Shown: in pieces, positions 1 through 64,000 of the stretch
Layout: the number at the start of each line of letters is the position of its first letter
How positions within the stretch are numbered: position 1 is the stretch's first letter
Assembly: GCA_030390025.1 (NCBI GenBank)
Contig: CM059434.1
Location: forward strand, 95,108,001-95,172,000
DNA from: Squalus acanthias
Taxonomy: Eukaryota
DNA: 64,000 nucleotides
Direction of reading: 5' to 3'
Program-made: the position numbers and the translations under genes
The notes under the pieces: generated by a model
Told to the model about the DNA's origin: nothing
The model's input: only the letters and a program-made list of their open reading frames with translations
Databases searched by the model: none

Positions 1-268
1 TTTGTCTATTGTCCAGTAAGTTAAAATAGTTCTTTTGAAACACAACCAATTATGCAAATGTTGTCTCGCTATTTTCATGTTTATGTTTGTTTTTTATTAC
101 TTGACAAAGGAGAAAAAAGTTGACCTAGTTAGTAGCTGTAGTGAAACATTTTCCTCATTCTTTGCACTTTAGTATCAATAAAATAACCAACTGGTGAAAC
201 TCTCTCAATACTGCAGGAGTTCATGTTTGAGTGCTGTGGTTTTGAATGTTTTTCTTTTTCTTCCTAAG

Positions 269-328
269 TGACGACTACAACAAAAGGGACAACAACCACA
301 CCTATTATTGTTGTCACTACTACACCGG
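269..328 (+). CDS. PTS exon class A (60 nt, VTTTTKGTTTTPIIVVTTTP)
   Basis: ttcctaag|TG...CCGG|gtaagt. Copies start at 269, 2582, 4897, 11246, 20544, 25826, 39379. The acceptor is AAG only. Confidence 0.72.
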
Positions 329-3300
329 GTAAGTGTTGTCTGCTTTCAATATACACCAACAAGTCTCTTCACACTAGTGTGTTTTCCTCAAATTCAGCTT
401 TCAGGCAATGTCAGTCCATTAGTTCAGTCTTGCAGACCCTTGCTTTTATTGGAAAATGGGCGACATCTGAATCTGCAATTAGTTTTTTCAACATCATTTG
501 TGCAGAAAGTGTAATTAAATAGTCTCATCGAGGAACTCTACAGGAATACTAAAGGAAGTTACGTTATAGTGCAGTGATTTTGATTAATTTTTCTTGTTCA
601 GAAGGAATCACCACGACAGTAAAAGCAACTACAACTGGGTCCACTACTGGCTCCACACCGGGTGAGTGAGGGCTTCTTTTGATATCCAGTAGCAAGACCA
701 GTGACACAAGTTATCTTGTTTCAACAACTCCCAGACTGTGGAAATCCATGAATTCACTCCTTGTAGATATTTAGCCAATTTTTCTAGGGGAATTGGTTGA
801 CAACTTAACCATATGGATAAAGATAGATCAGAGGCTGTGCTGAGGACAAATGCTGTGTCCATATTTGTGCCGCCTCTGTCTCTCTTAGTCTCAGCTTAAT
901 CACCAACCTTTACTCAAGGTTTTGGCAATATTTCTCTGACTTTTGAATGAAACGTTGAATTTGCATTCCATGTTGATGGTGGTATTGTTCATACTTTCAA
1001 ATTCCAATAGCTGCATTGCCAAATATTGTCAAAGGATGATCCTCTGACATGTTGTGGTTGTTAATAGTCTTGCTTTTCTTCTTTTGTCCAGTACCTTGAA
1101 ATAGTTCTTTTGATACACAACAAATTATGCAAATATTTTCTTGCCACTCTCATGTTTATGTTGTTCTTCTCTACTTGACAGAGGAGAAAAAAGAGATCTA
1201 GTTAGTCACTCGTAAAATAATTTTCTCATTCTTTGCCCTTTATTATCAATAAAACAGCCAACTCTATTAGTACTGAGGGATTTAAATTTGATTGCTGTGT
1301 TTTGAATATTTTTCCTGTTTGTTCAGAAGTGTTGACTACAACAAAAGGGACAACAACCACACCTATTATTGTTGACACTACCACACCGGGTAAGTGATGT
1401 CTGCTTTCAATATACACCAACAAGTCTCTTCACACTAGTGTGCTTTCCTCAAATTCATGCTTTCAGGCAATGTCAGTCCATTAGTCCAGTCTTGCAGTCT
1501 TATCTTTTGACAGAAAATGGTTGAAAATTTAAGGACATCTGAATCTGCAGTTAGTTTTTCAACATCACTTTTGTAGCAACAGCAATAAAATAGTCTTACC
1601 GAAGAGATCTACAGGAATGCTATAGTTACGTTGCATTGAACTGGTTTCGATTATTTTTCTTGTTCTTCAGAAGGAATCACAACAACTGTGAAAACAACTA
1701 CAACCGGGTCCACTACTGGCTCCACACCGGGTGAGTGAGGGCTTCTTTTGATATAAAGTAGCAAGACCAGTGACACAAGTTATCTTGTTTCAACAACTCC
1801 AGACAGTGGAAGTCCATTACTTCACCCCTTAGAAAACATAGAACATTGAAAAATAGGAGCAGGAGTAGGCCATTCGGCCCTTCGAGCCTGCTCCGCCATT
1901 CAATATGATCATGGCTGATCCTCTATCTCAATACCATATTCCCGCTCTCTCCCCATACCCCTTGATGCCTTTTTTATCTAGAAATCTGTCTATCTTGTAG
2001 ATATTTAGCTCATTCCTTTCAGAGGGAAATGATTGACAACTTAACTGTATGGATAAACCAAGATCAGAGGCTGTGCTGAGGAGAAATGCTGTGTCCATAT
2101 TTGTTCTGCCTCTGACTCTCATACTCTATGCTTCCTCACCAACCTTTACTCAAAGTTTTGGCAATATTTTTCTGACTTTTGAATGAAATGTATAATTTGC
2201 ATTTCATGTTGATGGTGGTATTGTGCATACTTTCAAATTCCAATAGAAGCATTATCAAATATTTTCAAAGGATGATCCCCTTGACATGTTGTGGATGTTA
2301 ATTTTCTTCCCTTTTTGTCTATTGTCCAGTAAGTTAAAATAGTTCTTTTGAAACACAACCAATTATGCAAATGTTGTCTCGCTATTTTCATGTTTATGTT
2401 TGTTTTTTATTACTTGACAAAGGAGAAAAAAGTTGACCTAGTTAGTAGCTGTAGTGAAACATTTTCCTCATTCTTTGCACTTTAGTATCAATAAAATAAC
2501 CAACTGGTGAAACTCTCTCAATACTGCAGGAGTTCATGTTTGAGTGCTGTGGTTTTGAATGTTTTTCTTTTTCTTCCTAAGTGACGACTACAACAAAAGG
2601 GACAACAACCACACCTATTATTGTTGTCACTACTACACCGGGTAAGTGTTGTCTGCTTTCAATATACACCAACAAGTCTCTTCACACTAGTGTGTTTTCC
2701 TCAAATTCAGCTTTCAGGCAATGTCAGTCCATTAGTTCAGTCTTGCAGACCCTTGCTTTTATTGGAAAATGGGCGACATCTGAATCTGCAATTAGTTTTT
2801 TCAACATCATTTGTGCAGAAAGTGTAATTAAATAGTCTCATCGAGGAACTCTACAGGAATACTAAAGGAAGTTACGTTATAGTGCAGTGATTTTGATTAA
2901 TTTTTCTTGTTCAGAAGGAATCACCACGACAGTAAAAGCAACTACAACTGGGTCCACTACTGGCTCCACACCGGGTGAGTGAGGGCTTCTTTTGATATCC
3001 AGTAGCAAGACCAGTGACACAAGTTATCTTGTTTCAACAACTCCCAGACTGTGGAAATCCATGAATTCACTCCTTGTAGATATTTAGCCAATTTTTCTAG
3101 GGGAATTGGTTGACAACTTAACCATATGGATAAAGATAGATCAGAGGCTGTGCTGAGGACAAATGCTGTGTCCATATTTGTGCCGCCTCTGTCTCTCTTA
3201 GTCTCAGCTTAATCACCAACTTTTACTCAAGGTTTTGGCAATATTTCTCTGACTTTTGAATGAAACGTTGAATTTGCATTCCATGTTGATGGTGGTATTG

Positions 3301-6300
3301 TTCATACTTTCAAATTCCAATAGCTGCATTGCCAAATATTGTCAAAGGATGATCCTCTGACATGTTGTGGTTGTTAATAGTCTTGCTTTTCTTCTTTTGT
3401 CCAGTACCTTGAAATAGTTCTTTTGATACACAACAAATTATGCAAATATTTTCTTGCCACTCTCATGTTTATGTTGTTCTTCTCTACTTGACAGAGGAGA
3501 AAAAAAGAGATCTAGTTAGTCACTCGTAAAATAATTTTCTCATTCTTTGCCCTTTATTATCAATAAAACAGCCAACTCTATTAGTACTGAGGGATTTAAA
3601 TTTGATTGCTGTGTTTTGAATATTTTTCCTGTTTGTTCAGAAGTGTTGACTACAACAAAAGGGACAACAACCACACCTATTATTACTGACACTACCACAC
3701 CGGGTAAGTGATGTCTGCTTTCAATATACACCAACAAGTCTCTTCACACTAGTGTGCTTTCCTCAAATTCATGCTTTCAGGCAATGTCAGTCCATTAGTC
3801 CAGTCTTGCAGTCTTATCTTTTGACAGAAAATGGTTGAAAATTTAAGGACATCTGAATCTGCAGTTAGTTTTTCAACATCACTTTTGTAGCAACAGCAAT
3901 AAAATAGTCTTACCGAAGAGATCTACAGGAATGCTATAGTTACGTTGCATTGAACTGCTTTCGATTATTTTTCTTGTTCTTCAGAAGGAATCACAACAAC
4001 TGTGAAAACAACTACAACCGGGTCCACTACTGGCTCCACACCGGGTGAGTGAGGGCTTCTTTTGATATAAAGTAGCAAGACCAGTGACACAAGTTATCTT
4101 GTTTCAACAACTCCCAGACAGTGGAAGTCCATTACTTCACCCCTTAGAAAACATAGAACATTGAAAAATAGGAGCAGGAGTAGGCCATTCGGCCCTTCGA
4201 GCCTGCTCCGCCATTCAATATGATCATGGCTGATCCTCTATCTCAATACCATATTCCCGCTCTCTCCCCATACCCCTTGATGCCTTTTTTATCTAGAAAT
4301 CTGTCTATCTTGTAGATATTTAGCTCATTCCTTTCAGAGGGAAATGATTGACAACTTAACTGTATGGATAAACCAAGATCAGAGGCTGTGCTGAGGAGAA
4401 ATGCTGTGTCCATATTTGTTCTGCCTCTGACTCTCTTACTCTATGCTTCCTCACCAACCTTTACTCAAAGTTTTGGCAATATTTTTCTGACTTTTGAATG
4501 AAATGTATAATTTGCATTTCATGTTGATGGTGGTATTGTGCATACTTTCAAATTCCAATAGAAGCATTATCAAATATTTTCAAAGGATGATCCCCTTGAC
4601 ATGTTGTGGATGTTAATTTTCTTCCCTTTTTGTCTATTGTCCAGTAAGTTAAAATAGTTCTTTTGAAACACAACCAATTATGCAAATGTTGTCTCGCTAT
4701 TTTCATGTTTATGTTTGTTTTTTATTACTTGACAAAGGAGAAAAAAGTTGACCTAGTTAGTAGCTGTAGTGAAACATTTTCCTCATTCTTTTCACTTTAG
4801 TATCAATAAAATAACCAACTGGTGAAACTCTCTCAATACTGCAGGAGTTCATGTTTGAGTGCTGTGGTTTTGAATGTTTTTATTTTTCTTCCTAAGTGAC
4901 GACTACAACAAAAGGGACAACAACCACACCTATTATTGTTGTCACTACTACACCGGGTAAGTGTTGTCTGCTTTCAATATACACCAACAAGTCTCTTCAC
5001 ACTAGTGTGTTTTCCTCAAATTCAGCTTTCAGGCAATGTCAGTCCATTAGTTCAGTCTTGCAGACCCTTGCTTTTATTGGAAAATGGGCGACATCTGAAT
5101 CTGCAATTAGTTTTTTCAACATCACTTGTGCAGAAGGTGTAATTAAATAGTCTTATGGAGGAACTCTACAGGAATACTATAGGAATTTACATTATAGTGT
5201 AGTGGTTTTGATTAATTGTTCTTGTTCTTCAGAAGGAATCACAACAACAGTAAAAGCAACTACAACCGGGTCCACTACTGGCTCCACACCGGGTGAGTGA
5301 GGGCTTCTTTTGCTATCCAGTAGCAAGACCAGTGACACAAGTTATCTTGTTTCAACAACTCCCTGACTGTGGAAATCCATGAATTCACTCCTTGTAGATA
5401 TTTAGCCAATTTTTCTAGGGGGAAATGGTTGACAACTTAACCATATGGATAAAGATAGATCAGAGGCTGTGCTGAGGACAAATGCTGTGTCCATATTTGT
5501 GCCGCCTCTGTCTCTCTTCGTCTCAGCTTAATCACCAACTTTTACTCAAGGTTTTGGCAATATTTCTCTGACTTTTGAATGAAACGTTGAATTTGCATTC
5601 CATGTTGATGGTGGTATTGTTCATACTTTCAAATTCCAATAGCTGCATTGTCAAATATTGTCAAAGGATGATCCTCTGACATGTTGTGGTTGTTAATAGT
5701 CTTGCTTTTCTTCTTTTGTCCAGTACCTTGAAATAGTTCTTTTGATACACAACAAATTATGCAAATATTTTCTTGCCACTCTCATGTTTATGTTGTTCTT
5801 CTCTACTTGACAGAGGAGAAAAAAAGAGATCTAGTTAGTCACTCGTAAAATAATTTTCTCATTCTTTGCCCTTTATTATCAATAAAACAGCCAACTCTAT
5901 TAGTACTGAGGGATTTAAATTTGATTGCTGTGTTTTGAATATTTTTCCTGTTTGTTCAGAAGTGTTGACTACAACAAAAGGGACAACAACCACACCTATT
6001 ATTACTGACACTACCACACCGGGTAAGTGATGTCTGCTTTCAATATACACCAACAAGTCTCTTCACACTAGTGTGCTTTCCTCAAATTCATGCTTTCAGG
6101 CAATGTCAGTCCATTAGTTCAATCTTGTAGTCTTATCTTTTGACAGAAAATGGTTGAAAATTTAAGGACATCTGAATCTGCAGTTAGTTTTTCAACATCA
6201 CTTTTGTAGCAACAGCAATAAAATAGTCTTATAGAGGAAATCTACAGGAATACTATAGCCCAGAAATTAGGCTCCCTGGCTTCCCGCGGGTGCAAGGATC

Positions 6301-9300
6301 CCGCGCGCACCTACCTACCGCGCCTGCCGTTGACCTCTGGGCCCACGGGGACTTCAGCTCCTGGGCCTCCTGCAGCTGCAGGCGCGCAGTGCTTGTGTAT
6401 CCCGGGGCGTAGTTAGTGCGATGCGTCCCCTGGGATCACGTGGGCCATGGAGAGCCAATGGCAGCAGACCATCTTTCATTCATAGATTTGACAGGACCTG
6501 TCAAATCTATGAATTGAAATCAGCCCCAAAACAACACCTAAACTTCAAATAATTTTTTTAAAAAACCATCACATTTTTAAAATAACTATAAGTTAAATAA
6601 ATTAACTACTTTAAACAAAAATTTAAATTTTTGAAAAAGTTAAAATACTTTTTAACAGTGCTAAAAATAAACTTACCTTTCTTTAAAGTATCTAAAAAAG
6701 ATAAACCTGTTGAAATTTTTTTTAAATTGTAATTAATTAACCACTTACCTTGTTAAAAACGGGTCTTGTGCCTCCTTTTTAAAAGCGCAGCTTCTTCCAT
6801 ACTTACCTTCCCGGAGAAACCTGAAAAAAAAACTAAGTTCGCTGCGTGCGCGCAGCCTCTCCCGCGCACGCGGTTCACCTCTCAACCCCTCCCTTCACGA
6901 GACCGGAAGTTCCGGTTTCCCGCGCATGCGCAGTGCATGCAGGAAACCGGCACTTCAGGATGCCTTATGGGTGAGCACACAGCGCGTACTCACCCGGCAA
7001 GTGCCTAATTTTTGGCCCTATAGGTATTTACGTTGTATTGACCTCGTTTCGATTATTTTTCTTGTTCTACAGAAGGAATCACAACAACAGTGGAAACAAC
7101 TACAACCGGGTCCACTACTGGCTCCACACCGGGTGAGTGAGGGCTTCTTTCAATATAAAGTAGCAAGACCAGTGACAAGTTATCTTGTTTCAACAGCTCC
7201 CAGACAGTGGAGTCTCTGCTTACTCACTAACGTTTACTTAACTTTTTTGTAATATTTTATTGTCTTTTGAATGAAATGCACAATTTACAATTCATGTTGC
7301 TAGGGATACTCTGCATACTTCCAAATTCCAATACAATCATTATCAAATCTTGTCAGAGGATGCTCGCTGACACGTTGTGGCCGTTAATATTCTTTCCTAT
7401 TTTCTTTTGTCCAGTAACTTGAAAGAGTTCTTTTGAAACACAACCAATTATGCAAATGCTGCTTTGTCAGACTCGTGTTAATGTTTGCACTTTAGTATTT
7501 GAAGTAAGGAGACCTAGTTAGTAGCTGTAGTCAATAATTTCCTCATTCTTTATGCCCGTTTCTCAATAAAATAACCTAGCGGTGGAACTCTATTAATACT
7601 GCTGGATTTGCAGTCGGAATGCAGCGGTTTAAAATTTTTTTTTCTTCAGAAGTGACGACTACAACAAAAGGAACAACCACAACTGTGTCTACTGCCAGTT
7701 CTACAACTGGTAAGTGATGGTTTCTTTCAATATAGACTAGCAAGTCTTTTGACACAAGTGTGCTTTTTTCAACTTTGGCGAAGAAAATGCCAGGCCATCA
7801 GTTCAGTCCTGTAGACCTGTAGCCCATTCCTTTGGGATGGAATTACTTGAGAAGTTCAGAACATCTCAATCTGCAAGCAATGGCACTTTCACAAGAATTA
7901 CAGAAGCAGTTTTGTGTAAACCTCTCCCCTAACAGCTTGTCCCAGGCGAAGAATAAAACAGTTATGTTTTAACAGTTGCAACTGTAAAATTCCTCTCTTC
8001 TGGCCACCTCTGTCTCATTTAGTCTCTACTTATTCTCACACTCAACTTTTTTACGACATTTTTTCGACCTGCTAATAAAATGTACAATTTGTACGTCACG
8101 CTGATGCTCGTGGGCTGCATACTTCTAAATTCCAAATATTGTCAAATGTTGTTCCCTTGACATGTTGTGGTTGCTCATATTGTGACTATTACCGTTTTGG
8201 TCCAGTAGTATGAAAGACTTCTTTTGAAACACTCTGCAACTGCTGCCTTGCTGCTCTCATATTTATGTTTCCTATTTTTGGTTGGATCATGAGGGTCTAA
8301 TATGTTCTCCTCCTTTTCTGTTACAGAGGTCGTCTGCCATGGCGAATGGTCCCCCTGGTTTAATGAACACACACCTTCTAATGACAGCCCGGGCGATTCT
8401 GAATTACTAGACCGCCTAAGCAATAAATACTGTTCTTCCCCTTTTGATGACATTAGTAACATTCAGTGTCAGTTTGTTGGTGAACCTGAGAGGCCAATAA
8501 GCGAGTCACCAGACAATGTGACGTGCGACAAAGACACAGGGCTCACCTGTATAGTCTCGGAAAGTGCTTTGCAGGAGTCCAAGCTTTGTTTTGACTACAA
8601 AATTCGAGTTTGCTGCGAGAAAAAAACACCAGAGACCACAACAACCAGCAGTACAACCACGGCTTCTGGTAAATGAGAAACTTATGTACGAGTTAATAAT
8701 GTCTCCCATACGTTAAATCAAAGCTGACGTTTTACATCAAGCAGTCAAAGGAGTTAGGATATCTAGTTAGTAGCTGTAGTTAACAATTTCCTCATCATTT
8801 GTGCCTTAGTATCAATAAAATAGCCTAATGGTGAAATTCTCAATACTGCAGGATTTGAAATTAGAGTTCAGAGGTTTTGAATTTTTTGTTGTTTTTGTTC
8901 ACAAGTGGCGACTACAACAACAGAGACAACAACTACACCTGGTATTGCTGACACTACTACAACGGGTAAGTGATGTCTGCTTTCAATGTACACCAGCTAG
9001 TCTGTTTACACCAGTGTGCTTTTCTCAAATTCAGCTTTCAGACAAGGTCAGCCCATTAGTTCAGTCTTGTAGTCCCTCCCTCTTGGGTGAAAATGCTTGA
9101 AAATTTAAAGACATCTGAATCTGCAGTTAGTTTTTTCAACATCACTTGTGCAGAAGGTGTAATTAAATAGTCTTATGGAGGAACTCTACAGGAATACTAT
9201 AGGAATTTACATTATAGTGTAGTGGTTTTGATTAATTGTTCTTGTTCTTCAGAAGGAATCACAACAACAGTAAAAGCAACTACAACCGGGTCCACTACTG

Positions 9301-12300
9301 GCTCCACACCGGGTGAGTGAGGGCTTCTTTTGCTATCCAGTAGCAAGACCAGTGACACAAGTTATCTTGTTTCAACAACTCCCTGACTGTGGAAATCCAT
9401 GAATTCACTCCTTGTAGATATTTAGCCAATTTTTCTAGGGGGAAATGGTTGACAACTTAACCATATGGATAAAGATAGATCAGAGGCTGTGCTGAGGACA
9501 AATGCTGTGTCCATATTTGTGCCGCCTCTGTCTCTCTTCGTCTCAGCTTAATCACCAACTTTTACTCAAGGTTTTGGCAATATTTCTCTGACTTTTGAAT
9601 GAAACGTTGAATTTGCATTCCATGTTGATGGTGGTATTGTTCATACTTTCAAATTCCAATAGCTGCATTGTCAAATATTGTCAAAGGATGATCCTCTGAC
9701 ATGTTGTGGTTGTTAATAGTCTTGCTTTTCTTCTTTTGTCCAGTACCTTGAAATAGTTCTTTTGATACACAACAAATTATGCAAATATTTTCTTGCCACT
9801 CTCATGTTTATGTTGTTCTTCTCTACTTGACAGAGGAGAAAAAAAGAGATCTAGTTAGTCACTCGTAAAATAATTTTCTCATTCTTTGCCCTTTATTATC
9901 AATAAAACAGCCAACCGGTGAAACTCTATTAGTACTGAGGGATTTAAATTTGATTGCTGTGGTTTTGAATATTTTTCCTGTTTGTTCAGAAGTGTTGACT
10001 ACAACAAAAGGGACAACAACCACACCTATTATTGTTGACACTACTACACCGGGTAAGTGATGTCTGCTTTCAATATACACCAACAAGTCTCTTCACACTA
10101 GTGTGCTTTCCTCAAATTCATGCTTTCAGGCAATGTCAGTCCATTAGTTCAGTCTTGCAGTCTTATCTTTTGACAGAAAATGGTTGAAAATTTAAGGACA
10201 TCTGAATCTGCAGTTAGTTTTTCAACATCACTTTTGTAGCAACAGCAATAAAATAGTCTTATGGAAGAGATCTACAGGAATGCTATAGTTACGTTGCATT
10301 GAACTGCTTTCGATTATTTTTCTTGTTCTTCAGAAGGAATCACAACAACTGTGAAAACAACTACAACCGGGTCCACTACTGGCTCCACACCGGGTGAGTG
10401 AGGGCTTCTTTTGATATAAAGTAGCAAGACCAGTGACACAAGTTATCTTGTTTCAACAACTTCCAGACAGTGGAAGTCCATTACTTCACCCCTTAGAAAA
10501 CATAGAACATAGAAAAATAGGAGCAGGAGTAGGCCATTCGGCCCTTCGAGCCTGCTCCGCCATTCAATATGATCATGGCTGATCCTCTATCTCAATACCA
10601 TATTCCCGCTCTCTCCCCATACCCCTTGATGCCTTTTTTATCTAGAAATCTGTCTATCTTGTAGATATTTAGCTCATTCCTTTCAGAGGGAAATGATTGA
10701 CAACTTAACTGTATGGATAAACCAAGATCAGAGGCTGTGCTGAGGAGAAATGCTGTGTCCATATTTGTTCTGCCTCTGACTCTCTTACTCTCTGCTTCCT
10801 CACCAACCTTTACTCAAATTTTTGGCAATATTTTTCTGACTTTTGAATGAAATGTATAATTTGCATTTCATGTTGATGGTGGTATTGTGCATACTTTCAA
10901 ATTCCAATAGAAGCATTATCAAATATTTTCAAAGGATGATCCCCTTGACATGTTGTGGATGTTAATTTTCTTCCCTTTTTGTCTATTGTCCAGTAAGTTA
11001 AAATAGTTCTTTTGAAACACAACCAATTATGCAAATGTTGTCTCGCTATTTTCATGTTTATGTTTGTTTTTTATTACTTGACAAAGGAGAAAAAAGTTGA
11101 CCTAGTTAGTAGCTGTAGTGAAACATTTTCCTCATTCTTTGCACTTTAGTATCAATAAAATAGCCAACTGGTGAAACTCTCTCAGTACTGCAGGAGTTCA
11201 TGTTTGAGTGCTGTGGTTTTGAATGTTTTTATTTTTCTTCCTAAGTGACGACTACAACAAAAGGGACAACAACCACACCTATTATTGTTGTCACTACTAC
11301 ACCGGGTAAGTGATGTCTGCTTTCAATATACACCACAAGTCTCTTCACACTAGTGTGCTTTCCTCAAATTCATGCTTTCAGGCAATGTCAGTCCATTAGT
11401 TCAGTCTTGCAGTCTTATCTTTTGACAGAAAATGTTGAAAATTTAAGGACATCTGAATCTGCAGTTAGTTTTTCAACATCACTTTTGTAGCAACAGCAAT
11501 AAAATAGTCTTATAGAGGAAATCTACAGGAATACTATGGCCCAGAAATTAGGCTCCCTGGCTTCCCGCGGGTGCAAGGATCCCGCGCGCACCTACCTACT
11601 GCGCCTGCCGTTGACCTCTGGGCCCACGGGGACTTCAGCTCCTGGGCCTCCTGCAGCTGCAGGCGCGCAGTGCTTGTGTATCCCGGGGCGTAGTTAGTGC
11701 GATGCGTCCCCTGGGATCACGTGGGCCATGGAGAGCCAATGGCAGCAGACCATCTTTCATTCATAGATTTGACAGGACCTGTCAAATCTATGAATTGAAA
11801 TCAGCCCCAAAACAACACCTAAACTTCAAATAATTTTTTTTAAAAACCATCACATTTTTAAAATAACTATAAGTTAAATAAATTAACTACTTTAAACAAA
11901 AATTTAAATTTTTGAAAAAGTTAAAATACTTTTTAACAGTGCTAAAAATAAACTTACCTTTCTTTAAAGTATCTAAAAAAGATAAACCTGTTGAAATTTT
12001 TTTAAAATTGTAATTAATTAACCACTTACCTTGTTAAAAACGGGTCTTGTGCCTCCTTTTTAAAAGCGCAGCTTCTTCCATACTTACCTTCCCGGAGAAA
12101 CCTGAAAAAAAAACTAAGTTCGCTGCGTGCGCGCAGCCTCTCCCGCGCACGCGGTTCACCTCTCAACCCCTCCCTTCACGAGACCGGAAGTTCCGGTTTC
12201 CCGCGCATGCGCAGTGCATGCAGGAAACCGGCACTTCAGGATGCCTTATGGGTGAGCACACAGCGCGTACTCACCCGGCAAGTGCCTAATTTTTGGCCCT

Positions 12301-15300
12301 ATAGGTATTTACGTTGTATTGACCTCGTTTCGATTATTTTTCTTGTTCTACAGAAGGAATCACAACAACAGTGGAAACAACTACAACCGGGTCCACTACT
12401 GGCTCCACACCGGGTGAGTGAGGGCTTCTTTCAATATAAAGTAGCAAGACCAGTGACAAGTTATCTTGTTTCAACAGCTCCCAGACAGTGGAGTCTCTGC
12501 TTACTCACTAACGTTTACTTAACTTTTTTGTAATATTTTATTGTCTTTTGAATGAAATGCACAATTTACAATTCATGTTGCTAGGGATACTCTGCATACT
12601 TCCAAATTCCAATACAATCATTATCAAATCTTGTCAGAGGATGCTCGCTGACACGTTGTGGCCGTTAATATTCTTTCCTATTTTCTTTTGTCCAGTAACT
12701 TGAAAGAGTTCTTTTGAAACACAACCAATTATGCAAATGCTGCTTTGTCAGACTCGTGTTAATGTTTGCACTTTAGTATTTGAAGTAAGGAGACCTAGTT
12801 AGTAGCTGTAGTCAATAATTTCCTCATTCTTTATGCCCGTTTCTCAATAAAATAACCTAGCGGTGGAACTCTATTAATACTGCTGGATTTGCAGTCGGAA
12901 TGCAGCGGTTTAAAAATTTTTTTTCTTCAGAAGTGACGACTACAACAAAAGGAACAACCACAACTGTGTCTACTGCCAGTTCTACAACTGGTAAGTGATG
13001 GTTTCTTTCAATATAGACTAGCAAGTCTTTTGACACAAGTGTGCTTTTTTCAACTTTGGCGAAGAAAATGCCAGGCCATCAGTTCAGTCCTGTAGACCTG
13101 TAGCCCATTCCTTTGGGATGGAATTACTTGAGAAGTTCAGAACATCTCAATCTGCAAGCAATGGCACTTTCACAAGAATTACAGAAGCAGTTTTGTGTAA
13201 ACCTCTCCCCTAACAGCTTGTCCCAGGCGAAGAATAAAACAGTTATGTTTTAACAGTTGCAACTGTAAAATTCCTCTCTTCTGGCCACCTCTGTCTCATT
13301 TAGTCTCTACTTATTCTCACACTCAACTTTTTTACGACATTTTTTCGACCTGCTAATAAAATGTACAATTTGTACGTCACGCTGATGCTCGTGGGCTGCA
13401 TACTTCTAAATTCCAAATATTGTCAAATGTTGTTCCCTTGACATGTTGTGGTTGCTCATATTGTGACTATTACCGTTTTGGTCCAGTAGTATGAAAGACT
13501 TCTTTTGAAACACTCTGCAACTGCTGCCTTGCTGCTCTCATATTTATGTTTCCTATTTTTGGTTGGATCATGAGGGTCTAATATGTTCTCCTCCTTTTCT
13601 GTTACAGAGGTCGTCTGCCATGGCGAATGGTCCCCCTGGTTTAATGAACACACACCTTCTAATGACAGCCCGGGCGATTCTGAATTACTAGACCGCCTAA
13701 GCAATAAATACTGTTCTTCCCCTTTTGATGACATTAGTAACATTCAGTGTCAGTTTGTTGGTGAACCTGAGAGGCCAATAAGCGAGTCACCAGACAATGT
13801 GACGTGCGACAAAGACACAGGGCTCACCTGTATAGTCTCGGAAAGTGCTTTGCAGGAGTCCAAGCTTTGTTTTGACTACAAAATTCGAGTTTGCTGCGAG
13901 AAAAAAACACCAGAGACCACAACAACCAGCAGTACAACCACGGCTTCTGGTAAATGAGAAACTTATGTACGAGTTAATAATGTCTCCCATACGTTAAATC
14001 AAAGCTGACGTTTTACATCAAGCAGTCAAAGGAGTTAGGATATCTAGTTAGTAGCTGTAGTTAACAATTTCCTCATCATTTGTGCCTTAGTATCAATAAA
14101 ATAGCCTAATGGTGAAATTCTCAATACTGCAGGATTTGAAATTAGAGTTCAGAGGTTTTGAATTTTTTGTTGTTTTTGTTCACAAGTGGCGACTACAACA
14201 ACAGAGACAACAACTACACCTGGTATTGCTGACACTACTACAACGGGTAAGTGATGTCTGCTTTCAATGTACACCAGCTAGTCTGTTTACACCAGTGTGC
14301 TTTTCTCAAATTCAGCTTTCAGACAAGGTCAGCCCATTAGTTCAGTCTTGTAGTCCCTCCCTCTTGGGTGAAAATGCTTGAAAATTTAAAGACATCTGAA
14401 TCTGCAGTTAGTTTTTTCAACATCACTTGTGCAGAAGGTGTAATTAAATAGTCTTATGGAGGAACTCTACAGGAATACTATAGGAATTTACATTATAGTG
14501 TAGTGGTTTTGATTAATTGTTCTTGTTCTTCAGAAGGAATCACAACAACAGTAAAAGCAACTACAACCGGGTCCACTACTGGCTCCACACCGGGTGAGTG
14601 AGGGCTTCTTTTGCTATCCAGTAGCAAGACCAGTGACACAAGTTATCTTGTTTCAACAACTCCCTGACTGTGGAAATCCATGAATTCACTCCTTGTAGAT
14701 ATTTAGCCAATTTTTCTAGGGGGAAATGGTTGACAACTTAACCATATGGATAAAGATAGATCAGAGGCTGTGCTGAGGACAAATGCTGTGTCCATATTTG
14801 TGCCGCCTCTGTCTCTCTTCGTCTCAGCTTAATCACCAACTTTTACTCAAGGTTTTGGCAATATTTCTCTGACTTTTGAATGAAACGTTGAATTTGCATT
14901 CCATGTTGATGGTGGTATTGTTCATACTTTCAAATTCCAATAGCTGCATTGTCAAATATTGTCAAAGGATGATCCTCTGACATGTTGTGGTTGTTAATAG
15001 TCTTGCTTTTCTTCTTTTGTCCAGTACCTTGAAATAGTTCTTTTGATACACAACAAATTATGCAAATATTTTCTTGCCACTCTCATGTTTATGTTGTTCT
15101 TCTCTACTTGACAGAGGAGAAAAAAAGAGATCTAGTTAGTCACTCGTAAAATAATTTTCTCATTCTTTGCCCTTTATTATCAATAAAACAGCCAACTCTA
15201 TTAGTACTGAGGGATTTAAATTTGATTGCTGTGTTTTGAATATTTTTCCTGTTTGTTCAGAAGTGTTGACTACAACAAAAGGGACAACAACCACACCTAT

Positions 15301-18300
15301 TATTGTTGTCACTACTACACCGGGTAAGTGATGTCTGCTTTCAATATACACCACAAGTCTCTTCACACTAGTGTGCTTTCCTCAAATTCATGCTTTCAGG
15401 CAATGTCAGTCCATTAGTTCAGTCTTGCAGTCTTATCTTTTGACAGAAAATGTTGAAAATTTAAGGACATCTGAATCTGCAGTTAGTTTTTCAACATCAC
15501 TTTTGTAGCAACAGCAATAAAATAGTCTTATAGAGGAAATCTACAGGAATACTATGGCCCAGAAATTAGGCTCCCTGGCTTCCCGCGGGTGCAAGGATCC
15601 CGCGCGCACCTACCTACTGCGCCTGCCGTTGACCTCTGGGCCCACGGGGACTTCAGCTCCTGGGCCTCCTGCAGCTGCAGGCGCGCAGTGCTTGTGTATC
15701 CCGGGGCGTAGTTAGTGCGATGCGTCCCCTGGGATCACGTGGGCCATGGAGAGCCAATGGCAGCAGACCATCTTTCATTCATAGATTTGACAGGACCTGT
15801 CAAATCTATGAATTGAAATCAGCCCCAAAACAACACCTAAACTTCAAATAATTTTTTTAAAAACCATCACATTTTTAAAATAACTATAAGTTAAATAAAT
15901 TAACTACTTTAAACAAAAATTTAAATTTTTGAAAAAGTTAAAATACTTTTTAACAGTGCTAAAAATAAACTTACCTTTCTTTAAAGTATCTAAAAAAGAT
16001 AAACCTGTTGAAATTTTTTTAAAATTGTAATTAATTAACCACTTACCTTGTTAAAAACGGGTCTTGTGCCTCCTTTTTAAAAGCGCAGCTTCTTCCATAC
16101 TTACCTTCCCGGAGAAACCTGAAAAAAAAACTAAGTTCGCTGCGTGCGCGCAGCCTCTCCCGCGCACGCGGTTCACCTCTCAACCCCTCCCTTCACGAGA
16201 CCGGAAGTTCCGGTTTCCCGCGCATGCGCAGTGCATGCAGGAAACCGGCACTTCAGGATGCCTTATGGGTGAGCACACAGCGCGTACTCACCCGGCAAGT
16301 GCCTAATTTTTGGCCCTATAGGTATTTACGTTGTATTGACCTCGTTTCGATTATTTTTCTTGTTCTACAGAAGGAATCACAACAACAGTGGAAACAACTA
16401 CAACCGGGTCCACTACTGGCTCCACACCGGGTGAGTGAGGGCTTCTTTCAATATAAAGTAGCAAGACCAGTGACAAGTTATCTTGTTTCAACAGCTCCCA
16501 GACAGTGGAGTCTCTGCTTACTCACTAACGTTTACTTAACTTTTTTGTAATATTTTATTGTCTTTTGAATGAAATGCACAATTTACAATTCATGTTGCTA
16601 GGGATACTCTGCATACTTCCAAATTCCAATACAATCATTATCAAATCTTGTCAGAGGATGCTCGCTGACACGTTGTGGCCGTTAATATTCTTTCCTATTT
16701 TCTTTTGTCCAGTAACTTGAAAGAGTTCTTTTGAAACACAACCAATTATGCAAATGCTGCTTTGTCAGACTCGTGTTAATGTTTGCACTTTAGTATTTGA
16801 AGTAAGGAGACCTAGTTAGTAGCTGTAGTCAATAATTTCCTCATTCTTTATGCCCGTTTCTCAATAAAATAACCTAGCGGTGGAACTCTATTAATACTGC
16901 TGGATTTGCAGTCGGAATGCAGCGGTTTAAAAATTTTTTTTCTTCAGAAGTGACGACTACAACAAAAGGAACAACCACAACTGTGTCTACTGCCAGTTCT
17001 ACAACTGGTAAGTGATGGTTTCTTTCAATATAGACTAGCAAGTCTTTTGACACAAGTGTGCTTTTTTCAACTTTGGCGAAGAAAATGCCAGGCCATCAGT
17101 TCAGTCCTGTAGACCTGTAGCCCATTCCTTTGGGATGGAATTACTTGAGAAGTTCAGAACATCTCAATCTGCAAGCAATGGCACTTTCACAAGAATTACA
17201 GAAGCAGTTTTGTGTAAACCTCTCCCCTAACAGCTTGTCCCAGGCGAAGAATAAAACAGTTATGTTTTAACAGTTGCAACTGTAAAATTCCTCTCTTCTG
17301 GCCACCTCTGTCTCATTTAGTCTCTACTTATTCTCACACTCAACTTTTTTACGACATTTTTTCGACCTGCTAATAAAATGTACAATTTGTACGTCACGCT
17401 GATGCTCGTGGGCTGCATACTTCTAAATTCCAAATATTGTCAAATGTTGTTCCCTTGACATGTTGTGGTTGCTCATATTGTGACTATTACCGTTTTGGTC
17501 CAGTAGTATGAAAGACTTCTTTTGAAACACTCTGCAACTGCTGCCTTGCTGCTCTCATATTTATGTTTCCTATTTTTGGTTGGATCATGAGGGTCTAATA
17601 TGTTCTCCTCCTTTTCTGTTACAGAGGTCGTCTGCCATGGCGAATGGTCCCCCTGGTTTAATGAACACACACCTTCTAATGACAGCCCGGGCGATTCTGA
17701 ATTACTAGACCGCCTAAGCAATAAATACTGTTCTTCCCCTTTTGATGACATTAGTAACATTCAGTGTCAGTTTGTTGGTGAACCTGAGAGGCCAATAAGC
17801 GAGTCACCAGACAATGTGACGTGCGACAAAGACACAGGGCTCACCTGTATAGTCTCGGAAAGTGCTTTGCAGGAGTCCAAGCTTTGTTTTGACTACAAAA
17901 TTCGAGTTTGCTGCGAGAAAAAAACACCAGAGACCACAACAACCAGCAGTACAACCACGGCTTCTGGTAAATGAGAAACTTATGTACGAGTTAATAATGT
18001 CTCCCATACGTTAAATCAAAGCTGACGTTTTACATCAAGCAGTCAAAGGAGTTAGGATATCTAGTTAGTAGCTGTAGTTAACAATTTCCTCATCATTTGT
18101 GCCTTAGTATCAATAAAATAGCCTAATGGTGAAATTCTCAATACTGCAGGATTTGAAATTAGAGTTCAGAGGTTTTGAATTTTTTGTTGTTTTTGTTCAC
18201 AAGTGGCGACTACAACAACAGAGACAACAACTACACCTGGTATTGCTGACACTACTACAACGGGTAAGTGATGTCTGCTTTCAATGTACACCAGCTAGTC

Positions 18301-21300
18301 TGTTTACACCAGTGTGCTTTTCTCAAATTCAGCTTTCAGACAAGGTCAGCCCATTAGTTCAGTCTTGTAGTCCCTCCCTCTTGGGTGAAAATGCTTGAAA
18401 ATTTAAAGACATCTGAATCTGCAGTTAGTTTTTTCAACATCACTTGTGCAGAAGGTGTAATTAAATAGTCTTATGGAGGAACTCTACAGGAATACTATAG
18501 GAATTTACATTATAGTGTAGTGGTTTTGATTAATTGTTCTTGTTCTTCAGAAGGAATCACAACAACAGTAAAAGCAACTACAACCGGGTCCACTACTGGC
18601 TCCACACCGGGTGAGTGAGGGCTTCTTTTGCTATCCAGTAGCAAGACCAGTGACACAAGTTATCTTGTTTCAACAACTCCCTGACTGTGGAAATCCATGA
18701 ATTCACTCCTTGTAGATATTTAGCCAATTTTTCTAGGGGGAAATGGTTGACAACTTAACCATATGGATAAAGATAGATCAGAGGCTGTGCTGAGGACAAA
18801 TGCTGTGTCCATATTTGTGCCGCCTCTGTCTCTCTTCGTCTCAGCTTAATCACCAACTTTTACTCAAGGTTTTGGCAATATTTCTCTGACTTTTGAATGA
18901 AACGTTGAATTTGCATTCCATGTTGATGGTGGTATTGTTCATACTTTCAAATTCCAATAGCTGCATTGTCAAATATTGTCAAAGGATGATCCTCTGACAT
19001 GTTGTGGTTGTTAATAGTCTTGCTTTTCTTCTTTTGTCCAGTACCTTGAAATAGTTCTTTTGATACACAACAAATTATGCAAATATTTTCTTGCCACTCT
19101 CATGTTTATGTTGTTCTTCTCTACTTGACAGAGGAGAAAAAAAGAGATCTAGTTAGTCACTCGTAAAATAATTTTCTCATTCTTTGCCCTTTATTATCAA
19201 TAAAACAGCCAACCGGTGAAACTCTATTAGTACTGAGGGATTTAAATTTGATTGCTGTGGTTTTGAATATTTTTCCTGTTTGTTCAGAAGTGTTGACTAC
19301 AACAAAAGGGACAACAACCACACCTATTATTACTGACACTACTACACCGGGTAAGTGATGTCTGCTTTCAATATACACCAACAAGTCTCTTCACACTAGT
19401 GTGCTTTCCTCAAATTCATGCTTTCAGGCAATGTCAGTCCATTAGTTCAGTCTTGCAGTCTTATCTTTTGACAGAAAATGGTTGAAAATTTAAGGACATC
19501 TGAATCTGCAGTTAGTTTTTCAACATCACTTTTGTAGCAACAGCAATAAAATAGTCTTATGGAAGAGATCTACAGGAATGCTATAGTTACGTTGCATTGA
19601 ACTGCTTTCGATTATTTTTCTTGTTCTTCAGAAGGAATCACAACAACTGTGAAAACAACTACAACCGGGTCCACTACTGGCTCCACACCGGGTGAGTGAG
19701 GGCTTCTTTTGATATAAAGTAGCAAGACCAGTGACACAAGTTATCTTGTTTCAACAACTTCCAGACAGTGGAAGTCCATTACTTCACCCCTTAGAAAACA
19801 TAGAACATAGAAAAATAGGAGCAGGAGTAGGCCATTCGGCCCTTCGAGCCTGCTCCGCCATTCAATATGATCATGGCTGATCCTCTATCTCAATACCATA
19901 TTCCCGCTCTCTCCCCATACCCCTTGATGCCTTTTTTATCTAGAAATCTGTCTATCTTGTAGATATTTAGCTCATTCCTTTCAGAGGGAAATGATTGACA
20001 ACTTAACTGTATGGATAAACCAAGATCAGAGGCTGTGCTGAGGAGAAATGCTGTGTCCATATTTGTTCTGCCTCTGACTCTCTTACTCTCTGCTTCCTCA
20101 CCAACCTTTACTCAAATTTTTGGCAATATTTTTCTGACTTTTGAATGAAATGTATAATTTGCATTTCATGTTGATGGTGGTATTGTGCATACTTTCAAAT
20201 TCCAATAGAAGCATTATCAAATATTTTCAAAGGATGATCCCCTTGACATGTTGTGGATGTTAATTTTCTTCCCTTTTTGTCTATTGTCCAGTAAGTTAAA
20301 ATAGTTCTTTTGAAACACAACCAATTATGCAAATGTTGTCTCGCTATTTTCATGTTTATGTTTGTTTTTTATTACTTGACAAAGGAGAAAAAAGTTGACC
20401 TAGTTAGTAGCTGTAGTGAAACATTTTCCTCATTCTTTGCACTTTAGTATCAATAAAATAGCCAACTGGTGAAACTCTCTCAGTACTGCAGGAGTTCATG
20501 TTTGAGTGCTGTGGTTTTGAATGTTTTTATTTTTCTTCCTAAGTGACGACTACAACAAAAGGGACAACAACCACACCTATTATTGTTGTCACTACTACAC
20601 CGGGTAAGTGATGTCTGCTTTCAATATACACCACAAGTCTCTTCACACTAGTGTGCTTTCCTCAAATTCATGCTTTCAGGCAATGTCAGTCCATTAGTTC
20701 AGTCTTGCAGTCTTATCTTTTGACAGAAAATGGTTGAAAATTTAAGGACATCTGAATCTGCAGTTAGCTTTTCAACATCACTTTTGTAGCAACAGCAATA
20801 AAATAGTCTTATAGAGGAAATCTACAGGAATACTATGGCCCAGAAATTAGGCTCCCTGGCTTCCCGCGGGTGCAAGGATCCCGCGCGCACCTACCTACTG
20901 CGCCTGCCGTTGACCTCTGGGCCCACGGGGACTTCAGCTCCTGGGCCTCCTGCAGCTGCAGGCGCGCAGTGCTTGTGTATCCCGGGGCGTAGTTAGTGCG
21001 ATGCGTCCCCTGGGATCACGTGGGCCATGGAGAGCCAATGGCAGCAGACCATCTTTCATTCATAGATTTGACAGGACCTGTCAAATCTATGAATTGAAAT
21101 CAGCCCCAAAACAACACCTAAACTTCAAATAATTTTTTTAAAAAACCATCACATTTTTAAAATAACTATAAGTTAAATAAATTAACTACTTTAAACAAAA
21201 ATTTAAATTTTTGAAAAAATTAAAATACTTTTTAACAGTGCTAAAAATAAACTTACCTTTCTTTAAAGTATCTAAAAAAGATAAACCTGTTGAAATTTTT

Positions 21301-24300
21301 TTTAAATTGTAATTAATTAACCACTTACCTTGTTAAAAACGGGTCTTGTGCCTCCTTTTTAAAAGCGCAGCTTCTTCCATACTTACCTTCCCGGAGAAAC
21401 CTGAAAAAAAAACTAAGTTCGCTGCGTGCGCGCAGCCTCTCCCGCGCACGCGGTTCACCTCTCAACCCCTCCCTTCACGAGACCGGAAGTTCCGGTTTCC
21501 CGCGCATGCGCAGTGCATGCAGGAAACCGGCACTTCAGGATGCCTTATGGGTGAGCACACAGCGCGTACTCACCCGGCAAGTGCCTAATTTTTGGCCCTA
21601 TAGGTATTTACGTTGTATTGACCTCGTTTCGATTATTTTTCTTGTTCTACAGAAGGAATCACAACAACAGTGGAAACAACTACAACCGGGTCCACTACTG
21701 GCTCCACACCGGGTGAGTGAGGGCTTCTTTCAATATAAAGTAGCAAGACCAGTGACAAGTTATCTTGTTTCAACAGCTCCCAGACAGTGGAGTCTCTGCT
21801 TACTCACTAACGTTTACTTAACTTTTTTGTAATATTTTATTGTCTTTTGAATGAAATGCACAATTTACAATTCATGTTGCTAGGGATACTCTGCATACTT
21901 CCAAATTCCAATACAATCATTATCAAATCTTGTCAGAGGATGCTCGCTGACACGTTGTGGCCGTTAATATTCTTTCCTATTTTCTTTTGTCCAGTAACTT
22001 GAAAGAGTTCTTTTGAAACACAACCAATTATGCAAATGCTGCTTTGTCAGACTCGTGTTAATGTTTGCACTTTAGTATTTGAAGTAAGGAGACCTAGTTA
22101 GTAGCTGTAGTCAATAATTTCCTCATTCTTTATGCCCGTTTCTCAATAAAATAACCTAGCGGTGGAACTCTATTAATACTGCTGGATTTGCAGTCGGAAT
22201 GCAGCGGTTTAAAAATTTTTTTTCTTCAGAAGTGACGACTACAACAAAAGGAACAACCACAACTGTGTCTACTGCCAGTTCTACAACTGGTAAGTGATGG
22301 TTTCTTTCAATATAGACTAGCAAGTCTTTTGACACAAGTGTGCTTTTTTCAACTTTGGCGAAGAAAATGCCAGGCCATCAGTTCAGTCCTGTAGACCTGT
22401 AGCCCATTCCTTTGGGATGGAATTACTTGAGAAGTTCAGAACATCTCAATCTGCAAGCAATGGCACTTTCACAAGAATTACAGAAGCAGTTTTGTGTAAA
22501 CCTCTCCCCTAACAGCTTGTCCCAGGCGAAGAATAAAACAGTTATGTTTTAACAGTTGCAACTGTAAAATTCCTCTCTTCTGGCCACCTCTGTCTCATTT
22601 AGTCTCTACTTATTCTCACACTCAACTTTTTTACGACATTTTTTCGACCTGCTAATAAAATGTACAATTTGTACGTCACGCTGATGCTCGTGGGCTGCAT
22701 ACTTCTAAATTCCAAATATTGTCAAATGTTGTTCCCTTGACATGTTGTGGTTGCTCATATTGTGACTATTACCGTTTTGGTCCAGTAGTATGAAAGACTT
22801 CTTTTGAAACACTCTGCAACTGCTGCCTTGCTGCTCTCATATTTATGTTTCCTATTTTTGGTTGGATCATGAGGGTCTAATATGTTCTCCTCCTTTTCTG
22901 TTACAGAGGTCGTCTGCCATGGCGAATGGTCCCCCTGGTTTAATGAACACACACCTTCTAATGACAGCCCGGGCGATTCTGAATTACTAGACCGCCTAAG
23001 CAATAAATACTGTTCTTCCCCTTTTGATGACATTAGTAACATTCAGTGTCAGTTTGTTGGTGAACCTGAGAGGCCAATAAGCGAGTCACCAGACAATGTG
23101 ACGTGCGACAAAGACACAGGGCTCACCTGTATAGTCTCGGAAAGTGCTTTGCAGGAGTCCAAGCTTTGTTTTGACTACAAAATTCGAGTTTGCTGCGAGA
23201 AAAAAACACCAGAGACCACAACAACCAGCAGTACAACCACGGCTTCTGGTAAATGAGAAACTTATGTACGAGTTAATAATGTCTCCCATACGTTAAATCA
23301 AAGCTGACGTTTTACATCAAGCAGTCAAAGGAGTTAGGATATCTAGTTAGTAGCTGTAGTTAACAATTTCCTCATCATTTGTGCCTTAGTATCAATAAAA
23401 TAGCCTAATGGTGAAATTCTCAATACTGCAGGATTTGAAATTAGAGTTCAGAGGTTTTGAATTTTTTGTTGTTTTTGTTCACAAGTGGCGACTACAACAA
23501 CAGAGACAACAACTACACCTGGTATTGCTGACACTACTACAACGGGTAAGTGATGTCTGCTTTCAATGTACACCAGCTAGTCTGTTTACACCAGTGTGCT
23601 TTTCTCAAATTCAGCTTTCAGACAAGGTCAGCCCATTAGTTCAGTCTTGTAGTCCCTCCCTCTTGGGTGAAAATGCTTGAAAATTTAAAGACATCTGAAT
23701 CTGCAGTTAGTTTTTTCAACATCACTTGTGCAGAAGGTGTAATTAAATAGTCTTATGGAGGAACTCTACAGGAATACTATAGGAATTTACATTATAGTGT
23801 AGTGGTTTTGATTAATTGTTCTTGTTCTTCAGAAGGAATCACAACAACAGTAAAAGCAACTACAACTGGGTCCACTACTGGCTCCACACCGGGTGAGTGA
23901 GGGCTTCTTTTGCTATCCAGTAGCAAGACCAGTGACACAAGTTATCTTGTTTCAACAACTCCCTGACTGTGGAAATCCATGAATTCACTCCTTGTAGATA
24001 TTTAGCCAATTTTTCTAGGGGGAAATGGTTGACAACTTAACCATATGGATAAAGATAGATCAGAGGCTGTGCTGAGGACAAATGCTGTGTCCATATTTGT
24101 GCCGCCTCTGTCTCTCTTAGTCTCAGCTTAATCACCAACTTTTACTCAAGGTTTTGGCAATATTTCTCTGACTTTTGAATGAAACGTTGAATTTGCATTC
24201 CATGTTGATGGTGGTATTGTTCATACTTTCAAATTCCAATAGCTGCATTGTCAAATATTGTCAAAGGATGATCCTCTGACATGTTGTGGTTGTTAATAGT

Positions 24301-27300
24301 CTTGCTTTTCTTCTTTTGTCCAGTACCTTGAAATAGTTCTTTTGATACACAACAAATTATGCAAATATTTTCTTGCCACTCTCATGTTTATGTTGTTCTT
24401 CTCTACTTGACAGAGGAGAAAAAAAGAGATCTAGTTAGTCACTCGTAAAATAATTTTCTCATTCTTTGCCCTTTATTATCAATAAAACAGCCAACCGGTG
24501 AAACTCTATTAGTACTGAGGGATTTAAATTTGATTGCTGTGGTTTTGAATATTTTTCCTGTTTGTTCAGAAGTGTTGACTACAACAAAAGGGACAACAAC
24601 CACACCTATTATTGTTGACACTACTACACCGGGTAAGTGATGTCTGCTTTCAATATAAAGCAACAAGTCTCTTCACACTAGTGTGCTTTCCTCAAATTCA
24701 TGCTTTCAGGCAATGTCAGTCCATTAGTTCAGTCTTGCAGTCTTATCTTTTGACAGAAAATGGTTGAAAATTTAAGGACATCTGAATCTGCAGTTAGTTT
24801 TTCAACATCACTTTTGTAGCAACAGCAATAAAATAGTCTTATGGAAGAGATCTACAGGAATGCTATAGTTACGTTGCATTGAACTGCTTTCGATTATTTT
24901 TCTTGTTCTTCAGAAGGAATCACAACAACTGTGAAAACAACTACAACCGGGTCCACTACTGGCTCCACACCGGGTGAGTGAGGGCTTCTTTTGATATAAA
25001 GTAGCAAGACCAGTGACACAAGTTATCTTGTTTCAACAACTTCCAGACAGTGGAAGTCCATTACTTCACCCCTTAGAAAACATAGAACATTGAAAAATAG
25101 GAGCAGGAGTAGGCCATTCGGCCCTTCGAGCCTGCTCCGCCATTCAATATGATCATGGCTGATCCTCTATCTCAATACCATATTCCCGCTCTCTCCCCAT
25201 ACCCCTTGATGCCTTTTTTATCTAGAAATCTGTCTATCTTGTAGATATTTAGCTCATTCCTTTCAGAGGGAAATGATTGACAACTTAACTGTATGGATAA
25301 ACCAAGATCAGAGGCTGTGCTGAGGAGAAATGCTGTGTCCATATTTGTTCTGCCTCTGACTCTCTTACTCTCTGCTTCCTCACCAACCTTTACTCAAATT
25401 TTTGGCAATATTTTTCTGACTTTTGAATGAAATGTATAATTTGCATTTCATGTTGATGGTGGTATTGTGCATACTTTCAAATTCCAATAGAAGCATTATC
25501 AAATATTTTCAAAGGATGATCCCCTTGACATGTTGTGGATGTTAATTTTCTTCCCTTTTTGTCTATTGTCCAGTAAGTTAAAATAGTTCTTTTGAAACAC
25601 AACCAATTATGCAAATGTTGTCTCGCTATTTTCATGTTTATGTTTGTTTTTTATTACTTGACAAAGGAGAAAAAAGTTGACCTAGTTAGTAGCTGTAGTG
25701 AAACATTTTCCTCATTCTTTGCACTTTAGTATCAATAAAATAGCCAACTGGTGAAACTCTCTCAGTACTGCAGGAGTTCATGTTTGAGTGCTGTGGTTTT
25801 GAATGTTTTTATTTTTCTTCCTAAGTGACGACTACAACAAAAGGGACAACAACCACACCTATTATTGTTGTCACTACTACACCGGGTAAGTGATGTCTGC
25901 TTTCAATATACACGATGCGGAGATGCCGGTGTTGGACTGGGGTGGACAAAATTGAGAGGTCGCACAACACCAGGTTATAGTCCAACAGTTTTATTTGAAA
26001 TCACAAGCTTTCGGAGCTATCGATTGCTCCTTCCTCAGGACACCTGAGGAAGGAGCAATCGATAGCTCCGAAAGCTTGTGATTTCAAATAAAACTGTTGG
26101 ACTATAACCTGGTGTTGTGCGACCTCTCAATTTTGTTCAATATACACCACAAGTCTCTTCACACTAGTGTGCTTTCCTCAAATTCATGCTTTCAGGCAAT
26201 GTCAGTCCATTAGTTCAGTCTTGCAGTCTTATCTTTTGACAGAAAATGGTTGAAAATTTAAGGACATCTGAATCTGCAGTTAGTTTTTCAACATCACTTT
26301 TGTAGCAACAGCAATAAAATAGTCTTATAGAGGAAATCTACAGGAATACTATGGCCCAGAAATTAGGCTCCCTGGCTTCCCGCGGGTGCAAGGATCCCGC
26401 GCGCACCTACCTACTGCGCCTGCCGTTGACCTCTGGGCCCACGGGGACTTCAGCTCCTGGGCCTCCTGCAGCTGCAGGCGCGCAGTGCTTGTGTATCCCG
26501 GGGCGTAGTTAGTGCGATGCGTCCCCTGGGATCACGTGGGCCATGGAGAGCCAATGGCAGCAGACCATCTTTCATTCATAGATTTGACAGGACCTGTCAA
26601 ATCTATGAATTGAAATCAGCCCCAAAACAACACCTAAACTTCAAATAATTTTTTTAAAAAACCATCACATTTTTAAAATAACTATAAGTTAAATAAATTA
26701 ACTACTTTAAACAAAAATTTAAATTTTTGAAAAAATTAATATACTTTTTAACAGTGCTAAAAATAAACTTACCTTTCTTTAAAGTATCTAAAAAAGATAA
26801 ACCTGTTGAAATTTTTTTAAAATTGTAATTAATTAACCACTTACCTTGTTAAAAACGGGTCTTGTGCCTCCTTTTTAAAAGCGCAGCTTCTTCCATACTT
26901 ACCTTCCCGGAGAAACCTGAAAAAAAAACTAAGTTCGCTGCGTGCGCGCAGCCTCTCCCGCGCACGCGGTTCACCTCTCAACCCCTCCCTTCACGAGACC
27001 GGAAGTTCCGGTTTCCCGCGCATGCGCAGTGCATGCAGGAAACCGGCACTTCAGGATGCCTTATGGGTGAGCACACAGCGCGTACTCACCCGGCAAGTGC
27101 CTAATTTTTGGCCCTATAGGTATTTACGTTGTATTGACCTCGTTTCGATTATTTTTCTTGTTCTACAGAAGGAATCACAACAACAGTGGAAACAACTACA
27201 ACCGGGTCCACTACTGGCTCCACACCGGGTGAGTGAGGGCTTCTTTCAATATAAAGTAGCAAGACCAGTGACAAGTTATCTTGTTTCAACAGCTCCCAGA

Positions 27301-30300
27301 CAGTGGAGTCTCTGCTTACTCACTAACGTTTACTTAACTTTTTTGTAATATTTTATTGTCTTTTGAATGAAATGCACAATTTACAATTCATGTTGCTAGG
27401 GATACTCTGCATACTTCCAAATTCCAATACAATCATTATCAAATCTTGTCAGAGGATGCTCGCTGACACGTTGTGGCCGTTAATATTCTTTCCTATTTTC
27501 TTTTGTCCAGTAACTTGAAAGAGTTCTTTTGAAACACAACCAATTATGCAAATGCTGCTTTGTCAGACTCGTGTTAATGTTTGCACTTTAGTATTTGAAG
27601 TAAGGAGACCTAGTTAGTAGCTGTAGTCAATAATTTCCTCATTCTTTATGCCCGTTTCTCAATAAAATAACCTAGCGGTGGAACTCTATTAATACTGCTG
27701 GATTTGCAGTCGGAATGCAGCGGTTTAAAATTTTTTTTTCTTCAGAAGTGACGACTACAACAAAAGGAACAACCACAACTGTGTCTACTGCCAGTTCTAC
27801 AACTGGTAAGTGATGGTTTCTTTCAATATAGACTAGCAAGTCTTTTGACACAAGTGTGCTTTTTTCAACTTTGGCGAAGAAAATGCCAGGCCATCAGTTC
27901 AGTCCTGTAGACCTGTAGCCCATTCCTTTGGGATGGAATTACTTGAGAAGTTCAGAACATCTCAATCTGCAAGCAATGGCACTTTCACAAGAATTACAGA
28001 AGCAGTTTTGTGTAAACCTCTCCCCTAACAGCTTGTCCCAGGCGAAGAATAAAACAGTTATGTTTTAACAGTTGCAACTGTAAAATTCCTCTCTTCTGGC
28101 CACCTCTGTCTCATTTAGTCTCTACTTATTCTCACACTCAACTTTTTTACGACATTTTTTCGACCAGCTAATAAAATGTACAATTTGTACGTCACGCTGA
28201 TGCTCGTGGGCTGCATACTTCTAAATTCCAAATATTGTCAAATGTTGTTCCCTTGACATGTTGTGGTTGCTCATATTGTGACTATTACCGTTTTGGTCCA
28301 GTAGTATGAAAGACTTCTTTTGAAACACTCTGCAACTGCTGCCTTGCTGCTCTCATATTTATGTTTCCTATTTTTGGTTGGATCATGAGGGTCTAATATG
28401 TTCTCCTCCTTTTCTGTTACAGAGGTCGTCTGCCATGGCGAATGGTCCCCCTGGTTTAATGAACACACACCTTCTAATGACAGCCCGGGCGATTCTGAAT
28501 TACTAGACCGCCTAAGCAATAAATACTGTTCTTCCCCTTTTGATGACATTAGTAACATTCAGTGTCAGTTTGTTGGTGAACCTGAGAGGCCAATAAGCGA
28601 GTCACCAGACAATGTGACGTGCGACAAAGACACAGGGCTCACCTGTATAGTCTCGGAAAGTGCTTTGCAGGAGTCCAAGCTTTGTTTTGACTACAAAATT
28701 CGAGTTTGCTGCGAGAAAAAAACACCAGAGACCACAACAACCAGCAGTACAACCACGGCTTCTGGTAAATGAGAAACTTATGTACGAGTTAATAATGTCT
28801 CCCATACGTTAAATCAAAGCTGACGTTTTACATCAAGCAGTCAAAGGAGTTAGGATATCTAGTTAGTAGCTGTAGTTAACAATTTCCTCATCATTTGTGC
28901 CTTAGTATCAATAAAATAGCCTAATGGTGAAATTCTCAATACTGCAGGATTTGAAATTAGAGTTCAGAGGTTTTGAATTTTTTGTTGTTTTTGTTCACAA
29001 GTGGCGACTACAACAACAGAGACAACAACTACACCTGGTATTGCTGACACTACTACAACGGGTAAGTGATGTCTGCTTTCAATGTACACCAGCAAGTCTG
29101 TTTACACCAGTGTGCTTTTCTCAAATTCAGCTTTCAGACAAGGTCAGCCCATTAGTTCAGTCTTGTAGTCCCTTCCTCTTGGGTGAAAATGCTTGAAAAT
29201 TTAAAGACATCTGAATCTGCAGTTAGTTTTTTCAACATCACTTGTGCAGAAGGTGTAATTAAATAGTCTTATGGAGGAACTCTACAGGAATACTATAGGA
29301 ATTTACATTATAGTGTAGTGGTTTTGATTAATTGTTCTTGTTCTTCAGAAGGAATCACAACAACAGTAAAAGCAACTACAACTGGGTCCACTACTGGCTC
29401 CACACCGGGTGAGTGAGGGCTTCTTTTGCTATCCAGTAGCAAGACCAGTGACACAAGTTATCTTGTTTCAACAACTCCCTGACTGTGGAAATCCATGAAT
29501 TCACTCCTTGTAGATATTTAGCCAATTTTTCTAGGGGGAAATGGTTGACAACTTAACCATATGGATAAAGATAGATCAGAGGCTGTGCTGAGGACAAATG
29601 CTGTGTCCATATTTGTGCCGCCTCTGTCTCTCTTCGTCTCAGCTTAATCACCAACTTTTACTCAAGGTTTTGGCAATATTTCTCTGACTTTTGAATGAAA
29701 CGTTGAATTTGCATTCCATGTTGATGGTGGTATTGTTCATACTTTCAAATTCCAATAGCTGCATTGTCAAATATTGTCAAAGGATGATCCTCTGACATGT
29801 TGTGGTTGTTAATAGTCTTGCTTTTCTTCTTTTGTCCAGTACCTTGAAATAGTTCTTTTGATACACAACAAATTATGCAAATATTTTCTTGCCACTCTCA
29901 TGTTTATGTTGTTCTTCTCTACTTGACAGAGGAGAAAAAAAGAGATCTAGTTAGTCACTCGTAAAATAATTTTCTCATTCTTTGCCCTTTATTATCAATA
30001 AAACAGCCAACTCTATTAGTACTGAGGGATTTAAATTTGATTGCTGTGTTTTGAATATTTTTCCTGTTTGTTCAGAAGTGTTGACTACAACAAAAGGGAC
30101 AACAACCACACCTATTATTGTTGACACTACCACACCGGGTAAGTGATGTCTGCTTTCAATATACACCAACAAGTCTCTTCACACTAGTGTGCTTTCCTCA
30201 AATTCATGCTTTCAGGCAATGTCAGTCCATTAGTTCAATCTTGTAGTCTTATCTTTTGACAGAAAATGGTTGAAAATTTAAGGACATCTGAATCTGCAGT

Positions 30301-33300
30301 TAGTTTTTCAACATCACTTTTGTAGCAACAGCAATAAAATAGTCTTATAGAGGAAATCTACAGGAATACTATAGCCCAGAAATTAGGCTCCCTGGCTTCC
30401 CGCGGGTGCAAGGATCCCGCGCGCACCTACCTACCGCGCCTGCCGTTGACCTCTGGGCCCACGGGGACTTCAGCTCCTGGGCCTCCTGCAGCTGCAGGCG
30501 CGCAGTGCTTGTGTATCCCGGGGCGTAGTTAGTGCGATGCGTCCCCTGGGATCACGTGGGCCATGGAGAGCCAATGGCAGCAGACCATCTTTCATTCATA
30601 GATTTGACAGGACCTGTCAAATCTATGAATTGAAATCAGCCCCAAAACAACACCTAAACTTCAAATAATTTTTTTTAAAAACCATCACATTTTTAAAATA
30701 ACTATAAGTTAAATAAATTAACTACTTTAAACAAAAATTTAAATTTTTGAAAAAATTAAAATACTTTTTAACAGTGCTAAAAATAAACTTACCTTTCTTT
30801 AAAGTATCTAAAAAAGATAAACCTGTTGAAATTTTTTAAAATTGTAATTAATTAACCACTTACCTTGTTAAAAACGGGTCTTGTGCCTCCTTTTTAAAAG
30901 CGCAGCTTCTTCCATACTTACCTTCCCGGAGAAACCTGAAAAAAAAACTAAGTTCGCTGCGTGCGCGCAGCCTCTCCCGCGCACGCGGTTCACCTCTCAA
31001 CCCCTCCCTTCACGAGACCGGAAGTTCCGGTTTCCCGCGCATGCGCAGTGCATGCAGGAAACCGGCACTTCAGGATGCCTTATGGGTGAGCACACAGCGC
31101 GTACTCACCCGGCAAGTGCCTAATTTTTGGCCCTATAGGTATTTACGTTGTATTGACCTCGTTTCGATTATTTTTCTTGTTCTACAGAAGGAATCACAAC
31201 AACAGTGGAAACAACTACAACCGGGTCCACTACTGGCTCCACACCGGGTGAGTGAGGGCTTCTTTCAATATAAAGTAGCAAGACCAGTGACAAGTTATCT
31301 TGTTTCAACAGCTCCCAGACAGTGGAGTCTCTGCTTACTCACTAACGTTTACTTAACTTTTTTGTAATATTTTATTGTCTTTTGAATGAAATGCACAATT
31401 TACAATTCATGTTGCTAGGGATACTCTGCATACTTCCAAATTCCAATACAATCATTATCAAATCTTGTCAGAGGATGCTCGCTGACACGTTGTGGCCGTT
31501 AATATTCTTTCCTATTTTCTTTTGTCCAGTAACTTGAAAGAGTTCTTTTGAAACACAACCAATTATGCAAATGCTGCTTTGTCAGACTCGTGTTAATGTT
31601 TGCACTTTAGTATTTGAAGTAAGGAGACCTAGTTAGTAGCTGTAGTCAATAATTTCCTCATTCTTTATGCCCGTTTCTCAATAAAATAACCTAGCGGTGG
31701 AACTCTATTAATACTGCTGGATTTGCAGTCGGAATGCAGCGGTTTAAAATTTTTTTTTCTTCAGAAGTGACGACTACAACAAAAGGAACAACCACAACTG
31801 TGTCTACTGCCAGTTCTACAACTGGTAAGTGATGGTTTCTTTCAATATAGACTAGCAAGTCTTTTGACACAAGTGTGCTTTTTTCAACTTTGGCGAAGAA
31901 AATGCCAGGCCATCAGTTCAGTCCTGTAGACCTGTAGCCCATTCCTTTGGGATGGAATTACTTGAGAAGTTCAGAACATCTCAATCTGCAAGCAATGGCA
32001 CTTTCACAAGAATTACAGAAGCAGTTTTGTGTAAACCTCTCCCCTAACAGCTTGTCCCAGGCGAAGAATAAAACAGTTATGTTTTAACAGTTGCAACTGT
32101 AAAATTCCTCTCTTCTGGCCACCTCTGTCTCATTTAGTCTCTACTTATTCTCACACTCAACTTTTTTACGACATTTTTTCGACCTGCTAATAAAATGTAC
32201 AATTTGTACGTCACGCTGATGCTCGTGGGCTGCATACTTCTAAATTCCAAATATTGTCAAATGTTGTTCCCTTGACATGTTGTGGTTGCTCATATTGTGA
32301 CTATTACCGTTTTGGTCCAGTAGTATGAAAGACTTCTTTTGAAACACTCTGCAACTGCTGCCTTGCTGCTCTCATATTTATGTTTCCTATTTTTGGTTGG
32401 ATCATGAGGGTCTAATATGTTCTCCTCCTTTTCTGTTACAGAGGTCGTCTGCCATGGCGAATGGTCCCCCTGGTTTAATGAACACACACCTTCTAATGAC
32501 AGCCCGGGCGATTCTGAATTACTAGACCGCCTAAGCAATAAATACTGTTCTTCCCCTTTTGATGACATTAGTAACATTCAGTGTCAGTTTGTTGGTGAAC
32601 CTGAGAGGCCAATAAGCGAGTCACCAGACAATGTGACGTGCGACAAAGACACAGGGCTCACCTGTATAGTCTCGGAAAGTGCTTTGCAGGAGTCCAAGCT
32701 TTGTTTTGACTACAAAATTCGAGTTTGCTGCGAGAAAAAAACACCAGAGACCACAACAACCAGCAGTACAACCACGGCTTCTGGTAAATGAGAAACTTAT
32801 GTACGAGTTAATAATGTCTCCCATACGTTAAATCAAAGCTGACGTTTTACATCAAGCAGTCAAAGGAGTTAGGATATCTAGTTAGTAGCTGTAGTTAACA
32901 ATTTCCTCATCATTTGTGCCTTAGTATCAATAAAATAGCCTAATGGTGAAATTCTCAATACTGCAGGATTTGAAATTAGAGTTCAGAGGTTTTGAATTTT
33001 TTGTTGTTTTTGTTCACAAGTGGCGACTACAACAACAGAGACAACAACTACACCTGGTATTGCTGACACTACTACAACGGGTAAGTGATGTCTGCTTTCA
33101 ATGTACACCAGCAAGTCTGTTTACACCAGTGTGCTTTTCTCAAATTCAGCTTTCAGACAAGGTCAGCCCATTAGTTCAGTCTTGTAGTCCCTCCCTCTTG
33201 GGTGAAAATGCTTGAAAATTTAAAGACATCTGAATCTGCAGTTAGTTTTTTCAACATCACTTGTGCAGAAGGTGTAATTAAATAGTCTTATGGAGGAACT

Positions 33301-36300
33301 CTACAGGAATACTATAGGAATTTACATTATAGTGTAGTGGTTTTGATTAATTGTTCTTGTTCTTCAGAAGGAATCACAACAACAGTAAAAGCAACTACAA
33401 CTGGGTCCACTACTGGCTCCACACCGGGTGAGTGAGGGCTTCTTTTGCTATCCAGTAGCAAGACCAGTGACACAAGTTATCTTGTTTCAACAACTCCCTG
33501 ACTGTGGAAATCCATGAATTCACTCCTTGTAGATATTTAGCCAATTTTTCTAGGGGGAAATGGTTGACAACTTAACCATATGGATAAAGATAGATCAGAG
33601 GCTGTGCTGAGGACAAATGCTGTGTCCATATTTGTGCCGCCTCTGTCTCTCTTCGTCTCAGCTTAATCACCAACTTTTACTCAAGGTTTTGGCAATATTT
33701 CTCTGACTTTTGAATGAAACGTTGAATTTGCATTCCATGTTGATGGTGGTATTGTTCATACTTTCAAATTCCAATAGCTGCATTGTCAAATATTGTCAAA
33801 GGATGATCCTCTGACATGTTGTGGTTGTTAATAGTCTTGCTTTTCTTCTTTTGTCCAGTACCTTGAAATAGTTCTTTTGATACACAACAAATTATGCAAA
33901 TATTTTCTTGCCACTCTCATGTTTATGTTGTTCTTCTCTACTTGACAGAGGAGAAAAAAAGAGATCTAGTTAGTCACTCGTAAAATAATTTTCTCATTCT
34001 TTGCCCTTTATTATCAATAAAACAGCCAACTCTATTAGTACTGAGGGATTTAAATTTGATTGCTGTGTTTTGAATATTTTTCCTGTTTGTTCAGAAGTGT
34101 TGACTACAACAAAAGGGACAACAACCACACCTATTATTGTTGACACTACCACACCGGGTAAGTGATGTCTGCTTTCAATATACACCAACAAGTCTCTTCA
34201 CACTAGTGTGCTTTCCTCAAATTCATGCTTTCAGGCAATGTCAGTCCATTAGTTCAATCTTGTAGTCTTATCTTTTGACAGAAAATGGTTGAAAATTTAA
34301 GGACATCTGAATCTGCAGTTAGTTTTTCAACATCACTTTTGTAGCAACAGCAATAAAATAGTCTTATAGAGGAAATCTACAGGAATACTATGGCCCAGAA
34401 ATTAGGCTCCCTGGCTTCCCGCGGGTGCAAGGATCCCGCGCGCACCTACCTACCGCGCCTGCCGTTGACCTCTGGGCCCACGGGGACTTCAGCTCCTGGG
34501 CCTCCTGCAGCTGCAGGCGCGCAGTGCTTGTGTATCCCGGGGCGTAGTTAGTGCGATGCGTCCCCTGGGATCACGTGGGCCATGGAGAGCCAATGGCAGC
34601 AGACCATCTTTCATTCATAGATTTGACAGGACCTGTCAAATCTATGAATTGAAATCAGCCCCAAAACAACACCTAAACTTCAAATAATTTTTTTAAAAAA
34701 CCATCACATTTTTAAAATAACTATAAGTTAAATAAATTAACTACTTTAAACAAAAATTTAAATTTTTGAAAAAATTAAAATACTTTTTAACAGTGCTAAA
34801 AATAAACTTACCTTTCTTTAAAGTATCTAAAAAAGATAAACCTGTTGAAATTTTTTTTAAATTGTAATTAATTAACCACTTACCTTGTTAAAAACGGGTC
34901 TTGTGCCTCCTTTTTAAAAGCGCAGCTTCTTCCATACTTACCTTCCCGGAGAAACCTGAAAAAAAAACTAAGTTCGCTGCGTGCGCGCAGCCTCTCCCGC
35001 GCACGCGGTTCACCTCTCAACCCCTCCCTTCACGAGACCGGAAGTTCCGGTTTCCCGCGCATGCGCAGTGCATGCAGGAAACCGGCACTTCAGGATGCCT
35101 TATGGGTGAGCACACAGCGCGTACTCACCCGGCAAGTGCCTAATTTTTGGCCCTATAGGTATTTACGTTGTATTGACCTCGTTTCGATTATTTTTCTTGT
35201 TCTACAGAAGGAATCACAACAACAGTGGAAACAACTACAACCGGGTCCACTACTGGCTCCACACCGGGTGAGTGAGGGCTTCTTTCAATATAAAGTAGCA
35301 AGACCAGTGACAAGTTATCTTGTTTCAACAGCTCCCAGACAGTGGAGTCTCTGCTTACTCACTAACGTTTACTTAACTTTTTTGTAATATTTTATTGTCT
35401 TTTGAATGAAATGCACAATTTACAATTCATGTTGCTAGGGATACTCTGCATACTTCCAAATTCCAATACAATCATTATCAAATCTTGTCAGAGGATGCTC
35501 GCTGACACGTTGTGGCCGTTAATATTCTTTCCTATTTTCTTTTGTCCAGTAACTTGAAAGAGTTCTTTTGAAACACAACCAATTATGCAAATGCTGCTTT
35601 GTCAGACTCGTGTTAATGTTTGCACTTTAGTATTTGAAGTAAGGAGACCTAGTTAGTAGCTGTAGTCAATAATTTCCTCATTCTTTATGCCCGTTTCTCA
35701 ATAAAATAACCTAGCGGTGGAACTCTATTAATACTGCTGGATTTGCAGTCGGAATGCAGCGGTTTAAAATTTTTTTTCTTCAGAAGTGACGACTACAACA
35801 AAAGGAACAACCACAACTGTGTCTACTGCCAGTTCTACAACTGGTAAGTGATGGTTTCTTTCAATATAGACTAGCAAGTCTTTTGACACAAGTGTGCTTT
35901 TTTCAACTTTGGCGAAGAAAATGCCAGGCCATCAGTTCAGTCCTGTAGACCTGTAGCCCATTCCTTTGGGATGGAATTACTTGAGAAGTTCAGAACATCT
36001 CAATCTGCAAGCAATGGCACTTTCACAAGAATTACAGAAGCAGTTTTGTGTAAACCTCTCCCCTAACAGCTTGTCCCAGGCGAAGAATAAAACAGTTATG
36101 TTTTAACAGTTGCAACTGTAAAATTCCTCTCTTCTGGCCACCTCTGTCTCATTTAGTCTCTACTTATTCTCACACTCAACTTTTTACGACATTTTTTCGA
36201 CCTGCTAATAAAATGTACAATTTGTACGTCACGCTGATGCTCGTGGGCTGCATACTTCTAAATTCCAAATATTGTCAAATGTTGTTCCCTTGACATGTTG

Positions 36301-39300
36301 TGGTTGCTCATATTGTGACTATTACCGTTTTGGTCCAGTAGTATGAAAGACTTCTTTTGAAACACTCTGCAACTGCTGCCTTGCTGCTCTCATATTTATG
36401 TTTCCTATTTTTGGTTGGATCATGAGGGTCTAATATGTTCTCCTCCTTTTCTGTTACAGAGGTCGTCTGCCATGGCGAATGGTCCCCCTGGTTTAATGAA
36501 CACACACCTTCTAATGACAGCCCGGGCGATTCTGAATTACTAGACCGCCTAAGCAATAAATACTGTTCTTCCCCTTTTGATGACATTAGTAACATTCAGT
36601 GTCAGTTTGTTGGTGAACCTGAGAGGCCAATAAGCGAGTCACCAGACAATGTGACGTGCGACAAAGACACAGGGCTCACCTGTATAGTCTCGGAAAGTGC
36701 TTTGCAGGAGTCCAAGCTTTGTTTTGACTACAAAATTCGAGTTTGCTGCGAGAAAAAAACACCAGAGACCACAACAACCAGCAGTACAACCACGGCTTCT
36801 GGTAAATGAGAAACTTATGTACGAGTTAATAATGTCTCCCATACGTTAAATCAAAGCTGACGTTTTACATCAAGCAGTCAAAGGAGTTAGGATATCTAGT
36901 TAGTAGCTGTAGTTAACAATTTCCTCATCATTTGTGCCTTAGTATCAATAAAATAGCCTAATGGTGAAATTCTCAATACTGCAGGATTTGAAATTAGAGT
37001 TCAGAGGTTTTGAATTTTTTGTTGTTTTTGTTCACAAGTGGCGACTACAACAACAGAGACAACAACTACACCTGGTATTGCTGACACTACTACAACGGGT
37101 AAGTGATGTCTGCTTTCAATGTACACCAGCTAGTCTGTTTACACCAGTGTGCTTTTCTCAAATTCAGCTTTCAGACAAGGTCAGCCCATTAGTTCAGTCT
37201 TGTAGTCCCTCCCTCTTGGGTGAAAATGCTTGAAAATTTAAAGACATCTGAATCTGCAGTTAGTTTTTTCAACATCACTTGTGCAGAAGGTGTAATTAAA
37301 TAGTCTTATGGAGGAACTCTACAGGAATACTATAGGAATTTACATTATAGTGTAGTGGTTTTGATTAATTGTTCTTGTTCTTCAGAAGGAATCACAACAA
37401 CAGTAAAAGCAACTACAACCGGGTCCACTACTGGCTCCACACCGGGTGAGTGAGGGCTTCTTTTGCTATCCAGTAGCAAGACCAGTGACACAAGTTATCT
37501 TGTTTCAACAACTCCCTGACTGTGGAAATCCATGAATTCACTCCTTGTAGATATTTAGCCAATTTTTCTAGGGGGAAATGGTTGACAACTTAACCATATG
37601 GATAAAGATAGATCAGAGGCTGTGCTGAGGAGAAATGCTGTGTCCATATTTGTGCCGCCTCTGTCTCTCTTAGTCTCAGCTTAATCACCAACTTTTACTC
37701 AAGGTTTTGGCAATATTTCTCTGACTTTTGAATGAAACGTTGAATTTGCATTCCATGTTGATGGTGGTATTGTTCATACTTTCAAATTCCAATAGCTGCA
37801 TTGTCAAATATTGTCAAAGGATGATCCTCTGACATGTTGTGGTTGTTAATAGTCTTGCTTTTCTTCTTTTGTCCAGTACCTTGAAATAGTTCTTTTGATA
37901 CACAACAAATTATGCAAATATTTTCTTGCCACTCTCATGTTTATGTTGTTCTTCTCTACTTGACAGAGGAGAAAAAAAGAGATCTAGTTAGTCACTCGTA
38001 AAATAATTTTCTCATTCTTTGCCCTTTATTATCAATAAAACAGCCAACCGGTGAAACTCTATTAGTACTGAGGGATTTAAATTTGATTGCTGTGGTTTTG
38101 AATATTTTTCCTGTTTGTTCAGAAGTGTTGACTACAACAAAAGGGACAACAACCACACCTATTATTGTTGACACTACTACACCGGGTAAGTGATGTCTGC
38201 TTTCAATATAAAGCAACAAGTCTCTTCACACTAGTGTGCTTTCCTCAAATTCATGCTTTCAGGCAATGTCAGTCCATTAGTTCAGTCTTGCAGTCTTATC
38301 TTTTGACAGAAAATGGTTGAAAATTTAAGGACATCTGAATCTGCAGTTAGTTTTTCAACATCACTTTTGTAGCAACAGCAATAAAATAGTCTTATGGAAG
38401 AGATCTACAGGAATGCTATAGTTACGTTGCATTGAACTGCTTTCGATTATTTTTCTTGTTCTTCAGAAGGAATCACAACAACTGTGAAAACAACTACAAC
38501 CGGGTCCACTACTGGCTCCACACCGGGTGAGTGAGGGCTTCTTTTGATATAAAGTAGCAAGACCAGTGACACAAGTTATCTTGTTTCAACAACTTCCAGA
38601 CAGTGGAAGTCCATTACTTCACCCCTTAGAAAACATAGAACATTGAAAAATAGGAGCAGGAGTAGGCCATTCGGCCCTTCGAGCCTGCTCCGCCATTCAA
38701 TATGATCATGGCTGATCCTCTATCTCAATACCATATTCCCGCTCTCTCCCCATACCCCTTGATGCCTTTTTTATCTAGAAATCTGTCTATCTTGTAGATA
38801 TTTAGCTCATTCCTTTCAGAGGGAAATGATTGACAACTTAACTGTATGGATAAACCAAGATCAGAGGCTGTGCTGAGGAGAAATGCTGTGTCCATATTTG
38901 TTCTGCCTCTGACTCTCTTACTCTCTGCTTCCTCACCAACCTTTACTCAAATTTTTGGCAATATTTTTCTGACTTTTGAATGAAATGTATAATTTGCATT
39001 TCATGTTGATGGTGGTATTGTGCATACTTTCAAATTCCAATAGAAGCATTATCAAATATTTTCAAAGGATGATCCCCTTGACATGTTGTGGATGTTAATT
39101 TTCTTCCCTTTTTGTCTATTGTCCAGTAAGTTAAAATAGTTCTTTTGAAACACAACCAATTATGCAAATGTTGTCTCGCTATTTTCATGTTTATGTTTGT
39201 TTTTTATTACTTGACAAAGGAGAAAAAAGTTGACCTAGTTAGTAGCTGTAGTGAAACATTTTCCTCATTCTTTGCACTTTAGTATCAATAAAATAGCCAA

Positions 39301-42300
39301 CTGGTGAAACTCTCTCAGTACTGCAGGAGTTCATGTTTGAGTGCTGTGGTTTTGAATGTTTTTATTTTTCTTCCTAAGTGACGACTACAACAAAAGGGAC
39401 AACAACCACACCTATTATTGTTGTCACTACTACACCGGGTAAGTGATGTCTGCTTTCAATATACACCACAAGTCTCTTCACACTAGTGTGCTTTCCTCAA
39501 ATTCATGCTTTCAGGCAATGTCAGTCCATTAGTTCAGTCTTGCAGTCTTATCTTTTGACAGAAAATGGTTGAAAATTTAAGGACATCTGAATCTGCAGTT
39601 AGTTTTTCAACATCACTTTTGTAGCAACAGCAATAAAATAGTCTTATAGAGGAAATCTACAGGAATACTATGGCCCAGAAATTAGGCTCCCTGGCTTCCC
39701 GCGGGTGCAAGGATCCCGCGCGCACCTACCTACTGCGCCTGCCGTTGACCTCTGGGCCCACGGGGACTTCAGCTCCTGGGCCTCCTGCAGCTGCAGGCGC
39801 GCAGTGCTTGTGTATCCCGGGGCGTAGTTAGTGCGATGCGTCCCCTGGGATCACGTGGGCCATGGAGAGCCAATGGCAGCAGACCATCTTTCATTCATAG
39901 ATTTGACAGGACCTGTCAAATCTATGAATTGAAATCAGCCCCAAAACAACACCTAAACTTCAAATAATTTTTTTAAAAAACCATCACATTTTTAAAATAA
40001 CTATAAGTTAAATAAATTAACTACTTTAAACAAAAATTTAAATTTTTGAAAAAATTAAAATACTTTTTAACAGTGCTAAAAATAAACTTACCTTTCTTTA
40101 AAGTATCTAAAAAAGATAAACCTGTTGAAATTTTTTTAAAATTGTAATTAATTAACCACTTACCTTGTTAAAAACGGGTCTTGTGCCTCCTTTTTAAAAG
40201 CGCAGCTTCTTCCATACTTACCTTCCCGGAGAAACCTGAAAAAAAAACTAAGTTCGCTGCGTGCGCGCAGCCTCTCCCGCGCACGCGGTTCACCTCTCAA
40301 CCCCTCCCTTCACGAGACCGGAAGTTCCGGTTTCCCGCGCATGCGCAGTGCATGCAGGAAACCGGCACTTCAGGATGCCTTATGGGTGAGCACACAGCGC
40401 GTACTCACCCGGCAAGTGCCTAATTTTTGGCCCTATAGGTATTTACGTTGTATTGACCTCGTTTCGATTATTTTTCTTGTTCTACAGAAGGAATCACAAC
40501 AACAGTGGAAACAACTACAACCGGGTCCACTACTGGCTCCACACCGGGTGAGTGAGGGCTTCTTTCAATATAAAGTAGCAAGACCAGTGACAAGTTATCT
40601 TGTTTCAACAGCTCCCAGACAGTGGAGTCTCTGCTTACTCACTAACGTTTACTTAACTTTTTTGTAATATTTTATTGTCTTTTGAATGAAATGCACAATT
40701 TACAATTCATGTTGCTAGGGATACTCTGCATACTTCCAAATTCCAATACAATCATTATCAAATCTTGTCAGAGGATGCTCGCTGACACGTTGTGGCCGTT
40801 AATATTCTTTCCTATTTTCTTTTGTCCAGTAACTTGAAAGAGTTCTTTTGAAACACAACCAATTATGCAAATGCTGCTTTGTCAGACTCGTGTTAATGTT
40901 TGCACTTTAGTATTTGAAGTAAGGAGACCTAGTTAGTAGCTGTAGTCAATAATTTCCTCATTCTTTATGCCCGTTTCTCAATAAAATAACCTAGCGGTGG
41001 AACTCTATTAATACTGCTGGATTTGCAGTCGGAATGCAGCGGTTTAAAATTTTTTTTTCTTCAGAAGTGACGACTACAACAAAAGGAACAACCACAACTG
41101 TGTCTACTGCCAGTTCTACAACTGGTAAGTGATGGTTTCTTTCAATATAGACTAGCAAGTCTTTTGACACAAGTGTGCTTTTTTCAACTTTGGCGAAGAA
41201 AATGCCAGGCCATCAGTTCAGTCCTGTAGACCTGTAGCCCATTCCTTTGGGATGGAATTACTTGAGAAGTTCAGAACATCTCAATCTGCAAGCAATGGCA
41301 CTTTCACAAGAATTACAGAAGCAGTTTTGTGTAAACCTCTCCCCTAACAGCTTGTCCCAGGCGAAGAATAAAACAGTTATGTTTTAACAGTTGCAACTGT
41401 AAAATTCCTCTCTTCTGGCCACCTCTGTCTCATTTAGTCTCTACTTATTCTCACACTCAACTTTTTTACGACATTTTTTCGACCTGCTAATAAAATGTAC
41501 AATTTGTACGTCACGCTGATGCTCGTGGGCTGCATACTTCTAAATTCCAAATATTGTCAAATGTTGTTCCCTTGACATGTTGTGGTTGCTCATATTGTGA
41601 CTATTACCGTTTTGGTCCAGTAGTATGAAAGACTTCTTTTGAAACACTCTGCAACTGCTGCCTTGCTGCTCTCATATTTATGTTTCCTATTTTTGGTTGG
41701 ATCATGAGGGTCTAATATGTTCTCCTCCTTTTCTGTTACAGAGGTCGTCTGCCATGGCGAATGGTCCCCCTGGTTTAATGAACACACACCTTCTAATGAC
41801 AGCCCGGGCGATTCTGAATTACTAGACCGCCTAAGCAATAAATACTGTTCTTCCCCTTTTGATGACATTAGTAACATTCAGTGTCAGTTTGTTGGTGAAC
41901 CTGAGAGGCCAATAAGCGAGTCACCAGACAATGTGACGTGCGACAAAGACACAGGGCTCACCTGTATAGTCTCGGAAAGTGCTTTGCAGGAGTCCAAGCT
42001 TTGTTTTGACTACAAAATTCGAGTTTGCTGCGAGAAAAAAACACCAGAGACCACAACAACCAGCAGTACAACCACGGCTTCTGGTAAATGAGAAACTTAT
42101 GTACGAGTTAATAATGTCTCCCATACGTTAAATCAAAGCTGACGTTTTACATCAAGCAGTCAAAGGAGTTAGGATATCTAGTTAGTAGCTGTAGTTAACA
42201 ATTTCCTCATCATTTGTGCCTTAGTATCAATAAAATAGCCTAATGGTGAAATTCTCAATACTGCAGGATTTGAAATTAGAGTTCAGAGGTTTTGAATTTT

Positions 42301-45300
42301 TTGTTGTTTTTGTTCACAAGTGGCGACTACAACAACAGAGACAACAACTACACCTGGTATTGCTGACACTACTACAACGGGTAAGTGATGTCTGCTTTCA
42401 ATGTACACCAGCAAGTCTGTTTACACCAGTGTGCTTTTCTCAAATTCAGCTTTCAGACAAGGTCAGCCCATTAGTTCAGTCTTGTAGTCCCTCCCTCTTG
42501 GGTGAAAATGCTTGAAAATTTAAAGACATCTGAATCTGCAGTTAGTTTTTTCAACATCACTTGTGCAGAAGGTGTAATTAAATAGTCTTATGGAGGAACT
42601 CTACAGGAATACTATAGGAATTTACATTATAGTGTAGTGGTTTTGATTAATTGTTCTTGTTCTTCAGAAGGAATCACAACAACAGTAAAAGCAACTACAA
42701 CTGGGTCCACTACTGGCTCCACACCGGGTGAGTGAGGGCTTCTTTTGCTATCCAGTAGCAAGACCAGTGACACAAGTTATCTTGTTTCAACAACTCCCTG
42801 ACTGTGGAAATCCATGAATTCACTCCTTGTAGATATTTAGCCAATTTTTCTAGGGGGAAATGGTTGACAACTTAACCATATGGATAAAGATAGATCAGAG
42901 GCTGTGCTGAGGACAAATGCTGTGTCCATATTTGTGCCGCCTCTGTCTCTCTTCGTCTCAGCTTAATCACCAACTTTTACTCAAGGTTTTGGCAATATTT
43001 CTCTGACTTTTGAATGAAACGTTGAATTTGCATTCCATGTTGATGGTGGTATTGTTCATACTTTCAAATTCCAATAGCTGCATTGTCAAATATTGTCAAA
43101 GGATGATCCTCTGACATGTTGTGGTTGTTAATAGTCTTGCTTTTCTTCTTTTGTCCAGTACCTTGAAATAGTTCTTTTGATACACAACAAATTATGCAAA
43201 TATTTTCTTGCCACTCTCATGTTTATGTTGTTCTTCTCTACTTGACAGAGGAGAAAAAAAGAGATCTAGTTAGTCACTCGTAAAATAATTTTCTCATTCT
43301 TTGCCCTTTATTATCAATAAAACAGCCAACTCTATTAGTACTGAGGGATTTAAATTTGATTGCTGTGTTTTGAATATTTTTCCTGTTTGTTCAGAAGTGT
43401 TGACTACAACAAAAGGGACAACAACCACACCTATTATTACTGACACTACCACACCGGGTAAGTGATGTCTGCTTTCAATATACACCAACAAGTCTCTTCA
43501 CACTAGTGTGCTTTCCTCAAATTCATGCTTTCAGGCAATGTCAGTCCATTAGTTCAATCTTGTAGTCTTATCTTTTGACAGAAAATGGTTGAAAATTTAA
43601 GGACATCTGAATCTGCAGTTAGTTTTTCAACATCACTTTTGTAGCAACAGCAATAAAATAGTCTTATAGAGGAAATCTACAGGAATACTATAGCCCAGAA
43701 ATTAGGCTCCCTGGCTTCCCGCGGGTGCAAGGATCCCGCGCGCACCTACCTACCGCGCCTGCCGTTGACCTCTGGGCCCACGGGGACTTCAGCTCCTGGG
43801 CCTCCTGCAGCTGCAGGCGCGCAGTGCTTGTGTATCCCGGGGCGTAGTTAGTGTGATGCGTCCCCTGGGATCACGTGGGCCATGGAGAGCCAATGGCAGC
43901 AGACCATCTTTCATTCATAGATTTGACAGGACCTGTCAAATCTATGAATTGAAATCAGCCCCGAAACAACACCTAAACTTCAAATAATTTTTTTTAAAAA
44001 CCATCACATTTTTAAAATAACTATAAGTTAAATAAATTAACTACTTTAAACAAAAATTTAAATTTTTGAAAAAATTAAAATACTTTTTAACAGTGCTAAA
44101 AATAAACTTACCTTTCTTTAAAGTATCTAAAAAAGATAAACCTGTTGAAATTTTTTTTAAATTGTAATTAATTAACCACTTACCTTGTTAAAAACGGGTC
44201 TTGTGCCTCCTTTTTAAAAGCGCAGCTTCTTCCATACTTACCTTCCCGGAGAAACCTGAAAAAAAAACTAAGTTCGCTGCGTGCGCGCAGCCTCTCCCGC
44301 GCACGCGGTTCACCTCTCAACCCCTCCCTTCACGAGACCGGAAGTTCCGGTTTCCCACGCATGCGCAGTGCATGCAGGAAACCGGCACTTCAGGATGCCT
44401 TATGGGTGAGCACACAGCGCGTACTCACCCGGCAAGTGCCTAATTTTTGGCCCTATAGGTATTTACGTTGTATTGACCTCGTTTCGATTATTTTTCTTGT
44501 TCTACAGAAGGAATCACAACAACAGTGGAAACAACTACAACCGGGTCCACTACTGGCTCCACACCGGGTGAGTGAGGGCTTCTTTCAATATAAAGTAGCA
44601 AGACCAGTGACAAGTTATCTTGTTTCAACAGCTCCCAGACAGTGGAGTCTCTGCTTACTCACTAACGTTTACTTAACTTTTTTGTAATATTTTATTGTCT
44701 TTTGAATGAAATGCACAATTTACAATTCATGTTGCTAGGGATACTCTGCATACTTCCAAATTCCAATACAATCATTATCAAATCTTGTCAGAGGATGCTC
44801 GCTGACACGTTGTGGCCGTTAATATTCTTTCCTATTTTCTTTTGTCCAGTAACTTGAAAGAGTTCTTTTGAAACACAACCAATTATGCAAATGCTGCTTT
44901 GTCAGACTCGTGTTAATGTTTGCACTTTAGTATTTGAAGTAAGGAGACCTAGTTAGTAGCTGTAGTCAATAATTTCCTCATTCTTTATGCCCGTTTCTCA
45001 ATAAAATAACCTAGCGGTGGAACTCTATTAATACTGCTGGATTTGCAGTCGGAATGCAGCGGTTTAAAATTTTTTTTTCTTCAGAAGTGACGACTACAAC
45101 AAAAGGAACAACCACAACTGTGTCTACTGCCAGTTCTACAACTGGTAAGTGATGGTTTCTTTCAATATAGACTAGCAAGTCTTTTGACACAAGTGTGCTT
45201 TTTTCAACTTTGGCGAAGAAAATGCCAGGCCATCAGTTCAGTCCTGTAGACCTGTAGCCCATTCCTTTGGGATGGAATTACTTGAGAAGTTCAGAACATC

Positions 45301-48300
45301 TCAATCTGCAAGCAATGGCACTTTCACAAGAATTACAGAAGCAGTTTTGTGTAAACCTCTCCCCTAACAGCTTGTCCCAGGCGAAGAATAAAACAGTTAT
45401 GTTTTAACAGTTGCAACTGTAAAATTCCTCTCTTCTGGCCACCTCTGTCTCATTTAGTCTCTACTTATTCTCACACTCAACTTTTTTACGACATTTTTTC
45501 GACCTGCTAATAAAATGTACAATTTGTACGTCACGCTGATGCTCGTGGGCTGCATACTTCTAAATTCCAAATATTGTCAAATGTTGTTCCCTTGACATGT
45601 TGTGGTTGCTCATATTGTGACTATTACCGTTTTGGTCCAGTAGTATGAAAGACTTCTTTTGAAACACTCTGCAACTGCTGCCTTGCTGCTCTCATATTTA
45701 TGTTTCCTATTTTTGGTTGGATCATGAGGGTCTAATATGTTCTCCTCCTTTTCTGTTACAGAGGTCGTCTGCCATGGCGAATGGTCCCCCTGGTTTAATG
45801 AACACACACCTTCTAATGACAGCCCGGGCGATTCTGAATTACTAGACCGCCTAAGCAATAAATACTGTTCTTCCCCTTTTGATGACATTAGTAACATTCA
45901 GTGTCAGTTTGTTGGTGAACCTGAGAGGCCAATAAGCGAGTCACCAGACAATGTGACGTGCGACAAAGACACAGGGCTCACCTGTATAGTCTCGGAAAGT
46001 GCTTTGCAGGAGTCCAAGCTTTGTTTTGACTACAAAATTCGAGTTTGCTGCGAGAAAAAAACACCAGAGACCACAACAACCAGCAGTACAACCACGGCTT
46101 CTGGTAAATGAGAAACTTATGTACGAGTTAATAATGTCTCCCATACGTTAAATCAAAGCTGACGTTTTACATCAAGCAGTCAAAGGAGTTAGGATATCTA
46201 GTTAGTAGCTGTAGTTAACAATTTCCTCATCATTTGTGCCTTAGTATCAATAAAATAGCCTAATGGTGAAATTCTCAATACTGCAGGATTTGAAATTAGA
46301 GTTCAGAGGTTTTGAATTTTTTGTTGTTTTTGTTCACAAGTGGCGACTACAACAACAGAGACAACAACTACACCTGGTATTGCTGACACTACTACAACGG
46401 GTAAGTGATGTCTGCTTTCAATGTACACCAGCAAGTCTGTTTACACCAGTGTGCTTTTCTCAAATTCAGCTTTCAGACAAGGTCAGCCCATTAGTTCAGT
46501 CTTGTAGTCCCTCCCTCTTGGGTGAAAATGCTTGAAAATTTAAAGACATCTGAATCTGCAGTTAGTTTTTTCAACATCACTTGTGCAGAAGGTGTAATTA
46601 AATAGTCTTATGGAGGAACTCTACAGGAATACTATAGGAATTTACATTATAGTGTAGTGGTTTTGATTAATTGTTCTTGTTCTTCAGAAGGAATCACAAC
46701 AACAGTAAAAGCAACTACAACTGGGTCCACTACTGGCTCCACACCGGGTGAGTGAGGGCTTCTTTTGCTATCCAGTAGCAAGACCAGTGACACAAGTTAT
46801 CTTGTTTCAACAACTCCCTGACTGTGGAAATCCATGAATTCACTCCTTGTAGATATTTAGCCAATTTTTCTAGGGGGAAATGGTTGACAACTTAACCATA
46901 TGGATAAAGATAGATCAGAGGCTGTGCTGAGGACAAATGCTGTGTCCATATTTGTGCCGCCTCTGTCTCTCTTCGTCTCAGCTTAATCACCAACTTTTAC
47001 TCAAGGTTTTGGCAATATTTCTCTGACTTTTGAATGAAACGTTGAATTTGCATTCCATGTTGATGGTGGTATTGTTCATACTTTCAAATTCCAATAGCTG
47101 CATTGTCAAATATTGTCAAAGGATGATCCTCTGACATGTTGTGGTTGTTAATAGTCTTGCTTTTCTTCTTTTGTCCAGTACCTTGAAATAGTTCTTTTGA
47201 TACACAACAAATTATGCAAATATTTTCTTGCCACTCTCATGTTTATGTTGTTCTTCTCTACTTGACAGAGGAGAAAAAAAGAGATCTAGTTAGTCACTCG
47301 TAAAATAATTTTCTCATTCTTTGCCCTTTATTATCAATAAAACAGCCAACTCTATTAGTACTGAGGGATTTAAATTTGATTGCTGTGTTTTGAATATTTT
47401 TCCTGTTTGTTCAGAAGTGTTGACTACAACAAAAGGGACAACAACCACACCTATTATTACTGACACTACCACACCGGGTAAGTGATGTCTGCTTTCAATA
47501 TACACCAACAAGTCTCTTCACACTAGTGTGCTTTCCTCAAATTCATGCTTTCAGGCAATGTCAGTCCATTAGTTCAGTCTTGCAGTCTTATCTTTTGACA
47601 GAAAATGGTTGAAAATTTAAGGACATCTGAATCTGCAGTTAGTTTTTCAACATCACTTTTGTAGCAACAGCAATAAAATAGTCTTATAGAGGAAATCTAC
47701 AGGAATACTATGGCCCAGAAATTAGGCTCCCTGGCTTCCCGCGGGTGCAAGGATCCCGCGCGCACCTACCTACTGCGCCTGCCGTTGACCTCTGGGCCCA
47801 CGGGGACTTCAGCTCCTGGGCCTCCTGCAGCTGCAGGCGCGCAGTGCTTGTGTATCCCGGGGCGTAGTTAGTGCGATGCGTCCCCTGGGATCACGTGGGC
47901 CATGGAGAGCCAATGGCAGCAGACCATCTTTCATTCATAGATTTGACAGGACCTGTCAAATCTATGAATTGAAATCAGCCCCAAAACAACACCTAAACTT
48001 CAAATAATTTTTTTAAAAAACCATCACATTTTTAAAATAACTATAAGTTAAATAAATTAACTACTTTAAACAAAAATTTAAATTTTTGAAAAAATTAAAA
48101 TACTTTTTAACAGTGCTAAAAATAAACTTACCTTTCTTTAAAGTATCTAAAAAAGATAAACCTGTTGAAATTTTTTTAAAATTGTAATTAATTAACCACT
48201 TACCTTGTTAAAAACGGGTCTTGTGCCTCCTTTTTAAAAGCGCAGCTTCTTCCATACTTACCTTCCCGGAGAAACCTGAAAAAAAAACTAAGTTCGCTGC

Positions 48301-51300
48301 GTGCGCGCAGCCTCTCCCGCGCACGCGGTTCACCTCTCAACCCCTCCCTTCACGAGACCGGAAGTTCCGGTTTCCCGCGCATGCGCAGTGCATGCAGGAA
48401 ACCGGCACTTCAGGATGCCTTATGGGTGAGCACACAGCGCGTACTCACCCGGCAAGTGCCTAATTTTTGGCCCTATAGGTATTTACGTTGTATTGACCTC
48501 GTTTCGATTATTTTTCTTGTTCTACAGAAGGAATCACAACAACAGTGGAAACAACTACAACCGGGTCCACTACTGGCTCCACACCGGGTGAGTGAGGGCT
48601 TCTTTCAATATAAAGTAGCAAGACCAGTGACAAGTTATCTTGTTTCAACAGCTCCCAGACAGTGGAGTCTCTGCTTACTCACTAACGTTTACTTAACTTT
48701 TTTGTAATATTTTATTGTCTTTTGAATGAAATGCACAATTTACAATTCATGTTGCTAGGGATACTCTGCATACTTCCAAATTCCAATACAATCATTATCA
48801 AATCTTGTCAGAGGATGCTCGCTGACACGTTGTGGCCGTTAATATTCTTTCCTATTTTCTTTTGTCCAGTAACTTGAAAGAGTTCTTTTGAAACACAACC
48901 AATTATGCAAATGCTGCTTTGTCAGACTCGTGTTAATGTTTGCACTTTAGTATTTGAAGTAAGGAGACCTAGTTAGTAGCTGTAGTCAATAATTTCCTCA
49001 TTCTTTATGCCCGTTTCTCAATAAAATAACCTAGCGGTGGAACTCTATTAATACTGCTGGATTTGCAGTCGGAATGCAGCGGTTTAAAAATTTTTTTTCT
49101 TCAGAAGTGACGACTACAACAAAAGGAACAACCACAACTGTGTCTACTGCCAGTTCTACAACTGGTAAGTGATGGTTTCTTTCAATATAGACTAGCAAGT
49201 CTTTTGACACAAGTGTGCTTTTTTCAACTTTGGCGAAGAAAATGCCAGGCCATCAGTTCAGTCCTGTAGACCTGTAGCCCATTCCTTTGGGATGGAATTA
49301 CTTGAGAAGTTCAGAACATCTCAATCTGCAAGCAATGGCACTTTCACAAGAATTACAGAAGCAGTTTTGTGTAAACCTCTCCCCTAACAGCTTGTCCCAG
49401 GCGAAGAATAAAACAGTTATGTTTTAACAGTTGCAACTGTAAAATTCCTCTCTTCTGGCCACCTCTGTCTCATTTAGTCTCTACTTATTCTCACACTCAA
49501 CTTTTTTACGACATTTTTTCGACCTGCTAATAAAATGTACAATTTGTACGTCACGCTGATGCTCGTGGGCTGCATACTTCTAAATTCCAAATATTGTCAA
49601 ATGTTGTTCCCTTGACATGTTGTGGTTGCTCATATTGTGACTATTACCGTTTTGGTCCAGTAGTATGAAAGACTTCTTTTGAAACACTCTGCAACTGCTG
49701 CCTTGCTGCTCTCATATTTATGTTTCCTATTTTTGGTTGGATCATGAGGGTCTAATATGTTCTCCTCCTTTTCTGTTACAGAGGTCGTCTGCCATGGCGA
49801 ATGGTCCCCCTGGTTTAATGAACACACACCTTCTAATGACAGCCCGGGCGATTCTGAATTACTAGACCGCCTAAGCAATAAATACTGTTCTTCCCCTTTT
49901 GATGACATTAGTAACATTCAGTGTCAGTTTGTTGGTGAACCTGAGAGGCCAATAAGCGAGTCACCAGACAATGTGACGTGCGACAAAGACACAGGGCTAA
50001 CCTGTATAGTCTCGGAAAGTGCTTTGCAGGAGTCCAAGCTTTGTTTTGACTACAAAATTCGAGTTTGCTGCGAGAAAAAAACACCAGAGACCACAACAAC
50101 CAGCAGTACAACCACGGCTTCTGGTAAATGAGAAACTTATGTACGAGTTAATAATGTCTCCCATACGTTAAATCAAAGCTGACGTTTTACATCAAGCAGT
50201 CAAAGGAGTTAGGATATCTAGTTAGTAGCTGTAGTTAACAATTTCCTCATCATTTGTGCCTTAGTATCAATAAAATAGCCTAATGGTGAAATTCTCAATA
50301 CTGCAGGATTTGAAATTAGAGTTCAGAGGTTTTGAATTTTTTGTTGTTTTTGTTTACAAGTGGCGACTACAACAACAGAGACAACAACTACACCTGGTAT
50401 TGCTGACACTACTACAACGGGTAAGTGATGTCTGCTTTCAATGTACACCAGCAAGTCTGTTTACACCAGTGTGCTTTTCTCAAATTCAGCTTTCAGACAA
50501 GGTCAGCCCATTAGTTCAGTCTTGTAGTCCCTCCCTCTTGGGTGAAAATGCTTGAAAATTTAAAGACATCTGAATCTGCAGTTAGTTTTTTCAACATCAC
50601 TTGTGCAGAAGGTGTAATTAAATAGTCTTATGGAGGAACTCTACAGGAATACTATAGGAATTTACATTATAGTGTAGTGGTTTTGATTAATTGTTCTTGT
50701 TCTTCAGAAGGAATCACAACAACAGTAAAAGCAACTACAACCGGGTCCACTACTGGCTCCACACCGAGTGAGTGAGGGCTTCTTTTGCTATCCAGTAGCA
50801 AGACTCTCTTAGTCTCTGCTTCCTCACCAATCTTTACACAAATTTTTGACAATATATCTCTGACTTTTGAATGAAATGTAGAATTTGCATTTCATGTTGA
50901 TGGTGGTACTGTGCATACTTGCAAATGCCAATAAAATCATTATCAAGCATTGACATGTTCTGGTTGTAGATATCCTTCCCTTTTTGTCTTTTGTCCAGTA
51001 ACTTGAAATAGTTCTTTTCAAGCAGAACCAATTATATAAATAAAAACAGAAATTGCTGGAAATACTCAGCAGGTCAGGCAGCATCTGTGGAGAGAGAAAC
51101 AGAGTTAACGTTTCAGGTCAATGACCCTTCGTTAGAACAGGACCAGTTCTGACGAAGGGTCATCGACCTGAAACGTTAACTGTTTCTCTCTCCACAGCTG
51201 CTGCTTGACCTGCTGAGCATTTCCAGCAATTTCTGTTTTTATTTCAGATTTCTAGCATCCGCAGTATTTTGCTTTTCAATTATATAAATGTTGTCTTTGC

Positions 51301-54300
51301 ACTTTCAAGTTTTTTTTTACTTGACAAAGGAGAAAAAAGTTGATCTAGTTAGTAGCTGTAGTGAAACATTTTCCTCATTCGTTGCACTTTAGTATCAATA
51401 AAATAGACAACTGGTGAAACTCTCTCAATACTGCAGGATTTCAAGTTTGAGTGCTGTGGTTTTGATTGGTTTTATTTTTCTTCCAAAGTGACGACTCCAC
51501 CAAAAGGGACAACAACGACACCTGTTATTGCTGACACTACTACACCGGGTAAGTGATGTCTTCTTTCAATATACACCAGCAAGTCTGTTCACAACAGTGT
51601 GCTTTTCTCCAATTCAGCTGTCAGGCAATGCCAGTCCATTAGTTCAGACTTGTTGCTTTTGCTGGAAAATGGTTGAAAACTTAGACACCTGAATCTGCAA
51701 TTAGTTTTTTCAACATTATTTGTGCAGAAAGTGAATTAAATAATCTTATGGAGGAACTCTACGGGAATACTATAGGAATTTACGTTGTATTGAAGTGGTT
51801 TTGATGATTTTTCTTGTTCTTCAGAAGGAATCACAACAGTGAAAACAACTACAACCGGGTCCACTACTGGCTCCACACCGGGTGAGTGAGGGCTTCTTTC
51901 GATATCCAGTAGCAAGACCAGTGACACAAGTTATCTTGTTTCAACAACTCCCAGACAGTGGAAGTCCATTACTTCACCCCTTGTAGATATTTAGCCCAAT
52001 CCTTTCAGAGGGAAATGGTTGACAAGTTAACTATTTGAATGAAGCTCGATCAGAGGCTCTGCATGAGAAATACTGTGTCCATGTTTGTGCCGCCTGTCTC
52101 TCTTAGTCTCTGCTTCCTCACCAACCTTTACTCAAAGTTTTGACAATATATCTCTGACTTTTGAATGAAATGTAGAATTTACATTTCATGTTGATGGTGG
52201 TATTGTTCATATTTTCAAATTCCAATAGAATCATTATCAAATATTGTCAAAGGATGATCCCCTTGACATGTTGTGGCTGTTAATATTCTTCCTTGTTGAA
52301 ATAGTTCTTTTGAAACACAACCAATTATGCAAATGTTGTCTCGCCACTTTCATGTTTATGTTTGTTTTTTATTACTTGACAAAGGAGAAAAAAGTTGATC
52401 TAGTTAGTATCTGTAGTGAAACATTTTCCTCATTCTTTGCACGTATCAATAAAATAGCCAACTGGTGAAACTCTCTCAATACTGCAGGAGTTGGGAAAAT
52501 GCTGGAATCTATTGTAAAGGATGCAATAACTGGGCACTTAGAAACTAATAGTAAGATTGGGCAGAGTCAACATGGATTTATGAAAGGGAAATCCTGTTTG
52601 ACAAACCTATTGGAGTTCTTTGAGGATGTAACTAGTGGAGTAGACAAAGGGGAACCGGTAGGTGTGGTGTATTTGGATTTTCAGAAGGCCTTCGATAAGG
52701 TCCCACACAAGAGGTTGGTGAACAAAGTTAGGGCACATGGAATTGGGGGTAATATACTAGCATGGATTGAGAATTGCTTAACAGACAGAAAACAAAGAGT
52801 AGGGATAAACGGGTCTTTTTCAGGATGGCAGGCTGTGACTAGTGGGGTACCGCAAGGTTCAGTGCTTGGGCCCCAGCTATTCACAATCTATATCAATGAT
52901 TTGAATAAGGGGACTAAATGTAACATTTCCAAATTTGCTGACGATACAAAGCTAGGTGGCAGCGTCAGTTGTGAAGAGGATGTGAAGAGGCTTCAAGGGG
53001 ATCTCGACAGGCTCAGTGAGTGGGCGAGAACATGGCAGATGGAATATAATGTGGATAAATGAGAAGTTATGCACTTTGGTAGAATAAACAGAAAGGCAGA
53101 GTATTTCCTAAATGGTGAAAGATTGGGGAATGCAGATGCTCAAAGGGACCTGTGTGTCCTTGTACATGAGTCACTGAAAGTGAATGTGCAGGTGCAGCAA
53201 GCCATTAGGAAGGCAAATGGTATGCTGGCCTTCATTACAAGAGGATTTGAGTACAGGAGTAAAGAAGTCTTACTCCAATTATATAGGGCCTTGGTGAGAC
53301 CACACCTGGAGTACTGTGTACAATTTTGGTCTCCTTACCGAAAGGAAGGATATACTTGCCATAGAGGGAGTGCAACGAAGGTTCACAAGATTGATTCCTG
53401 GGATGGCGGGACTGTCGTATGAGAAGAGATTGAGTAAACTAGGCCTGTATTCACTTGAATTCAGAAGAATGAGAGGGGATCTCATTGAAGTATACAAAAT
53501 TATTACAGGGCTTGATAGGGTGGATGCTGGGCGAATGTTTCCCTTGGCTGGGGAGTCTAGAACCAGGGGCCACAGCCTCAGGATAAAGAGTAGGCCATTC
53601 AGGACTGAGATGAGAAGAAATTTCTTCACACAGAGGGTGGTGAATCTTTGGAATTCTCTACCCCAGATGGCTGTGGAGGCTCAGTCATTGGGTATATTCA
53701 AAACAGAAGTCGATAGATTTCTGACTAGTAAGGGCATCAAGGGATATGGTCCAAAAATGTGTGGGTTAGGTTGATTTGGCTATGATAAATTGACCCTTAG
53801 TGTTAGGGGGGGATTAAATATGTGGGGTTATGGGGATAGGATGGGATATGTTAGGGGGAATTAAATACGTGGGGTTACGGGGGTAGGGTGGGATATGTGT
53901 ACTGTGGGGATTAAAGCAGAGACAGGGTACTGGATTTGGATGATCAGCCATGATCGTATTGAATGGCGGAGCAGGCTCGACGGGCCGAATGGCCTACTCC
54001 TGCTCCTAGATTCTATGTTTCTATGTGATAGGGCCGGTGAATGGAGTTGAGGCAGAAGATCAGCCATGATCTCATTGAATGGCGGAGCAGGCTCAAAGGG
54101 CCGAATGGCCTAATCCTGCTCCTATTTCCTATGCTCTTATGTTCTTAGTTCAAGTTTGAGTGCTGTGGTTTTGATTGATTTTATTTTTCTTCCGAAGTGA
54201 CGACTCCACCAAAACGGACAACAACGACACCTATTATTGCTGACACTACTACACCGGGTAAGTGATGTCTGCTTTCAATATACACCAGCAAGTCTGTTCA

Positions 54301-57300
54301 CACCAGTGTGCTTTTCTCCAATTCAGCTTTCAGGCAATGCCAGTCCATTAATTCAGTCTTGCAGACCCTTGCTATTGTTGGGAAATGGTTGAAAACTTAG
54401 ACATCTGAATCTGCAATTAATTTTTTCAACATCATTTGTGCAGAAAGTGTAATTAAATAATCTTATGGAGGAACGCTACAGGAATACTATAGGAATTTAC
54501 GTTATAATGTTGTGGTTTTGATTAATTTTGTTGTTCTTCAGAAGGAATCACCACAACAGTGAAAGCAACTACAACCGGGTCCACTACTGGCTCCACACCG
54601 GGTGAGTGAGGGCTTCTTTCGATATCCAGTAGCAAGACCAGTGACACAAGTTATCTTGTTGCAACAACTCCCAGACAGTGGAAGTACATTACTTCACTCC
54701 TTGTAGAAATTTAGCCCAATCCTTTCAGAGGGAAATGGTTGACAACTTAACTATATGGATAAACCTAGATCAGAGGCTGTGGTGAGGAGAAAAGCTGTGT
54801 CCATGTTTGTGCCACCTCTGTCTCTCTTAGTCTCAGCTTAATCACCAACATTTACTCAGATTTTTGACAGTATATCTATGACTTTTGAATGAAACGTATA
54901 ATTTGCATTTCATGTTAATGGTGGTATTGTTTCAAATTCCAGGGACTGGATTTTACCTTTTGGTGCAGACTAGGGGCGGGACAGCTTCCTTACGGGTTCC
55001 GATCCCACCCCCAATGACGTCCGACGCACAGACGCTATTTTGCATCAATTGACCTTGTTAAGCCCGCCCTGCGGGCTTGCCAGCCAATTAAGAGAAAGCC
55101 GGTGTCAGATGACGTCAGTTGATGATGCATCATCTGCTGGTTTTCTTAAAGGGGCCACACTCAATTTTTTTTGACAGGTGATTTTTCAGTGTTTGACAGC
55201 ATTGAGGTGCTGCAAACACTGACAATCACTGTACAAAGGTGAGCCCTTGCACCCAGACCCTCCAGTGACTCCCTCCTTAGGCTAGAACAGATGGCAGCTA
55301 CAGGTGAGGTTACAGAAGCGATCTGTCACTGGTGAGAGAGGTTATCCCAATGAGGTGGGACTACACAAACACTTCAAAACTTATTACCTACAGAAAAGAC
55401 TAACTACATTAAAAATGATTTTCCCAACATTTTCTTACCTCTGAAACTCACCAGTGTACCATTGGATCCTTCACACCACTTCTGCTGCTGTCATCAATGA
55501 AGAAACATTACAGTAGACCCACAGCACGCGACACTAACCCTGGCATGGTGTCCGGATGTCGGGAAGCCTGCAGTAGACCTGGCAAAATTGGAAAAAGCCT
55601 CTTAACTGCCTGTTAACATCCTGTTAACAAGCAGTTAAGTACCTATAATCTTCTTCCCACCGCGAGATGTCGGGTCCATGCGCAATTCGAGGACCCGACA
55701 CCTGGGAAGATTGTTTGGAGGCGGGTCGACAGCGAATTTCTGACCCGGTCAATCTTTGCGATTTTGCTGGATGTCCCACCTCCAAACCGCCCCCTGAGCG
55801 CCGGCAAAATTCCGGCCCAATAGAATCATTATCAAATATTGTCAAAGGATGTTCCCCTTGACCATGCTGTGGTTGTTACTATTCTTGCTTTTCATCCTTT
55901 GTCCAGTACTTTGATGTAGTTCTTTTGGTACACAACGAATTATGCAAATATTGTCTTGCCATTAGTTCAGTCTTGGAGAGCCTTTCTTTCCGGTGAAAAT
56001 GGTTGAAAACTTAGACATCTACAGTTAGTTTTTTCAACATCACTTGTGCAGAAAGGGTAATTAAATAGTCTTATGGTGGAACGCTACATGAATACTATAG
56101 GAATTTACGTTGAGGTGAGTTGTTTTGATAAATTTTGTTGTTCTTCAGAAGGAATCACTACAACAGTGAAAGCAACTACAACCGGGTCCACTACTGGCTC
56201 CACACCGGGTGAGTGAGGGCTTCTTTCGATATACAGTAGCAAAACCAGTGACACATCTTGTTTCAACAGCTCCCAGACAGTGGAAGCCCATTACTTCACA
56301 CCTTGTAGATATTTAGCTCATTCCTTCCAGAAAGAAATGATTGACAACTTAACTATATGAATAAACCTAGATCAGAGGCTGTGCTGAGGAGAAATGCTGT
56401 GTCCATGTTTGTATCGCCTCTGTCTCTCTTAGTGTCTGCTTCCTCACCAACATTTATTCAACGTTTTGACAATATATATCTGACTTTTGAATGAAATGTA
56501 CAATTTGCATTTCATGTTGATGGTGGTATTGAGTATACTTTTAAATTCCAATAGAAGCATTATCAAATATTGTCAAAGGATGATCCCCTTGACATGTTGT
56601 GGTTTTTAATATTCTTCCCTTTTTGTCTATTGTGCAGTAACTTGAAATAGTTCTTTTGAAACACAACCAATTATGCAAATATTGTCTCGCCATTTTCATG
56701 TTTATGTTTGGTATTTTTACTTGACAAAGGAGAAAAAGTTGATCTAGTTAATAGCTGCAGTGAAACATTTTCCTCATTCTTTGCACTTTAGTATCAATAA
56801 AATACCCAACTGGTGAAACTCTCTCAATACTGCAGGATTTCAAGTTTGAGTGCTGTGGTTTTGACTTTTTATTTTTCTTCCGAAGTGACGACTCCACCAA
56901 AAGGGACAACAACCACACCTGTTATTGCTGACACTACTACACCGGGTAAGTGATGTCTTCTGGTGGAACTCTACAGGATTACTATAGGAATTTATGTTAA
57001 GGTCAATGTTCCCTCTACGTTTTTTTTGTACTGAGCAGGCCACGAACTCCTTTGACCACGACCTTTTTGTCTGTGGGCAAATTGTACAACAACAACTTTT
57101 ACAACAACATCTTTTACACCAACAACGGCAGCAGCATCAACCACATAAAAGCATAGATACAGTAATTCCATAATACCACCCCACCTTCTCAAATTGAGAC
57201 AATCAGACAAGGTTCTATACAAGTTTAACATAACCTCTCTGCTTTTGAATTCGATTCCTCTAAAAATGAACCCCAGTGCTTCATTTGCAATTTTATGGCT

Positions 57301-60300
57301 TTTTTAACCTGTGTTGCTACTTTAATGATTTGTGAATCTATACTCCTAGATCCCTTCGCACCTCTACTCCATTTAGTCTCTTATTTTCCAAGGAGTAGGT
57401 CGCCTCCTTATTCCTCCTACCAAAATGCACCACCTCGCACTTATCTGTATTGAAATTCGTTTGTCATTTACATGCCCATTCTGCAAGTTTGTTTAAGGTA
57501 AAATTAACCTCACTTTCCCATATTTTTTTTCCGGCTTTAAACAATTTTCCCGAATTAAAAAAAAAATTCTCATATTTTTGTGTCTGACAAAGGCAACCTT
57601 TGTTGCCCCCCAGGCGGTTTGAATTCTTCAGCAGACAGATGTGCGAATTGGGTTGGCCTGTAGAAAGTGAGGTGCCTCAACATTTCTAAAAATATAAACC
57701 CGACGCCAGAATTCTGATTTTCAAAATTAAGCTCCAATTTTCCCCACTTTTTAATGTGATTAAGGTTTTTATGAACTTTCATCAGCAACAAGACTAAAAC
57801 CATAAATCCACCCCGGTGCAATATTGGATTTAGTAAAAAGTAGCAAATAAAAGAAAGTTAAGCTTGTGTTATTCACTCTTCTTCCCTCTGCTAAAATGCT
57901 CCCTTGCTTCACCTAATGATTGAAAGCCTGATCTTACAAACCCATCTGCAGTAGGATCATTTTATTTTAAAAAGCGCATTCAGTACAGCTCAAAATTCGC
58001 ACAAACTCGTTTCCTCTCCTAAAACATGTCACTGACAGCAACAAAGTCCCATCTTTCTCACCTGTTGCAGGTAAAACTCGGCGGCTCACTCACCCGCAAC
58101 AGGTTTAATAAGATGAGGTACACCTGGTTATCTAGCGAGCTCTCCCACCGATTTTTAAATCTTCGTCCCCAGGCCCATGGAGGTGGTTGACTGCACTGAG
58201 TTGGCCCCGCTCAGACTGGCCCCAGGCCGCACTCAGACCGGCACTGCTCAGAAAAGGCCCCTGCTCCGATTTGCCCCGCATAGGAAAGGCCCCGCTTAGA
58301 CTGGCCCCGCGGAGTTTGTGTAAAACCGGCCCCGGAACCGTGGCGCCAAAGGAGAAGGAGAGAGACGCTGCCCTCATCACCATGGCAACCGGCTGAGCTC
58401 CGCTCCTCGACAGCTTCTGCCTGCAGCACCTGGAACTTCCCCGAGAGCAACACAACCAGCCCCCTCACTCACCCACCCACTCCCTCAGCGTGTGGCCACG
58501 GCTCCAACTCTTTTTCTCACGTTCCAATTGGGATTGGCTCTGAGGTCGCAAGACTCGTAAACAACTCAGTCTGCATTCCGGCCCCTCCCCCGCTCCGGCT
58601 GTCCCGGCCCCTCCCCGCTGTCCCGGCCCCTCCCCCGCTCCGGCTGTCCCGGCCCCTCCCCCGCTGTCCCGGCCCCTCCCCCGCTCCGGCTGTCCCGGCC
58701 CCTCCCCCGCTCCGGCTGTCCCGGCCCCTCCCCCGCTCCGGCTGTCCCGGCCCCTCCCCCGCTCCGGCTGTCCCGCTCTCTGCGCGCCATTTAATTTGAA
58801 GTGCGCACGAACTCAGGGACGTATGAGCAGCCGCGCACCTGTGGAGGGAACCGTGGTTAAGGTGTCGGGATTTTCATTATTTTTCTTGTTCTTCAGAAGG
58901 AATCACTACAACAGTGAAAGCAACTACAACCGGGTCCACACCGGGTGAGTGAGGGCTTTTTTCCATATCCAGTAGCAAGCTCAGTGACACAAGTTATCTT
59001 GTTTCAACAACTTCCAGACAGTGGAAGCCCATTACTTCACACCTTGTAGATATTTAGCCCATTCCTTTCAGAGAGAAATGGTTGAAAACTTAATGATTTG
59101 AATGAAGCTCGATCGGAGGCTGCGCCTGAGGAGAAATGCTGTGTCCATGTTTGTGCCACCTCTGTCTCTCTTAGTCTCGGCTTACTCACCAACTTTTACT
59201 CAACGTTTTGCCAAGCTTCTCTGACTTTTGAATGAAATGTACAATTTGCATTTCATGTTGATGGTGGTACTGTGCATACTTTGAAATTCCGATACAATCA
59301 TTATCAAATATCATCAAAGGATGTTCCCCATGACATTTTTTTATTCCTTCATGGGGTGTGGGTGTCGCTGACCAGGCCAGCATTTATTGCCCATTCCTAA
59401 ATGCCCTTGAGAAGGTGGTGGTGGTGAGCTGCCTTCTTGAACGACTGCAGTCCGTGTGGTGAATGTACTCCCACAGTGCTCTTAGGGAGCGAGTTCCAGG
59501 GTTTTGACCCAACGACTATGAAGTAACAGCCCTATATTTCCAAGTCAGGATGGTGTGCGACTTGGAGGGGAACTTGCAAGTGATGGTGTTCCCATGTGCC
59601 TGCTGTCCTTGTCCTTCTAGGTGGTAGAGGTCGCGGGTTTGGGAGGTGCTGTCGAAGAAGCCTTGGCGAGTTGCTGCAGTGCATCTTGTGGAACACACTG
59701 CAGCCACGGTACGCCAGTGGTGGAGGGAGTGAATGTTTAAGGGGCTGGATGGGGTGCCAATCAAGCAGGCTGTTTGTCCTGATTGGTGTTAAGCTTTTTG
59801 AGCATTGTTGGTGCTGCATTCATCCAGGCAAGTGGAAAGTATTCCATCACACTCCTGACTTGTGCCTTGTAGATGGTGGAAAGGCTTTGGGGAGTCAGGA
59901 GGTGAGACACTCGCCGCAGAATACCTAGCCTCTGACCTGCTCTTGTAGCCACGTTATTTATGTGGCTGGTCCAGTTAAGTTTCTGGTCGATGGTGACTCC
60001 CAGGATGTTGATGGTGGGTGATTCGGCGATGGTAATGCCATTGAATGTCAAGGGGCGGTGGTTAGACTCTCTCTTGTTGGAGGTGATCATTTCCTGGCAT
60101 TTTCTTCTTCACTATCAACCACACGGCCAATTGTTGGAGGTGATCATTTCCTGGCATTTTCTTCTTCACTATCAACCACACGGCCAATTTTTGTATCATC
60201 TGAAAACTTCTTAATCATGCTCCCTACATTGAAGTCTAAATCATTGATATATACCACAAAAAGCAAGGGACCCAGTACTGAGCCCGGCGGAACACCACTG

Positions 60301-61376
60301 GAAACAGCCTTCCAGTCACAAAAACACCTGTTGTCCATTACCCTTTGCTTCCTGCCACTGAGCCAACTTTGGATCCAACTTGCCACTTGCCCTTGGACCC
60401 ATGGGCTTTTACTTTTCTGACCAGTCTACCATGTGGGACTTTGTCAAAAGCCTTGCTAAAATCCATGTAGGCTGCATCAACCGTGCTACCGTCATCGACC
60501 CTTCTTGTTACCTCCTCAAAAAAATCAGTCAAGTTAGTCAGACATGATCTTCCCTTAACAAATCCATGCTGACTATCCTTGATTAATCCATGCCTTTCTA
60601 ACTGACGATTAATACTTTCCCTCAGAATTTTTTCCAATAATTTTCCCACTACCGAGGTTAGGCTGACTGGCTTGCAATTACTCAGTCTATCCCTTTCTCC
60701 CTTTTTAAACAATGGTATGTTCGCAGTCCTCCAATCCTTCGCCACCACTCCTGTAGCCAGAGAGGATTGGAAAATGACAGTCAGAGCCTCTGCTATTTCC
60801 TCCTTTCTTGGCAAAATGAGAAAAAAGTTAATCTAGTTATTGCTGTAATAAAAACCTTTCCTCATTTTTTTCTACTAAAGTATCAATAAAATAGCCTACT
60901 GGTGAAACTTTCAATACTGCAGGATTTGAAATTAGATTGCTGAGGTTTTTAATAATTCTTCTTCTTCAGAAGTGACGACTACAACAAAAGGGACGACAAC
61001 CACACCTGTTATTGCTGACACTACTACAACGGGTAAGTGATGTCTTCCTTCAATATACACCAGCTGGTCTGTTCAGACCAGTGTGCTTTTCTCCAATTCA
61101 GATTTCGGACATTGCCAGTCCATTAGTTCAGTCTTAGACCCTTCCTTTTAGGAGGAAATGTTTGAAAATTTGAAGATATCCAAATCTGCACTTAGTTTTT
61201 TCAACATCACTTTTGCAGCAAGAGCAATAAAATAGTCTTTTGGTGGAACACTACAGGAATACTATAGGAATTTACATTGTATTGTAGTGATTTTGATTCA
61301 TTTTCTTGTTCTTCAGAAGGAACCGCTACAACAGTGATAGTAACTGCAACCGGGTTCATTACTAGTTCCACACCGG
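269..61376 (+). CDS. Gel-forming mucin (MUC2/MUC5-like), internal PTS + CysD region; spliced, about 87 exons in window, partial at both ends
   Basis: Repeated short Thr-rich frames bounded by polypyrimidine-AG and G|GTAAGT or G|GTGAGT, all phase 1-1, join into one stop-free frame. They are interspersed with 10 CysD exons (WSPW...C.DYKIRVCC). The paralog cannot be assigned without the VWD domains. Confidence 0.9.
602..661 (+). CDS. PTS exon class B (60 nt, EGITTTVKATTTGSTTGSTP)
   Basis: ttcag|AAGGAATC...CCGG|gtgagt. Copies start at 602, 2915, 5233, 9253, 14534, 18551, 23833, 29349, 33368, 37386, 42668, 46688, 50708. Confidence 0.85.
1327..1389 (+). CDS. PTS exon class A' (63 nt, EVLTTTKGTTTTPII[V/T]DTTTP)
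   Basis: gttcag|AAGTGTTG...CCGG|gtaagt. Copies start at 1327, 3641, 5960, 9990, 15261, 19288, 24570, 30076, 34095, 38123, 43395, 47415. Confidence 0.85.
1671..1730 (+). CDS. PTS exon class B' (60 nt, EGITTTVKTTTTGSTTGSTP)
   Basis: cttcag|AAGG...CCGG|gtgagt. Copies start at 1671, 3985, 10334, 19632, 24914, 38467. Confidence 0.85.
1831..1993 (-). mobile_element. 5'-truncated CR1-like LINE 3' end (about 163 bp), copy 1
   Basis: The minus strand encodes the RT C-terminus IDRFLDKKGIKGYGE, then a 3'UTR stem (gggccgaatggcc) and a (TTCTATG)-like tail. The empty site ttcaccccttgtagat is at about 51975. Possible CTT duplication. Confidence 0.85.
4146..4308 (-). mobile_element. CR1-like 3' fragment copy 2
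   Basis: Same sequence and position in the B'-A intron. Confidence 0.85.
6257..7018. mobile_element. Non-autonomous TIR element (MITE, PIF/Harbinger-like), 762 bp, copy 1
   Basis: TIRs (G/A)GCCCAGAAATTAGGC and GCCTAATTTTTGGCCC, with a 3-bp TAT duplication. The empty site ggaatactataggaattt occurs in paralogous introns (e.g. 5171, 51764). GC-rich ends, AT-rich core. Confidence 0.85.
7073..7132 (+). CDS. PTS exon class B'' (60 nt, EGITTTVETTTTGSTTGSTP)
   Basis: ctacag|AAGG...CCGG|gtgagt, starting 55 nt after each MITE. Copies start at 7073, 12354, 16371, 21653, 27169, 31188, 35208, 40488, 44508, 48528. Confidence 0.85.
7650..7709 (+). CDS. PTS exon class C (60 nt, EVTTTTKGTTTTVSTASSTT)
   Basis: cttcag|AAGTG...ACTG|gtaagt, always the exon before CysD. 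Copies start at 7650, 12931, 16948, 22230, 27746, 31765, 35784, 41065, 45085, 49105. Confidence 0.85.
8327..8668 (+). CDS. Mucin CysD (Mucin2_WxxW) exon, copy 1
   Basis: ttacag|AG GTC...TCT G|gtaaat, 342 nt. Translates EVVCHGEWSPWFN...GDSE...CDKDTGLTC...CFDYKIRVCC followed by a Thr tail, matching the CysD motif pattern. Confidence 0.93.
8906..8965 (+). CDS. PTS exon class D (60 nt, VATTTTETTTTPGIADTTTT)
   Basis: ttcacaag|TG...ACGG|gtaagt, always the exon after CysD. Copies start at 8906, 14187, 18204, 23486, 29002, 33021, 37039, 42321, 46341, 50361. The acceptor is AAG only, with an in-frame internal CAG 18 nt downstream. Confidence 0.7.
10495..10657 (-). mobile_element. CR1-like 3' fragment copy 3
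   Basis: Same sequence and position in the B'-A intron. Confidence 0.85.
11538..12299. mobile_element. MITE copy 2
   Basis: Same TIR, TSD and site as copy 1. Confidence 0.85.
13608..13949 (+). CDS. CysD exon copy 2
   Basis: Same translation and splice sites as copy 1. Confidence 0.93.
15556..16316. mobile_element. MITE copy 3
   Basis: Same TIR, TSD and site as copy 1. Confidence 0.85.
17625..17966 (+). CDS. CysD exon copy 3
   Basis: Same translation and splice sites as copy 1. Confidence 0.93.
19793..19955 (-). mobile_element. CR1-like 3' fragment copy 4
   Basis: Same sequence and position in the B'-A intron. Confidence 0.85.
20837..21598. mobile_element. MITE copy 4
   Basis: Same TIR, TSD and site as copy 1. 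Confidence 0.85.
22907..23248 (+). CDS. CysD exon copy 4
   Basis: Same translation and splice sites as copy 1. Confidence 0.93.
25075..25237 (-). mobile_element. CR1-like 3' fragment copy 5
   Basis: Same sequence and position in the B'-A intron. Confidence 0.85.
25914..26135. mobile_element. Short palindromic Penelope-like insertion (222 bp)
   Basis: 12-bp TSD TTCAATATACAC (25902-25913 and 26136-26147). Perfect 94-bp inverted repeat (25946-26039 and 26043-26136). It accounts exactly for the extra 234 bp of this unit and contains a hammerhead core. Confidence 0.85.
26041..26080 (+). ncRNA. Minimal type I hammerhead ribozyme motif
   Basis: CAC-CUGAGGA-A-GGAGC(aaucgaua)GCUCC-GAAA-GC-UU-GUG: conserved core, helix II, palindromic AGCU helix III and a 3-bp helix I. 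Confidence 0.7.
26353..27114. mobile_element. MITE copy 5
   Basis: Same TIR, TSD and site as copy 1. Confidence 0.85.
28423..28764 (+). CDS. CysD exon copy 5
   Basis: Same translation and splice sites as copy 1. Confidence 0.93.
30373..31133. mobile_element. MITE copy 6
   Basis: Same TIR, TSD and site as copy 1. Confidence 0.85.
32442..32783 (+). CDS. CysD exon copy 6
   Basis: Same translation and splice sites as copy 1. Confidence 0.93.
34392..35153. mobile_element. MITE copy 7
   Basis: Same TIR, TSD and site as copy 1. Confidence 0.85.
36460..36801 (+). CDS. CysD exon copy 7
   Basis: Same translation and splice sites as copy 1. Confidence 0.93.
38628..38790 (-). mobile_element. CR1-like 3' fragment copy 6
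   Basis: Same sequence and position in the B'-A intron. Confidence 0.85.
39672..40433. mobile_element. MITE copy 8
   Basis: Same TIR, TSD and site as copy 1. Confidence 0.85.
41742..42083 (+). CDS. CysD exon copy 8
   Basis: Same translation and splice sites as copy 1. Confidence 0.93.
43692..44453. mobile_element. MITE copy 9
   Basis: Same TIR, TSD and site as copy 1, with a few private substitutions. Confidence 0.85.
45762..46103 (+). CDS. CysD exon copy 9
   Basis: Same translation and splice sites as copy 1. Confidence 0.93.
47712..48473. mobile_element. MITE copy 10
   Basis: Same TIR, TSD and site as copy 1. Confidence 0.85.
49782..50123 (+). CDS. CysD exon copy 10
   Basis: Same protein as copy 1, with one synonymous CTC>CTA change at 49999. 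Confidence 0.93.
51042..51276. mobile_element. Second palindromic Penelope-like insertion, different family
   Basis: 13-bp TSD CAATTATATAAAT (51029-51041 and 51277-51289). Imperfect inverted repeat of about 100 bp (51038-51244) plus a short tail, with a hammerhead core. Confidence 0.85.
51144..51182 (+). ncRNA. Minimal type I hammerhead ribozyme motif
   Basis: CAGUU-CUGACGA-A-GGGUC(auc)GACCU-GAAAC-GUU-AACUG: intact core, 5-bp helix I and palindromic ACGU helix III. Confidence 0.8.
51489..51548 (+). CDS. Diverged A-type PTS exon
   Basis: ttccaaag|TG ACG ACT CCA CCA AAA...CCGG|gtaagt, 60 nt. Confidence 0.65.
51825..51881 (+). CDS. Diverged B-type PTS exon (57 nt, one codon deleted)
   Basis: cttcag|AAGGAATCACAACAGTG...CCGG|gtgagt. 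Confidence 0.8.
52493..54146 (+). mobile_element. 5'-truncated CR1-type LINE, decayed RT ORF2, composite 3' end
   Basis: RT motifs QHGF, LDFQKAFDKVPH, GVPQGSVLGP and KFADDTK, with a stop at 53060-53062 and a frameshift near 53340. AGTT duplication at 52489-52492 and 54147-54150. Two successive CR1 3' tails. Confidence 0.93.
53748..53905 (+). mobile_element. SINE core fragment nested in the CR1 3' end
   Basis: gggttaggttgatttggctatgataaattgacccttagtgt resembles, from memory, the V-SINE/HE1-type core. It interrupts the CR1 after KGIKGYG and is followed by G-rich tandem subrepeats. Confidence 0.55.
54198..54257 (+). CDS. Diverged A-type PTS exon
   Basis: ttccgaag|TG...CCGG|gtaagt, 60 nt. Confidence 0.65.
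54542..54601 (+). CDS. Diverged B-type PTS exon
   Basis: cttcag|AAGG...CCGG|gtgagt, 60 nt. Confidence 0.8.
54942..55818 (+). mobile_element. Non-autonomous Harbinger-like TIR element
   Basis: Imperfect TIRs GGGACTGGATTTTACC and GGCAAAATTCCGGCCC interrupt the intron motif aaattccaatagaatc. 55040-55270 is homologous, inverted, to 63780-64000. Confidence 0.75.
56149..56208 (+). CDS. Diverged B-type PTS exon
   Basis: cttcag|AAGG...CCGG|gtgagt, 60 nt. Confidence 0.8.
56886..56945 (+). CDS. Diverged A-type PTS exon
   Basis: ttccgaag|TG...CCGG|gtaagt, 60 nt. Confidence 0.65.
57205..57492 (-). mobile_element. Internal CR1 ORF2 fragment inside the hAT-like element
   Basis: caaggttctatacaagtttaacataacc...caaaatgcaccacctcgcacttatc is the reverse complement of the CR1 region homologous to 53020-53300 and adjoins the sequence seen at 62320-62349. 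Confidence 0.75.
58578..58775. repeat. GC-rich minisatellite, 26-bp unit CCGGCCCCTCCCCCGCTCCGGCTGTC, about 8 units
   Basis: Direct reading; two units are shortened to 19-20 bp. Confidence 0.92.
58897..58944 (+). CDS. Diverged B-type PTS exon (48 nt, four codons deleted)
   Basis: cttcag|AAGG...GGGTCCACACCGG|gtgagt; in-frame 12-nt loss between TCCAC repeats. Confidence 0.78.
59336..60098 (-). mobile_element. LINE 3' part (CR1/L2-group, second family), decayed
   Basis: Minus-strand ORF ILGVTIDQKLNWTSHINNVATRAGQRLGILRR...IYKAQVRSVMEY is typical of the post-RT region; A-rich end at about 59336. Confidence 0.85.
60074..60187. repeat. 57-bp perfect tandem duplication
   Basis: ttgttggaggtgatc...acacggccaa at 60074-60130 and 60131-60187. 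Confidence 0.93.
60100..60808 (-). mobile_element. CR1 LINE RT fragment, frameshifted
   Basis: Minus-strand ORFs with PVSLTSVVGKLLE, QHGF, DFSKAFDKVPH, GVPPGSVLGPLLF and KFSDDTKIG. Confidence 0.92.
60970..61032 (+). CDS. Diverged A-type PTS exon (63 nt)
   Basis: cttcag|AAGTGACG...ACGG|gtaagt. Confidence 0.8.
61317..61376 (+). CDS. Diverged B-type PTS exon (EGTATTVIVTATGFITSSTP)
   Basis: cttcag|AAGG...CCGG|gtgagt, 60 nt. Confidence 0.78.
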
Positions 61377-61751
61377 GTGAGTGAGGGCTTCTTTCGACAT
61401 ACAGTAGCAAGACCAGTGACACAAATTATCTTGTTGCAACAACTCCCAGACAGTGGAAGTCCATTATTTCACCCCTTGTAGATATTTAGCCCAATCCTTT
61501 CAGAGGGAAATGGTTAAAAACTTAACCACTTGAATGAAGCTAGCTCAGAGACTGTGCCTCAGGAGATATACTGTGTCCACGTTTGTGCCACCTCTGTCTC
61601 TCTTAGTCTCTACTTGTTCACCAACCTTTACTCAACATTTTTTAAATATTGTCCTGATATTTGAATGAAAGGTAAAATTTGCATTTTGTGTTGATGGTGG
61701 TAGTACTCTGCATTTTTTCCAATTCCAAGAGAATCATTATCAAATATTATA

Positions 61752-62349
61752 TACATAGAATTACATAGAATATACAGCACAGAAACAGGCCATTCGGCCC
61801 AACCAGTCCTTGCCAGCGTTTATTCTCCACTTGAGCCTCCTCCCGTCTTTCCTCATCTAAATCTATCAGCATAACCCTCTATTCCCTTCTCCCTCATATG
61901 CTTGTCTAGCCTCCCCTTAAATGCATCTATATTATTCGCTTCAACCACTCCCTGTGGTAGCGAGTTCCACATTCTTACCACTCTCTGGGTAAAGAAGTTT
62001 CTTCTGAATTCCCTATTTGTGTTCCTGGTGACTATCTTATATTGATGGCCTCTAGTTTTGCTTTTCCGCAGAAGTGGAAACACTCTCCGTCTGTCTACTC
62101 TATCAAAACTTTTCATAATTTTAAAGCCCTCTATTAGATCACCCCTCAGCCTTCTCTTTTCAAGAGAAAAGAGACCCAGCCTGTTCATCCTTTCCTGATG
62201 GGTTTAACCTCGCATTTCTGGTATCGTCCTTGTAAATCTTTTTTGCTCCCTCTCCAGTGCCTCTATATCCTTTTTATAATATGGTGACCAGAATTGTATG
62301 CAGTACTCCAAGTGTGTCTAGCCAAGGTTCAATACAAGTTTAACACAAC
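61752..62349 (-). mobile_element. CR1 LINE 3' end
   Basis: Minus-strand ORF LGLFSLEKRRLRGDLIE...RNFFTQRVVRMWNSLP, followed by a 3' stem and a ttctatgta tail. Confidence 0.92.
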
Positions 62350-64000
62350 GGCTGCGATTTTGCTGGCGCTCAATGGACCCAATTGGTGACGGGTCAGCTG
62401 TGAAATTTAAAATGATTGACAGCGGGTCGGGAACCTGCTGTCAAAACGCACACACCTGCATTTCCCGATTATCGGGTCTGCCAGCACTGAGCAGGGGAAC
62501 CAATTCAAATCATTAGTGGTTTGTTTACAGCCACTTAACAATGCTTTTCCCCCCAGCTTTTTGAATTTGACAGGTCGCCCACTGGATTCCTGCTGTGCCT
62601 AGACCTCGTCTGTAAAACTGAGGCAGGAGGTCACTTGACATTGAATCAGCTGATGAGTTGACAGCTTCAAATGTCAAGTCAAAGCTCCCAGCTGATTGAG
62701 ACATGTTCCCTTAACCACTAGCTTCTCTTAACTGCATTTCCACTACAGATTCAGAATGCTGCAAGTCTTTACACAAGTCTCCATCCAGTCTGACCTCATT
62801 ACCTCTCCCACCATTGACAGATCACTTCTGTCATCTCTACTTCACCTGCCATCTATTCCATCAGCATGGGTGCACTTTATACTCTCTCACCTTGGACTTC
62901 AGAAGCTGACCACGATCAGCCGCAACACCAGCATCACCAGGCACACCAGCAGCACCAACAACCACACCAACCTTCTCCGCAATCACCTGATGCTGCACAG
63001 GACAGAGGGCATCAGCACCCGACCACATTGCTGCCCGGGACACTAGGGATGGCCTCGCCATGGCCAGATTTACTTCACTTGACGCTGCACACCCTGGCTG
63101 CCACATGATGCGCCAGGTTGGCACCACTGCACACCAACAACATAAAGCATCCCTACAATGCCCAAGCCATTCCTTTCACACTCATCAGCATTGCGGGGGG
63201 CTACCGTTATGTCTCACCATTCACTGCAACTCACTAAGCCACTTCCAAAGGTGCGCACAAATCTGTCCAAGAACGCAAAGAGTTGAAAATAAAGATTTCA
63301 GTGTTTGACAGCACATTAACAGAAACTTCACATGAACATTGGCTAAAACACACAAGTGCCTACCCTTGTGTGTTGTTAGTTGGTATGATTGGACTAGGAT
63401 GGGCGTGAGTGCGAGGGGTGCTAGTGAGATGGGGAAGTGATAACGTAGATATAGAGGGATGGGTGGATTTATAAGGTAAGTTGGTGTGAGTAAGGATGTG
63501 CAGGAGTAGGGTAGGGAAGGCAGAGTGATGGGGATGTGAAGAGTGGCACAGCAGGATGAGGTTGAGTGTGGCTTTGCAGTAACGTTTCGTGATCTACTGA
63601 GATCATTGAAAGGTTTGTGCCACTGCAGCCTGGTCCTCCTGATGACATCCCTGCTTGTGCCCTCCTGTGCAATGTGCAACCAGGCTGCATTGGTCTCCTC
63701 GGGAGGTCTCTTCCGCTCACTGGAAGGGAAGGGAACCTCCCTGCGTGCTGTAACTCCCTCCATAAGCATATGGAGGGAGTCATGGGAGAGCCTGGTGCAG
63801 CTATGCACCTCTGTGCAGTGCTTGTCAGTGTTTGCAGCACCTCAATGCTATAGAACGCTGACAACACAAATGTCAAAGTAAATTTGCGCAAGGTCCCTTT
63901 AAGGAAACCGGCTGATGACACGTCATCAAATGATGTCGTCAGACCCGCTTCCTTCAATTGGCCGGGAAACTCGCTGGGCGGGCTTAACAAGCCCAATTAG
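62350..64000. mobile_element. Decayed PIF/Harbinger-like transposon, running off the window end
   Basis: TIR-like start GGCTGCGATTTTGC where the CR1 homology stops, a Myb/SANT-like frame on the minus strand, and homology to 54942-55818. Confidence 0.7.
63590..63808 (-). pseudogene. Myb/SANT-like DNA-binding domain remnant (Harbinger accessory ORF)
   Basis: RLSHDSLHMLMEGVTARREVPFP...AAWLHIAQE...RRTRLQWHKPFNDL fits the RFS..L..L..V..R..LF...W..IA...RT..QC.K.FNDL pattern, with degenerate positions. Confidence 0.7.

Follow-up and report, generated by a model that had tools for sequence, protein, structure and literature searches.

Acceptor sites are ranked by how readily they are chosen, CAG>TAG>AAG>GAG (PMC2699507), and 1.98% of human coding introns carry a plausible NAGNAG (PMC2279118). 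In TSC2 c.2967-1G>T, the loss of the proximal site is absorbed by the distal one (PMC9184681). Multi-exon PTS (Pro/Thr/Ser-rich) domains are described in chicken and zebrafish Muc13 (PMC1552070), Xenopus MucXS/Otogl (PMC5789918) and chicken MUC2 (PMC3549977), and Xenopus FIM-C.1 is polymorphic by splicing (PMC7177656). We analyzed a shark (Squalus acanthias) locus in which both subjects meet. The window is the whole stretch of DNA analyzed, 64,000 nucleotides long.

A mucin gene built from mini-exons

Judged from its sequence, the window is the middle of a gel-forming mucin gene of the MUC2/MUC5 type. VWD, C8 and TIL matches were found in 6/6 tested ORFs upstream (one VWD slightly below the curated cut-off), and the best PDB matches among mucins were MUC2, MUC5B and MUC5AC. 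Five downstream ORFs gave C8 and Cys_knot matches, with no match in one of them, and a fourth VWD exon was not identified among these five. The closest named proteins are 'mucin-2-like' of Pristiophorus japonicus (81% over CysD) and then Carcharodon carcharias (70%); an uncharacterized protein of Mustelus asterias (65%) is also among the closest relatives. Four other mucin-like regions of 100 kb each (C10 92.54, 92.88, 94.20 and 94.45 Mb) held fewer than three PTS mini-exons per strand.

The whole gene comprises 130 PTS mini-exons of 45-63 nt and 11 CysD exons. A model that includes every exon has no stop codon in its translation, and the PTS of the modelled protein spans 2618 aa, 1472 of them Thr/Ser. 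In the window, 77 Pro/Thr/Ser-rich phase-1 exons lie between 269 and 61376. The CysD exons of the window have a CAG acceptor and a GTAAAT donor, and a class D mini-exon stands immediately downstream of each (10/10).

The preliminary description had counted 77 PTS mini-exons, 57 with CAG-AAG and 20 with AAG only, and these numbers were confirmed together with their coordinates. The CAG-AAG start is present in all 34 exons of the 'G-I-T' (G) family and in 23/43 of the 'V-T-T' (V) family, while the other 20 lack the proximal AG and read CCT (7), CAC (9), TAC (1, at 50361), CCA (1, at 51489) or CCG (2, at 54198 and 56886). Gene-wide, a NAGNAG is found in 96/130 exons and AAG alone in 32/130, with class A (CCT) reaching 18 copies. 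The accompanying statement that all PTS exons carry a NAGNAG was too broad: it is untrue for the 20 AAG-only window exons and for two further exons of the gene that lack the distal AG, CAG-AAC at G000:C10:95178792 and TAG-TCA at 95175054. Donors and frames had been described as intact, and a GT(A/G)AGT donor with an in-frame length was indeed present in 77/77, although the exon search itself required both. For that reason, overlooked broken copies were sought with four exon motifs, whose matches fell inside called exons in 86/86, 55/55, 11/13 and 33/34 cases.

The features are as follows; the AAG-only exons rest on sequence, plus RNA contigs where a line names a run.

8327..50123, +, ten CysD exons of 342 nt each (PF13330, E 4e-17), starting at 8327, 13608, 17625, 22907, 28423, 32442, 36460, 41742, 45762 and 49782
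602..61376, +, 57 CAG-AAG tandem-acceptor PTS mini-exons, 48-63 nt long when counted from the proximal AG (34 G-family, 23 V-family), interspersed with AAG-only and CysD exons; proximal use in RNA contigs
269..328, +, class A exon, CCT-AAG
2582..2641, +, class A exon, CCT-AAG
4897..4956, +, class A exon, CCT-AAG
11246..11305, +, class A exon, CCT-AAG; one X6 contig, ambiguous
20544..20603, +, class A exon, CCT-AAG
25826..25885, +, class A exon, CCT-AAG
39379..39438, +, class A exon, CCT-AAG
8906..8965, +, class D exon, CAC-AAG, after a CysD exon
14187..14246, +, class D exon, CAC-AAG; X5 CysD-to-D joint (any of the 10 D copies fits)
18204..18263, +, class D exon, CAC-AAG
23486..23545, +, class D exon, CAC-AAG
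29002..29061, +, class D exon, CAC-AAG
33021..33080, +, class D exon, CAC-AAG
37039..37098, +, class D exon, CAC-AAG
42321..42380, +, class D exon, CAC-AAG
46341..46400, +, class D exon, CAC-AAG
50361..50420, +, class D exon, TAC-AAG, otherwise identical to the CAC copies; X8 CysD-to-D joint, X4 and X8 D-to-G joint (any D copy fits)
51489..51548, +, class A-prime exon, CCA-AAG
54198..54257, +, class A-prime exon, CCG-AAG
56886..56945, +, class A-prime exon, CCG-AAG; in X6, a G exon joined at the distal AAG

Joints in RNA contigs

Our model is that mini-exons without the proximal CAG are probably included through the AAG that follows in frame three bases later, each one Glu shorter (class D and one CCG exon on the basis of RNA contigs, class A likely as well), and that the losses likely go back to about two tolerated point mutations copied by tandem duplication. 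We used seven runs (among X1-X8) of assembled contigs; these were unlabelled or guessed as RNA, and we assume that they are RNA because they contain GT..AG joints at exon ends. The proposed rescue by the distal AAG was supported for class D (two studies) and for the CCG exon 56886 (one run), while class A (CCT) is ambiguous. A CysD exon is joined to a D exon at the distal AAG in X5 (13949|14187) and in X8 (50123|50361), two separate studies. One side of the X5 joint is a whole D exon with the upstream intron still attached, so we take this contig to be partly spliced RNA. The CysD joint has ten adjacent fits, all of them D exons, and the A-prime joint only one, 56886, to which a G exon is joined at the distal AAG in X6 (depth 443.8 versus 556.6 and 960.4 for its neighbours). 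A D-to-G joint at the proximal site was present in X4 and X8. For class A, a single X6 contig (depth about 61.5 by subtraction) joins a G exon to the start of 11246, but could equally be placed beyond the window's downstream end, at a CAG exon entered through its distal site.

Several artefacts were considered. In a protein search of assembly G000, identical CysD copies occurred within the window only, and the CysD-to-D joint therefore does not come from a retrocopy present in the assembly. CAC-AAG is present in unspliced contigs of other individuals (X1 12961-14436, 0 differences), and an assembly error was therefore rejected. We also rejected pseudo-exon status for the AAG-only exons, given their conserved donors and RNA joints, and the use of cryptic AGs up to 110 nt upstream, which would cause a frameshift or stop in all window classes; an in-frame upstream TAG exists solely for a CAA exon upstream of the window. 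The X2 joint 10393|11243 (GT..CT) was rejected as a non-canonical splice; we interpret it as a CAG exon joined at its proximal site but misplaced on class A, which has the same first bases. Likewise, 50731|51846 is not a skip, as it is a switch between paralogous exons within an unspliced contig.

The surroundings of the AAG are consistent with its use. Over the 20 nt that precede the used site, pyrimidine content is 0.80-0.89 in the AAG-only classes of the window versus 0.70-0.73 in CAG V exons, and no AG occurs for 32-37 nt upstream of the used site. In AAG-only exons, a strong pyrimidine tract is followed by no AG earlier than that of the AAG, so scanning would pick it.

Alternatively, the AAG-only exons could be weak cassettes whose skipping far exceeds that of CAG exons, differs between tissues or individuals, and shortens the PTS chain. 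We consider this unlikely. It would fit with AAG being a weaker acceptor than CAG (PMC2699507), and with the length variation through splicing that has been suggested in chicken Muc13 (PMC1552070) and is stated for Xenopus FIM-C.1 (PMC7177656). The contigs that carry the A-prime base are shallow in X1 (19.4) and X2 (7.3) against 131-268 nearby, and deep in X6 (443.8), a weak hint at low inclusion, contig depth being a poor measure of expression from which inclusion levels are not derivable. A C-to-G joint in 6/7 runs fits a skip of CysD plus D, but also a downstream adjacent pair with one mismatch, where the absence of a mismatch is uninformative since differences were uncounted in a comparable split piece. 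In turn, two pairs of adjacent G exons can account for the G-to-G joints of X3, X4 and X8, which were rejected as skips, and both clearly non-adjacent joints skip CAG-bearing exons: exon 60970 to 95175054, leaving out 61317, in X1, and in X5 a short G exon to another G exon further along. These two could be array alleles. The D exon is the sole spliced partner of the CysD donor among the joints listed, and the AAG-only exons retain strong tracts and intact donors. For the preferential skipping put forward earlier, no joint was assignable solely to such a skip among the joints listed for the seven contig runs.

Two observations on coverage belong here, neither of which counts as evidence. No CysD-to-G joint was among the joints listed for the seven runs, and an assembler can drop alternatives of similar length. 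Runs X3, X4 and X8 have little or no cover at 51403-51669 and 56743-57000, and are blank for A-prime joints.

A broader version holds that the Glu-less AAG-only acceptors, above all those after CysD, which other sharks seem to share, are an old built-in dial: exons or CysD-plus-D blocks would be skippable, and one 130-exon allele would yield many mucin lengths and CysD spacings by tissue. We regard this as decidedly improbable.

It is very unlikely, in our assessment, that the two acceptors of CAG-AAG exons are both used, in regulated proportions, to tune the number of Glu residues and the charge of the PTS. Arithmetically, the charge variation suggested in the preliminary description is real at the peptide level, as 95/117 PTS Glu are junction residues and all-distal use would leave 22, but we saw no sign that it is used. 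Disordered regions tolerate NAGNAGs better (PMC2279118), the distal site of a single CAG exon may have been used in one contig of X6, and the predicted sawshark model has units with and without Glu in both families (7/9 G and 4/10 V units with Glu; such counts in shark models come from P0002-P0004 only). Against this, unambiguous joints into CAG-AAG or CAG-CAG exons were all proximal among the joints listed for the seven runs, in which contigs can hide minor forms, so the alternative inclusion of one Glu claimed for these exons was not seen. The distal AG is lost in two exons of the gene and absent from 25/26 exons of a paralog, and hence is not a maintained feature. The 32 AAG-only exons take 32 residues from about 2600, beside 1472 Thr/Ser. 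Charge would be dominated by these 1472 Thr/Ser O-glycan sites, which further argues against such tuning.

Origin and copying of the proximal losses

In the gene and in its paralog, a phase-1 intron splits a Glu codon and leaves its final two bases at the exon start. An AAG forms there wherever a codon beginning with G (Val, Gly) comes next. The tandem acceptor is thus likely a by-product of a split Glu codon and a G-starting codon, then duplicated. In the neighbouring paralog, 23/26 PTS exons start with AA from the split Glu codon, and 1/26 has a NAGNAG. The 57/77 in the window is far above the human rate of 1.98%, yet it reflects the copying of one or two ancestral exons and does not amount to 57 independent draws.

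The losses had been described as repeated and arising in several ways. Five variant triplets do exist, but they are not independent, amounting to about two events in the window and three in the gene. Identity reaches 99.7-99.9% among the class D copies (n=10; 910 nt compared) and 98.3-99.0% among the class A copies (n=7; 290 nt compared). One upstream intron type is common to CCT, CCA and CCG exons (86-92% over 44 nt, versus at most 82%, mean 73%, to other classes). With copies this alike and a shared CCN intron, the 20 AAG-only exons cannot be counted as independent. About two mutations probably underlie the five triplets: A>C would have given CCG, later decaying to CCA and CCT, and G>C would have given CAC and then TAC, with unequal crossing-over amplifying both to 10+10 window copies. 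In trees that include exon sequence, the CAG class B is nested within the CCN group, so A>C may have occurred twice, or B may be a mosaic; the AU test does not reject a single CCN origin (p 0.49), nor does it prove one. CAG is the majority state and the paralog's exons start with Glu; the trees are midpoint-rooted, and class D is Glu-less in other sharks' models.

We compared event counts, obtained by parsimony on repeat trees, with an expectation from deep intron in which non-homologous flanks were masked. The V family had 3 AG-destroying events versus 1.8-1.9 expected (P>=3 0.27-0.30) and the G family 0 versus 1.25-1.36 (P0 0.26-0.29), a difference between families that is not significant. 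In contrast to these roughly neutral proximal-AG losses, the donor hexamers are conserved, with 2 changes versus 9.2-9.8 expected (P 0.003-0.006). As a proximal change would cost a single residue of a disordered, O-glycosylated chain, it may be nearly neutral and drift.

A further possibility is that loss of the junction Glu was itself selected at particular positions (after CysD, and in class A), the acceptor change being the means. The losses are confined to the V family (0/34 G exons in the window), and the unit after CysD is Glu-less in 8/8 PTS-followed CysD units of the Pristiophorus, Carcharodon and Mustelus models. However, the event counts match the neutral expectation, the V/G difference lacks significance, copy number tracks duplication history, and one old loss inherited by all sharks accounts for the shared state, the orthologs being known from protein models alone. 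We find selection of this kind barely credible. The Glu-less unit in three other sharks' models suggests that class D is old, which fits tolerance of the loss and also selection.

Significance and comparison with known systems

The array is a natural example of tandem-acceptor buffering, in which each of the tens of copies of a splice-site mutation loses one Glu and not an exon. For annotators, AAG-only repeat exons here are not pseudo-exons. Should graded skipping prove true, the control of mucin length by splicing, proposed in 2006 for chicken Muc13, would be testable in this array, whose value would lie in near-identical exons that differ mainly at the acceptor.

As in the TSC2 and NAGNAG cases, an in-frame tandem AG leaves the product one codon shorter when the proximal site is lost, and CAG is preferred over AAG. 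Unlike those cases, the shark state is fixed in the assembly and other individuals and has spread over 32/130 duplicated exons. The PTS of mammalian MUC2, MUC5AC and MUC5B is one large exon, whereas that of the shark is 130 exons of 45-63 nt. The gene resembles the multi-exon PTS mucins (Muc13, MucXS/Otogl, MUC2 and FIM-C.1) in having one repeat per exon, and splicing-based length variation is proposed or reported there; it differs in having far more exons, and the consulted portions of the papers on Muc13, MucXS/Otogl, chicken MUC2 and FIM-C.1 do not mention tandem acceptors. Both the rescue mechanism and the gene layout have precedents, and the rescue is an ordinary, known one.

PTS exons and acceptors of the shark mucin gene

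We scanned the window for short, in-frame Pro/Thr/Ser-rich segments bounded by AAG and a GT(A/G)AG donor, requiring donor and frame to be intact. The scan recovered 77 PTS exons, of which 57 start with the tandem acceptor CAG-AAG, while the proximal AG is absent from the other 20 (CCT, 7; CAC, 9; TAC, 1; CCA, 1; CCG, 2). The tandem acceptors and AAG-only exons are real, and the coordinates of the 20 agree with those in the preliminary description. The CAG is kept in 34/34 exons of the G family, and the V family (n = 43) holds all the losses. As a check for copies missed by the scan, matches to four exon motifs fell inside called exons in 86/86, 55/55, 11/13 and 33/34 cases. The window also contains ten CysD exons of 342 nt each (PF13330, E 4e-17), each lying directly before a class D (CAC or TAC) exon. 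One G exon, at 50708-50767, ends in A rather than G, a weaker donor context, and its joining to the next exon would encode Met.

The flanks add 46 PTS exons upstream and 7 downstream, for a gene total of 130, a count that includes three atypical exons added by hand. The window occupies G000:C10:95108001-95172000 of a 3.7 Gb genome. The PTS domain comprises 130 mini-exons and 11 CysD exons over ~100 kb (G000:C10:95079944-95178851 in contig coordinates, spanning the window and the flanking stretches L008-L011), with AgBg units repeated upstream and CD-g-B-g units within the window. Its acceptors are 95 CAG-AAG, 1 CAG-CAG, 32 AAG-only (18 CCT, 9 CAC, 2 CCG, 1 TAC, 1 CCA, 1 CAA) and 2 without a distal AG. 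Two exons outside the window, and the repeats inserted in window introns, are as follows.

Exons in the flanks and inserted repeats in window introns
L008:1944-2003, first PTS exon, CAA-AAG
L011:3054-3116, exon of the V family, TAG acceptor, 63 nt, in frame, spliced in run X1
10515-10690, inserted repeat
11540-12300, inserted repeat
51038-51244, inserted repeat
52490-54150, inserted repeat
54941-55820, inserted repeat
57000-58850, inserted repeat

In the TAG exon the shared core is preceded by one base fewer and followed by one extra G, which keeps the 63 nt and the frame. The inserts are putative SINE-like and inverted-repeat elements and a putative LINE-like fragment; some were amplified together with the array and can serve as lineage markers. 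Where deletions have taken out entire V or G exons (54602-56148 and 56946-58896), G exons now sit side by side and an A-prime (CCA or CCG) exon precedes a long insertion.

Ten of eleven flanking ORFs tested matched VWD, C8, TIL, CysD or cystine-knot/DAN families. The best mucin structure matches of the gene are MUC2, MUC5B and MUC5AC, and the nearest named proteins are shark 'mucin-2-like' models, with 81% to 65% identity over CysD. The all-exon gene model is stop-free; its PTS part (2618 aa) has 37 Asp, 111 Lys/Arg, 1472 Thr/Ser and 117 Glu, against 22 Glu if every acceptor were distal. Two further mucin-like genes adjoin, one on the minus strand (G000:C10:95395905-95454851) and one on the plus strand from ~95257000. 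A CysD match near 95316816 lies inside a 1088-aa open frame, which is likely a single-exon PTS.

Origin of the tandem site and number of losses

The introns of this gene are phase 1, and its PTS exons open with AA or AG finishing a Glu codon. An AAG arises wherever the codon after the split Glu begins with G (Val, Gly). In the minus-strand paralog, 23 of 26 PTS mini-exons start with AA, mostly after a TAG acceptor, and just one of the 26 has a NAGNAG, created by a single base change. As the paralog has the same split-Glu habit without the tandem site, we infer that the 57/77 CAG-AAG exons go back to just one or two ancestors, multiplied by repeated copying.

The class D loss probably reflects one G>C event, because the copies are 99.7-99.9% identical across 910 nt and the TAC copy equals the CAC copies apart from the acceptor triplet. 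The CCT, CCA and CCG exons all carry A>C at the middle base and are preceded by introns of a single type, with 86-92% identity within the group and at most 82% to others. A single origin of this group is not rejected (p-AU 0.49), while a common origin of every loss is, weakly (p-AU 0.043). Since trees that include the exon place class B, which has the CAG, inside the CCN group, there may have been two A>C changes, or class B may be a recombinant. Gene conversion weakens every tree of these repeats. The CAA-AAG exon is a third independent loss. Of the repeated CAG loss proposed previously, the 20 lossy exons stand, but not the separate losses: in the window, about two mutations were probably amplified by duplication.

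Deep intron sequence supplied the neutral rate for judging the event counts. In the V family, 3 AG-destroying events were observed against 1.8-1.9 expected (P 0.27-0.30; by hand, about 0.11-0.13 if there were four); the G family had 0, with 1.25-1.36 expected (P 0.26-0.29). By these counts, neither constraint on the proximal AG nor an excess of losses was detectable. Donors are constrained: their hexamers show 2 changes against 9.2-9.8 expected (P 0.003-0.006).

Splice joints and use of the distal AAG

Of 14 runs, none of them recorded as RNA, seven from three studies were compared with two parts of the window, all as assembled contigs. At 9900-14650 (runs X1, X2, X5, X6), 9 of 13 joints lie at exon ends, and at 49000-57000 (X6, X3, X4, X8) at least five do, among 15 of 18 joints; accompanying tables add a few more. 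The joint from CysD into class D enters at the distal AAG in X5 (13949|14187, exon end|exon start) and X8 (50123|50361); the X5 contig contains the entire D exon with its upstream intron still attached. A class D to G joint is present in X4 and X8. In X6, a G exon is joined to the distal AAG of the CCG exon 56886 at depth 443.8. Against the gene model, the CysD joint matches D exons only, and 56886 is the sole adjacent fit of the A-prime joint. Another X6 contig matches 17 class A (CCT) exons or, alternatively, distal use at one CAG exon. The suggestion that the distal AAG rescues these exons is therefore supported for two of the three classes, D and A-prime.

In the window AAG-only classes, pyrimidines make up 80-89% of the 20 nt that precede the site in use, compared with 70-73% in CAG V exons, and the 32-37 nt upstream of that site are AG-free; a good tract therefore leads directly to the AAG as its first AG. 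AGs farther upstream were ruled out as alternative acceptors, as they would give frameshifts or stops.

Wherever a joint leads unambiguously into a CAG-bearing exon (B, C-like, G, short-G partners and the CAG-CAG exon), it is proximal, which gives no support to splicing with plus or minus one Glu. Low-level wobble may still occur, since contigs can lose a minor 3-nt variant. Preferential skipping of AAG-only exons fared no better: both clearly non-adjacent joints skip CAG-bearing exons instead. At window 60970-61376 and L011:3054-3462, an X1 contig joins exon 60970 to exon 95175054, passing over the CAG-AAG exon 61317, into which a loose X6 contig end runs on; in X5, the short G exon 58897 is connected to a G exon farther along. 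These joints may represent skipping or array alleles. Six of the seven runs have a C-to-G joint. Apart from one mismatch it matches the exon pair 95176078-95176428, adjacent in the gene, and the C-like exon of these contigs has the 3-nt insertion of the copy in that pair; skipping of CysD together with D would give this joint as well. Contigs with the A-prime diagnostic base have depths of 19.4 (X1) and 7.3 (X2) against 131-268 in neighbours, a hint of variable inclusion, although X6 differs and depth is a poor measure.

Other sharks and known systems

In a predicted sawshark protein, the same PTS units occur with and without Glu (with Glu: G, 7/9; V, 4/10). In four predicted models from three shark species (P0002-P0005), the unit that follows CysD has no Glu in 8/8 PTS-followed cases and opens with Val or Ala, as in the Glu-less class D of the window. 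This absence in predicted proteins suggests that class D is old.

Cassette splicing is a feature of FIM-B.1. FIM-C.1 is described as polymorphic through alternative splicing (PMC7177656), and a multi-exon PTS with one repeat per exon occurs in chicken and zebrafish Muc13, where length change via splicing was proposed (PMC1552070), in Xenopus MucXS (PMC5789918) and in chicken MUC2 (PMC3549977); as described there, these domains are smaller than that of the shark. The accessible text of PMC4948705 and PMC4200417 contains nothing on acceptors, and among the open-access articles listed, none deals with tandem acceptors of repeat exons in mucins or with this shark gene. Disordered regions are reported to tolerate tandem acceptors better (PMC2279118), and the acceptor preference order is given as CAG>TAG>AAG>GAG (PMC2699507). 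In TSC2, a distal AG is described as compensating for the lost proximal one (PMC9184681), as we read the shark AAG-only exons.

Follow-up and report, generated by a model that had tools for sequence, protein, structure and literature searches.

Human and mouse MUC19 have many small mucin-domain exons, and cassette splicing is known for Xenopus FIM-B.1. Chicken Muc13 contains at least 12 near-identical 20-residue PTS repeats, one per exon, for which the available text proposes length control by splicing and recombination (PMC1552070). The gel-forming MucXS/Otogl of Xenopus tropicalis has a multi-exonic central domain with 34 PTS and 39 Cys-rich repeats, and the accessible part of the report describes one dominant long RT-PCR product that was sequenced (PMC5789918). 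For chicken MUC2, the available sections describe PTS cassettes over exons 32–44 and one characterised in-frame splice event, with none detected upon infection (PMC3549977). Schistosoma SmPoMuc is described, in the open portion of its report, as having 27-bp repeat exons in ~1-kb genomic repeats with >94% intron identity (PMC2576457). The mucin domain of human MUC2/5AC/5B/6 lies in one exon, according to the available text (PMC9712336).

The accessible parts of the literature on the Muc19 family describe spiggin as a Muc19 ortholog (PMC2180178), three Muc19 paralogs in the ghost shark (Lang et al. 2016, PMC4948705), and CysD as a Muc2/Muc5 feature (PMC4948705). In a single-nucleus study of dogfish skin, the available text names muc19, paralog unspecified, among the mucosal-cell markers (PMC13558645). 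The idea that mucin length is set by splicing within one animal is not new, since it was proposed for chicken Muc13 in 2006 (PMC1552070, available text) and has stood as a proposal since then. Our literature search, which mostly covered sources other than subscription papers and supplements, where exon maps may exist, returned no long-read test of this idea and no paper on the exon structure of a shark Muc19-type gene.

Results

Exon array and splice sites

The 64-kb window (the whole stretch of Squalus acanthias DNA analysed here, 64,000 nt) has 40% GC and 0 N. The donor-anchored splice scan returned 121 rows, and removal of 34 second-donor rows left 87 exons (Table 1). All 34 B-type donors (34/34) have a second GT 4 nt downstream (e.g., at 662-669), the use of which would shift the frame. 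Among the 77 PTS exons, 62 are 60 nt, 13 are 63 nt, one is 57 nt, and one is 48 nt long, and each of the 10 CysD exons has 342 nt. Phase 1-1 was found in 87/87 exons and GT-AG borders in 86/86 introns, with intron lengths of 237–2316 nt. The spliced chain of 8,064 nt (2,688 codons) contains no stop; the longest unspliced plus-strand stretch without a stop has 197 codons. The PTS exons encode 1,548 residues (Thr 51%, Ser 6%, Pro 6%), the composition of a Pro/Thr/Ser-rich mucin, with one repeat unit per exon, in frame, as in the multi-exonic mucin domains of the Muc13/MucXS type. The exons comprise 25 distinct sequences, and 13 of the 87 exons are unique.

Table 1. Positions of exons, cassettes and insertions in the window.
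Feature	Position	Strand	Remarks
Exon array, central PTS/CysD region of gel-forming mucin	269-61376	+	87 phase 1-1 exons, 86 GT-AG introns, 2,688 codons; continues beyond left edge
5′ PTS-only run	269-6022	+	11 alternating A-type/B-type exons (60-63 nt); four-exon unit repeating at ~2.3 kb
160-nt intronic insertion	1831-1990		6 copies, amplified with units
Ten higher-order cassettes	6259-50767	+	F-D-CysD-E-B core plus one or three more PTS exons; CysD-to-CysD spacing 4,017-5,516 nt
MITE-like insertion (~760 nt) in intron, bounded by terminal inverted repeats	6259-7017		10 copies, one per cassette, last to 48472
CysD exon 1	8327-8668	+	342 nt, WSPW motif, 8 Cys, PF13330, weakest donor CTG/GTAAAT
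CysD exon 2	13608-13949	+	
A-type exon with acceptor and 5′ end of one subtype, 3′ end of other	15261-15323	+	Likely within-exon crossover product, in frame
CysD exon 3	17625-17966	+	
CysD exon 4	22907-23248	+	
Single-copy intronic insertion with 97-nt hairpin (99% complementary)	25914-26135		Between 12-nt direct repeats, one cassette only
CysD exon 5	28423-28764	+	
CysD exon 6	32442-32783	+	
CysD exon 7	36460-36801	+	
CysD exon 8	41742-42083	+	
CysD exon 9	45762-46103	+	
CysD exon 10	49782-50123	+	One synonymous difference from other nine
Diverged 3′ PTS exons	51489-61376	+	n=9, including in-frame shortened 57-nt (51825-51881) and 48-nt (58897-58944) exons; introns with single-copy insertions
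Broken LINE reverse-transcriptase fragment (RVT_1), intronic	52494-54146	+	
Fused intron, B-downstream piece joined to A-downstream piece	54602-56148	+	Sole B-to-B junction, in frame
Broken LINE fragments, intronic	59340-60803	-	RVT_1 at 60338-60829
Post-array sequence unlike repeat unit	61749-64000		No mucin exon; probably repeats within longer intron
Broken LINE fragment	61853-62203	-	

Tandem CAG/AAG acceptors are present at 57 acceptors, so that exon lengths can also be read as 3 nt shorter. In 20/87 cases the acceptor is AAG: exons that have no proximal CAG use the AAG 3 nt on, and the frame is kept. The PTS donors are near consensus, and the CysD donor is the weakest. In the B exon at 50708-50767 the last base is A instead of G, which gives a weaker donor and an altered junction residue.

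The window revealed no decayed or overlooked exon copies: blastn gave no off-exon match longer than 14 nt, and of the 2,534 tblastn matches 7 lay off-exon, all weak. The window contained no VWD or cystine-knot exon and no flanking gene, and the both-strand scan gave no minus-strand exon candidate among the matches listed. Tandem Repeats Finder, with a period limit of 500, misses the array.

These results support the view that the window contains the central domain of a gel-forming mucin built of symmetric exons. An earlier note on this DNA had described 77 PTS exons of 48–63 nt and a 342-nt CysD exon, all phase 1-1, and the splice scan and the stop-free joined chain bear this out. Its statement that subsets of exons can be lost or duplicated without a frameshift also holds, all 87 exons being symmetric. 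Its expression “symmetric micro-exons” is right in the first word (87/87 phase 1-1) and not in the second, since 48–63 nt exceeds most working definitions of a micro-exon.

From the sequence, we infer that the exons are probably spliced in. Internal exon indels are multiples of 3 in 3/3 cases; for intron indels the figures are 7/42 and 1/55 in pairwise, non-independent comparisons. Trinucleotide slippage in ACA/ACT runs could be an alternative cause of in-frame exon indels. Among diverged copies, dN/dS was 1.63 for A-like and 0.57 for B-like exons and is uninformative. Exon divergence (0.143, 0.079) is only slightly lower than intron divergence (0.12–0.20), and amino-acid constraint on the PTS exons is weak. 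The freedom of exons from insertions was rejected as a sign of selection, since exons make up 13% of the span and insertions are few. Exon use is better argued by comparison among sharks than by indels or dN/dS, because the same units occur in a sawshark model.

The weak amino-acid constraint, together with the missing VWD and cystine-knot exons of the window and the fact that the gene is known here from DNA alone, could also fit a non-expressed or pseudogenised tandem repeat. However, the 87 exons, including the diverged 3′ copies, have no stop, frameshift, or lost splice dinucleotide, and the repeat units are conserved in sawshark; we consider a pseudogene barely credible and favor an array of exons that are in use.

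CysD exons

Nine of the ten CysD exons are identical. Their PF13330 match scores 63.1 bits against a cut-off of 22.4, covers the full profile, and includes the WxxW motif, which identifies a CysD domain. The solved CysD domains of MUC5B, MUC5AC, and MUC2 match the window CysD in a sequence search (E 1.9e-11 to 5.8e-7). The MUC2 CysD has five disulfides, according to the available text (PMC3195396). Instead of the ten Cys of this human five-disulfide arrangement, the shark CysD has 8 Cys and is a variant of the domain. The shark CysD exon also carries two N-glycosylation sequons, at residues 18 and 63. At the CysD acceptors (e.g., 8325-8329), a CAGAG context creates an out-of-frame acceptor 2 nt downstream, corresponding to a 340-nt form.

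Placement in the Muc19 family

A protein search with the CysD gave six matches, all from sharks. The window CysD is 81% identical to that of sawshark and 67–71% identical to those of lamniform sharks and catshark. The sawshark model P0008 splits into 76 pieces, of which 67 have 19–21 residues and 4 are 114-residue CysD, in the same alternating units.

Since the window has no N-terminus, the Muc19 placement was made by proxy, via a sawshark protein with shared repeats. This protein, P0002, is among the closest relatives sharing the repeats and contains three N-terminal VWD-C8-TIL assemblies; sawshark P0004, with the same repeats, has a C-terminal cystine knot and no fourth VWD. The sawshark VWD1–3 are 43–47% identical to MUC19 proteins and 36–40% identical to MUC5/MUC2-type proteins. 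In a quick tree of the N-terminal region (32 rows, none a verified MUC6; outgroups SCO-spondin, hemocytin, and a tunicate protein), a clade (SH-aLRT 100, branch 0.93) unites P0002 and seven further elasmobranch rows with the MUC19 proteins of coelacanth, reptile, mammals, and polypterids. Muc2 and Muc5 form separate clades, and the shark proteins fall outside the Muc2/Muc5 group. A 50-row tree without outgroup agrees with the Muc19 grouping. By this proxy, the gene is likely an elasmobranch Muc19-family mucin. A MUC5-type identity was rejected by the N-terminal tree. The earlier note had contrasted the locus with MUC5B/MUC5AC; this is the wrong comparison because the closest relatives lie in the Muc19 clade, in which the isoform models of one mammal also vary by small in-frame units.

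The mammalian-type Muc19 architecture, with neither a fourth VWD nor CysD, does not apply here: CysD is present, and the fourth VWD varies among relatives. This architecture is not defining outside mammals, since spiggins depart from it too (PMC4948705, available text). Given that CysD has been described as belonging to Muc2/Muc5, a branch of Muc19 rich in CysD adds modestly to this picture. Our comparison points to an expanded Muc19 family with CysD in sharks and rays, mostly labelled mucin-2 or mucin-5AC in databases, and suggests that small-exon mucin domains are shared across Muc19, from sharks to mammals.

Among the database proteins P0001–P0062 and P0252–P0257, sharks and rays seem to have several Muc19-clade paralogs, often on one chromosome. 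The basking shark P0007 model runs into the start of the next paralog. Over 19 residues, the predicted C-terminal tail of great white P0001 matches intronic sequence of the window at 61141-61197 with 63% identity (E 0.004), so this model probably ends in a mis-called intron; the match is a weak hint of a possible homologous intron in great white.

Origin of the array and intronic insertions

The introns that flank exons of types A, B, D, and E can be aligned with each other, indicating that the PTS exons are descendants of one exon-plus-intron unit. Between cassette cores, introns included, there are 0–12 substitutions per 3,071 columns (mean 0.19%). The ten cores represent 10 distinct haplotypes, and by the four-gamete test 12 of the 15 pairs of informative sites are incompatible, as in a mosaic. 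The fusion of B-downstream and A-downstream sequence in intron 54602-56148 indicates the in-frame loss of an A-type exon at the DNA level.

Such near-identity raises the question of whether the exon number was inflated or scrambled by misassembly. The cassettes are 99.8% identical including introns, one of the 45 core pairs has no substitution, and mosaic patterns could arise from two mixed haplotypes. However, all ten cores (10/10) differ as haplotypes, one with a private insertion, and independent shark assemblies have like arrays (basking shark P0007 with 9 CysD, and sawshark P0008). Even if the count were off, the architecture would be no artefact. We consider misassembly highly improbable. 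The cassettes show a pattern of repeated unequal crossing-over or conversion, though haplotype mixing in the assembly may contribute. The DNA thus records copy-number change, in the mosaic cassettes and the in-frame exon deletion, in agreement with the variation by copy number that the earlier note had put forward.

Several insertions were amplified or acquired in the introns. The ~760-nt element ends ~55 nt before an acceptor and was amplified together with the cassette. The 160-nt insertion (1831-1990) presumably resembles a shark SINE/LINE tail; a search of Rfam gave 0 matches, this insertion included. The hairpin insertion at 25914-26135 is either a young element or a fold-back event. A 1.9-kb insertion at 57000-58855 contains a GC-rich 26-nt minisatellite (58578-58775), and most of the A-downstream intron is lost there. 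More insertions unlike the repeat unit lie at 54942-55816, 51043-51277, and 62330-64000, with Pfam and Rfam blank where tested. In Pfam, 4 of the 6 repeat-like ORFs had no match.

Alternative splicing

Combinatorial splicing would be a major, regulated source of variation if cells adjusted the length of the brush and the number of cross-links by leaving out PTS and CysD exons. All exons are symmetric, which is compatible with such skipping, and the earlier note had taken symmetry as pointing to it. However, the phase 1-1 cases are one inherited fact and are not independent, because the PTS-type introns align and there are only 25 distinct exon sequences. Tandem exon duplication survives only if the phase is symmetric. 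Symmetry was inherited with the duplicated unit and is required by tandem exon duplication anyway, and it is therefore not evidence for splicing. We rejected it as a sign of combinatorial splicing, since it permits skipping without showing any.

Database isoform models of this kind rest on RNA-seq alignments. We compared ten sets (eight elasmobranch species, one reedfish), with at most 15 of up to ~49 models listed per locus; 4 cluster members (other species or partial models) were left out beforehand. Among the isoforms listed, 71/126 differ from the longest of their set by one in-frame block, a point in favor of skipping. The other 55/126 are complex and lie outside the junction count, for which only simple one-block events were used. 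The blocks are commonly of 13–21 residues or multiples thereof, whole CysD exons, or one residue, and the differences start after residue 1218, beyond the VWD3 region. These in-frame blocks in the relatives’ models indicate that the design of small symmetric exons is probably family-wide.

Individual relatives also argue for skipping. In models of the sister paralog, sawshark and catshark lack the unique first CysD exon, and sawshark and epaulette shark lack the last one. The catshark relative that belongs to the window’s own clade shows 20- and 97-residue skips with new junctions as well as one-residue variants, and vampire-bat MUC19 models drop in-frame units of 10–18 residues, again with new junctions. 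The weakest donor in the window is that of the CysD exon. Frog FIM-C.1 is described, in the available text, as highly polymorphic by alternative splicing (PMC7177656).

On the other hand, the isoforms are automatic predictions without abundance, and the PTS donors are strong. Identical cassettes, the introns of which were copied with the exons, would be hard for sequence-specific regulators to distinguish. For frog MucXS and chicken MUC2, the accessible texts describe little skipping (PMC5789918, PMC3549977). Among the 69 blocks of more than one residue, another site of the longest isoform is identical to the 24-residue skip junction in 23/69 cases and matches it with at most 2 mismatches in 35/69, a pattern like that of mis-mapping, and about half of these 69 simple skips could be mapping artefacts. 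For 25/69 skip junctions, every stretch of the longest isoform shows at least 4 mismatches; these junctions and the unique CysD exons skipped in two species each point to real skipping. Judging from the models, some skipping of exons is likely in the design of this gene family. We consider it unlikely that skipping is a major and regulated source of variation, and favor copy number in this role.

The splicing question is testable by ordinary RNA-seq, since most odd-numbered skips give junctions absent from the genome order. In 82 of 85 single-exon skips, the resulting 40-nt junction is absent from the 24 adjacent junctions; single-exon skips mostly give new junctions because the exon types alternate. 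Among the other odd-numbered skips, 78–79 of 79–83 likewise yield new sequences. Skips of six exons, on the scale of a whole cassette, give new junctions in only 33/80 cases. Within the spliced array, 13% of 100-nt reads are unique, and ~1.5 kb is needed for all reads to be unique. The earlier note had suggested following exon paths by copy-specific SNPs, which would mostly fail, with 9/10 CysD exons identical and 13/87 exons unique.

Intronic stops and poly(A) hexamers

An in-frame stop (TGA) lies at most two codons past the donor in 84/87 exons, and AATAAA or ATTAAA occurs in 86/86 introns (329-61316), mostly at a homologous site 79–92 nt upstream of the acceptor. Read-through at a donor might use this ladder of stops and poly(A) signals to produce shorter mucins that lack the cystine knot and cap the polymers. 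In line with this, the longest stretch free of variation ahead of 7 A-like exons is TCAATAAAA, which includes the hexamer, and of the 16 elasmobranch models that stop within the PTS region, 6 have GK or GE as their last residues, one of them a numbered catshark isoform. However, stop and hexamer each come from one ancestral unit, so that their counts are not independent, and an intron of this kind would contain a hexamer by chance with a probability of 0.19–0.62. The B exons are preceded by an invariant run of equal length that does not correspond to a poly(A) signal, and GK/GE ends are also expected where predictions are cut short at assembly gaps. Where strong donors lie close by, intronic poly(A) sites are normally suppressed, and the PTS donors of the array are strong. 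Because of the single ancestral origin, the unrelated run at B exons, and the similar appearance of truncated predictions, we hold this ladder to be very unlikely.

Discussion

We favor, as the probable reading, an elasmobranch Muc19-family central domain that arose by tandem exon duplication, varies mainly by copy number, and tolerates low-level skipping. The DNA shows that one Thr-rich exon of phase 1-1 was duplicated, intron included, into A and B types. AB pairs were then amplified, followed by 4.0/5.3-kb cassettes together with a CysD exon, and the copies were homogenised by unequal crossing-over or gene conversion. CysD number and length would vary mainly via copy number, between alleles and between species. 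Judging from the isoform models of relatives, low-level in-frame skipping and one-residue variation at tandem acceptors are probably tolerated by-products.

A more far-reaching idea is that elasmobranch Muc19-family mucins are RNA-level rheostats, in which each tissue would adjust brush length and the number of cross-links by regulated omission of PTS exons and of the CysD exon with its weak donor, combined with the stop and poly(A) ladder as a source of knot-less chain terminators. If this were true, one allele would give mucus gels of different mesh size. We regard this idea as rather improbable and return to copy number as the main source of variation. The locus nevertheless offers a resolved array for an RNA-seq test of mucin length set by splicing.

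The nearest known systems are the elasmobranch Muc19-like genes (sawshark P0002/P0008/P0004, catshark P0013, great white P0001, and basking shark P0007), which have the same CysD and carry the database names mucin-2-like, mucin-5AC-like, and mucin-19-like. Their isoform models vary by whole units, and the sawshark units of 19–21 residues alternate; the exon boundaries of these relatives are inferred from proteins and not from DNA. The window differs from them in its 10 near-identical CysD cassettes and is identical to no protein returned.

Mammalian MUC19/PSM/BSM and stickleback spiggin belong to the same clade as the shark proteins in the N-terminal tree. Mammalian MUC19 has no fourth VWD (PMC4948705, available text), whereas CysD is present in many of the shark members and a fourth VWD in some. 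Human MUC2, MUC5AC, and MUC5B have PTS interrupted by CysD, as in the window, but they belong to a different clade and have a single mucin-domain exon.

Outside this family, chicken Muc13 is unlike the window in being a transmembrane SEA mucin with no CysD, and MucXS is unlike it in that its Cys-rich repeats are not CysD. The flanking modules of FIM-C.1/FIM-B.1 (trefoil) and of SmPoMuc (SmPoMuc-specific) also differ from those of the window. The polydispersity of FIM-C.1 and SmPoMuc is backed by transcripts, in contrast to the shark gene, for which genomic DNA is our only source. The exon-per-repeat layout is already known in several mucins, and the array described here is a further example of this known design.
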